DNA from: Chlamydiia bacterium
Lineage (GTDB): Bacteria > Chlamydiota > Chlamydiia > Chlamydiales > FEN-1388
DNA length: 45,711 bases
NCBI GenBank assembly: GCA_903848235.1
Contig: CAINFV010000089.1
Coordinates: forward strand, 1-45,711
Direction: 5' to 3'
Shown: positions 1 to 45,711 of the stretch, in pieces
How the letters are laid out: every line of letters begins with the position of its first letter
How positions within the stretch are numbered: the stretch's first letter is position 1
Translations under genes and position numbers: made by a program
Notes under the pieces: model-generated
The model's database searches: none
What the model saw: only the letters and a program-made list of their open reading frames with translations
What the model was told of the DNA's origin: nothing

Positions 1-132
1 CAGGCAGACACACTCATTATTCGTCTGACAGATGGCGCCAAAATGGAAGTCTTAAAATTAGCCATTCAGGATATTCAGCCATCGACAGAAGCTGCGGAAA
101 AGAGTGAAGCATCAACGTCTTCGCAAGGGTAG
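1..132 (+). CDS. yajC: Preprotein translocase subunit YajC, 3' end (partial at window edge)
   Basis: Frame 1 reads QADTLIIRLTDGAKMEVLKLAIQDIQP...SQG*, matching the YajC C-terminal beta domain pattern; TAG at 130-132. Confidence 0.7.
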   Translation, partial: QADTLIIRLTDGAKMEVLKLAIQDIQPSTEAAEKSEASTSSQG

Positions 133-277
133 TCATCTCTAGGCGGAGTTTACTAGTTTTGCAGCCCCGATGTAACGGCTAGTGACCGATTTAGACAAGA
201 TGCCAGCCACGACTAAGTTTGAGGCCTGGCCAACTGGGGGGGCATTTTGTCCAAACTCCAGAGTAACGAGAGTGTGT

Positions 278-1213
278 ATGGAAAAGATGTCGAGGTTGGT
301 CAAGGCCTTTTGGGTTTTCAGCATCTTTTTTTGTATCTGCTCTTCTCTTGTAGCTGATGAGCCTGCCGCTGCCAATAATGGGACTCCAAAGAAGTATACT
401 CTGTCGATTGCGACCATCTTCAAAGATGAGGCGCCATAATTTAAGGAATGGATTGAGTACCATCGCTTGGTTGGCGTTGACCATTTTTATCTCTACAACA
501 ATGGGAGTGCTGATCATTTCAAAGAGGTGCTGCAGCCCTATGTAAATGATGGGATTGTTACATTGATTGAATGGCCTGACGTGGATCGCGAACACTGGGA
601 AAACATTGAATACGCATGGGTGTTTCACACTCAGGGACCCGCCATGGAGCATGCGTGCCGAATCGCAGCACGAGATGAGACCACGTGGTTGGCGATGATT
701 GATATTGATGAGTTCCTCGTCCCTAAAAATCAGACGAAAATTACAGAAGTCTTGCAGAAGCATAGCGATGCTCCTGGCGTCAGGGTCTGTTGGCAGATAT
801 ACGGTACCTCAGGGATACGCAAACTGCCCGAGAATGTTCTTCTTATTGAGGCATTGAACATGACAGCAGAGCCCAACCACCATCTCAATGCCATTGAGAA
901 ATCTATCGTAAAACCTGAGCTGTTTTTGTCATTTATCAAGCCTCCGCATACATGTCAGTTTCCAGATGGCGGTAGAGGGGTGTATTTGGAGAAAGGCGAG
1001 ATCCAAATCAACCACTATATCAACCGTACCATTGACTATTTCACCGAAATGAAGGTGAAGAAAAAAGAGGCTATGGACAACGTAAAGATTTCTCCTTGTT
1101 ATCTCGAATGGTGGTCGATGGTCGGAAACGATGTCCAGGATCAAGAACGGTCAATTCATCGATTTATCCCACAGCTGCGTCAGAAGCTTGGCTTTGATCC
1201 TCCGCAGGCATAG
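278..1213 (+). pseudogene. Glycosyltransferase family 92 (DUF23)/GT-A protein with signal peptide, interrupted by one in-frame TAA (437-439)
   Basis: ORFs 182-439 and 467-1213 share a frame; joined they read LSIATIFKDEAP*FKEWIEYHRLVGVDHFYLYNNGS...DIDEF...INHY, the GT92 signature; hydrophobic N-terminus from ATG 278. Confidence 0.8.
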
Positions 1214-1252
1214 GGATAGTCGCCATCACGCACAATCCCTTATGGGTAGGGA

Positions 1253-2119
1253 TCAGGCACTATTCACCTGTGCGACGGGAAACAGCTGATCAAGAGGCTT
1301 ATAAGGTTTCAAAGACCGGAGGTAGCGATCAGTGATCATTTGTAGTTGCCGTCGATTCGAGTCTGACAGCGGGTTCGAACGGTTGTAAATATAAAGGATG
1401 CGGTCGATATAACGAACGTGATCAGGGGATGCCATCTCAATCATTGGCAGAAAGATGGCTACATCATAAGCAATGTCAAGGAATTTCCCGCGAATCATCA
1501 CATCATCTTTGTTAATTTTGTCAAATAGCGCTGCATAGAAGGTTCTGAGCGCTGATGTCTCCCATTTCTGATAGGATCGTACGCTTGCATTCTCCAGAAC
1601 CTCTTTCGGAAGAGGCTTGCAGACCCCCCGATCACCGCCTGGATCATTTAGGTACGAGCCGTATGTCAACCATACCTTCGGGTCCTTATAGACATCGGCA
1701 AGAGTCTGAAATACTCCATCGTCCGACAGCCAATCATCACCATCTACAATTACCACAATCTTGTCAGGGTCAGCATTGTGGATGGCATTGTATAAATTCG
1801 CCATCGCCCCACAACGGCTGCCGTTGTGGACAATGGTGCATTTCTCACTCATCCCACGGCTCTTGACATACTGCTTGACGAGGGCTCCAGTGTCATCCGT
1901 GGAACAATCATCAACGTAGTATATTTTCCAATTCTGGTAGGTCTGTGAAAAGACAGACTCGAGGTTCTTCTCGTACCATTTGCAGTTATTGTAGGAGGGG
2001 ATAACAACGAAAAATTCTGGGGGAAGGGGGGGCTTTTGTTCGGCACCCAAGCACAAAGGGACGATAAAGAAAAAAAACAACAGTATTTGCCGCATAGACA
2101 ATCCAAGTATATCGTTCAT
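1253..2119 (-). CDS. Glycosyltransferase family 2 with N-terminal signal peptide
   Basis: VVIPSYN, YVDDCSTD, VDGDDWL motifs; GAGGA upstream of ATG 2119; hydrophobic leader ILLFFFFIVPLCLGA. Confidence 0.9.
   Translation of the reverse strand: MNDILGLSMRQILLFFFFIVPLCLGAEQKPPLPPEFFVVIPSYNNCKWYEKNLESVFSQTYQNWKIYYVDDCSTDDTGALVKQYVKSRGMSEKCTIVHNGSRCGAMANLYNAIHNADPDKIVVIVDGDDWLSDDGVFQTLADVYKDPKVWLTYGSYLNDPGGDRGVCKPLPKEVLENASVRSYQKWETSALRTFYAALFDKINKDDVMIRGKFLDIAYDVAIFLPMIEMASPDHVRYIDRILYIYNRSNPLSDSNRRQLQMITDRYLRSLKPYKPLDQLFPVAQVNSA
1791..2017. repeat. Near-identical block shared by the two tandem GT2 genes (copy 1)
   Basis: Matches 2745-2971 at offset 954, including long perfectly identical runs. 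Confidence 0.9.
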
Positions 2120-2149
2120 CAAACAATCCTCGACGATTCTCCCATTTAA

Positions 2150-3067
2150 TTAGCCTGGGAGATAGGTAATAACGTGGTTTTTCAGGTCCTTAGGTTCCGA
2201 GTCCTCGGCATCGCTATTTTTCTCAGTCGCAAATAGATCGACGATGGGATCGTATGGCGGTAATCCTCGAATATATTTTTCAACTTCAATTTCTTGCTCC
2301 CTGCGGTTTCTAAACTCATTCAGAGGATTGGAGACGTTATAGATATACAGTATTTTCTCGATGAAATGAGTATGTCCTAAAGATGCCATCTCGAGGATTG
2401 GAAACATAAATCCTTGATCAGAGGAAACAGGAAAAAACTCCCCTTTGTATAAGAGGTCTTCTTTTTTGATTGATAAGAAGAGCTTCGCATAAAACGTTCT
2501 CAAGGCGGAGGTGACCCAATGATACTGCCGATACAATCGTCCTTTTTCAATTTCTTTCGGAAGGAGAGCACATGTACCGCCGCGTCGTCCATCTGGCCAC
2601 CACTGATGAGAGCCGTAGGTTAGCCAAATGTTAGGATCTGCATACGCCTGAACTAGGGTTGCAAGGACAGTCTCGTCTGCGAGCCAGTCATCGCCATCAA
2701 GATCGACAACAACAGACGTAGGGGCGGCCTGATGGATGGCATAGTATAAATTTGCCATCGCTCCACGCCGTTCACTATTATGGACAATGGTGCATTTCTC
2801 ACTCATTCCATGGCTCTTGACATAGTGCTCGACGAGAGTTCCAGTGCCATCCGTGGAACAATCATCAACGTAGTATATTTTCCAATTCTGGTAGGTCTGT
2901 GAAAAGACAGACTCGAGGTTCTTCTCATACCATTTGCAGTTATTGTAGGAGGGGATAACAACGAAAAATTCAGGAGGCTTTCGCGGAGCATCTGCAGAGA
3001 GCAAAAAAGAGGACATACAGAGCCACAGAGCTAGAGAACCTCTGAAAATCCGTAGAAACCACGTCAT
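2150..3067 (-). CDS. Glycosyltransferase family 2 with N-terminal signal peptide (paralog of 1253-2119)
   Basis: VVIPSYN, YVDDCSTD, LDGDDWL motifs; leader ending LLSA. Confidence 0.9.
   Translation of the reverse strand: MTWFLRIFRGSLALWLCMSSFLLSADAPRKPPEFFVVIPSYNNCKWYEKNLESVFSQTYQNWKIYYVDDCSTDGTGTLVEHYVKSHGMSEKCTIVHNSERRGAMANLYYAIHQAAPTSVVVDLDGDDWLADETVLATLVQAYADPNIWLTYGSHQWWPDGRRGGTCALLPKEIEKGRLYRQYHWVTSALRTFYAKLFLSIKKEDLLYKGEFFPVSSDQGFMFPILEMASLGHTHFIEKILYIYNVSNPLNEFRNRREQEIEVEKYIRGLPPYDPIVDLFATEKNSDAEDSEPKDLKNHVITYLPG
2745..2971. repeat. Near-identical block shared by the two tandem GT2 genes (copy 2)
   Basis: Matches 1791-2017. Confidence 0.9.
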
Positions 3068-3240
3068 GAAAACACATCCTTATGCTAGGTGATGGATACT
3101 ATTGCACGAATAGTAGTAGAGGAAACAGGAGGCTTTCGTCAACATGTTTTTTGCTTGACGCGAAGGATCTCCAAAAATAAGAATGCATTGCCCCAAAAGC
3201 CCCTATTCATGGGGAAAATGCGGGCGTGCAGAAATACCGA

Positions 3241-3262
3241 TTCTTGAACAAGAAGAGGTATA
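3241..3262 (+). promoter_or_regulatory. 22-bp recurrent motif TTCTTGAACAAGAAGAGGTATA (copy 1), putative operator/promoter element
   Basis: Recurs with one mismatch each at 8541-8562 (-) and 31349-31370 (-); core TTCTTG-NN-CAAGAA is palindromic. Confidence 0.6.
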
Positions 3263-3275
3263 TCTTGGAGGCTTT

Positions 3276-4457
3276 GTGTACAGACTCAGTTCTATCAAAA
3301 AATGGTCGTTCGTCATCCTGTTTTTCACAGGTTTTTTTCTATCGATGGAGATGCTCAGATGCTCGGAGCATATCGGAGTAGCAGCAATATCAGCAGGCAT
3401 AGACGAACAGCCTCTTGAAAAGGGGGTGAAAAAGGACATCCATTTTTCGTCGATACGCGAACTGAGCGGTATCCCTTTTGCCAGCAAGGACGGGATCGTA
3501 TTAAATTATAAGCGCTTGAAAATCTCGGATGTCGATCAAGCGTACAACCCATCGATCGTGGCGATGCCAAATGGATATCTTCTTGCCTTTCGGAATGATA
3601 GGGGCATTGGGTTGGAGAGAAAGTCGTGTCTCTCGGCAGCACGATTAGACTCTCGTTTTCGGCAGTATGGAAAAACAGTTTTTTTCCATACAGACAACCC
3701 TATTTCAGAAGATCCTCGCTGTTTGTCTGTCAACGGGCAGCTCTTCTTGCTGTATTGCCATGTCTTCGCCTGGTACCCATATACAACGAGTATGGCGATG
3801 GTACAAGTAGATCCGGAGAAGCTGACCCTCTCTGGGGATGTGGATCTTCGATATCGAGAGCAGAAAATCGAAAAGAACTGGGTTCCCTTTGTCTACTCCG
3901 ATCAGTCAGGATCGGATGTCTATTTTGTATATTCTGCGAATCCTTTTAAAATCCTCCGGCTTTCCAGGAGAGGGGATGGGGGAATCGAGGAGCCGTTCCC
4001 TCAATCAGAAAAAAGAGATTTTCTGTGGGAATCCCGATGGGGAAAAATTTGCGGGGGAACGCCAGCGGTTGAGGTGAATGGCGAATATTTGACCTTTTTC
4101 CATAGTTCCTTTTGGTCACATGGAGTTCGATGGTATGTTATGGGAGTTTATACTTTTGATAATAAGCCGCCTTTTGAGATTAAACGAATATCTAGATATC
4201 CGATTCTATTCAAGAAGATGTATAATACACCTATTCATCCAGATGTATGGTTTCGCCCCCGGAAGGAATTTCGTGTTGTCTTCCCTGGTGGTTTTATAGA
4301 GGCAAAGAACAACGGGAAGGACGTTCTGCATCTGGTTTATGGGGAAAATGATAGCGGACTGTGCGTGCTGACCCTGGATAAGGATCGATTGTTGAATAGT
4401 CTCCAGAATATAGAGGCAGGGATTACTACGTGTCGGCTAGGTGTGTGTCCTGAGTGA
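3276..4457 (+). CDS. Five-bladed beta-propeller glycan-active protein (GH130-like / beta-mannosyltransferase-like) with N-terminal hydrophobic segment
   Basis: YNPSI, EDPR, EKNWVPF, GGTPA, VVFPGG, YGEND motifs; GGAGG before GTG 3276. Confidence 0.65.
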   Translation: MYRLSSIKKWSFVILFFTGFFLSMEMLRCSEHIGVAAISAGIDEQPLEKGVKKDIHFSSIRELSGIPFASKDGIVLNYKRLKISDVDQAYNPSIVAMPNGYLLAFRNDRGIGLERKSCLSAARLDSRFRQYGKTVFFHTDNPISEDPRCLSVNGQLFLLYCHVFAWYPYTTSMAMVQVDPEKLTLSGDVDLRYREQKIEKNWVPFVYSDQSGSDVYFVYSANPFKILRLSRRGDGGIEEPFPQSEKRDFLWESRWGKICGGTPAVEVNGEYLTFFHSSFWSHGVRWYVMGVYTFDNKPPFEIKRISRYPILFKKMYNTPIHPDVWFRPRKEFRVVFPGGFIEAKNNGKDVLHLVYGENDSGLCVLTLDKDRLLNSLQNIEAGITTCRLGVCPE

Positions 4458-4483
4458 AATTGAGCGTTGAGGATTTTTTGAAT

Positions 4484-5458
4484 ATGCCTAGAAAGTTGTC
4501 AGGCCTTTTTCTCATCGTCTGTACGCTAGTAGCGATGTATGCTCATGAAGAGCTGAACGGCGGTCAGCGAGGCCCTTTGTCATTCAATGAGCTGATGATG
4601 CAGCCGCACGAGCCCCTTTCATCAACAGATGCTGAGGAATTGAAGGGGATAGAGAGAGATTACAACAGAGATATAGACTATCTCTGTGCCACCTCGATTC
4701 ACACCGTTCCAAAGATCATCCATTTTATCTGGATCGGCCCTCGCGCGTTTCCGAAAAACTCTATTGACAATCTCAAATCCTGGAAACAGTATCATCCTCA
4801 TTGGAAATTCTATTTTTGGACTGATTCAAAAGACCGCCCGCTTCCCATGTCTGGTATGGAAAGAAGGCTTATCCAGGAATATGACTTCGGCCCTGTGGCT
4901 AGGATGATGGAGTCATCAGATAACTGGGGGGAGAAAGCGGATCTTATCAGATATACGATTCTCTATAATGAGGGCGGCATTTATTCCGACCATGATGTAG
5001 AAGCCCTTCGCTCTCTAGCTCCGATAGCCAAAAGCTACGATTTTGTCGTAGGTCTTGAATGGTATAACTACCATCTTGGGATGGATAGCTGCGTGAGCCC
5101 ATGCAATGCCATCATTATTTCTCGTCCGAACCACCCTATCATGAAAGAGACGATCGCTCGAATTGCTCAAACGTGGGATGAAGTAGGCCGTAGATTTCCA
5201 GGCAAAGACCCTTCAAGTGTTCTCCAACGGGTGATAGGACGCACGTTTGACAGTATGGCGGTCTCTGTGAAGAAGTTTCGAAATCGCCCAGGCTACCGCG
5301 ATATCATTCTCCCAAACAGCTACTTCTACCCATTTCCAGCTTTTGACAAACCAACGACAGAGACGCTGCGAAAGGCAGGATATGTCTTTGCCATTCACAA
5401 GTTCGGGGGGACATGGAAGGAGTGGAATGGAGAGGTTTCGGTTGTCACTATGGAGTAA
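4484..5458 (+). CDS. Glycosyltransferase family 32 (DXD sugar-binding, Och1-like) with signal peptide
   Basis: VPKIIHFIWIG, KADLIRYTILYNEGGIYSDHDVE; likely start ATG 4484. Confidence 0.85.
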   Translation: MPRKLSGLFLIVCTLVAMYAHEELNGGQRGPLSFNELMMQPHEPLSSTDAEELKGIERDYNRDIDYLCATSIHTVPKIIHFIWIGPRAFPKNSIDNLKSWKQYHPHWKFYFWTDSKDRPLPMSGMERRLIQEYDFGPVARMMESSDNWGEKADLIRYTILYNEGGIYSDHDVEALRSLAPIAKSYDFVVGLEWYNYHLGMDSCVSPCNAIIISRPNHPIMKETIARIAQTWDEVGRRFPGKDPSSVLQRVIGRTFDSMAVSVKKFRNRPGYRDIILPNSYFYPFPAFDKPTTETLRKAGYVFAIHKFGGTWKEWNGEVSVVTME

Positions 5459-5525
5459 TGCGAAAATAGGGTAGGCGAAGAGCTGTCTTCTTCTTCCTAC
5501 CCAGACAATTGTGAGTGGCGTTTTT

Positions 5526-6482
5526 CTATCGCCAAGCACCGTCACACCCATGGACTGAATAGATATACCCAGCCTTTTCAAGCTTTTTGACAAATTCCTT
5601 TTCAAAGGCAAGGTTTGGATAGAAATAGGCAACAGGCAAGATGATATCGCGATTCTCGCCGGTGTTGTAGAGCAGCATCGATGCCTTGGCAAAGCTGTCA
5701 AAGGTGCGATAGATCACACGTTTCCAGGCTTGATGAGGAGGGTAGTCTGGCACTGTATCCCAGCGCTCTTTAGCCAGTAACCAGCTTTTCTGCATGATGG
5801 GGTGGCGCGGTTTGCAGAGGAACAGTCCGATGGCAGGAGTGATATACGTGTCGATGCCATCGTGGTATTGCATCCGCTCACAGGCGGCAACATAGTCAAA
5901 GTGGTCGGCAAACGATTCAAATGATCGAAGGCACGTAGCGTCGTGGTCGAAATAGAGCCCGCCCTCTTTGTACATAATGACAAAGCGTAATAAATCGGAT
6001 TTCTCTCCGTAATTGGTAGACCTCGTATACAGGTCGAAAATAGGAAGAAAATAGTCTTTTGTTACCAGGCGCTGTACCATTCCAGGAATTGGCGGTTGCC
6101 GATCTGGTGAGTCAGTCCAAAAATTCATGATCCAGTCTGGATGATACTTTCGGAATGAGCGCACGTTCTCTATTGATTCCTCTGGAAACAAACGAGGACC
6201 TATCCAAATCAGATGCATTTGATGGGGAATATGATAGAGGGGGTCTTTCTTGAGAAACGGGATGTTCTTGGTGTAAGCATCGCCTAGCACCCGTAGATCA
6301 TCGCGATCAGCCGGGCGAAGATGGCGGGGCCGCGATATTGCCTGCTTGCAATCTCCCATTAACTTTTCGAAAAGCGATTTTGTTTGTTTGACATGCTGTT
6401 CTGCACTGCCCAGTGGAGCCAACAGAATGAAACAACAACTGAGCACAGAGAGAGCGAAAACTCTAGGCCACTTCATGATCAT
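5526..6482 (-). CDS. Glycosyltransferase family 32 with signal peptide
   Basis: IPHQMHLIWIG, KSDLLRFVIMYKEGGLYFDHD; leader ending LGSA. Confidence 0.85.
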   Translation of the reverse strand: MIMKWPRVFALSVLSCCFILLAPLGSAEQHVKQTKSLFEKLMGDCKQAISRPRHLRPADRDDLRVLGDAYTKNIPFLKKDPLYHIPHQMHLIWIGPRLFPEESIENVRSFRKYHPDWIMNFWTDSPDRQPPIPGMVQRLVTKDYFLPIFDLYTRSTNYGEKSDLLRFVIMYKEGGLYFDHDATCLRSFESFADHFDYVAACERMQYHDGIDTYITPAIGLFLCKPRHPIMQKSWLLAKERWDTVPDYPPHQAWKRVIYRTFDSFAKASMLLYNTGENRDIILPVAYFYPNLAFEKEFVKKLEKAGYIYSVHGCDGAWR

Positions 6483-6499
6483 ATCTCCAATTTAAAATA

Positions 6500-7384
6500 T
6501 CAATTGACATTCCAGCTTGATTTCCAATAGTGGATAGCAAACGCCCCGGGATAGGCGAATTCATTTTTTATATCGTCGGTGTTTGAATACAAAGCATGGA
6601 AGGTTTCTGGAAAGGGGTAGAAGAAAAACGTTGGAAATGCAACGACAACACCATGTCTCTTTTTCAATGTAGTGTCCGCTAAAGATCTCATGAAGCATTT
6701 TGTCAAGAAATAGGGGCCTGTGGCATTCACAATTCTCCATCGAGATTGGTCGCCGTTCCCCACTTTGATCGAATTGACGCAGCGCTTCATAATTGGGTGG
6801 TGGGGACGGCATCCGATAAGTCCGTTATACACCATCGGCCAGCGCCCGTAGGCAATACCTGTATAAAAATCACAGGTGGCATGCAGCTCATCAAAACGAC
6901 GAAGGCATTCGAAATCTGCAGCATCGGCATAGAGCCCTCCATACCTATAGAGGATCTCATAGCGAAAGATATCGGACTTCTCACCCCAGTTGTTGGACTT
7001 CTCATATGCAGCACGGTTTTTGAGGCCAAACGATGGTAGATCTGCATCTGTCCAGAGCTTGACTTCCCAATCAGGATGTGTTTTTTTCCAGCTCTCGACC
7101 ATCTTCCTACTGAAATCTGGGATCGGTGTCCCCAGCCAGATGAGATGGATTTTATGAGGAATTCTCGGAATGGCGTCTTTGAGGAGGAGGTCTTTTTGGT
7201 TTTCGTAGTTCGTAAAAAGGCGTTCAAACAGCCGCCAGCCTTTTGAATGTCGTGCCGTTTGATGTTCAGGACTGTGGTCTTGTTTCATCAACTGCCAGAA
7301 GGGGCTCTCAGGGAAAGCCTCTCCAAGAAGAGAGAATGAACAGCAGAAGAAAAGGACTACACATTTCAGAACACTTTTTATCAT
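6500..7384 (-). CDS. Glycosyltransferase family 32 with signal peptide
   Basis: IPHKIHLIWLG, KSDIFRYEILYRYGGLYADAAD, TGP, AIHYWKSSW. Confidence 0.85.
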   Translation of the reverse strand: MIKSVLKCVVLFFCCSFSLLGEAFPESPFWQLMKQDHSPEHQTARHSKGWRLFERLFTNYENQKDLLLKDAIPRIPHKIHLIWLGTPIPDFSRKMVESWKKTHPDWEVKLWTDADLPSFGLKNRAAYEKSNNWGEKSDIFRYEILYRYGGLYADAADFECLRRFDELHATCDFYTGIAYGRWPMVYNGLIGCRPHHPIMKRCVNSIKVGNGDQSRWRIVNATGPYFLTKCFMRSLADTTLKKRHGVVVAFPTFFFYPFPETFHALYSNTDDIKNEFAYPGAFAIHYWKSSWNVN

Positions 7385-8292
7385 GCCGGCCCTTGCTTGC
7401 TCGTTCGTTTGAGATGATGCCTCTTAGCTCTATCTTCCTTGGGAAAAAGGGACTTGAGAGCTGGGTATGGGGGTTGTGCTCGCACCCATTCATTGGCCTC
7501 TCTTTGTTGATCAGAATGCACACGGCAATCACTTAATGGATTGACGCTATTCCATTTGTAGAGAATTCGCTTGATGTAGCGGACATGTCCTTGCGATGCC
7601 ATTTCTAGCATGGGAAATAAAATGATCAGGTCCCACCCGCCACCTTCCTTAAAGTCTTCTTTTTTAATATTTTGGAAAAGCTTGGCGTAGAAAGTCCTCA
7701 GATGGGAGGTTACAAACTTCGACTTTCGGAATAGGCGATGTTTCATGACGCTGGAAGGAATACGCGCGCCAATTCCCCGTCTTCCTGGAGGAGAGACGAT
7801 GTACGAGCCATAGGTCATCCAGGCATGGTGAGAGCGATATTCTTTCGCGACGATACGCAAGACGTCCTTATCAATGAACTCATCATCACCATCAAGTAGG
7901 ACAACGACTGTGTGTTCCGGGCATTCAGAGATAACATTGCGTAAATTCGCTAATGCTCCCCGGTTGACCGGGTTATTGATGAATCGGCATTTATGCAGCA
8001 TTCCTCGCTGCTCTGCATACCGTTGTGCGACCTCTCCAGTACCATCAGTGGAGCAGTCATTGACGTAGCAGATTGTGCAGGGATAGTTTTGGATGAAAAC
8101 GGACTCAAGATTTTTTTCGATCCAATTTTTACCAGCGCTATCGATTTTGTTGTTATTGAACGACGGAATGAGGACAAGAAACTCAATATCTAATTTAGGG
8201 GTGGGTTTTCCAGCGAAGAGAGGGGTTGTTCCTATGGCAAGAGCTAAGAACATGGCTACCCATCGTACTGTCTTCTGGCGTAGGTTCATCAT
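7381..8292 (-). CDS. Glycosyltransferase family 2 with signal peptide
   Basis: LIPSFN, VNDCSTD, LDGDDEF, SHLRTFYAKLF; stop overlaps start of the next gene. Confidence 0.9.
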   Translation of the reverse strand: MMNLRQKTVRWVAMFLALAIGTTPLFAGKPTPKLDIEFLVLIPSFNNNKIDSAGKNWIEKNLESVFIQNYPCTICYVNDCSTDGTGEVAQRYAEQRGMLHKCRFINNPVNRGALANLRNVISECPEHTVVVLLDGDDEFIDKDVLRIVAKEYRSHHAWMTYGSYIVSPPGRRGIGARIPSSVMKHRLFRKSKFVTSHLRTFYAKLFQNIKKEDFKEGGGWDLIILFPMLEMASQGHVRYIKRILYKWNSVNPLSDCRVHSDQQREANEWVRAQPPYPALKSLFPKEDRAKRHHLKRTSKQGPA

Positions 8293-8540
8293 AAATTTCT
8301 CCTCATCGTTTCAAATCATGGGATGGACAGGGGAAGGGGGTGGGAAAATTTTCAACATGCCTTCTCCATATGGCCACAGTGAGTGTACAAATGCCATTGT
8401 AGCCATGTCGGCTACGAAGACAGGGGAACATTTGACACATCTGTCTCTTTTCTATCAAATAGAAAAGTTCCAAATTTTGTCTGGGCGTGCCGAACCATTA
8501 AGTACAAAGGCTTTACAGAGGCTTTATGTAGAGCCGGTAC

Positions 8541-8562
8541 TATGCCTCTTCTTGTTCAAGAA
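8541..8562 (-). promoter_or_regulatory. 22-bp recurrent motif (copy 2, TTCTTGAACAAGAAGAGGCATA)
   Basis: 21/22 identical to 3241-3262; lies in the divergent intergenic region 8293-8609. Confidence 0.6.
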
Positions 8563-8609
8563 TGAAGTCGTTTCTACATTGAGAATGGTGTTTTCAAGAG
8601 GGGTGTTGT

Positions 8610-9479
8610 ATGTCGAGTCTTGTTGAAGAAAAAAGAGTTATATCCTCCGTTTCATTGCCAACTGAAGCGGTACTAGCTGATGTCAGCGCTGCTGTTCAGG
8701 CACAACCGCTGGCGCATGTCGCGACAGTTGCAGCATCTGTCATCGGGCAGGCGGGTGAGGAACACGAATCAGCGGGTAGTGCCGAGCTGCCAAAGGTAAC
8801 AAAAGATCTCGCTTCTGCAGCACAAGCCGTTGCTGAAAAGGTGATAGAAGCAAGCCTTGCAGTGGCAGAACCGGTGGTCGCTCTGAGAGAATCTATTGCC
8901 GAGAAGCTAAGTGGCTCCTCAGGGATTTCGAATTCATTTCACGTCCCGCCTACGGATGAAAAGAAACCTGAAGCAGCCGCAGCCCTTCAGCATATTGTTC
9001 AGTCGGGAGATACATCAGCAGCGCTTCCTGTTGCCGCTGAAAAGAAGCAGGAAGTGGCGGCTACAGCCCCTGCACATCGCGTTGAAACGGCAAAGGCCCT
9101 TCAAGAGATCTCCAGGGATGAAAAAATAAAAGCTTTCGTCGAACGCAAGAAGCAAGAGATCTTCGATCTGTTTGGGGAATGGAAGAAGGATTTTGAGCCC
9201 TCTCCAGCAGTATATCTTGCTTGGGTGCCAGGAATTGCTGGGATTGCCAAAGCAGACGCAGCGGAGATGATGGTTAAGTTTGAAACGAAGCTCCGTGAGC
9301 AAACGTCTGTGCTAGGAATCAAACAGGTATTAGAGAAAAACATGGAAATCATGGCGTCAAAAAAGTCTAAAGTTGATCAAAAGACTTCGGATAAGATTGA
9401 CGAGGCGATTGCTCTTTGTAGCAAGCAAATAGCCTCTCTGCCTCTAAAAAAATCTGCTCAAAAACCAGCGGCTAATTAA
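8610..9479 (+). CDS. Hypothetical protein, Ala/Ser-rich N-terminus plus one WKKDFEP domain; candidate T3SS effector
   Basis: 289-aa ORF with GAGGGG RBS and downstream terminator; C-terminal domain homologous to 10059-11012. Confidence 0.7.
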   Translation: MSSLVEEKRVISSVSLPTEAVLADVSAAVQAQPLAHVATVAASVIGQAGEEHESAGSAELPKVTKDLASAAQAVAEKVIEASLAVAEPVVALRESIAEKLSGSSGISNSFHVPPTDEKKPEAAAALQHIVQSGDTSAALPVAAEKKQEVAATAPAHRVETAKALQEISRDEKIKAFVERKKQEIFDLFGEWKKDFEPSPAVYLAWVPGIAGIAKADAAEMMVKFETKLREQTSVLGIKQVLEKNMEIMASKKSKVDQKTSDKIDEAIALCSKQIASLPLKKSAQKPAAN

Positions 9480-9489
9480 TCTGAAATGT

Positions 9490-9522
9490 TGGCCTTCACA
9501 ACCTGTTTGTGAAGGCCATTTT
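9490..9522 (+). terminator. Intrinsic terminator
   Basis: TGGCCTTCACAA / TTGTGAAGGCCA 12-bp stem followed by TTTT, just after stop 9479. Confidence 0.7.
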
Positions 9523-9856
9523 CTTACGTGTATACTCGGTATGTGACACGATGTGGAGAAAAAGGCTTCAAGCCAATTTTCTTTACAAAGACTTTACATG
9601 ACACAGGTACCATCCAGACGAAAAATGTACTGTCCGTTTTGAGATCCCTTCAGCATCTATTGGTGCTGGTAGGGGGTGGCAATTCTTTTGCACATTTGGT
9701 TCGGTCGCTTTCGTTCAAGGGTTTTTTTTTGACCCTCTTCAGTGAGCGAGTATGTGCCAAAAGTAGCGTACAGATTACGTGAGATATATCTCACTTCTCA
9801 AGCAGGCACACACCCCCAAGGCTGCTACTGATATGGTAGGCGCAACTTGGGGTTAG

Positions 9857-10016
9857 CTGGACTTTAGCATTTTTTGGGCCCGATTTCGCATTCGTTCTCT
9901 CTTTAGACGATTGCATTTATCATAGATGGCCTAACCAGGACGATCTATGATAAATGCAATCGTCTAAAGAGAGAACGCTCTGCGAACTCGGGTGCCCAAA
10001 AAATGCTAAAGTCCAG
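9857..10016. repeat. Palindromic element family A, full-length copy (160 bp)
   Basis: Perfect 23-bp outer stem (9857-9879/9994-10016) and perfect 35-bp inner stem (9893-9927/9943-9977); homologs at 21533 and 45110. Confidence 0.92.
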
Positions 10017-10058
10017 GTTAAGTTTTTTTTACTGTTTAAAGAATATCGAGGTGACACT

Positions 10059-11012
10059 ATGACATGCACTGCTATTTCAGAGGCTTCCAGGGGTACCGTA
10101 CTTAGCTTGGATGTCCCTGTAGAATGTATTTCCGCAGCTCCGGAGCTTGTAGGTCGTGATAAACCTGTAGAGGTAGCTCGCGCTGCGCTTGCGGCTGCGG
10201 TGGATGCTGGGCACACTGCGTCGCATGCACACAAACCAATAAAAGCCAGTGTTCATCACACGGCGGATACTGCCCAAAAATCCAAAGAAGCGACTGTTTC
10301 TGTGGCGCAGGACGTGCAAGCCTATTTTAAGGCGAGAAAAGAAAAGATGGTACAGAGACTGGAGGCATGGAAAAAGGATTACGATCCGGCTCCAGGGTTT
10401 CCCTATTCCTGGCTCCCGAATATGAGCAAGATTGTACATATAGAATCTTTTGACGTTTTAGAGGCATTTGTGGCAGGGGTATCCCATGCTACGACACGGG
10501 AAAAAATTGATAGTATCCTCAAAAAGAACGTACAAATCATGAAGGACAGCATGTTCTGCATGAATGCGGCCACAGTAGCCAAGATGACTGAGGGGTGTAA
10601 GATTATTGAACACGAACGCAAAATGCTCGGCTGTCCCGAAAGAGCTCCTAAAAAGCCCGAAGAGAAAAAACCCCGGGTGGTTGCCCTTGATGACCCGTTG
10701 TTTTCTCAAAAATCGCGGCTGATGAAAAAACTCGAAGAGTGGCGGAAGGATTTTGATCCACAACCTCAATGTCTGCTTGCCTGTTTACCGGGGATTGTCG
10801 ATAGCCTTTCAACGAAAGCAAAAAGATTATTCGATGGCTTATACAAGGGCGTCGTCAAAGTTGAAAAAGAGAAGTTTACGAAATTTCTCGAATCACACCG
10901 AGATCTGATACTCAGTTACAGCAGTTTTGTTAATTCTTTGACAGCAGCAAAGCTCGCTGCCGTGTGTGAGATACTTAGCCTCGAAATCGATGAAGCGAAA
11001 GCACGAGCATAG
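10059..11012 (+). CDS. Hypothetical protein with two copies of the WKKD(F/Y)xP domain; paralog of 8610-9479
   Basis: GAGGTG RBS before ATG 10059 (longer ORF start 9954 lies inside the palindrome); AWKKDYDPAP and EWRKDFDPQP 124 aa apart. Confidence 0.7.
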   Translation: MTCTAISEASRGTVLSLDVPVECISAAPELVGRDKPVEVARAALAAAVDAGHTASHAHKPIKASVHHTADTAQKSKEATVSVAQDVQAYFKARKEKMVQRLEAWKKDYDPAPGFPYSWLPNMSKIVHIESFDVLEAFVAGVSHATTREKIDSILKKNVQIMKDSMFCMNAATVAKMTEGCKIIEHERKMLGCPERAPKKPEEKKPRVVALDDPLFSQKSRLMKKLEEWRKDFDPQPQCLLACLPGIVDSLSTKAKRLFDGLYKGVVKVEKEKFTKFLESHRDLILSYSSFVNSLTAAKLAAVCEILSLEIDEAKARA

Positions 11013-11034
11013 TAAGAGGTAGTCCCTTCTTTTT

Positions 11035-11068
11035 TGTCTTCAGCTTCTTGTGGTAGAAGCTGAAGACA
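11035..11068. terminator. Hairpin between convergent genes (probable terminator)
   Basis: TGTCTTCAGCTTCT / AGAAGCTGAAGACA perfect 14-bp stem. Confidence 0.6.
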
Positions 11069-11073
11069 TGTGA

Positions 11074-12384
11074 TTACGCATCCTCCCACTTTTTTCTGTT
11101 TAGCCGTTCTTGTTGAAGTCGTTGTTGTAGAGCAACGGAGTCAACAGGTTGGGAAAATTGATCAATGATGGATCCATCATACTTGATAGCGGTTACTTCG
11201 CGTTCCGTTGCTGATAGGGTGATTTTGCAGAATTGCCGTGCGCTCATCGTTTTATCCAGATACATCGTCCGGCTGGGTTTTTTCGGAATCCTGGGTTTGA
11301 CACCCCAAGATCCATTCCCGATATAGACGACGCCCAGAGGATCAGTACGATCTGAGGTGAGAGGAAAGGTGCGTTTATAGGCATGGTCATGGTTTTCAAA
11401 GGCAATGTGGAGCCGATAGGTGTCAAAAATAGGAACGAAGTTGCGCCGTATGGCGCTGCTGTAGGTATTTCGATATGGCCTGACATCGGGGTAGGCAGGG
11501 ACGTGGTAGACAGCAATCCGATTCAGCATCTTGGAGTCTTTTGACATCTCCTGGGCGAGCCATTGGGATTGTTCCCCGCCTGTTGGATGGGTATGCCCTG
11601 AGTCGAGGAGATAGAGGGAGAGGTAGGTGCCAAAGCGGAGTGTGGTATATCCTCTCTCTCCTGGACTTGCAAAAAGGTGGTAGAAGAAGGGAGCCTGTTC
11701 TGGCGTCTGCCCATAGCCTCCTTTTACCTCATGGTTTCCGATGGTAACGAGAAGGGGGATGATTCGTCCGTCCTTGGTTTTCATCTGTTGATACCAGTGT
11801 TCGAGCCATTCGAGCCAGCGATTGCAGTCTTCTTTTTTCTTTGGATTGTTCGAGGCAGCGCAGGCAAGGTCACCTCCAATGACAACAAAAGCTGGGTTTT
11901 GACTTGCTGCTTGCTGGTTTGTTTCGTCAAAGATATGAAGATTCGAGAGGTTGGTATCCCCTCCTATGATAAAGCTGATAGGACTGTCGAGAGCCTTTGG
12001 CATGGTCAAAAAGAGATGTTCTTCAGAATATCCATCAATGGTAAATCGGTATGTTGTGTCAGGCAACAGACCCATAATTGATGCTTTGTGGACATAATAT
12101 GGCTGCTCTTCGGGGAAGGGATTGTGCGCCGCTTGCGCTGATTCCAAAGGCGCTTCTGGTTGGTCTTTGCGATAGTGAACAAAGGCAGCTTCTTCAGGCG
12201 CACCCGAGATCCACTGGACGACCATGGTTGTCGATGGGTCTGCTACCCAGGTGAGATAAATGGAGAGGGGGGCTTGGGGAGATATGATCTCTTCGCCAGT
12301 CAGGAGCAGGGGAAGTAGGAAAAGAATAAGAACAATTCTGACGAATGAGTTCGTGATTCTTGTTTTTGTGGTCATAAAGTGCAT
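11074..12384 (-). CDS. Purple acid phosphatase-like metallophosphoesterase (FN3-like N-domain + calcineurin-like domain), exported
   Basis: GGD, GGDL, GNHE, YH, NHDH metal motifs; hydrophobic leader; GLLPDTTYRF. Confidence 0.85.
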   Translation of the reverse strand: MHFMTTKTRITNSFVRIVLILFLLPLLLTGEEIISPQAPLSIYLTWVADPSTTMVVQWISGAPEEAAFVHYRKDQPEAPLESAQAAHNPFPEEQPYYVHKASIMGLLPDTTYRFTIDGYSEEHLFLTMPKALDSPISFIIGGDTNLSNLHIFDETNQQAASQNPAFVVIGGDLACAASNNPKKKEDCNRWLEWLEHWYQQMKTKDGRIIPLLVTIGNHEVKGGYGQTPEQAPFFYHLFASPGERGYTTLRFGTYLSLYLLDSGHTHPTGGEQSQWLAQEMSKDSKMLNRIAVYHVPAYPDVRPYRNTYSSAIRRNFVPIFDTYRLHIAFENHDHAYKRTFPLTSDRTDPLGVVYIGNGSWGVKPRIPKKPSRTMYLDKTMSARQFCKITLSATEREVTAIKYDGSIIDQFSQPVDSVALQQRLQQERLNRKKWEDA

Positions 12385-12395
12385 GACTTTTGTTT

Positions 12396-13220
12396 TTATC
12401 TCGACGATCGTAACAATTGATAATATTCCTGGAATAAGTCTACTACTTCGCTCGGATTCTCTATCCAGGGAAAATGACCGCCATTGGAGATTGTCCTCAT
12501 TACGATGTTTACATGATGGAAGCTCTCCGATTCAATGAATAATTTTAATGGAGTTATTCGGTCATGTTCTCCGGCGAATATCAGCGTAGGGAAGGAATGA
12601 GGAATCCACTTCGCTTTGTATGTGCTGTCAAAGTGTTGATCTGACCATTCACAAGCTCGAAAGTTATATGGAAGATCTTCTAAAAATGAGAATTGTTTTC
12701 TTCCGTTTTCTTGATTTGAAAGATAAGGAACTGAAGCCAGTGTGACACATTTTAGTCGTTCGTTGCTGGGGGCTTCTGAGTACGCCTTTTGCAGTTGCGT
12801 AAGGTTCGGAAGAGGGTTTTTTTGGGTAAACTGCAAAAATTGTTCCTGCCATCTCATGTCAGGGGCAGAATCCATCAGTACTAGGCCTACAAGGGCCTTC
12901 TGTAATTCTGGGGTGGCTAAGGCATACATCCCCCCCGTTGAATGGGCTACTAAAATGACATTCTCAAAAGCGTGGACAGCCTCTATCAACGCTTCTTGCC
13001 ATGAAGAAAATGGCTGGTTGACCTGAACATTAGAACCATCTCCAGGTAAATCTAAATGCCATATCGTTCCAGGCAGCACTAACAACCGGGTGAGAGGAAG
13101 TAATGATTCAGATCCAAGTCCTGGACCTCCAGGGAGAAAAACCCAATTCAGGGTGTCTTCAGGTGTTGACCGGATGTATTGCAGGCGTGCATGTCCATGT
13201 GTCCATAAGGAACTTGTCAA
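12396..13220 (-). CDS. Alpha/beta-fold hydrolase
   Basis: PGGPG, DLPGDG, AHSTGG nucleophile elbow, GEHD, GHFPW; start overlaps htpG stop. Confidence 0.85.
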   Translation of the reverse strand: MTSSLWTHGHARLQYIRSTPEDTLNWVFLPGGPGLGSESLLPLTRLLVLPGTIWHLDLPGDGSNVQVNQPFSSWQEALIEAVHAFENVILVAHSTGGMYALATPELQKALVGLVLMDSAPDMRWQEQFLQFTQKNPLPNLTQLQKAYSEAPSNERLKCVTLASVPYLSNQENGRKQFSFLEDLPYNFRACEWSDQHFDSTYKAKWIPHSFPTLIFAGEHDRITPLKLFIESESFHHVNIVMRTISNGGHFPWIENPSEVVDLFQEYYQLLRSSR

Positions 13221-15055
13221 ACCGTTTTCTCAGGTCCTTTGTCTTCTGTTCTTGCAGTAGCGCAAACCAGCTCTTCTACTACCCTCGTTGATCTGTCCGT
13301 GAAAGCCTGTAGCTCATCATGGGACATCTCTTTGTGTGAGAGCCGTGTGACATCCCAGATATAGAGTGCCACGTCATGAGCCAGCTTTGGGTGGGTGGTG
13401 TGTACCTTGTACAGCGCTTGTACAAGAGGACTATTGGTGTTAATGATTAAGCTTGCTTTGGGTTTGAGAGCATGTGGTTGACCAGAAACACGTGTCATAT
13501 AATCTCGAAAACGGCGCTCTTCTTCTGCTAATGTCATCACGGCAGGGAGGGACTGAATATCAAGGCTCTTCGCATCGATGGTCAGCGATTGATCTCCAAT
13601 AGCGGTTCTAAAAAAGTCCGCGATCTTTGCACCTTCAGTGCGGCCGGAGGCATCGAGAACGGTTTTTTCTTTTGAGGCATCAAGCAATGTGGTGTCTAAC
13701 GTGGCGTCTACTCGTCGGAAATCGATTCCCTCTTCGCGCTCTAGTTTTGTCATCAAGGGGTGGTCGATAGGAGAAGTTAAGACAGCAACGTCAATGCCTT
13801 TTGACGTATATGCAGTGACGAGTGATGAGCGCTCTTGCCCCCCTTCGCAGTAGACGATAGTTTTCTTTCCCTCTTTTTCCTGAAGGAGTTCTTCTGTTGT
13901 CTTCCAGTGAGAGGATGCCGTTTTCCAGATGAGGAGGCTGTTAGCACGTTCATAGAATTTCTGATCTTGGAGCATCCCAAATTTTACCACGAGCTCATAG
14001 GCATCCCAACATGCTTCAAAACGGGGCCTATCATTTTTGAAGAGTGCAGAGAGGGCATCTGCGACTTTCTTTGAGATGTGCTGTGCTAACTGCCGAACTG
14101 TTGAGTCTACTTGCAGATGGCTTCTGGATACGTTTAGCGGGATGTCAGGGCTATCGAGGACACCTCGAAGGAGGACAAGATATTCAGGGAGGATGTCTTT
14201 GGCATTGTCGGAGACAAACACTCTGTTGCAGAAGAGTTTGACATGATCTTTCGAGAGCTCGATCTCTTTGCGAATTCGTGGGAAATAGAGCAACCCTTGC
14301 ACGTGGAAGGGATAGTCGACGTTGATATGAACCCAGAAAAGAGGCGGCTCTTCGAACGGGTAGAGCGTTGTATAAAAGCTTTTATAGTCAGCGTCAGTGC
14401 ATTCGGAGGGTCTTTTTTGCCAAAGTGCATGATGCGTGTTAATTTTCTTACCGTGGAGGTACACAGCGGTGGGGAAGAATGCGCAAAACCGTTGGAGGAT
14501 TGTGCTAAGGGTAGACTCTTCTAAGTACTCTTCTTGGTCGGGGCTGAGGTGAAGGATGATATCTGTCCCTACTTCTTCTCGCTGCCCCTCATCAATGGTA
14601 TATGACGTAGAGCCATCGGATTTCCAGATGATGGCCTTCTTGTTGGGCTTATATGATCTGGAGAGTACTTCCACATGATCTGCTACCATGAATACCGAGA
14701 AGAACCCTAATCCGAAGTGACCGATAAAGGTGTCATTTAGCTGATAGGTTTTAATGAATTCCTCAGCACCTGAAAAGGCGATTTGAGCAAGGAAGGTCTC
14801 TGCCTCTTCTTCGTCAAGTCCAAGGCCTGTGTCAGAGAAAGTGAGTGTTTTCTTCTCTTTGTCGATGGAGATATCGATTCTGGGTTCATGAGGAGCGGAA
14901 GCTTCTCCCTTCGCGTGGAGGATGCTCAGTTTCTGAATGGCATCGGCGGCATTTGAGACAAGTTCTCGAACGAAGATGTCTTTTTCTGAGTACAGCCACT
15001 TTTTGATGATGGGCAGAATATTTTCGCTATGAATGCTTAAGTTACCATTTCGCAT
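13217..15055 (-). CDS. htpG: Molecular chaperone HtpG (Hsp90)
   Basis: LYSEKDIFVRELVSNAADA, DTGLG, IGHFGLGFFS, DIPLNVSRS. Confidence 0.96.
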   Translation of the reverse strand: MRNGNLSIHSENILPIIKKWLYSEKDIFVRELVSNAADAIQKLSILHAKGEASAPHEPRIDISIDKEKKTLTFSDTGLGLDEEEAETFLAQIAFSGAEEFIKTYQLNDTFIGHFGLGFFSVFMVADHVEVLSRSYKPNKKAIIWKSDGSTSYTIDEGQREEVGTDIILHLSPDQEEYLEESTLSTILQRFCAFFPTAVYLHGKKINTHHALWQKRPSECTDADYKSFYTTLYPFEEPPLFWVHINVDYPFHVQGLLYFPRIRKEIELSKDHVKLFCNRVFVSDNAKDILPEYLVLLRGVLDSPDIPLNVSRSHLQVDSTVRQLAQHISKKVADALSALFKNDRPRFEACWDAYELVVKFGMLQDQKFYERANSLLIWKTASSHWKTTEELLQEKEGKKTIVYCEGGQERSSLVTAYTSKGIDVAVLTSPIDHPLMTKLEREEGIDFRRVDATLDTTLLDASKEKTVLDASGRTEGAKIADFFRTAIGDQSLTIDAKSLDIQSLPAVMTLAEEERRFRDYMTRVSGQPHALKPKASLIINTNSPLVQALYKVHTTHPKLAHDVALYIWDVTRLSHKEMSHDELQAFTDRSTRVVEELVCATARTEDKGPEKTV

Positions 15056-15093
15056 AACAATACCGTTCCTTCAAAAATAAAAAGATGAATAAA

Positions 15094-15122
15094 AGTATCG
15101 CTTTTTTCTGCGCGGATGTCAA
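15094..15122 (-). promoter_or_regulatory. Sigma70-type promoter of htpG
   Basis: Minus strand TTGACA-N17-GATACT, about 40 bp upstream of ATG 15055. Confidence 0.6.
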
Positions 15123-15221
15123 TTAGCTATGCTGGTCTCCTCGTGTATGTGAAGAGAGATTGAAGATAACTCTATGTGGCTGTATACAGAGAAAATGAGA
15201 AAGAACTCTCAATAAGAAGAG

Positions 15222-16517
15222 GTGAGAACAGTGGAACATATCGACTGGATCACGATGTCCTATGCGATTATTGCCTTTCTCCTGATTGGCGTTGGTCTTT
15301 CATGGATTATTTTGATCACCCATTCTTTTTTTGCCCCGCATGGCTCCTGTGTTATCGATATAAATGCAGATCCTGAGCTGACGAAGAATGTTGAGGCTGG
15401 CGTGACGTTGCTTCATGCTCTGACAAAAGAAGGAATTGCCATACCATGTCCGTGTGGCGGTCGTGCTACATGCCACCAATGTCGATTGCAGGTTGTCGAA
15501 CGTGCTGATCCGCCTTTAGATACTGATGTTGCTGCCTTTACCAGGCATCAGCTGAAAGATGGCTGGAGATTGTCATGTCAGGTGAGGCTGAGTCATGATC
15601 TTGGAGTGAAAATACCAGAGCATCTGTTGAAAGTTAGGGAGTTGACGGCCACGGTGATCTCGAACAAAAACGTGGCAACGTTTATCAAAGAGTTAGTTGT
15701 CCATCTTTCGCCAGGAGAGAGAATCGACTATCGGCCTGGTGGCTACTTACAGATTCGCATTCCTCCATACATGACGAATACCGATGATTGGAAGTCATCT
15801 ATTGACCCACAGTTTTGGCCGGACTGGGAACGGTATGGGATGTTTGGCAAAAAGCTGAATTGTATAGGCCATCCTGAGGAGCCGCGCGCCTATTCGCTCG
15901 CTTCGTATCCTGCCGAGGGTGAGAAATTGATGTTTAATATCCGCATTGCAACATCTCCATTAGAGGGAGGAAGGGTCTCTACGACGGTTCCTTGGGGATT
16001 TGGATCTTCATATCTTTTCTCTCTTAAGCCTGGTGACACCATTCGCGTGACTGGCCCTTATGGGGAGTCGTTTATGAAAGAGGGGACGAACGACGTTTAC
16101 TTTCTTATTGGCGGGGCTGGGTCGTCTTTTGGAAGAAGCCATATCTTGGACCTATGCCGTACCAAACAGACAAAGAGAAATGTGGCGATGTGGTACGGAG
16201 CGCGCTCTTTGCGGGAAAATATCTATCAACAAGACTATGAAGACCTCGTCAAAACATGTCCGAACTTCTCATATAACCTTGTCCTGTCAGAGCCGACGCC
16301 GGAAGACATTCAGCTTGGGTGGCCAGCGAAGGACCCTCTCAAAACAGCCTTTTTATTCAAGGCGTTTGAAGCAGGAGCGTTGAAAAAAATGCGAGCTCCT
16401 GAGGAAAACCTCTATTATGTATGCGGACCGCCTATGCATAACAGAAGTGTGATGAAACTTCTCGACGACTATGGTGTTCCGAGAGAGAATATAGTGCTCG
16501 ATGATTTTGGCAATTGA
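15222..16517 (+). CDS. nqrF: Na(+)-translocating NADH:quinone oxidoreductase subunit F
   Basis: N-terminal TM helix, CGGRATCHQC...RLSCQV 2Fe-2S motif, NVATFIKEL, RAYSLASYP, GGAG, YVCGPP, LDDFG. Confidence 0.95.
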   Translation: MRTVEHIDWITMSYAIIAFLLIGVGLSWIILITHSFFAPHGSCVIDINADPELTKNVEAGVTLLHALTKEGIAIPCPCGGRATCHQCRLQVVERADPPLDTDVAAFTRHQLKDGWRLSCQVRLSHDLGVKIPEHLLKVRELTATVISNKNVATFIKELVVHLSPGERIDYRPGGYLQIRIPPYMTNTDDWKSSIDPQFWPDWERYGMFGKKLNCIGHPEEPRAYSLASYPAEGEKLMFNIRIATSPLEGGRVSTTVPWGFGSSYLFSLKPGDTIRVTGPYGESFMKEGTNDVYFLIGGAGSSFGRSHILDLCRTKQTKRNVAMWYGARSLRENIYQQDYEDLVKTCPNFSYNLVLSEPTPEDIQLGWPAKDPLKTAFLFKAFEAGALKKMRAPEENLYYVCGPPMHNRSVMKLLDDYGVPRENIVLDDFGN

Positions 16518-16532
16518 AATTACGCGGTCATA

Positions 16533-17540
16533 ATGCACACATATTCTAGACTTTTAGTGCCTTTTATCACGTCTATTGCACGAGAGTGCGACGTGAGAGC
16601 CCTTGATGCTGCAGCTTTGAGGATACATCAGAAATATACAGGAAGTTCTGTTCGCCCGTTAGAAGGTATGGCAGAGCATGTTGCCTATGTGGCCTGCCGT
16701 ATGCCGGCGACGTTTGCCGCGACCCTTCAAGCGCTGAACCATCTCAAACAGGTGATCCCAACATTTGCTCCAGCATCTGTTCTTGATATTGGAACAGGTC
16801 CTGGCACTGCTCTTTACAGCTCGATGTTGACCTTCCCTACCATAGGAAGAGGACTTGGCGTAGAACGTAGCGCTGAGTTTTGTGCTCTATCAGAGCAGCT
16901 GTTTGCATCTATTCCATCCATGGCCTCGTCATGCAGTGTTATCAGGGGCGACCTAGAACGAGCAGGGAATGTCGAGGGCTCGTTTGACCTGATGACTTCT
17001 GCCTATGTATTAGGGGAGCTCTCAGAGAAGTCTCAGGATCGGTGGTTAGCTTTTGCCAAAGAGCGATCGAAGGTGCTGGTATTAGTAGAGCCGGGGACCC
17101 CAGCAGGCTGGCAGTGTCTTATGCGATGCCGGGATATTCTCCTCTCGCAATGAGCCGCCATTCTCGCCCCCTGTCCGCATAGTAAGCCGTGCCCTTTTGT
17201 TGGAACTGATGTGTGGTGTCATGAAGCAGTACGACTGCCGCGGACAGCGCTTCATCGAAGACTTAAAGGGGGGCAGTTGGGATATGAAGATGAAAAGCTG
17301 TCGTACCTAGCTGTGACGTTTGACCCGTTATTGCCGAAAGTGGTGCCTCCCTGCCGTATTGTCCATGCCCCCCGCAATCGCCATGGGCATACGCATCTGG
17401 TCTTGTGTACGTTTCGCGGGTGTTTGGAGCCAACGATTATCTCTCGCAAGTACAAAGAACTGTATCGTATGGCACGAGAGGCGGAATGGGGAGATTCTCT
17501 CCCAGAGATGAAAGAGAATTGGGTCATTCCACAACAGTAA
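16533..17540 (+). pseudogene. Rsm22-family SAM-dependent methyltransferase interrupted by one in-frame TGA (17151-17153)
   Basis: AYVACRMPATF, LDIGTGPGT, YVLGEL, VEPGTPAG, then LSQ*AAILAPCPH..CP, EDEKLSY continuing in the same frame to TAA 17540. Confidence 0.8.
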
Positions 17541-17555
17541 AGAAAAGGCGTTATA

Positions 17556-19070
17556 GTGAAGCTGTTTTTGGCTCAGATAAATCCTACTGTCGGCGCTGTC
17601 TTCCATAACCTCAATCGCATTCTCCATGCTATTATGGAGGCGAAGACTGCTGGGGCAGATATCATTGTCTTCCCCGAGCTTGCTCTGTCTGGCGCCCCTC
17701 TTAACGACCTGCTGTTTCACCATGATTTCGTCGAGAAATGCGAGCAGGCTCTTCAGAGGATAGCTGTTGCATCTGCTGGCATTACTGTGGTCGTTGGCAG
17801 CCCTGCGACAGATGGAAGATCTGTTTTTGACGCTGCTATTGTCTTTCACAATGGCATAGAGATAGGTCGCCAACATGATGTCTGTTGGGTGTGGGAGGCA
17901 GGTGACAAAAAAATTGCTGTTCTTGTTGGAGAAGGGGAGATAGAAGAAATTTCTGGAAAAGCAGATCTCATCGTCCATCTCGTCGCATCTCCTTGGAGCA
18001 GAGAAGCAGTAGAGGTCAGAGAGCGCTCTGTCAAAGAGCGTGCGAGGAAGTTCCAGCTGCCCTATCTCTTTGTGAACCTCGTTGGTGGCAATGATGGATG
18101 GATTTTTGATGGCAATAGCTTTTTCTGCGATGCCCATGGGTCAATTGTATTTCAAGGGCGGGCCTTTGCAGAAACCATCTGTATGGTCAAGGCGGGAGAA
18201 CATCTGTCGAGGAGAGTCTCGCTGATAGAAGAGGTTCACCAGGCGCTTGTCTTAGGGATTGCAGACTTCTTTAAAAAGCAGGGTGTCAGCGACGCTGTTA
18301 TTGGGCTGTCAGGAGGGATTGACTCTTCTGTCACCGCGACGCTTATGGTAGAAGCTCTCGGCGCCTCGCATGTCCATGGCGTTGCGCTTCCATCCAGGTT
18401 CACCTCTTCAGAGAGTGCTCAAGGTGCTGGCGAGCTTGCCTCTACCCTTGGCATCTGCTTGAAGACGATTCCAATAGAGAGGGTGGTAGAAGCTGCGACT
18501 GAAACGTTGAGAGGTGCCAATGTTTTGGCAGAAGGGGTTACGGCAGAGAATCTCCAGTCCCGTATTCGCGCTCTTCTGCTCATGGCGATCACAAATGCTG
18601 AAGGAAGCCTTCTGATAGGAACTGGCAATAAAAGCGAGGTCTCACTTGGATATACAACACTTTATGGTGACCTTTGCGGGGCACTTCTTCCAATAGGAGA
18701 TCTGTTTAAAATTGAGGTGTATGAACTAGCTCGCCACCTCAATATACACAAAGAGGTCATCCCGTTGAGTATTCTGCAACGGGCTCCTACCGCAGAGCTG
18801 CGCCCCAATCAAAAGGATGCCGATGACCTGCCTGCGTACGAGCTGCTCGATCCTGTGCTTCGATTGCTGGTGTTAGAGGGGCTCTCGCCTCTTGAAGTAA
18901 CCGCCAAGACGGGTATGAATCTGAAGATCGTACAACGATTAGCTGACAAGCTGCTCAAGATGGAGTTCAAACGTCGCCAAGGGCCGTGTATCTTGCGAGT
19001 CTCTTCGAAGGCCTTTGGTACCGACATCCTCTATCCGATAGTCAATCAATACGCGGTATTCCCTTCGTGA
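17556..19070 (+). CDS. nadE: NAD+ synthetase, two-domain type with degenerate glutaminase (nitrilase-fold) domain
   Basis: AQINPTVG, FPEL, GLSGGIDS, ENLQSRIR, TGNKSE, YTTLYGD, PTAELRPNQKD, EFKRRQ. Confidence 0.93.
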   Translation: MKLFLAQINPTVGAVFHNLNRILHAIMEAKTAGADIIVFPELALSGAPLNDLLFHHDFVEKCEQALQRIAVASAGITVVVGSPATDGRSVFDAAIVFHNGIEIGRQHDVCWVWEAGDKKIAVLVGEGEIEEISGKADLIVHLVASPWSREAVEVRERSVKERARKFQLPYLFVNLVGGNDGWIFDGNSFFCDAHGSIVFQGRAFAETICMVKAGEHLSRRVSLIEEVHQALVLGIADFFKKQGVSDAVIGLSGGIDSSVTATLMVEALGASHVHGVALPSRFTSSESAQGAGELASTLGICLKTIPIERVVEAATETLRGANVLAEGVTAENLQSRIRALLLMAITNAEGSLLIGTGNKSEVSLGYTTLYGDLCGALLPIGDLFKIEVYELARHLNIHKEVIPLSILQRAPTAELRPNQKDADDLPAYELLDPVLRLLVLEGLSPLEVTAKTGMNLKIVQRLADKLLKMEFKRRQGPCILRVSSKAFGTDILYPIVNQYAVFPS

Positions 19071-19074
19071 ATTG

Positions 19075-20655
19075 TCATGGCTCTGTAGGAAAATAAAATG
19101 CAGGGTCATAGTGGTGGCTTGCAGGATTAAAAAGAACGGGGATGTCGTCAGGTGTGAGCTGGTCGAGAGGCAGGAGTTGATTTGACTTCATGATGACGAC
19201 GTGGCCGGCTATCCCTGAGCTTTTTCCGTTCAACAACGGGATCGAGATGCCCAATAAGTCTTGTAAGGAGAAAATATCTGTAGCGCTTCCCCAGAGTGTA
19301 GGAGGGGAGGTAGGCATCATGGCAAGCAAGTACTCATCAGTGGTATGCTCTTCCTGGTCTGAAGTAAACTCGTGATCGCGCATAGCGAATGAAAAAAAAT
19401 CGGCATCTTTCATGTGTCGGTTTAGCTGCCCTGCAAGGCTTAATTCTCGAAGAAGCAGAGCCCATTTGTTCCGTCTTTCTGCGTTTATCAAAATGGCAGT
19501 GATTTCTTGTGGCGCATCTAGTGAAATGTGTGCCTTAAGCTCCTGCCATTCGGTTGCGATGTTTATTGGAAATTTTAACAGTTTGTCTCCACCTTCCACT
19601 GATGCCGTAAAAAAAATCGCTGATGCTTTTGCAACGGCTAAATCCAGCTTTTGTAGCAACTCATCTCTCTGAATGCGTGACAACATTCCAATAGCAATTG
19701 AAGTAAACAGGCAATTTCCATCACCTATGGCATGGCAAATTTTGAAACCTGCTTTCGAAATCAAATCAAGGCCGAAAGCGTTGTCCTTTTCCTCCTTAAA
19801 TGCTTGGGTCTCTTCAGCGGGAGCATCGGGGATGCTTTTTTTGATTGCCTGGGTGAGCGTTTCTAATTCTGTTATAAATTGTGGATCGTCCATAGCCCTT
19901 TTCTCATTGCCACTCTCGAGAATTCTTAGCGCTTGTTCATGAGCTTGTTCCTCGCGGGTTAGTTTCTTTGGGTAGGTTGGGATAATGTCGAGCAGTCTTC
20001 CACCTAGCGTTTCATTGACAACTCCTGGGCTCGGAAATCCGTGGGCTTGAAGAAGCAATGGTTCTAACGCAGGTGGTGGGGGCGCTTCTTTCTGCAAAGC
20101 AAGGTCTTCTGCGGACAATGGTACCAAAGGGGCCTTCGGAGAGGTCGCGTGCTCAGAGCTTCCTGACAGTTTTTCGTCTAGCGTTTTCTTGGCCATTTCT
20201 AGGCTAGGAGATCCTTGGGTAAAAGCAGGGTTGTGTGCTGAAGCGGCCTCTGAAGGGCCCATGTGATGTTCGGGAAGCTTAGGGCTTTCTACGCGCTTGC
20301 GCTCTGGATGGGGTAGTGTCTTCGCAAAGAGAGTGTCGATGAGAGCCACATCAATCGGGGGCACCTTCCTGGATGCGTTATATTTACGAATCTTCTCTGT
20401 GAGGGGATCTTTAAGTCTATTCAAAACGATTTCTTGATTTTGATTTAGCCCCCTTTGGCTTACATTCGTGAGAATATTCGGAAGTTTAAAGGACTGATGA
20501 TCGAAGATATTGGCTAACAACCATGTGAACACCCCCTTTTTTCTGGCGGTGAGATCATTTCCTTTCAAGCGAAGAACGTATTGATCGGGAAATTTCAAGA
20601 AATCACTTATTCCCTTCCCTAAATTGATCATGGATAGCTTCCTTTTCAGTCTCAT
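19075..20655 (-). CDS. OTU-domain deubiquitinase-like protein, candidate secreted effector
   Basis: GDGNCLF (19705-19725), WGS, C-terminal HYD (19105-19113); true start may be ATG 20630. Confidence 0.75.
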   Translation of the reverse strand: MRLKRKLSMINLGKGISDFLKFPDQYVLRLKGNDLTARKKGVFTWLLANIFDHQSFKLPNILTNVSQRGLNQNQEIVLNRLKDPLTEKIRKYNASRKVPPIDVALIDTLFAKTLPHPERKRVESPKLPEHHMGPSEAASAHNPAFTQGSPSLEMAKKTLDEKLSGSSEHATSPKAPLVPLSAEDLALQKEAPPPPALEPLLLQAHGFPSPGVVNETLGGRLLDIIPTYPKKLTREEQAHEQALRILESGNEKRAMDDPQFITELETLTQAIKKSIPDAPAEETQAFKEEKDNAFGLDLISKAGFKICHAIGDGNCLFTSIAIGMLSRIQRDELLQKLDLAVAKASAIFFTASVEGGDKLLKFPINIATEWQELKAHISLDAPQEITAILINAERRNKWALLLRELSLAGQLNRHMKDADFFSFAMRDHEFTSDQEEHTTDEYLLAMMPTSPPTLWGSATDIFSLQDLLGISIPLLNGKSSGIAGHVVIMKSNQLLPLDQLTPDDIPVLFNPASHHYDPAFYFPTEP

Positions 20656-20890
20656 GTTAAGAGGGGGTTAAGAATCGCGGACCGGATACGTAAAACCAAT
20701 TCCCCTTAAATATCTACATATCTAGAACAAGTATTTTAGTCAAAATTATTCCTTCTCATATTAGTTTTATTTATAGACTATTCAATTATGAATTTATATA
20801 ATGTAGTTTTCTTTCGATTAGAACGTTTGTTTAATCGATAGAATGTTTGAGATATGTTTTTCGTAAAAAAAGTTACCAAGGGAGAAAACT

Positions 20891-21187
20891 ATGTCTTCTG
20901 CACAAGTCGAAGTACCAGGCCCCCAAGGAGTCGGATCGAAGAAAGGGATTCACTTCAAGCCACTCATCGATGGCATCGAAGCGTTGACCAAACAAGTTGT
21001 TGCCAAAATCGATGCGATCAGGAGCAAAAGCGGCGAAGTTGGGGGAGACCAAGAGATGAGCATTGCTGATATGTTCGATCTCCAAATGTCGATGACGAAG
21101 CTCAACCAGTTCTCAGAGATGTCGACCTCTGTTGTTTCTGCTATGAATACCGCTATTAACACTATGGCACACAACGTAAAAGGTTAG
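20891..21187 (+). CDS. cdsF: Type III secretion needle subunit CdsF/SctF-like protein
   Basis: C-terminus MFDLQMSMTKLNQFSEMSTSVVSAMNTAINTMAHNVKG follows the chlamydial CdsF pattern; 98 aa; GGAGA RBS. Confidence 0.75.
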   Translation: MSSAQVEVPGPQGVGSKKGIHFKPLIDGIEALTKQVVAKIDAIRSKSGEVGGDQEMSIADMFDLQMSMTKLNQFSEMSTSVVSAMNTAINTMAHNVKG

Positions 21188-21240
21188 TCATGGTTGCCGC
21201 AGTTCCCGCTTAAACTGGGCTTTATCAAGGGGAAAAACGC

Positions 21241-21273
21241 AAGCCATCGAGCACCTGCTGCTCGATGGCTTTT
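21241..21273 (+). terminator. Intrinsic terminator after cdsF-like gene
   Basis: AAGCCATCGAGCA / TGCTCGATGGCTT 13-bp stem plus T run. Confidence 0.7.
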
Positions 21274-21372
21274 CCATCCTCGAATTTTTTAGCAGGAACT
21301 GTTGCCATTGTATTTCTGTTCTCTCTCTCTAGACTATTCATTCAAATGGTTGTATAATCTCTCAGACTGGAG

Positions 21373-21531
21373 AGGCTTTTGCAAAACTGGCGACCGCGCT
21401 CTACTTGTGGCGGTTCGTGCTTAGCTTCGATCTCTCCTCACCTATAGTTACCACTATGGGTTTCGTCGAGATCAAAGCTATGCCCTTCGCCGGCACTTCG
21501 CATATCGCGATCGCGAGTTTTGCAAAAGCCT
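21373..21531. repeat. Palindromic element family B, copy 1 (159 bp)
   Basis: Terminal inverted repeats AGGCTTTTGCAAAACT / AGTTTTGCAAAAGCCT; collinear homolog at 45279-45438. Confidence 0.88.
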
Positions 21532-21532
21532 G

Positions 21533-21624
21533 TGGACTTTAGCATTTTTTGGGCCCGATTTCGCAATCGTCTAACAGAGAGAACGCTCTGAGAACTCTGT
21601 GCCCCAAAAAACGCTAAAGTCCAG
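21533..21624. repeat. Palindromic element family A, internally deleted copy
   Basis: Retains TGGACTTTAGCATTTTTTGGGC and GCTAAAGTCCAG ends, lacks ~68 bp of the centre. Confidence 0.9.
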
Positions 21625-21659
21625 TCAGAACAAATATGCTGCAGCCAAGGGTGTTGGAT

Positions 21660-24284
21660 ATGGGACAATCTACTGTTGAAATTCGTCGACGTTTTCTTGA
21701 GTATTTTCGTAGCCAAGGTCATAAAGAGGTCGCCTCTTCTTCTGTCGTCCCTCACGATGATCCTACCCTCCTTTTTACCAACGCAGGGATGAACCAATTC
21801 AAGGATGTCTTTCTTGGAAAAACACAGCGTGACTATACACGCGCCACTACAAGCCAGAAGTGCATCCGCGCTGGTGGTAAGCACAATGACCTAGAGAATG
21901 TCGGCCATACCAGCCGCCATCTTACCTTCTTTGAAATGCTCGGGAACTTTTCGTTCGGCGACTATTTTAAAAAAGACGCCATTAAGTTTGCATGGGAAGT
22001 GTCAACGCAGGTATTTGCTTTTCCCGAAAACAAAATCTACCCCACTGTCTTTCGTGATGATGATGAGGCTTTTGAACTATGGACGGCGCATGTCCCTGCC
22101 TCTCGCATCACCCGCTTTGGAGAAAAAGAGAATTTCTGGGCAATGGGCGATACAGGGCCATGCGGCCCCTGCTCAGAGCTGTTGTTTGACAGAGGCGAGG
22201 GATATGGCTCTGCATCAAGCCCTTCAGAAGACGCTTCCGGAGAGCGGTATTTAGAATTCTGGAATCTGGTCTTCATGCAGTATAACCGCTCCTCAGATGG
22301 CTCCATGGCGCCTCTTCCGAGGCCTTCTATTGACACTGGAGCCGGCCTTGAGCGTGTCGTGTCGTTGATTCAAAAGAAAGACACGGTGTATGAGACGGAT
22401 ATCCTTCGGTCATTGATTGCAGGGGTAGAGCGTATCAGTGGGAAGCACTACGATCCTGCATCACCGATTGCCCCAGCATTTCGTGTGATTGCCGATCATC
22501 TTCGCTCATTGTCATTTGCCATTGCCGATGGCGCTCAGCCAAGCAATACAGATCGTGGATATGTATTGAGGAAAATTCTGCGTCGCGCTGTTCGCTATGG
22601 AAAGCAGCTAGGTTTTGAAGGGCCGTTCCTAGCAAGCCTGCTCCCTGATCTAATTCAGGTGATGAAAGATCCATATATTGAGCTGCAGAGGGCCGAGAGC
22701 CGTATAGCAGAGATCATGACCCTCGAAGAAGAGGCGTTCTTTAGAACCCTTCGCCGAGGAGGGAATATACTCTCCAAAGTCATTGACAAGGCAAAGCAAG
22801 GGTCGCAGCGCATCAGCGGGGAAGATGCCTTTGTGTTGAAAGACACCTATGGCCTTCCTCTCGAAGAGATTCAGCTGCTCGCTATCGACCACAACTTGAA
22901 TGTCGATACCTCGCGATTCGATGAGCTTGAGATGGAAGCTAGGGCTCGATCCAAGGCCGCTCGCAAAGCAGGAGGACACTGTGCTGAACAGTCCTGTTTT
23001 GAGACGATTGTCCGTGATAGAGGAACGACACAGTTCATAAGAGCAACGAAAGAGGGCGTTGAGGCGAAGGTCATTGCTTGCCTGAAAGACGGAGTGCTCG
23101 TTGACAGTGCAGAAGCGGGAGATGAGGTGACACTTGTCCTGAACAGAACACCATTGTATGCCGAAATGGGAGGACAGGTAGGAGATCAGGGCTTTTTGCA
23201 AAATAGCCAATGCTATGTCAATATCGCTGATACACAAGCCCCTTTTGCCGGTGTCATTGCCCATATCGGCACCGTGCAAGAAGGGGTGTTACGAGTTAAT
23301 GATACCGTTGTTGCTAGTGTCAACGTTGAGCGACGGGGGAAGATAGAAGCAAACCACACGGCAACACACCTTCTCCATGTAGCCCTCCACCAGGTGTTAG
23401 GAGAACATGCTTGTCAGGGAGGCTCTCTTGTCAACGACGAGTATCTTCGCTTTGACTTTTCCCATCACAAAGCAGTGACGCAAGAAGAGCTGCAGACGAT
23501 TGAAAACCGGGTCAACGAGCTGATTCGCGACGATCATCCTGTACAGTGCTATGAGCTGACGCTAGAAGAGGCGCAAAAGCGCCCGGATATCAAGCAAATT
23601 TTCGGTGAGAAATACGGCTCTACAGTACGTGTCCTTGAGGTAGGTGTGTCAAAAGAGCTCTGCGGTGGATCCCACGTATTGCAGACTGGGAAGATCGGTT
23701 ATTTTCGTATCTTAAAAGAGTCGAGCATTGCTGCGGGGACACGTCGTATAGAAGCAGTGACAGGACAAAAAGCGGTTGACGAGGCACGGATGGCTGACAA
23801 AGCGCTCGACGCTATCGCCGACCTGCTGAAAGTGCCAACAGCAAAAATCACAGAGAGGCTGACTCGTCTATTCAGTGATGCAAAGTGTTTTGAATCAGAG
23901 CTGAAACAACTGAAACGAGAAAAGCTTCAGCTGCTGCTCGCCACGGTACCTGTCAAAAGCGTAAGGGACGACCGCAGCATCATTGCTGGAGTGTTGCCCA
24001 TTCTTACCGATGAGTTGAAGGTCGCTGCCGAAGAGGCTGCGAAGGAGAGCCCGACAGCTATCATCGTCTTAGGATGCGTGCATGATGGCAGGGCACATGT
24101 GTTTGTAAAAGTGCCGTCTGCTCTTATAAAGGCAGGCCTCCATGCCGGGAACCTTCTCAAACAGGTATTGCCAATGATTGAGGGAAATGGCGGCGGCAAA
24201 GCGGAAAGTGCCCAAGGTGCTGGAAAGGGGACTGCGGGACTCTCTGCTGCAATAGAGAGTATCGTTGTATCGTGTACGGCATAA
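21660..24284 (+). CDS. alaS: Alanine--tRNA ligase
   Basis: LLFTNAGMNQFK, HLTFFEMLGNFSFGDYFK, IDTGAGLER, NHTATHLL, ELCGGSHV, GGGK. Confidence 0.98.
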   Translation: MGQSTVEIRRRFLEYFRSQGHKEVASSSVVPHDDPTLLFTNAGMNQFKDVFLGKTQRDYTRATTSQKCIRAGGKHNDLENVGHTSRHLTFFEMLGNFSFGDYFKKDAIKFAWEVSTQVFAFPENKIYPTVFRDDDEAFELWTAHVPASRITRFGEKENFWAMGDTGPCGPCSELLFDRGEGYGSASSPSEDASGERYLEFWNLVFMQYNRSSDGSMAPLPRPSIDTGAGLERVVSLIQKKDTVYETDILRSLIAGVERISGKHYDPASPIAPAFRVIADHLRSLSFAIADGAQPSNTDRGYVLRKILRRAVRYGKQLGFEGPFLASLLPDLIQVMKDPYIELQRAESRIAEIMTLEEEAFFRTLRRGGNILSKVIDKAKQGSQRISGEDAFVLKDTYGLPLEEIQLLAIDHNLNVDTSRFDELEMEARARSKAARKAGGHCAEQSCFETIVRDRGTTQFIRATKEGVEAKVIACLKDGVLVDSAEAGDEVTLVLNRTPLYAEMGGQVGDQGFLQNSQCYVNIADTQAPFAGVIAHIGTVQEGVLRVNDTVVASVNVERRGKIEANHTATHLLHVALHQVLGEHACQGGSLVNDEYLRFDFSHHKAVTQEELQTIENRVNELIRDDHPVQCYELTLEEAQKRPDIKQIFGEKYGSTVRVLEVGVSKELCGGSHVLQTGKIGYFRILKESSIAAGTRRIEAVTGQKAVDEARMADKALDAIADLLKVPTAKITERLTRLFSDAKCFESELKQLKREKLQLLLATVPVKSVRDDRSIIAGVLPILTDELKVAAEEAAKESPTAIIVLGCVHDGRAHVFVKVPSALIKAGLHAGNLLKQVLPMIEGNGGGKAESAQGAGKGTAGLSAAIESIVVSCTA

Positions 24285-24294
24285 GAATGGTTAT

Positions 24295-27200
24295 ATGACC
24301 CAAGAGAACGCTTTTGATGAGGTGTTTGCAGCTCGCTTAAAACAAGGGAAGTCCCTTGCCTTCGAGCACCTAGAAACACCCATGAAAGCGTTTCTTCTTG
24401 CTGAGGCATATCGTCATAGTGGAAGGGATGTTCTTATCCTCACGGGAGAAGGACAGGAAGAGTCGCGTCTTCTTCAAAACATTGAGTTTTTTGTCTCCAC
24501 TTCACCCGTTGAGCTTCCCTCGTGGGAGACATTGCCATCAGAGCGCGTTGCGCCAAGCTCAGACATCGTCGGGGCGAGGCAAAAAGCGCTTCAGACTATT
24601 ATCCATCGCACCACTCCACAGATCATCATCAGCTCCCTACAGGCTTCGCTTCACAGGGTGCAGTCTGAAAAGGCATTGAAAGAAGGCTTGCTGATCATAC
24701 GAAAGGGTGATGAGCTTCCCTTCGATGTCTTCACACAGCACCTGTCACTTATGGGGTATACCAGATGTCCTGTGGCAGTAGAAAAGGGAGAGTTCGCTAT
24801 TCGTGGCGGCATTGTAGACATCTTTCCTGTCACAGAGCAGCGTCCAATCCGTATTGACTTTTTTGATGATGAAGTGGAGTCCTTGCGACAGTATGATCCG
24901 CTGTCACAGCGAACAGCGAATGCTGTAGAGAGCGTCACCATTACCTCCGGCAAAGAGCTTGAAACACTCGAGAAAGCAGCGGACAAAGATCTGGTGACGA
25001 TCTTCGACTTGCTCCCTTCAAACACACTGATCATCCTCGACGACCTCGAGCTCCTCGAAGATCGATATGCCAGCCTCGTCTCGCAAGGGGGGGTGAAGTC
25101 CAAGACCTTTCTCTGCGTTGAAGAGTGGCTGGACGCACTTCTCAAACACCAATGCATCGCCTTTAGCTATGTCTCACTAGAAGCTCTTACACATGTCAAG
25201 CGGTCGGCCTTATCGAAAGGGGGATCATATGCCCTTGCAGGGGAAACAGAGACAATCTCCTTTTCAATGTTTCAGCGGGAATTTACTGTCGACAGGCTCA
25301 ATCATCCGTTTCGCATTCTACCGGAGTTCTACGAAGAAAAATGTCTTTTGAAGGAGCCTCCAGAAGGAGAGTCTCTTCTGGACTGCTTTCTGCAGACGGA
25401 AAAAACATGCCCTCATACTGTCATCGTCCAGTCTTTAGTCGAACTCGAATGGATGAAGAAAAAACTCGAAGACAGAGGAGGCGCTTTCGACCCCGCGATC
25501 GCTGTCAAAGAGGGGTATCTTTCTGCAGGCTTTGCTCGAATAGATACCAATGAGGTCTTCTTTGCAACGGCGGAGGTGACAGGGCGTATTACCGTCCGCC
25601 GTGACACAAAGCGGATGACGTCTCTTGTCACAGAATACGATGCGTTTGATGTTCAGCTAGGAGATGTTGTCGTCCATTTTCACCACGGCCTTGGGAAATT
25701 CTGTGGTGTAGAGCGGCGTCCTGACGTCTATGGGCGCGAGCAGGAGTTTTTTGTCCTCGAATATGCTGACAGAGCCAAGCTCTACGTTCCTCTCACCCAA
25801 TCCCATCTCATTAGTAAGTATGTCGGTGGTGGTGAAGAGTCGCCAAAGCTTCATACTCTTGGAGCCTCCCGCTGGAAACGACTTCGTGAAGATACAGAAC
25901 GGGCTATCCTTGGTTATGCCTCTGATCTGCTACGCATCCAGGCGACCAGGGTGATCAATGGGGGCTTTGCCTTTCAAAAAGATGGCCTTCCTCTTCAGCT
26001 TTTTGAAGCGGAATTTCCTTATACGGAGACTGAAGATCAGCTCAAGGCGATAGCCGATATTAAAAATGACATGTGTTCATCAAAAGCCATGGACCGTCTT
26101 GTATGCGGTGACGTTGGCTATGGAAAGACAGAAGTAGCCATGCGCGCTGCTTTTAAAGCTGTAAGCGATGGCGCTAAGCAGGTAGCTATCCTTGCCCCGA
26201 CGACGGTTCTTGCCTTACAGCATTATGAGAACTTCGTCGATCGTACAAGTCCTTTTGGCATTAAAGTTGGAGTGCTCTCTCGCTTTTCGACGCCAAAGCA
26301 AAATCGTCAGACAATACAAGAGGTGGCATCTGGGAATATCGATATCATCATCGGCACCCATAGGCTTCTTCAGAAGGACGTTGCCTTTAAAGACCTAGGG
26401 CTTGTCATCATCGACGAAGAGCAACGGTTTGGGGTAAAGGCAAAAGAGCAGCTGAAAATTATTAAGGATGGGGTCGACTGCCTCACGCTGTCTGCAACAC
26501 CCATCCCAAGGACGCTCTACCTCTCTCTTATCAGCGCTCGAGAACTTTCGACTATCAGCACGCCTCCCCACGACCGCCTTCCTATAAAAACTGTCATCTG
26601 TGAGCCAAGCGATGACATTATTCAAAGCGTTCTCTTTCGTGAGTTAAACCGTGGCGGGCAGGCATTTTTTATTCACAATCGGGTAGAGAGCATCTTTGAA
26701 TCTGCCGACAGGCTGAAGAGGCTTCTGCCACGAGCTCGCATTGCTGTGGCTCACGGGCAGATGGGTGCTGATGAGCTGGATCTTGTATTCCATGCTTTTA
26801 AGCGCGGCGATGTTGACATCCTTGTTGCTACGTCGATTGTTGAAAATGGAATCGATATTCCCAATGCCAATACCATCCTCATTGATCGTGCCGATCAATT
26901 TGGCATTGCCGACCTCTACCAGCTCCGCGGCCGTGTAGGACGGTGGAATCGCCGTGCCTATGCCTACTTCTTGCTTCCTTCGAAGAGAATGCTCTCTGAG
27001 ATAGCTCGCAAGCGCATCGAAGCTATTGCGCAGGCTGGGGGCTATGGTGGCGGGCTTAAAGTGGCGATGCGCGACCTGGAAATACGGGGTGCTGGCGATA
27101 TCCTTGGCACAGAGCAATCTGGAAATGTAGCTTCTATTGGCTTTCATCTGTACTGCAAACTTCTGAAGCGCACCATAGAATCCCTTCAAGGGAAGACCCC

Positions 27201-27591
27201 CAGCTGGACGATTGATACTCGTATAGAGACTCCCTATGACGCTCGTCTTCCTGACATGTATGTCAATGAGGTCTCTTTGCGGATGGAGTTCTACCAACGG
27301 TTTGGAGAAGCAAAGAATGCAGATGAGGTGAGCGATATTGCTAAAGAGCTTGCCGATAGATTTGGAGCTCTTCCTGAGCCTGCGCAGTGGCTTGTTGCCA
27401 CTACGAAGGTGAAGGTTGCTGGTGCACAAAAGGGATATACACTCATCAGGCTTGAGACACACTCCCTTATCCTCGAGCGGAAGACGGGTGAGAAGAGCCA
27501 TTCGAACCGGGTATTACTGTCCCGCCCGAAATCTCCGGAAGAATTTGAGAAAAAAGTCATCGATGCCATCGACGCTATGGCAGCAGGCTGA
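24295..27591 (+). CDS. mfd: Transcription-repair coupling factor
   Basis: GEFAIRGGIVDIFP, CarD-like VVHFHHGLG, CGDVGYGKTEVA, IIDEEQRFG, LSATPIPRT, QLRGRVGR, DLEIRGAG. Confidence 0.97.
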   Translation: MTQENAFDEVFAARLKQGKSLAFEHLETPMKAFLLAEAYRHSGRDVLILTGEGQEESRLLQNIEFFVSTSPVELPSWETLPSERVAPSSDIVGARQKALQTIIHRTTPQIIISSLQASLHRVQSEKALKEGLLIIRKGDELPFDVFTQHLSLMGYTRCPVAVEKGEFAIRGGIVDIFPVTEQRPIRIDFFDDEVESLRQYDPLSQRTANAVESVTITSGKELETLEKAADKDLVTIFDLLPSNTLIILDDLELLEDRYASLVSQGGVKSKTFLCVEEWLDALLKHQCIAFSYVSLEALTHVKRSALSKGGSYALAGETETISFSMFQREFTVDRLNHPFRILPEFYEEKCLLKEPPEGESLLDCFLQTEKTCPHTVIVQSLVELEWMKKKLEDRGGAFDPAIAVKEGYLSAGFARIDTNEVFFATAEVTGRITVRRDTKRMTSLVTEYDAFDVQLGDVVVHFHHGLGKFCGVERRPDVYGREQEFFVLEYADRAKLYVPLTQSHLISKYVGGGEESPKLHTLGASRWKRLREDTERAILGYASDLLRIQATRVINGGFAFQKDGLPLQLFEAEFPYTETEDQLKAIADIKNDMCSSKAMDRLVCGDVGYGKTEVAMRAAFKAVSDGAKQVAILAPTTVLALQHYENFVDRTSPFGIKVGVLSRFSTPKQNRQTIQEVASGNIDIIIGTHRLLQKDVAFKDLGLVIIDEEQRFGVKAKEQLKIIKDGVDCLTLSATPIPRTLYLSLISARELSTISTPPHDRLPIKTVICEPSDDIIQSVLFRELNRGGQAFFIHNRVESIFESADRLKRLLPRARIAVAHGQMGADELDLVFHAFKRGDVDILVATSIVENGIDIPNANTILIDRADQFGIADLYQLRGRVGRWNRRAYAYFLLPSKRMLSEIARKRIEAIAQAGGYGGGLKVAMRDLEIRGAGDILGTEQSGNVASIGFHLYCKLLKRTIESLQGKTPSWTIDTRIETPYDARLPDMYVNEVSLRMEFYQRFGEAKNADEVSDIAKELADRFGALPEPAQWLVATTKVKVAGAQKGYTLIRLETHSLILERKTGEKSHSNRVLLSRPKSPEEFEKKVIDAIDAMAAG

Positions 27592-27595
27592 GCAT

Positions 27596-27755
27596 ATACC
27601 ACTGACAGTTGAAAGTCGCATACCTGCCATCGAAAAAGCCCGCATCTTCGAGTCGGTAAAAACAACCCCTACTTTTAGTAGCGGGTCTGTTTTTGCCGAT
27701 CGAATCTGCGGACTTTTTCTTCGGCATCTATCCAACTTTCAACTGTCACCGGTAT
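27596..27755. repeat. Palindromic element family C (160 bp) between convergent genes
   Basis: ATACC..TGACAGTTGAAAGT / ACTTTCAACTGTCA..GGTAT ends with imperfect pairing along the whole length; an extra GACAGTTGAAAGTCG follows at 27764-27778. Confidence 0.85.
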
Positions 27756-27787
27756 TTCCCGCCGACAGTTGAAAGTCGAGCTTAGGC

Positions 27788-30700
27788 TTAGTGGCTTTTC
27801 GACCACGCTTGAAACTCTTGGTCGAAGGTCTCTTTGTGGAGGTTGTGCCACGTGAGAACGCCCAGCCCTTCTTCTCTCGCCTTCTCCTTGCAAAAGCGAA
27901 TTTTTTGGAAATATGTTTCAAAATTTGTCTCTTTCTTTGGGGATAGACCGGATAGATACATGATACCTTTGTCCATTAGCTTCGCTTCTTCCCGTGCCTT
28001 TTCCCAAACTTTTTTTAGGACCCACTCTTCTTTGTTATCCGCACATCCAGACTTTTTGTACTCTGAAAGGAGAGATTTGTATTGAGAAAAATCCATAGTT
28101 TCGGCCCCTGGTAACTCTACAAACGTCGCCCATTCTTGCCTCAGAGCTTCTTCTCGCCTTTCGGCTTCATCAAGATATTTACTAGCGGCCTCTTCAGTTG
28201 GTTCTTTTTTTCCCTCTTCGTATCGGGCGAATCTCACCCTGTGGAGATTAACACCATTGTCTGCTAGGTACCTTATCATCTTAATGTTTTGTTCATCTCC
28301 CTGTGCGCCGCGTTCCAATTTGTTCGATAAAAACGTTATCCGTCCATCGGCGTCGGTACCAATTTCACCATAGGACACGCTTCGCGTTGACATCAACCCA
28401 GAGAAGGTTGAGTGGTCGAAAACACCCTCGACGTATCCTCCGCAATGAAGTGTATTGTCAGTACTGAGGAAGAAAATGCCAACCCCTCTTTCCTTGTGAG
28501 CTATTCCACGGTCAATACCAGAGTCGTATGGGTATCCGTTGCGGACGAGCTTTCCATCCTCCACCGTTGTCTTGTAGGCTAGTTTTTTTTCTAGGATAAG
28601 TGAGACGCGGTTTCTCGGTGGTATCCATCCGCTGTCGTCTTGTTGTTCGATCCATGTATCATAGCTCATAGGTAGGTGGGACTTCTCAAACCGGCCTTTC
28701 ACTTCGGCCTCTTTTCCCTTCTTCCACTCCTCAAATTCACCTCTGAAGGTCTCGAGATTCGCGTCTAACCACTCAGTAACACCTAAATCCGCATCTTTCG
28801 CCTTCTCTTTGCAAAACATAATTTTTTGTGCATATGATTTAAAATCAGCCGCTCCTTCGGGAAGGAGCGTTGCTGCGTAGGCGGTGTCTGTGGCATGCGA
28901 TGTTATTTCCCAAAGTTTTTTTAACGCCCACATTTCTTTGTTTTTTTGATATGAGAGTGGCAGAGTCTCGTTGAACCATGCCTTGTACTGTTTTAGCGAT
29001 ATTGCTTCCGCTCCAGGTAATTTCGTAAATGCAATCCATTGATTCTTAAGGTTCTCTGCCCTACTTTTGGCTTCCCTCAGGTATGCGCTTGCGTTTATTT
29101 CAAGCGGCGCCATAGTGACTTTTTCGAAGTAGGTGAACGTTACCTCATCAAGATTGACCCCCTGCTTTGCAAACCACTCTAACATCTGTACGTTCTGGTC
29201 TTCGGTTGGGGTATAATGTCCGCTTTTGTTCGACAAAAACGTTATCTGACCATCTTCGGTGGTGCCAATTTCGCCGCCGCACATTATCGCCCCGCTTCCA
29301 AAGAAGCTTGAATGGTGAAATACATCTTTAACGTGTCCTCCGCAATAGAGCTCTCCATCGGGACCGACAACGAAAATGCCAACTCCTTTTCCTGCGTGAA
29401 ATATGCTATGGTCACTGCTAGAATCGTATGGGTGCCCATTGCGGACGAGCCTGCCGGATATCACTTTTGTGCAATAGGGCGTTCTTTGCTCTTCGGTGAG
29501 GGCGACAAAGGGCCTTGGTGGCATCCATTCGCTGTCGTCTTGCTGTTGTCTCCATTTGTCAAACGATTCCTCGGGTAGCTGGGTCTTCAAGAACCTGTCC
29601 CTAATCTCGCCCTCTTTTTTCGCTTTCCATTGAACAAACATTTCTTCAAAGCCAATTGAATGACTTTTCCAACTCTCTCTAACGTCTAACCCATCCTTTT
29701 TCGCTAGTTCCTTGCAAAAGCAAATTTTTTGAAAATATGTTGGAAAATCACTCTCCCTCACGAAATCGAGCTCACGTCCGTAGATATTGATTGGGGTATC
29801 TGCGGAAGGCCTTGCTTCCTCCCAAACTTTATGCAGCATCCATGTTTCTTCTCTGTCCGGATTGCCTGATTCTTTATACTCAAGATGCCATTGCATATAC
29901 TTCTGAAGGGATATATTTAGTGCCCCTGGGAATTTTCTAAATGCGTCCCAATTTTTCTTCTCTACCTTGGCCTCTTCCTCATCCTCGGTTTTCCTACGAG
30001 CTAAGAATTCTCCCCGGGCCTCTTCCATTCTCAACGGGGGTGATTGACGAATGCGCGCTACTTCAGATTCGCTTGGGCCAGGTGATCCTGTGAGAGGTAG
30101 TGTGTCCTGAGACGAAGTGTCTGAGAGAGCCTTTCTCTCGTGCGGAGGGGGGGGCGCAGCTTCTGTATCTCCCTCGTAAGTATGGGGGAGCGCAGCTTCT
30201 GTATCTCCCTCGTAAGTATGGGGGAGCGCCGCTTCTGTATCTCCCTCGTAAGCATGGGGGAGCGCAGCTTCTGTATCTCCCTCGTAAGCATGGGGGAGCG
30301 CAGCTTCTGTATCTCCCTCGTAAGTATGGGGGAGCGCCGCTTCTGCATCTTCCTCGTAAGTATGGGGGGCCGTGGCTGATTTCGGTGATTTGCTAGTCCC
30401 TTCGTCTTCGGCGTTATCAAAGGCCAATGCAGGAGGTTCGCTTTTGCCTTTTTTATTCCCCTGGGCAGTTTCTTTGGGCTCTACGATGGAAGAGAGTTTA
30501 GCTGCTTTTCTGGTTAGTCGTTCATCCTTACTGTCCCGCCACAATAACAACTCATCTTCAGTTGGTTGACGTCCCTCAAGTTTGGAAAAATCTTCTGTGT
30601 ATTTACACTCAGCATTTTCTTCTGCTAGCCAAGTAAGGAATCTCCCCTTGTCCTTCATTAGACCTGTCGTTCTGCTCCACTCCTCCTCTTTACTTCTGAC

Positions 30701-31315
30701 CCAGATGGCAAAAGATTGAGCCGACGCCGGTATTTGTATAGAAATGGGGTGATTTTCCCAAAACGATGCCATGAGTCGAATCTCGCCCGCCGTGTACTCG
30801 TTTGATGTTCTTCCTCTCAAAACCAGCTCAGTGATGAGAAAATCTTCGTTGCCCACATTCTCTTGACCAACAAAACGCCCTTCAAGCCCGGCCTCCTCCA
30901 TCCCTGCTAATCCCTTGCCAATCGATGTTGCGTAGTCAAAAGTGCGCCTTAGTGTGGCAAGCCTTAGCGTCCTCGCGGCTCGCTCTTTTTCGACACTACC
31001 GGGCTCACCACCCTCTACCAGAATCAGTTTGCAAAGACTCTGAAACCTTTTGTCCGAAGTTATTTTTTTGAATTCATTTTCCTCTACTACGCCCTCAAGC
31101 TCTTCTGGTATCGCTTGGTGACCTTCTGCTGCGGCCTTGATGAGCGACATAAGCTGTTTGCCGCTGATGTGAGAACCCTCTGGTACGTCGTCGGATTTCA
31201 GCAGCTTCCATTTACTTTTTGTCTTGCTTAGGCAGAGCTTACTTGGATCAAGCTGACCCTTGGTTGCCTGATCGAATATTGCCCAGCTATCGGGACCTAA
31301 GTCTACGCTTGTCAT
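27788..31315 (-). CDS. Large modular hypothetical protein (Tyr-acidic repeats, ~300-aa module repeated ~2.4 times, HHSSF..SGHY domain); candidate effector
   Basis: 1175-aa ORF with GGAGGGG RBS; internal repeats visible in translation. Confidence 0.8.
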   Translation of the reverse strand: MTSVDLGPDSWAIFDQATKGQLDPSKLCLSKTKSKWKLLKSDDVPEGSHISGKQLMSLIKAAAEGHQAIPEELEGVVEENEFKKITSDKRFQSLCKLILVEGGEPGSVEKERAARTLRLATLRRTFDYATSIGKGLAGMEEAGLEGRFVGQENVGNEDFLITELVLRGRTSNEYTAGEIRLMASFWENHPISIQIPASAQSFAIWVRSKEEEWSRTTGLMKDKGRFLTWLAEENAECKYTEDFSKLEGRQPTEDELLLWRDSKDERLTRKAAKLSSIVEPKETAQGNKKGKSEPPALAFDNAEDEGTSKSPKSATAPHTYEEDAEAALPHTYEGDTEAALPHAYEGDTEAALPHAYEGDTEAALPHTYEGDTEAALPHTYEGDTEAAPPPPHERKALSDTSSQDTLPLTGSPGPSESEVARIRQSPPLRMEEARGEFLARRKTEDEEEAKVEKKNWDAFRKFPGALNISLQKYMQWHLEYKESGNPDREETWMLHKVWEEARPSADTPINIYGRELDFVRESDFPTYFQKICFCKELAKKDGLDVRESWKSHSIGFEEMFVQWKAKKEGEIRDRFLKTQLPEESFDKWRQQQDDSEWMPPRPFVALTEEQRTPYCTKVISGRLVRNGHPYDSSSDHSIFHAGKGVGIFVVGPDGELYCGGHVKDVFHHSSFFGSGAIMCGGEIGTTEDGQITFLSNKSGHYTPTEDQNVQMLEWFAKQGVNLDEVTFTYFEKVTMAPLEINASAYLREAKSRAENLKNQWIAFTKLPGAEAISLKQYKAWFNETLPLSYQKNKEMWALKKLWEITSHATDTAYAATLLPEGAADFKSYAQKIMFCKEKAKDADLGVTEWLDANLETFRGEFEEWKKGKEAEVKGRFEKSHLPMSYDTWIEQQDDSGWIPPRNRVSLILEKKLAYKTTVEDGKLVRNGYPYDSGIDRGIAHKERGVGIFFLSTDNTLHCGGYVEGVFDHSTFSGLMSTRSVSYGEIGTDADGRITFLSNKLERGAQGDEQNIKMIRYLADNGVNLHRVRFARYEEGKKEPTEEAASKYLDEAERREEALRQEWATFVELPGAETMDFSQYKSLLSEYKKSGCADNKEEWVLKKVWEKAREEAKLMDKGIMYLSGLSPKKETNFETYFQKIRFCKEKAREEGLGVLTWHNLHKETFDQEFQAWSKSH
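30154..30369. repeat. Coding tandem repeat, 6 x 36 bp (PH[T/A]YEGDTEAAL)
   Basis: Unit GCGCAGCTTCTGTATCTCCCTCGTAAGTATGGGGGA, contiguous, no spacers. Confidence 0.95.
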
Positions 31316-31348
31316 GGAATCCCCTCCTTCCCGTCATTGGTGGGAGCT

Positions 31349-31370
31349 TATACTTCTTCTTGTTCAAGAA
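31349..31370 (-). promoter_or_regulatory. 22-bp recurrent motif (copy 3, TTCTTGAACAAGAAGAAGTATA)
   Basis: 21/22 identical to copy 1; ends 34 bp upstream of ATG 31315. Confidence 0.6.
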
Positions 31371-31559
31371 AAAAATATATTTGTTCTGATCTCATATATA
31401 GGCAAAAATAAATATTTAATATACGGGTTTTGCCATGACGGTCACAATCGCTGTTGTAGAGAGCCATTTTGTGGCCTTTACGACTAACGCCAATGCTAGC
31501 CTATAAATTTTTGAAAATGAAGGCGTGCCATAGGATGCTATGGCAACAGGCTAAAGCCA

Positions 31560-34500
31560 TCAATGTGGGGAATTTCGCAGTTCGGCATGCGTGGCGATGA
31601 TCGCAAGACATCGTTCAACAGAACTTGGCAGGTTATGCGGTGGTTCCATGGCAAGGAGTGCTCGGGCGCGCGTGAGAGGAGTAGCGTGTTCGAGGGCTAC
31701 GGGGGCCCCTGCCATCGGATCTTCTTTGCCTTCCAGCAAAGATTCAAAATCAACATCGTCAGCGTGCTGCTCCACGGCCATCAGTGCATCGGCAAAAGTG
31801 CGTTCTAATTGTTGAGATTTTTTTATGCATTTTCTTTGTTGCACAAGGAGAGATGTCCGCCGTGCCTCATCAAGAACTGGTTGAGGTGACTCTGTTAATG
31901 TGATATCCCCTAGGGACAGATTTTCCGCCTTTGCTCCTTCATAGAACTGCCCTGTCTCAGTGGCGCTGACGATAGCCCACGTATTTACGAAGGGGTCAAA
32001 CCAGAAACAATAGTGTATTGCAAGAAGCTTTTCGGAAAGAGTGATGCCAAAATTGGAGTCTGCGAAATGGATCAAAAGGTTTTGGTATTGAGGACAGCTC
32101 TCTGCAAACCTTGTTATGAGCAGGTAGTGGAGATCGGAGGGGGAGAGAGAAATCTGCATATTGTCTATCAGAGTTCTCTGAGGAAGTCTCCTGATGGTTT
32201 GAGTAAGGGGACCCCAGAACCGTGCTTGGATCTTCCTTGCAAGCTCTGTATGGAGAGCAGTATCGAACGTTGCGATGATCTCGTCGATGGTGGACTCTTG
32301 ATTCTCAAGCTCCGGCCGAAGGATTTGTAGTACCCCTTTGTGGATAGCGTCAATTTCAGAAAAAGTGAAGCATACTTTTTTATGGATAGTATGAAGACGA
32401 AGCGTTACTTCCCGACACCCTTGTTGTACCAAGAAATTGATGAGAGAATAGAATTTTGGAAGATCTTGATCGAATGAGGGGATATCTTTGAGAGGAGTTT
32501 GAATACATTGTGCAAGGAGCGTCTCTTGACGGACGAGTGGGTCGTCGGATATTCGGAACAAGGAAGCGTGTGGAGGAAGATTGGTAGCATGAGAATAGAG
32601 GTCATGGAGCAAATTATCGACGCTATCGGATAGTTGGAGGTGATCTCTGATCCATTCGTGAGGCTTATGCGTGACGATGAAAGCATGTGGCACGCCCTTG
32701 CGCACAGCCGTGGAGATCGCATCTCGTATGATCGATGGAATCGTATTCGTATAATCTAGGAGAGAAAAAGAGAGCGATTGCTCTTTTATTGCATCAAGAA
32801 CGTCGGCCTTGAGTTGTGCGAGAAGTTTCCCCTGAAAGGATGTTTTTACATGAGCATCTTGGAAATGAATCCACACTTCGTGCGAACACTGTTCAACGAA
32901 ATAGGAAACAATATCGTTCACCGTTTCTGCTGGAATTTGCTGGAAGGACTGTTCTATTACGGCTCTTGTACTCGAATCAAGGGCTAGCAGCTCGTCCTTG
33001 AATGAGAATAGTGGGAACTTTGAAAAGGATGGATCGTTTGGGAGGAGCCGGAAGCTATGTGTTGCAGTCGTTGCTCGGAATGAAAGATCCTCTCCTTGTT
33101 CTTGCGATTGACGCAGCCCTCGGAGCCACAGAAGGAAGCCTCGCTTTGTGCTATCTATTGGACTTGTGTGGTTATTGGGGGATCGTGGGTAGTGTTTGCT
33201 AAAAACGGGCAAAATATCATGAATCCCATGATGCTCAATAACGTAGGCCCCGAAGATTTCAAGTCCAACAGAGGGAAGAAAAGTCTCGGGTAGGATTCCT
33301 TTTGGGAGGGGTTTTTTCTCGTAGACCTCTGCGAACAATGCATCAAACGATTGAAAGAGTAATTGTTGAAACTCTCTCCGTGAAAGGGGTCGCAGCCTGT
33401 CTTCCTCTTGGAAAAAAAAGGCAAACGCTCCTGGGATTTCACGTCCGGCATAGAGGAAGGGGAAGGGGCTTGGGATCCATTGAAGACGAAGGTGTTCTAT
33501 GGGGGTAAGGGCTGAACCCGATGGTTTACCTACTTGGAGTAGCGGTTTCTCTAAAAAGGAATGAAACTCTTGAATTTTTTTAATGAGCGCATCGAGCCCG
33601 AACCGTAGAGCAATTTTATTAAAGCAGTTGAAAATTCGCCGCATTGTAGTGAAAGGAACTTCCCAAGAGGTTTGTGAGTAAGGCGAAAATGGGGGACAAA
33701 GAGTGCTTCCAAGCGTATTTTCTATTACTCTGAGGAGTGGTGACTGTGTTGGCGATTCAATCAGAAGGCGGATTCGATCACACTCTTCTTCTCTGAGAGT
33801 TCCTGGGAACAGTGCTTTGATCTTTTGCAAGAGTTCGTGCATTGTCTTGGGGTTTTTCGCAAGAACAGCATTCCATTGTGGGTTGTCGAGTTGTGCATTC
33901 TCCTTTATACATGCCTCCAGACGTGAGCCTCTGAGACTTCGTACGTCGGTAATCTTGTTATACAGCGCTACGGTCTCAGGCACTTCGAGTCCGAGAAACA
34001 TCTCAGGAATCCCTCGATAGTACCGTGTCATATATCCTAGGAAAAGGAGTTCTTTCATATCATCGATTAGCCAACGAAGGCCGGAGATCTGTTTTTCAGA
34101 AAGGAGGCTGTCTAAGACACAGCTGCCAAGGCAGTGCTGGCGCCAGTAGGTCAAGCATGTGGCAAGACAGACCTGATGGGTGTCATACGCTGTAACAGGG
34201 GTGTCGTGTGGCCGCATGAGAGCATTATTGATGATGCGGGTTCCATATAGACCTTGAGGGGGCGATGGAATAGCCTCTATGGCTTTTTGCAGGCTGCTAT
34301 CGCTTCTGAGCTTCTTTAGGGTGGTTGAGATATGTTTTTCGACAGAGTCTCTCTGGTCTTTGGTAGCCAGAAAGAGATCTTGCACCTGATCTGCCATTCC
34401 AAGGTTAAGTTCTCCATTGGGTAGGACGAGCGTCTGTGCGATGGCAAGGGGGATGAGTGTGCAACGAAGAGATTGGAAGTTGTAGATACCTATTGCTTTT

Positions 34501-35117
34501 AGCTCTTCGATCTTCTGGAGATACCGAGCTTGAAGAGCCTCAAGTTTAGCGCGCGTTTTCGTCATCGCATCTTCTTGCAAGGAGGAGAGGGTGGTGTTCG
34601 ATAAAGGTTCTTTGCGAAGGTAGAGCAATTGGGATGAGAGAGCAGCGCCTTCAAGAAGAGTCAGTCCGCCACGTAATGGCCCATCGATAAACACTCCTTC
34701 GAGTATGAGACGAAGAGAGCGGCATTGAGGTTGTGTGTACTGAGCGGACTGTTCTAAAAGGACGTGGAGCGTGTTTAAAAGGGAGGCATACCCTGGTTCA
34801 CCGGCAAAGGGGGAGAAAATCGTCTGAAAGTTTTCTAAAAGGTCATGTGCTGGCGTTTCTTTCAGGTAGGCGGCATTGATGTGGCGAAGGAAGCTCGCCC
34901 GTTTTTTCCTGAGCGAATTCGTTTCTTCCACCATTGAAAGAAGAGGGGAGGGTTTGGGCCCTATGGCGTCGAGTAATGTTTCGTGTACAACATGTACCTC
35001 TTTGGAGGCTGGGAGCGGCTCTTCTTCGAAGGAGGCGTGAAGATAAGGAGCGGGGTGGGGTTGAATTGTGAATTGGGCAAAGACTGTTGTGAGTTGAGTT
35101 ACTTGTGATTCTGACAT
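31560..35117 (-). CDS. Large hypothetical protein with RQxxxGSC motif
   Basis: 1185-aa ORF after an AT-rich spacer; LTYWRQHCLGSC, THSFRLLP, FADSNF motifs. Confidence 0.7.
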   Translation of the reverse strand: MSESQVTQLTTVFAQFTIQPHPAPYLHASFEEEPLPASKEVHVVHETLLDAIGPKPSPLLSMVEETNSLRKKRASFLRHINAAYLKETPAHDLLENFQTIFSPFAGEPGYASLLNTLHVLLEQSAQYTQPQCRSLRLILEGVFIDGPLRGGLTLLEGAALSSQLLYLRKEPLSNTTLSSLQEDAMTKTRAKLEALQARYLQKIEELKAIGIYNFQSLRCTLIPLAIAQTLVLPNGELNLGMADQVQDLFLATKDQRDSVEKHISTTLKKLRSDSSLQKAIEAIPSPPQGLYGTRIINNALMRPHDTPVTAYDTHQVCLATCLTYWRQHCLGSCVLDSLLSEKQISGLRWLIDDMKELLFLGYMTRYYRGIPEMFLGLEVPETVALYNKITDVRSLRGSRLEACIKENAQLDNPQWNAVLAKNPKTMHELLQKIKALFPGTLREEECDRIRLLIESPTQSPLLRVIENTLGSTLCPPFSPYSQTSWEVPFTTMRRIFNCFNKIALRFGLDALIKKIQEFHSFLEKPLLQVGKPSGSALTPIEHLRLQWIPSPFPFLYAGREIPGAFAFFFQEEDRLRPLSRREFQQLLFQSFDALFAEVYEKKPLPKGILPETFLPSVGLEIFGAYVIEHHGIHDILPVFSKHYPRSPNNHTSPIDSTKRGFLLWLRGLRQSQEQGEDLSFRATTATHSFRLLPNDPSFSKFPLFSFKDELLALDSSTRAVIEQSFQQIPAETVNDIVSYFVEQCSHEVWIHFQDAHVKTSFQGKLLAQLKADVLDAIKEQSLSFSLLDYTNTIPSIIRDAISTAVRKGVPHAFIVTHKPHEWIRDHLQLSDSVDNLLHDLYSHATNLPPHASLFRISDDPLVRQETLLAQCIQTPLKDIPSFDQDLPKFYSLINFLVQQGCREVTLRLHTIHKKVCFTFSEIDAIHKGVLQILRPELENQESTIDEIIATFDTALHTELARKIQARFWGPLTQTIRRLPQRTLIDNMQISLSPSDLHYLLITRFAESCPQYQNLLIHFADSNFGITLSEKLLAIHYCFWFDPFVNTWAIVSATETGQFYEGAKAENLSLGDITLTESPQPVLDEARRTSLLVQQRKCIKKSQQLERTFADALMAVEQHADDVDFESLLEGKEDPMAGAPVALEHATPLTRARALLAMEPPHNLPSSVERCLAIIATHAELRNSPH

Positions 35118-35212
35118 AAGAAAAAGCCTTTTTAATATAATTTAACGTTATTGAAAGAAGATATTATTTTATTAATAAAACATAATTCGCGATCTTTCAA
35201 TTAATGGGAGAA

Positions 35213-36151
35213 TTAGGAGATTTCCCAGGCGATAGGCATCACGTCTGCAATCGACGTTGCACTCTCGCGGATCATAAGGAGTCGATCAAAGCCGACAGCA
35301 ACGCCGCAGCAATCAGGAAGTCCTCTTTCTAATGCTGAGAGGAATGCATCGTCAATAGGATACATCTCTTTTCCCTGGGCCTGCCGGTGTGCATTATCAG
35401 CAGAAAAACGGGCTCTTTGCTCATGAGGATCTGCCAGTTCATGGTATCCATTTGCCAGCTCCAGGCCTTCGCAATAGATTTCAAACCGTTCGGCAACCTT
35501 CTGCCCGTTGTCGGTGGTCTGGCGAGCCAGGGCCGCCTGTGAGGCTGGGTAATGGTATAGAACCGTAATGGCCTTAGGATCAAAGGAGGGTTCTACCTTG
35601 ATGGCTAACAAGAGATTGAGCAAATCATCACGAGAGCTTGTTTTGACTGGGTAGCCTTCGAAAGCAGTACAGGCATCTTGAAGCTGTTGGAGGGAAGAGG
35701 TGAAAGGGTCGATCTTGGCATGGGTGATAAAGGCGTCGCGGTAGGAAACAAATCTCCTCTGGCGTTCTCCAATGAATCGTTCAGCAAATTCAATCGTTTC
35801 ATCCATCATTTCAGAGAAGGAAATCCCAATGCGATACCACTCTGCAAGAAGAAATTCCGGTGAGTGGCGAGCGCCAGCTTCTTCATGGCGCCACACATGG
35901 CCGAGGTAAAAAATTTCTCCGGAGCCTTCGCTCAGCAGGCGTTTCATAGGAAATTCGGGGCTGGAAAAGAGAAAACGCTGTCCATGGATCAGTGAAGAGG
36001 TCGAAAAGAGATCAATATTGACATCTACAGAGGCTTTTGGACTTAACGCCAGACAATCTACTTCCACGATGCTACGTTCTGCAAAAAAAAAGCGTGCTGA
36101 AGCAATAGCTTCAGCACGGCGTGAGAGTTTTGTTCTGAGAGGCGATTCCAC
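35213..36151 (-). CDS. epmA: EF-P lysine aminoacylase
   Basis: SSPEFPMKRLL, HSPEF, YPASQAALA, ERFE, ELANGYHEL, GVAVGFDRL; adjacent to efp. Confidence 0.93.
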   Translation of the reverse strand: MESPLRTKLSRRAEAIASARFFFAERSIVEVDCLALSPKASVDVNIDLFSTSSLIHGQRFLFSSPEFPMKRLLSEGSGEIFYLGHVWRHEEAGARHSPEFLLAEWYRIGISFSEMMDETIEFAERFIGERQRRFVSYRDAFITHAKIDPFTSSLQQLQDACTAFEGYPVKTSSRDDLLNLLLAIKVEPSFDPKAITVLYHYPASQAALARQTTDNGQKVAERFEIYCEGLELANGYHELADPHEQRARFSADNAHRQAQGKEMYPIDDAFLSALERGLPDCCGVAVGFDRLLMIRESATSIADVMPIAWEIS

Positions 36152-36153
36152 GG

Positions 36154-36720
36154 CTATACTCTGCTGACGTATTCGCCGGTGCGTGTGTCAACTTTGATCT
36201 TCTCACCTTGATTGACGAAAATGGGAAGTTGTACCTTTGCCCCTGTTTCGAGAATCGCGGGTTTCAGCACACGTCCAGAGACGGTATCGCCACGGGCGCC
36301 GGGAGATGTCTCGGTGACCGTCAATTCCAAGAATGTCGGCGGTTGTACACTAATAGGCTGGCCGTTGTAGATGACGATCGTATAGAGAAGATCTTCTTTG
36401 AGCCATCCATCAGTCTCTCCGATGCACTCTTTGGAAATCGTAATCTGCTCATACGTGGCGTCATCCATGAAAACAGCGCCATCAACCTCTCGGTAGACCA
36501 TTCTCATTGGGGTTTCAACGACGTCGGCCATATCGAGTTTTTCGCCGGACTTGAGGACTCTTTCGATGACTCGGCCTGTCATCAAGTGTTTTACTTTCAG
36601 CCGATTGAAGGCTTGGCCTTTCCCTGGCTTCACAAACTCATTATTGACAATGATATACGGCTGTCCGTCGAGCTCGACTTTCATGCCAGGCCGCATTTCA
36701 TTGGTGCTTACCTGTACCAT
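36154..36720 (-). CDS. efp: Elongation factor P
   Basis: KPGKGQAF, RGDT, KPAILETG, VDTRTGEYVSR. Confidence 0.97.
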   Translation of the reverse strand: MVQVSTNEMRPGMKVELDGQPYIIVNNEFVKPGKGQAFNRLKVKHLMTGRVIERVLKSGEKLDMADVVETPMRMVYREVDGAVFMDDATYEQITISKECIGETDGWLKEDLLYTIVIYNGQPISVQPPTFLELTVTETSPGARGDTVSGRVLKPAILETGAKVQLPIFVNQGEKIKVDTRTGEYVSRV

Positions 36721-36812
36721 ACCTTAAGGAACCTCTCGTTCTTGTGATGTTGCTGTGCAGTATACCCGGGCTAATGGGTTCGTGTCACTAGGCGAACGTT
36801 TGTTACGGCCGA

Positions 36813-37616
36813 TTATTGTGACGATATCGACTGAGGTTTTACGAACCAAGGTTGGACAAGTTTAAGAAGGATCATCGCGCTGATCGTTGCCGCTTTTCCA
36901 GCCATGCCGAATCCTTGAATCATGATACAGAGCAGAGCCGTTGTGATGACTGTCCCAACCAAGGCTGCGCAACAGAAGCGGCCGATAGTTGATGGTGCAA
37001 GACGCTGTTCAAAGACAAGGATCCACTCGAGGATCATGTGTGGGATCAGTGCGATGAAGAGTCCGGCAGCGAAAATTAGAGAGAAATTGTCGATTCCCCA
37101 TACCTTGACACCTGCATAGGTAAGAACTGCAAGACCTCCAAAAAAACCATACAGACATTGGGTGTACAGAGGTAGTTTTTTCATTAAGAGTAGTCGGCGT
37201 GGCTCTTCATCACCGTTTTGGGCTGAAAGAAAGATCTTTTTCCTGAGCCACAGAATAATCTTTGAAGAGAAGGCGATGGCGATGATGACTGACCATTCTC
37301 CGAAAGGCTGTTTGAGCAGATAGAGAATTGGACACAGAATAATCGAACTCCAGAAAGCGAGAAGGAGAAACTTTTGTGGTTGCAGCTTGTGTACAGGGAC
37401 ATCGCGGACAGCAGCAGATTCAAAGAGTCCTCGAAGAAGTACGATAACAAAAAAGGTTACAAAGACGGAAAAGAGGTAATCAAGCCCAAGGAGCGCCTGC
37501 AATCCATAGAGCAGGCCAAACATGCATACGACGGTTCCATAGAGGCTGATACTGGTGAGGTAGAGCTTGCTCCACAGCCAGAGGCTGTCATTCTCATATT
37601 GTTGTTGAACGGCCAT
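36813..37616 (-). CDS. Hypothetical polytopic membrane protein
   Basis: 267 aa with about eight hydrophobic segments; GAGGGAG RBS. Confidence 0.7.
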   Translation of the reverse strand: MAVQQQYENDSLWLWSKLYLTSISLYGTVVCMFGLLYGLQALLGLDYLFSVFVTFFVIVLLRGLFESAAVRDVPVHKLQPQKFLLLAFWSSIILCPILYLLKQPFGEWSVIIAIAFSSKIILWLRKKIFLSAQNGDEEPRRLLLMKKLPLYTQCLYGFFGGLAVLTYAGVKVWGIDNFSLIFAAGLFIALIPHMILEWILVFEQRLAPSTIGRFCCAALVGTVITTALLCIMIQGFGMAGKAATISAMILLKLVQPWFVKPQSISSQ

Positions 37617-37719
37617 GGTTGTCTCCCTCTAGAAAATGCTTTGTGAAATCAGACCAAAAAAATCATGAAGTTCGGTATCATATACGCTTTTAGAAAAAAC
37701 AACGATTGAGAGAATAGAT

Positions 37720-38157
37720 ATGGTAATCGAACGTACTTTATCAATGGCAAAGCCAGATGCAGTAGAGAAGAATTGCATTGGTGCTGTTGTTGCTCGTTTA
37801 GAGCAAGTAGGACTGAAGGTAGTGGCGGCAAAGATGGTTCTTCTGACACGCTCTGAAGCAGAGCGCTTCTATGCCGTGCATAAGGGAAAGCATTTCTTCG
37901 AGACTCTTGTGACTTTTATCACAAGCGGGCCGTTGCTGGCGATGGTTCTAGAAGGGGAAAATGCGATTCTTAAGAACCGGGAAGTTATGGGCGCTACGGA
38001 TCCAAGGAAAGCGCTTCCTGGCACCATTCGTGGGGATTTTGCAAAGGACATTGGAGATAGAATGGAGCGTAATGTCGTCCATGGCTCTGATGCCCCAGAG
38101 ACTGCGAAGAATGAAATTGGCTTTTTCTTTGGTGAGATGGAGATCTTCTCTCGCTAG
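37720..38157 (+). CDS. ndk: Nucleoside diphosphate kinase
   Basis: [41 protein letters not shown]. Confidence 0.97.
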
Positions 38158-38170
38158 TCTTCTTTGTTTT

Positions 38171-38215
38171 AAAAAGGTTGCAAGAACATCCTATACCTCT
38201 TCTTGCAGCCTTTTT
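38171..38215. terminator. Bidirectional intrinsic terminator between ndk and the HD gene
   Basis: AAAAAGGTTGCAAGAA / TTCTTGCAGCCTTTTT stem with A and T tracts on each side. Confidence 0.7.
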
Positions 38216-38216
38216 C

Positions 38217-39221
38217 TCAATTCTTATCCTCAAATCCGATACAGTACGATTTTGGACGCGACTCGGCAAGAAGAGTCTGAAGCCAATCTGGTTGCAGATC
38301 TGACAGCCGGTACAATCCTCCTCGATGCATGCAGAGTGGATTGACGACGCGCGATTTACAGTAGACTACACTCTCTGGTGTTGAGGGGGTATCTACGAAG
38401 GGAATTGTATTGTTCATCCGCTCAAACAGCAGTTGCAGGTGAGCATCTCCTGACAGATGTTGCCGTATCATTTCTATGACACTACGGTCTGTCCCATACA
38501 AGTCATCGTGGCTTAGATAGTGTTGTTGATAGGCATAGCGGAGGCAATCGCCGACGGTTTTGAACATGGCGGCGGAGTTGATGCCGCACCATAAGGTGGA
38601 GTTGAGTTGTGAGAACAGCTCTGCGTACTCTCGTGCCGTGGGTACGTCAAAGAAAAACCACTCTTGCCCATTGGTAGACAGCTTGGCAATGATAGCCTGT
38701 ACTTCTTGCGGTGTTCGCATGTCAGATGCGAGTGCCGCGCGAAATGAATAATCAATTCGATCTGCGCAGAGGTCAGGGAGTGGTTGTTCTTTGAGAGGAA
38801 ATCGTGTGTCGTCGAGGATGACATCAATGTTCAGGCTGTGCTTGGCAATGATTGCTGGTATCTCTGATGCTCTGACATATTCTTCGAAAACATTGTCCTG
38901 GTGTGATTGGGTTTTGCCTCCGTCCGTCCCTGCGAGAGTATAGTCGGCACAATGGGAGAAGGCGGTATGAGAGGCGTCATGGATAAGGCCTGCTATCTGT
39001 TCTTCAAGAGAGGCTTTATAGAGGTTGAGAAGAAGGTAGACGCCTAACGAGTGTTCAAAGCGAGTATGTTTTTTGAGCGATGGAAAAAATGGTTCTGGAT
39101 AGCCTGCCTGGTCAATTTCCTTCAAGCGTTGTATCGAAGGGCCGTTTATAAGATCGACAATGACGGGTTCTGTGATGAGATGGTGTCCGAAGACACGGTC
39201 GGTGTATGAAAGCGGTTGCAT
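38217..39221 (-). CDS. HD-domain phosphohydrolase (dNTP triphosphohydrolase-like)
   Basis: QRLKEIDQAG, HTRFEHSLG, HDASHTAFSH, CADRIDY. Confidence 0.88.
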   Translation of the reverse strand: MQPLSYTDRVFGHHLITEPVIVDLINGPSIQRLKEIDQAGYPEPFFPSLKKHTRFEHSLGVYLLLNLYKASLEEQIAGLIHDASHTAFSHCADYTLAGTDGGKTQSHQDNVFEEYVRASEIPAIIAKHSLNIDVILDDTRFPLKEQPLPDLCADRIDYSFRAALASDMRTPQEVQAIIAKLSTNGQEWFFFDVPTAREYAELFSQLNSTLWCGINSAAMFKTVGDCLRYAYQQHYLSHDDLYGTDRSVIEMIRQHLSGDAHLQLLFERMNNTIPFVDTPSTPESVVYCKSRVVNPLCMHRGGLYRLSDLQPDWLQTLLAESRPKSYCIGFEDKN

Positions 39222-39271
39222 GGATAACCTCTCCGTTAAGGACTGTCCAACGTATTTTTGTGCACAGTCCC

Positions 39272-39997
39272 TTACACTGTGAAGTCTTCTCCGAAGTACC
39301 GTGTTTTGGCCTGTGCGTCAGCGAGCAGCTCTGCTGAGGTGCCGGAGCTGAGGAGCTTGCCATCGGCCACGAGATAGCCTCTGTTGACGACGGAGACTAG
39401 CTCCCGGGCATTATGGTCGGTGATGAGGACGGCGATCCCTTTGCTTTTGAGGAGCTGGATCATGGACTTAAGATCTGCGATGGCAAGAGGGTCGATATTG
39501 GCAAAGGGCTCATCGAGCATTAGGCAGCGAGGGTTGGTGGCGAGGGCGCGGGCAATCTCTAGGCGTCGACGTTCTCCCCCAGAGAGGGTGGAGGCTTTCT
39601 TAGAAGAGAAGGCGGTGAGCCCGAGCTCATTGAGGAGGGTATCCTTGCGATGGTTGATGGTGTCCGTGTCATTTTCGAGTGCTTCGAGGACGGAGAGGAG
39701 GTTTTGTTCTACTGTGAGATCGCGAAAGACCGATGGCTCTTGTGGGAGGTAGCCCAGCCCCAAGCGTGAGCGGCAGTGGATGGGAAGTGCTGTGACATCG
39801 ATGCCGTTGAAGATCACCTTTCCTGCATCGGGTTTGATGAGGCCGATGATCATGTAAAACGCTGTTGTCTTGCCAGCGCCGTTTGGGCCGAGTAGCCCAA
39901 CAACTTCCCCTGGGGCAACGTGAAGCGACAGTCCGTTGACGACACAGCGGTTGCCATACGATTTGACAAGGTCAGATACGCAGAGGCCTTCGTTCAT
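39272..39997 (-). CDS. lptB: LPS export ABC transporter ATP-binding protein
   Basis: GLLGPNGAGKTT, GYLPQEPSVFR, LSGGERRRLEIARAL, LDEPFA, ITDHN. Confidence 0.93.
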   Translation of the reverse strand: MNEGLCVSDLVKSYGNRCVVNGLSLHVAPGEVVGLLGPNGAGKTTAFYMIIGLIKPDAGKVIFNGIDVTALPIHCRSRLGLGYLPQEPSVFRDLTVEQNLLSVLEALENDTDTINHRKDTLLNELGLTAFSSKKASTLSGGERRRLEIARALATNPRCLMLDEPFANIDPLAIADLKSMIQLLKSKGIAVLITDHNARELVSVVNRGYLVADGKLLSSGTSAELLADAQAKTRYFGEDFTV

Positions 39998-40584
39998 GTG
40001 GATTTCTCTTCTGTAGGAACGCTCTGTTCATCCGATGTCTCATGCGGAGCATGGGCAAGGGGGATAGGGCGTAGGTATTCAATATTGACAGCACCTTCAC
40101 CGCGCATTGAGGTGAGGGAGTATCCAAGAGGAGTCTTGGTGATCTTTGCCTTCAGCGCCCGTCCTGTGGCGCGTACGGGGATTTTCTGATGTTCGTTGGT
40201 GGCAAATGAGGTATACGTTACTTTTGTTGGCGGGTGGGCGATGAAGGTGCCTTCGAGAGCCTGGCAATCGATTTCTCCTTCATCGGCCATCAAGTGGCTT
40301 CCGTCTGAGAAATCGATAACGACATTTCCTTTTAGGAAGAGGGTGTTCACAGCCATGGCGCCGTCATCTTTCTTCTCCTGGGGCAGCATGAGGGTTCCCT
40401 CATCACAATGGAGCACTCCTATCTCATGGATGACTTTCACATGCCCGACGAGGTGGAGGGTCTTACCTTCAAGGTCCACATGCTCAGCCTCCACTTGCTG
40501 GAGGGGGAGAAGGGGGATTCCAACACTCTCGAGAGGAAGGAGGTGTCCTACGAGTGCGAGCAGGCATAGGCAGTAACTTCTCAT
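39994..40584 (-). CDS. LptA/OstA-like periplasmic LPS transport protein
   Basis: Signal peptide, beta-jellyroll-like repeats (LVGHVKV, LKGNVVI, GEGAVNI), directly upstream of lptB. Confidence 0.55.
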   Translation of the reverse strand: MRSYCLCLLALVGHLLPLESVGIPLLPLQQVEAEHVDLEGKTLHLVGHVKVIHEIGVLHCDEGTLMLPQEKKDDGAMAVNTLFLKGNVVIDFSDGSHLMADEGEIDCQALEGTFIAHPPTKVTYTSFATNEHQKIPVRATGRALKAKITKTPLGYSLTSMRGEGAVNIEYLRPIPLAHAPHETSDEQSVPTEEKST

Positions 40585-41318
40585 TTTGTAATCCCATGAT
40601 TTAAGTGAAGCTTTACACCTTGGCAGCTCACCTGCTGCCGTCCTTTTTTGTCAAAGAAGAAGGTGAGGGAATGGGCTGTCCCTTGAGCGATGATCTGCCC
40701 TGCATCTGGACTTGATGGCAGGTCATGGCCTTGTACTTTCAACACGCTAAAAAACGCCGTGTCTGCCACCAGCTGGTTCGTTTCTGGATTCCACTCCGCC
40801 GTTTCTGCATCAAAAAACCGCGCTCGCTGGGCAGGAGATATCTGTCGATAGAGGCGCTCAGGGACTGCCTGATGGGGGGGGGATTCTTTGACCCATCTGT
40901 CGCCTTGTTTGATAACATGTTCTCCTGTGGACGCTATTTCCCAAAAAAGCTCTTCTTGGAGGCATCCTTTTGGATGGACAAACGACTCCTTCATAGAGCG
41001 TCCTTTTGCTACAATCGAGGTTAGGACTTCCGCTGATGTAGCTTCGAGGAAAAACTGCCGCCGCGGCCCCGCAGGATCCTGGATCCACAGATGCCGGCTT
41101 ACGCCTGTTCGCTCCTGTTTGAAGAAGAGGTCTTCTTTGTTTTCTCGTGCTTTTCGTATGTTCCCGCGTCGCGACAGTTTGACTTTGTCGAAATCGTGCA
41201 CCTTCGATTCGTGGATGCGATACGTTCTTACGACCATCCCTATGAGGAGGAATGCGATGAATGCCCCCCATAAAAAGCGCTGTGTACGCCAGCGTCGCGG
41301 TTCAGAGTGAAGATCCAT
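40581..41318 (-). CDS. LptC-like single-pass membrane protein
   Basis: One N-terminal TM helix; position between kdsA and lptA/lptB; call rests mainly on context. Confidence 0.45.
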   Translation of the reverse strand: MDLHSEPRRWRTQRFLWGAFIAFLLIGMVVRTYRIHESKVHDFDKVKLSRRGNIRKARENKEDLFFKQERTGVSRHLWIQDPAGPRRQFFLEATSAEVLTSIVAKGRSMKESFVHPKGCLQEELFWEIASTGEHVIKQGDRWVKESPPHQAVPERLYRQISPAQRARFFDAETAEWNPETNQLVADTAFFSVLKVQGHDLPSSPDAGQIIAQGTAHSLTFFFDKKGRQQVSCQGVKLHLNHGITK

Positions 41319-42148
41319 CACAGGGAGGGTATCCTTTGTACTGTTTCGTGAAGAGACAGCAAGATATCGAGCAATGCGCTGAGCTGATCGATGGGGAAGA
41401 CTGTTGCGCTGTCGCTCAATGCTTGGGGTGGGTTTGTATGGGTTTCTATGAAGAGAGCCTGGATGCCGGTTGCCACAGCGCTTCTTGCAAGCAGAGGGAT
41501 AAATTCTCGCTGGCCGCCTGACGAGGTGCCCTGACCTCCTGGTAGCTGGACAGAATGCGAAGCGTCGAAGGATACAGGCACTCCAAAGCGAGCCATGATC
41601 GCCAGTGAGCGCATATCGCTGACGAGGTTGTTATAGCCAAAGGATGTCCCGCGGTCACAGAGAATCACCTGTGTGTTTCCCGCAGCGCGAGCTTTTTCTA
41701 CGATATTCCCCATGTCCCACGGAGCCATGAACTGCCCTTTTTTGACGTGGAGGGGCCTTCCTGTTTTTGCTGCCGCTACGACGAGATCTGTCTGCCGGCA
41801 GAGGAATGCCGGAATCTGGAGGACATCGAGCACTTCACTTGCTGCCTGCACTTCTTCTGGCAGGTGGATGTCTGAGAGTACTGGAATGCCGAACTGCTTT
41901 TTTACGTCGCTGAGGATGGATAGTCCCTCTTCTAAGCCTGGACCTCTAAAGGAGTGAAAGGATGATCGATTTGCTTTGTCATAGCTTGCCTTGAAGATGA
42001 GATTGATATTCTTCTTCTCAACAATGCGGACGAGCTTTTCGGCGCATTCGAGAGTATGGTCTCTACTTTCGATGATACATGGGCCTGAGATGAGCGTTAA
42101 CGGCTGTCCCTGTCCAATTTTGAAATTTCCAACGGTTACGGTGTTCAT
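41318..42148 (-). CDS. kdsA: 3-deoxy-8-phosphooctulonate (KDO8P) synthase
   Basis: GPCIIES, KASYDKANRSS, QIPAFLCRQTDL, KKGQF, RGTSFGY, FDASHSVQ. Confidence 0.97.
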   Translation of the reverse strand: MNTVTVGNFKIGQGQPLTLISGPCIIESRDHTLECAEKLVRIVEKKNINLIFKASYDKANRSSFHSFRGPGLEEGLSILSDVKKQFGIPVLSDIHLPEEVQAASEVLDVLQIPAFLCRQTDLVVAAAKTGRPLHVKKGQFMAPWDMGNIVEKARAAGNTQVILCDRGTSFGYNNLVSDMRSLAIMARFGVPVSFDASHSVQLPGGQGTSSGGQREFIPLLARSAVATGIQALFIETHTNPPQALSDSATVFPIDQLSALLDILLSLHETVQRIPSL

Positions 42149-42705
42149 CAATGCTCCTTCAGAGAGGGGTGCTTAAGAGGGTTAGCTGATAAAATTTTCT
42201 CTGCTCGTTGGTCTGTTGTTTCTTTCAATCGTTGAATATGATCGCTGATATTGACTTTTTGCGGCTCAAAAGAAGTAGGAATTTCAAGATATTCGTCATC
42301 GAGGAGTTCACAGAGAGGGAGGAGGACAAAAAGCCTGTCCAACATCCGAGGATGAGGTAGTGTTAGGGAGGGGGTTTGCAGGAAGCAGTGTCCTACGAGG
42401 AGAAGATCGAGGTCGATAGTCCGTGGTAGGCCCTGTCCTTTTTCTGTTCTGCCATATTCCTTCTCTATCCGTGTGAGGTGGGAGAAAAGAGCTTGTGGCG
42501 AGTGGAGGGTGGAAAAGGAGCAGACGCAGTTGAGGAAGTCTTCTTGTGGGCAGACGCCGACTGGCGATGTGCGCCATAGCGATGACAAGGCGAAGTCCTT
42601 CACGTCAGGCAGTGATGCTATGTGTTGGCAGATTTCTTTGATGGTCTTTTCGCACACACCCTTGTTGGCGCCAATGCTAACAAAAGTGCGATGCCACAGC
42701 GTCAT
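42148..42705 (-). CDS. folK: 2-amino-4-hydroxy-6-hydroxymethyldihydropteridine pyrophosphokinase
   Basis: SIGAN, FLNCV, IEKEYGR, PRTIDLDLL, LPHPRMLDRLFVLLPL. Confidence 0.92.
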   Translation of the reverse strand: MTLWHRTFVSIGANKGVCEKTIKEICQHIASLPDVKDFALSSLWRTSPVGVCPQEDFLNCVCSFSTLHSPQALFSHLTRIEKEYGRTEKGQGLPRTIDLDLLLVGHCFLQTPSLTLPHPRMLDRLFVLLPLCELLDDEYLEIPTSFEPQKVNISDHIQRLKETTDQRAEKILSANPLKHPSLKEH

Positions 42706-42939
42706 GTGTGCCTTCTTCGTTCATTTACAAAAAGTCCAGCATATAGTGAGAGGGAATATCGCAAAAGGGTAGTTCTAAACGAGTAGTGATATAATTCTAT
42801 ATCCATATCCATCATTACAACACATGTTTTTCGCTGCTATTTATATATCGCTGTATTATTTATCCGCGACCGATAATTACATGCTTGAAGAAGTTATGTT
42901 TTAGTATAATATTTTCGTTTTAGTTTCTAATAAAATAAA

Positions 42940-43527
42940 ATGGAGATGAAATTATGGCTCTTGCTTCTTACCAAGAGGGATATCCCAGCCTGTGCCACAA
43001 CAACTGCAGGATCATGTTATAAATGTTTTTTCTATGATGTGCCAACTGCTCCTGAGGAGCTTCGCCATTTTGAGGAAGTCGTTGACGCCGTGTATCGAAA
43101 GATAAGCTCTGCAATCCGTGAAAATAAAGCAAAAGATCCAAAATGGCAAGACGCTCCGACTCCAAGAGCCATTCCGGACCCTTGTCCCGCCCCGGCAGCA
43201 TCACTTCGAGAATACGCGTACTTTTCGCCTCTTTTAGACGATCCAAATATTTCAAGGGAGTTGTCTTCCGAAACAGACTTGGGTCAGCGTAAGAGTATTG
43301 TTGCTTGCCGATGTTTCGGCATTGTCCGATTGGGCGAGACTTCCACGGAAGACGGTCGTGTTGAATCTCGAGCGTGCCTTGTAAAAACAGTGCCGGTACA
43401 GCACATAGATTCTTTGACCAATTCCAAAGATCTTGTCATCGCCATCGTACCATGCCCACTCTGCGGAGGCATTGCCAGCTGCATTCACACCAATTTGAGG
43501 AGCAGGAACGTTCTGGCCCATGTCTGA
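42940..43527 (+). CDS. Cys-rich hypothetical protein (start uncertain)
   Basis: 195-aa ORF after an AT-rich spacer; CYKC, CRC, CPLC motifs. Confidence 0.5.
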   Translation: MEMKLWLLLLTKRDIPACATTTAGSCYKCFFYDVPTAPEELRHFEEVVDAVYRKISSAIRENKAKDPKWQDAPTPRAIPDPCPAPAASLREYAYFSPLLDDPNISRELSSETDLGQRKSIVACRCFGIVRLGETSTEDGRVESRACLVKTVPVQHIDSLTNSKDLVIAIVPCPLCGGIASCIHTNLRSRNVLAHV

Positions 43528-43607
43528 GATGAGTTCAGGCAGCAACTTGGGTTTCAACATGCGGGACATCATGCAACCGCTTTTCGTAAAAAAATGGGTA
43601 CGAGAAC

Positions 43608-44945
43608 TTAATGATCCCCTATGGTTCCTTGTCGTAATAATGCTTTTACCTCAGCAGGAGCAAGTGGCTCGAGCCTATATAAGCGATCTATAAAGCCTTC
43701 ATTGTCGAATAAACGAAATGCTAATGAATAAAATTCGCTCTTAATTATCTCGCTGCTTTCTATAACCGATCGAAGTTTTTCATTTCTTAGTATCGCAATA
43801 AAACGACTAGGCAGCTTGGCAGCTAAGGACTCATCCTTCGTTGCTTCAGCAATACTGGTTAACAGATTCAACGTCCGAAAAATTGCAAAAAACTTGTCCT
43901 CTGGTCTTGCCATATCTACGGTTCGCATTTCTTGACTTAAGGCATTTAGAGCTTTATCAAATGCTCTGACGTTAACATCCATGAAATCGGGTGCAAGAAA
44001 TGTTCTATAAATAGTTAAGGCAATTTTTTTTGATTCGTCAGGAATGGCAGTGAAAGAATATAAATCAGATAATGACTCAGCAAGTTGCAGATGAGAAAGT
44101 GTGGAAAGAAGTTGAGATACAACAACTCCTTTTTTCTCTGGTAAAAGATCAGTCATATACAAAAAGGAAACGGTGAGAAGATCCTTTTTGTCCTGATCTG
44201 ATAGATTTTTCAGCAATTCGTCAGGGATTGTATCACCCGATTTCACAAATTCGTAACTTCTATAGTACGGTTCCCTTGCAAGGATTGTATCGCAAATTCC
44301 CAAGAGCGCCCTGAGCGCAGTCTTTTCCTTGTACGTTAACTCTTTGTCGCACTCACTTAAGAGGGCTTGAGAATGTCTTGATACTTCTTTTACTCCAGCA
44401 AGAGTTGTGGGATCGAGACTCGGTGAGCCGAGTAGCTCGCCCTCCAAATTCGCGATTGCCTCCTGAATTTGCGGCAAGATAGAACATTTTTCTGTCGCTG
44501 CTATGAGTGCTTTTCTCTGCGCTGATGTCGGATCCTCTGATGCAAGCATTTGGTCAGCTCTTCGTTTGATTTCGGAAAAACCTTTTACAAGAGCGACTAG
44601 GTTTGTTGTTTTTTCTCTTAGCTTATCCACTTGATTCGTTAGATCCCGAATTGAACCTGATAGATCCCGATGGGGAGTCCTAGGGGGCATATGCTCGTGA
44701 GGTTTTACTGATGTCACCATTGTTTCAGAAGCTGTCAACGGTGATTCCTCATGAGGTAACTTCTCGATCTTTGCTTTCGAGACATGCTCGACTTGTCGTC
44801 CTTCTCCAACTTCACCTCCCCCTATCCCAGCAGCAGCGGCAGCCGTTTTAACCGTCTCTAGACCTGGCGTATCACTGCTAGGCTTTGGTGTTCCTGGTGA
44901 TTGAAAAGATGGCCCTTCTCCTTCTATTCTTGTATCCCCAGACAT
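43608..44945 (-). CDS. Hypothetical protein, low-complexity N-terminus plus helical/coiled-coil region; candidate effector
   Basis: GGAGG RBS before ATG 44945; Ser/Pro/Gly-rich start, heptad-like IRDLTNQVDKLREKTTNL. Confidence 0.65.
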   Translation of the reverse strand: MSGDTRIEGEGPSFQSPGTPKPSSDTPGLETVKTAAAAAGIGGGEVGEGRQVEHVSKAKIEKLPHEESPLTASETMVTSVKPHEHMPPRTPHRDLSGSIRDLTNQVDKLREKTTNLVALVKGFSEIKRRADQMLASEDPTSAQRKALIAATEKCSILPQIQEAIANLEGELLGSPSLDPTTLAGVKEVSRHSQALLSECDKELTYKEKTALRALLGICDTILAREPYYRSYEFVKSGDTIPDELLKNLSDQDKKDLLTVSFLYMTDLLPEKKGVVVSQLLSTLSHLQLAESLSDLYSFTAIPDESKKIALTIYRTFLAPDFMDVNVRAFDKALNALSQEMRTVDMARPEDKFFAIFRTLNLLTSIAEATKDESLAAKLPSRFIAILRNEKLRSVIESSEIIKSEFYSLAFRLFDNEGFIDRLYRLEPLAPAEVKALLRQGTIGDH

Positions 44946-45109
44946 GCAACAACCCTCCAATAAATCTATGCTGTATCTCGGTCCTCATTTATCCTCATAT
45001 ATATTTTTTGTGTATATTTGTACACAATTCTAGAGGCGTGCTACATGATCTTCACACGGATCTTCTTGGAGTCAAATCAAAAAGCCCAAAACAAAACATG
45101 CGTAACCTG

Positions 45110-45274
45110 AGCTGGACTTTAGCATTTTTTGGGCCTGATTTCGCATTCGTTCTCTCTTTAGACTTTTTGCATTTATCGTAGATGGCCTAACCAAAGACGA
45201 TCTATGATAAATTTATTCGTCTAAAGAGAGAGCGCTCTGCGAGCTCGGTGCCCCAAAAATGCTAAAGTCCAGCT
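45110..45274. repeat. Palindromic element family A, full-length diverged copy
   Basis: AGCTGGACTTTAGCATTTTTGGG / CCCAAAAATGCTAAAGTCCAGCT ends; collinear with 9857-10016. Confidence 0.92.
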
Positions 45275-45278
45275 GAGA

Positions 45279-45438
45279 GGTTTTTTGCAAAACTAGCGGT
45301 TGTGCTCTGCTCGGGGAGGCTCGAATAGAGAGGGTATCTCTCACCTCGCCCATAGCTAGCGCTATTGGCTTTGCCGAGATAAACGCTCCCTTCGTCGCCG
45401 GCGCTTGCATATCGCAGCCGCTAGTTTTGCAAAACCCC
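45279..45438. repeat. Palindromic element family B, copy 2
   Basis: TTTTGCAAAACTAGCGG / CCGCTAGTTTTGCAAAA ends; collinear with 21373-21531. Confidence 0.88.
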
Positions 45439-45550
45439 CCTGAGTTAATAAAACCAGAAGAGTGCACGCGATTGATTTTGACTTGTGGCAAATTGTTTTT
45501 TCTCGTCTGAGATAGACTCTTCAGGGCAATAAAAAACATGTCGAATATGT

Positions 45551-45600
45551 CATTGTTCCCTTCTCACAACCTGGTGCGTCGTGAGAAGGGACAATGTTTT
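45551..45600 (+). terminator. Terminator-like hairpin with no upstream plus-strand gene
   Basis: CATTGTTCCCTTCTCAC / GTGAGAAGGGACAATG stem followed by TTTT. Confidence 0.5.
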
Positions 45601-45711
45601 GGATGAAACAGACGCTTTTTTTTAGTGCTCTATCTTTAGTTTCTTATGGGCACTTTCGGTGTTATTTGCGTTGACAGCCGTGATAGAAAACTTTTTCCAA
45701 GAGTGTTTCCA

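Follow-up and report, generated by a model that had tools for sequence, protein, structure and literature searches.

Why should hairpin elements that are unrelated in sequence share one length of about 160 bp and one end-to-end fold? The question is raised by the 45,711-nt window analysed here (the whole stretch of DNA), in which six such hairpins of three families, A, B and C, had been predicted from the sequence. The reading that we hold to be highly probable as a whole is that they are ordinary MITEs, mobilised in trans, that rest on a hairpin "chassis" of phylum-wide occurrence, with termini exchanged from one transposase family to another.

Element limits were refined from family-wide end alignments. 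All six hairpins of the original prediction were confirmed as pairing over their full length: each folds into a near full-length single hairpin, with minimum free energies (RNA parameters) of -116.0 kcal/mol for A1, -36.5 for A2, -95.1 for A3, -79.8 for B1, -74.4 for B2 and -82.7 for C1, and every full copy was recovered as a self-reverse-complement BLAST match. The families also proved mutually unrelated, the A, B and C consensus sequences scoring z ≤ 1.5 against palindromic shuffles. A1, placed by end alignment and fold, is a complete 160-bp element at positions 9857-10016, 5' of a gene starting near 10060, and is flanked by a 5-bp target duplication (9852-9856 on the left and 10017-10021 on the right, with 4/5 bases identical). 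The second family-A copy, A2, lies between identical 5-bp duplications at 21362-21366 and 21625-21629 and is interrupted within its left terminus by B1, a complete 161-bp family-B element at 21372-21532 on the + strand. The B1 insertion separates the first 5 nt of A2 (21367-21371) from the remainder (21533-21624), a centre-deleted copy with about 67 nt of its middle gone. The first 4 nt of this remainder are the right copy of the 4-bp B1 duplication (21368-21371 = 21533-21536), and A2 proper resumes at 21537. B1 and A2 together stand between a promoter-like box of alaS and the alaS start codon.

C1, a complete 158-bp family-C element at 27597-27754, starts 6 nt past the last base of the mfd stop codon (27591). 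Its left flank is TA (27595-27596), the target duplication, and its right flank is a degenerate TT (27755-27756). Near the far end of the window, end alignment and fold place A3, a complete family-A element of 161 bp, at 45112-45272. The left copy of its 5-bp duplication is at 45107-45111, and the right copy is split by B2 into 45273-45276 and the base that follows the right duplication of B2. B2 itself is a complete family-B element of 163 bp with diverged termini (45277-45439, + strand), and its 4-bp duplications at 45273-45276 and 45440-45443 are identical. The left one coincides with the right duplication of A3, showing that B2 landed in the right target duplication of A3.

The window belongs to a chlamydial MAG of 2.35 Mb, 93% complete (G000), and the large genome-wide population that had been expected from six copies was found there. 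At least 97 complete copies fall into seven families (A, B, C, F2, F3, F5/7 and F6/8), together with many partial copies, and short repeats make up 2.7% of the assembly. The shared length becomes sharper in this genome-wide set, with median lengths of 160 bp for A, 158 for F2, 162 for F6/8, 161 for B, 162 for F3, 159 for F5/7 and 159 for C. Complete copies span 155-166 bp and are too short for a transposase gene, so the expectation that none is encoded inside them holds trivially. Among 208 centred palindromes in the MAG, 139 measure at least 80 bp and 73 measure 160-170 bp. The intergenic placement seen in the window is general as well: 92/95 complete copies of at least 150 bp lie between ORF calls, which are crude, and only 3/95 lie inside them. 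Centre-symmetric collapsed copies of 20-81 nt are also present and show that the palindromes are processed in vivo as hairpins. An apparent 112-113-nt subclass of family A was rejected, its members being copies cut by contig ends.

The elements are non-autonomous MITEs with terminal inverted repeats, family-specific target duplications and many dispersed copies. The terminal repeats are seen in the end alignments of each family, and the whole element length is itself an inverted repeat. Exact target duplications measure 5 bp in A (10/17) and F2 (6/12), 4 bp in B (6/7) and F6/8 (4/5), and 3 bp in F3 (6/12) and F5/7 (8/11), and family C carries TA on both flanks in 18 of 32 copies. Nested insertions define these duplications exactly. 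Three family-B copies, in both orientations, are nested in an A terminus (window position 21372 and contigs C2 and C53), and on contig C67 a C2-subfamily copy is nested within a C1-subfamily copy at a TA. In G001, a genome of the same genus, the alaS upstream region is free of both B1 and A2, with flanks too diverged for an exact empty site; the intergenic regions orthologous to the A1 locus are not alignable and likewise too diverged for a clean one. Logan contigs of four runs (X1-X4), compared over window positions 9000-28900, included none that skips a whole element, a result that says nothing on polymorphism since the depth of the organism is only ~3-5x. Logan contig joints within B1 derive from other copies.

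The original prediction took the elements to be mobilised by an enzyme encoded elsewhere, and that much is supported. For family A, the candidate partner is an IS701-family IS of the same genome (contig C69, 10420-11921), 1502 bp long with 19-nt inverted repeats. The 454-aa protein that it encodes reaches 270.7 bits with the IS701-family model NCBIfam NF049999, for which the cut-off is 170. The A1 ends align with the inverted repeats of this IS; across the family, IS and element agree in all of the first 9 nt, and 14 of the 17 outermost alignment columns do not vary, which strongly indicates that this IS family is the partner. IS701/ISAba11-family elements make target duplications of 4/5 bp (ISfinder). 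The assembly holds no complete IS701 copy with both flanks. For family C, including C1, the ends are related to the inverted repeats of a TA-flanked IS630-family IS in G011, a genome of the same family (L036:911-2564), with 20/26 end positions matching. This IS encodes a DDE_3 protein (117 bits), and an IS630-family partner with a TA target is thus strongly indicated through the IS of a relative. The F3 ends match an IS1182-family IS, which is probably the partner of that family.

End-versus-end scoring of 156 MITE-IS pairs, with ends taken from stored coordinates, agrees with these assignments. Scores reached z 5.8 for A with IS701, 5.7 for C3 with the G011 IS630 element and 4.7 for F3 with IS1182, and the 15 best of the 156 pairs all belong to the A-IS701, C-IS630 or F3-IS1182 sets or join B with IS701. 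Family B has a 4-bp duplication and ends that weakly resemble IS701-type ends, and we found no partner IS for it. The IS end cluster 9 is a lead only for B, with 10 invariant columns of 37, all in the first 25, and an unremarkable end-versus-end score. The high-copy IS end cluster 3 was rejected as the parent of family C, with 7 nt in common with the C ends and no TA flank. BLAST of the IS loci against whole MITEs returned only neighbouring MITE insertions. Within the MAG itself we found neither an IS with family-C ends nor a DDE_3 gene, and Pfam DDE_3, DDE_Tnp_4 and DDE_Tnp_1_2 had no match; with the MAG 93% complete and IS interiors mostly missing, such non-matches do not show absence. Ends that match catalogued IS families in A, C and F3 make these ordinary MITEs.

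Families B, F3 and F5/7 share more than size. They have a common, strand-asymmetric core with an outer stem, a covarying tip stem of 7 bp and, next to the tip stem, an internal loop that is conserved and rich in pyrimidines (5' side CTCCTC, 3' side CGTC), with conserved pyrimidine self-mismatches. R1, a covariance model for the core, was built from the genome of the MAG alone; its E-values are rough, calibration having been shortened. R1 finds 52 sites in that genome, including B1 (70.7 bits at 21416-21487, where the pyrimidine-loop strand is the + strand) and B2 (57.2 bits at 45324-45395). An alignment of the core from 25 copies of the three families has 90.7% of cells paired and 64 cells with double changes, and 0/500 shuffles were as high. 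In a DNA palindrome, however, copying of one arm onto the other would by itself produce covariation, with no selection needed, and alignment A6 had moreover been fitted to the model. R1 matches are confined to B, F3, F5/7 and their kin. Families A and C are without the conserved loop core, so that a single-chassis origin is not shown for all families, and the equal length of the unrelated A, B and C consensus sequences could instead reflect convergence.

The core extends well beyond this genome. R1 has matches in 33/150 other sampled Chlamydiota genomes, usually with many copies each, and in 0/27 genomes of family f22. Across 21 foreign genomes, at least 75% of rows retain the loop motifs while double changes occur at 13/13 pairs. 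Foreign elements measure 160-173 bp at 9/19 loci, and of the 58 centred palindromes in a 400-kb part of G178, 42 have lengths of 160-180 bp. The shared size is real, and a class of ~160 bp recurs in other Chlamydiota. In G178, the R1 core is joined to C-like, TA-flanked termini. BLAST searches with the window families themselves returned little: the only trace of family A in 40 relatives was one 46-nt end in G003, A and B together gave only a B-like copy in G002 among 22 genomes of the family, and 400 sampled Chlamydiota, with two candidates per genome scored, yielded no family-C match. We found no published account of such elements in Chlamydiae in searches of literature and preprints.

The data show or strongly indicate that a conventional DDE transposase moves each family in trans through terminal inverted repeats of ~20-26 nt, leaving a family-specific target duplication. 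Beyond this, we propose that the common ~160-bp size and end-to-end pairing would be a property not of one enzyme but of the chassis, which is probably widespread in environmental Chlamydiota and onto which different termini may have been grafted. Grafting could proceed through nested insertions into termini and arm-to-arm copying by intrastrand template switching, and switching between the arms would also maintain their complementarity. B, F3 and F5/7 would be the families that still retain the chassis core. Since mismatches are kept while stems change, the core is probably selected in a single-stranded form, either RNA or a hairpin or cruciform of DNA that could aid end pairing or replication survival.

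A stronger version, which we regard as tentative and rather doubtful, makes the phylum-wide ~160-nt hairpin of environmental Chlamydiota, with its strand-specific internal loop and covarying tip stem, itself the unit of selection. Such a module would act at replication while single-stranded, either by forming a self-synapsing DNA hairpin or by offering a protein-binding site, and in this way further its own transposition or survival; its ~20-nt termini would have been repeatedly swapped among at least three or four unrelated DDE families (IS630, IS701, IS1182 and others). If true, this would explain why the length is fixed and the mismatches are retained, as well as the replication-linked bias in orientation in G178 described below.

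Among the alternatives, convergence survives best, though we consider it unlikely. The families would have no common ancestry, and equal length would reflect a host-set optimum, long enough for the ends of a short, stiff DNA to meet or for cruciform extrusion and short enough to evade hairpin nucleases or slippage. The unrelated A, B and C consensus sequences, with lengths within 4 bp of each other, fit this idea, and the many centre-symmetric deletion derivatives point to ongoing attack on palindromes. The MAG also has an SbcD gene (213.9 bits), and palindromes above roughly 150-200 bp are unstable in E. coli. For at least part of the families, however, descent plus recombination is shown by the core that they share and by termini exchanged between genomes, as in the C-like ends on an R1 core in G178. 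In addition, bacterial MITEs elsewhere span 80-435 bp in the table of PMC3184786, with no general optimum at 160 bp known.

We regard as quite improbable that transposition merely disperses what is a class of functional structured RNA (regulatory, processing or protein-binding hairpins), made up of all the elements or at least of those with the core. What stands of this earlier suggestion is the conserved strand-asymmetric core of three families: the pyrimidine loops show conservation on a single strand, and stem covariation is seen in the 21 foreign genomes. Copies often occupy 5' or 3' untranslated positions, as B1 and A2 do at alaS and C1 does at mfd, and in G178 convergent intergenic sites outnumber divergent ones by 14:1. 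However, the corresponding ratio in G000 is 15:21, and palindromic DNA yields an identical covariation signal. The orientation of the core relative to co-directional flanking genes is not significantly biased in either genome (6 same and 8 opposite in G000; 3 and 9 in G178). Nor did Rfam 15 return any match over the whole window, at gathering scores or at E ≤ 0.5.

The original prediction had also proposed a common enzyme that recognises structure and length; it would read hairpin shape instead of sequence and could be a Y1/HUH enzyme (RAYT- or IS200-like) or another structure-specific enzyme acting on single-stranded DNA. The length and end-to-end fold common to the families would suit it, as would the strand-asymmetric core common to three families and many genomes. 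In G178, moreover, the core strand is the GC-skew-positive strand in 82/128 R1 matches (Fisher p 0.002), while ORFs are without such bias (144 vs 142). The ends and flanks speak against it: duplications take four distinct lengths (2, 3, 4 and 5 bp), whereas HUH-type single-strand transposition leaves none, and the A, C and F3 ends match three different DDE IS families. Y1_Tnp does not track the core either, being found in 16/33 R1-positive and 44/116 R1-negative genomes and absent from R1-rich genomes such as G103 and G132, and in the genome of the window Y1 is represented only by three fragments of ≤ 45 aa. One enzyme for all families is thus very unlikely. Finally, assembly artefacts in the form of fold-back chimeras, for which one could cite the fragmented MAG and its ~141-nt contig-end overlaps, have next to no chance of explaining copies that are internal to contigs and have unique flanks as well as target duplications, at loci covered by Logan contigs of four runs, and with relatives in other assemblies, near-closed ones included.

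Trans-mobilised MITEs on a shared chassis thus remain our preferred reading, and they differ from the usual picture. MITEs are usually explained family by family, each family being traced to deletions within one IS. In the present case, elements of one size and fold are driven by unrelated transposase families, and part of them share a phylum-conserved core. If core and length matter for mobility, a cis-acting structural requirement independent of the transposase would be indicated, such as a need for the ends to synapse on short DNA, for a hairpin to form at the fork or for a host factor. The repeats also have practical consequences: at ~2.7% of the MAG they break its assembly, they lie close to promoters and terminators of housekeeping genes (alaS and mfd), and R1 is a ready marker for their annotation in chlamydial genomes.

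Several known systems resemble these elements in part. Rickettsia palindromic elements, known for in-frame insertion into genes, are likewise palindromic repeats (~100-150 bp) proliferating in an obligate intracellular lineage; the elements here differ in the intergenic placement of nearly all copies (92/95). REP/REPIN-RAYT and IS200/IS605-type systems have strand-specific imperfect hairpins, kept mismatches and replication-linked orientation effects, but are Y1-dependent and without DDE-type terminal repeats or target duplications, whereas duplications are present here and Y1 does not track the elements. REP sequences are also short hairpins of 20-40 nt in inverted pairs, while each element here is a single hairpin of ~160 nt. 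The eukaryotic MITEs Stowaway (Tc1/mariner, TA) and Tourist (PIF/Harbinger, 3-bp TWA), which have a wide length spread, are alike in their TA and 3-bp T-W-A targets, hairpin potential and cross-mobilisation by transposases sharing only terminal repeats; we know of no report of an inner core common to their superfamilies. The Correia/NEMIS elements of Neisseria are likewise TA-flanked MITEs, of ~100-160 bp with inverted repeats. They carry a functional motif in their central part, an IHF site, which is mentioned in PMC3184786. Correia elements nevertheless form one family with one presumed transposase type and pair mainly at their ends, whereas several transposase classes appear to be involved here and pairing runs along the whole length.

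There is also a likeness to the DDE-derived MITEs of bacteria, of which PMC3184786 describes Nezha of Anabaena/Nostoc (130-170 bp), Chunjie of Geobacter (178-235 bp) and Qixi (165 bp). As presented there, these are also small, non-coding, multi-copy and mostly intergenic, with terminal inverted repeats shared with an IS, flanking direct repeats and very stable predicted long stem-loops. The chlamydial elements differ in that one length and one fold are common to at least seven families whose duplications come in four lengths and whose ends match three IS families, and in that three of these families share an asymmetric core that recurs across a phylum.

Each of the six hairpin elements lies where the original prediction placed it, and each forms one long hairpin: A1 (9857-10016), A2 (21533-21624, its centre deleted) and A3 (45110-45274) of family A, B1 (21373-21531) and B2 (45279-45438) of family B, and C1 (27596-27755) of family C. 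Minimum free energies with RNA parameters are -116.0, -36.5 and -95.1 kcal/mol for A1, A2 and A3, -79.8 and -74.4 kcal/mol for B1 and B2, and -82.7 kcal/mol for C1. The source is a fragmented MAG (2.35 Mb, 284 contigs, 93% complete, 47.5% G+C) in which the window is an entire contig, C89, and MITE families are small in copy number. The window's alaS, mfd and htpG are ordinary genes, and the nearest HtpG sequences are uncultured records, including one 'Chlamydiae bacterium' at 48% identity. A solo piece of family-C terminus, one of many solo or collapsed ends genome-wide, lies at 27764-27783, a few bases past C1. About 130 bp at 21193-21325, 3' of a gene ending near 21190, contains a perfect terminator-like hairpin and is missing from the orthologous region of the same-genus genome G001.

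Self-reverse-complement BLAST identified 208 centred palindromes in the genome, 139 of them at least 80 bp, and 73 of the 208 are 160-170 bp long. The 139 form 17 clusters, nine with at least two members; family C corresponds to cluster 0, A to cluster 1 and B to cluster 4. Repeats with at least three further copies cover 473 intervals and 64,568 bp (2.7% of the assembly), with 50 of 181 intervals in the largest cluster cut by contig ends; a seeming 112-113-nt class of family A proved to be an artefact of such cut copies. End anchors, which missed B2 (163 bp), recovered 97 complete copies in families A (18), B (7) and C (32) and in the further families F2 (12), F6/8 (5), F3 (12) and F5/7 (11). 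Median length across the seven is 158-162 bp. Copies span 157-163 bp in A (plus one of 178 bp holding a nested mini-element), 155-159 bp in F2, 155-166 bp in F6/8, 159-164 bp in F3 (one 141), 159-163 bp in F5/7 (one 149) and 158-162 bp in C, and all seven anchored B copies are 161 bp. By crude ORF calls, 92 of 95 complete copies of at least 150 bp are intergenic. The genome is also rich in collapsed centre-symmetric copies of 20-81 nt and in solo ends of 17-20 nt. Some collapsed copies retain only the two termini (20-46 nt; C107:12022-12047, equivalent to L010:365-390, C109:3260-3303 and C45:21044-21072), which suggests deletion of the palindrome body through hairpin processing or slippage.

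The consensus sequences of A, B and C show no relationship to one another, yet all families are equal in length and paired end to end. Consensus comparison groups the clusters as {A, F2, F6, F8}, {F3, B} and {F5, F7}; C stands apart. Families B, F3 and F5/7 have in common an inner core in which an outer stem encloses CTCCTC(R) on the 5' side and (N)TCGTC on the 3' side of a 7-bp tip stem, itself capped by a loop of 4-5 nt; since T.T and C.C self-mismatches occupy the internal-loop positions, this core is strand-specific. Across 25 aligned copies, 90.7% of cells are paired and 64 are double-change cells, a result equalled by none of 500 shuffles, while slid controls gave 22-44% pairing. Comparison of centres found no core loop in A or C; some C subfamilies have a tip stem similar to that of the core, as judged by eye.

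A covariance model of the core, R1 (72 positions, 13 pairs), was built from this genome alone, where it finds 52 sites. At E ≤ 0.001, with E-values that are rough, it matched 33 of 150 other sampled Chlamydiota genomes, often in many copies each, and 26 of 89 genera including its own, related genomes being non-independent samples. There were no matches in 27 genomes (1.0-1.2 Mb) of one Chlamydiota family, f22. Among 19 foreign loci, nine contain centred palindromes of 160-173 bp with varied termini, and one contains a palindrome of 219 bp; at four more the palindrome is shorter or truncated, and the BLAST test detected none at the other five. In a 21-genome alignment fitted to R1, loop motifs are retained in at least 75% of rows, with double changes in 13/13 pairs and 87.1% paired. 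The core-rich genome G178 has 128 matches. A sampled 400 kb of it holds 58 centred palindromes, 42 of them 160-180 bp long, and in their main family the R1 core carries C-like termini flanked by TA; thus core and termini are combined differently among genomes. In the same 400 kb, elements between convergent genes outnumber those between divergent genes by 14:1.

Core-bearing elements could represent a functional structured-RNA class, but this is unlikely: Rfam gave no match at E ≤ 0.5, and core orientation relative to flanking co-directional genes is split 6 vs 8 in the window's genome and 3 vs 9 in G178. In G178 (contig C1, 2.585 Mb), a single genome, the pyrimidine loop falls on the strand of positive GC skew in 82 of 128 matches (Fisher p 0.002), with strand calls that are noisy for weak palindromic matches, and ORFs lack such a bias (144 vs 142); the positions of ori (about 0.33 Mb) and ter (about 1.43 Mb) come from 20 sampled 20-kb segments. 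Mobilisation by a Y1 (RAYT/IS200-like) enzyme is less probable still, with Y1_Tnp in 16/33 R1-positive versus 44/116 R1-negative genomes (the same genomes in both searches) and only fragments in the MAG itself. An SbcD gene is present in the MAG.

Target duplications instead point to conventional transposition. Exact 5-bp duplications at a fixed offset flank 10/17 copies of A and 6/12 of F2, and exact 4-bp duplications flank 6/7 of B and 4/5 of F6/8, the latter at a YTAR-like target. Exact 3-bp duplications flank 6/12 of F3 (T-W-A) and 8/11 of F5/7; because T and A flank the latter in 11/11 copies, the F5/7 duplication may in truth be 5 bp. Family C has TA at both sides in 18/32 copies. Within the window, A2 is flanked by an exact duplication of 5 bp (21362-21366 = 21625-21629) and A3 by another; B2 later inserted into the right-hand copy of the latter. 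Nested insertions are independent proof of these lengths. Three B copies (one each in the window and on contigs C2 and C53) are embedded in a family-A terminus, in both orientations and always with the same 4-bp duplication (21368-21371 = 21533-21536 in the window), a C2-subfamily copy is nested at a TA in a C1-subfamily copy, and tandem family-C copies have one common TA.

The Mfd of G001 is 84% identical to that of the window's genome. Upstream of alaS, G001 keeps a promoter-like box and lacks B1 and A2; divergence of the flanking sequence obscures the exact empty site, there as at A1. G001 has six R1 matches, though without A, B or C by BLAST. It comprises 1.5 Mb in about 50 contigs versus 2.35 Mb in 284, and IS/MITE expansion and extra gene blocks set the larger genome apart. 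The segment 27596-35205, which holds C1 and two ORFs (1175 and 1185 aa) lacking any NCBIfam match, has no counterpart in the syntenic G001 contig, where the ortholog of 35213-36151 directly follows mfd; this 7.6-kb difference is an insertion in the one genome or a deletion in the other.

The elements are non-autonomous, and the single mobilising enzyme of the original prediction is not supported, because duplications are family-specific and the ends of A, C and F3 match IS701-, IS630- and IS1182-family elements. The MAG has IS5, IS1634, IS1182 and IS701 transposase genes. Its IS701-family element (C69:10420-11921), 1502 bp long with inverted repeats of 19 nt and with additional ends at C105:786 and C9:5658, encodes a 454-aa transposase (NF049999, 270.7 bits, cut-off 170). 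Family A ends are identical to its ends over the first 9 nt, with 14/17 leading alignment columns invariant, and the A interior is unrelated to it. No DDE_3 (IS630) genes were found in the MAG; they occur in 5/22 same-family genomes. One of these, G011, has a TA-flanked IS630-family element (L036:911-2564, 347-aa ORF) whose inverted repeats match family C ends, including a 14-nt block identical in subfamily C3. The IS1182-family element on C198 has inverted repeats similar to the ends of F3. When 12 MITE ends were scored from coordinates against 13 IS ends, the 15 best of 156 pairs were all A-IS701 (z up to 5.8), C-IS630 (5.7), F3-IS1182 (4.7) or B-IS701 (about 4). Judged from these end sequences, separate conventional enzymes likely serve separate families. 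High-copy IS ends of at least five kinds break off where contigs end, with overlaps of ~141 nt (e.g. C10:1-142, C150:9718-9856, C22:1-180, C141:7581-7792). Because IS interiors are mostly absent from the MAG, its transposase inventory is incomplete.

We infer that IS701-, IS630- and IS1182-family enzymes mobilise the elements in trans. Hairpin-based copying and processing, which keeps arms complementary in quasipalindromes, may do the same here. The common size and core would be inherited from a chassis with exchanged termini, and one family inserting exactly into another's terminus could provide the route. A title- and abstract-level literature search found no published account of such elements in Chlamydiae. 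In bacteria generally, MITEs of 80-435 bp that fold as stable stem-loops are well described (PMC3184786 and PMC4853749).
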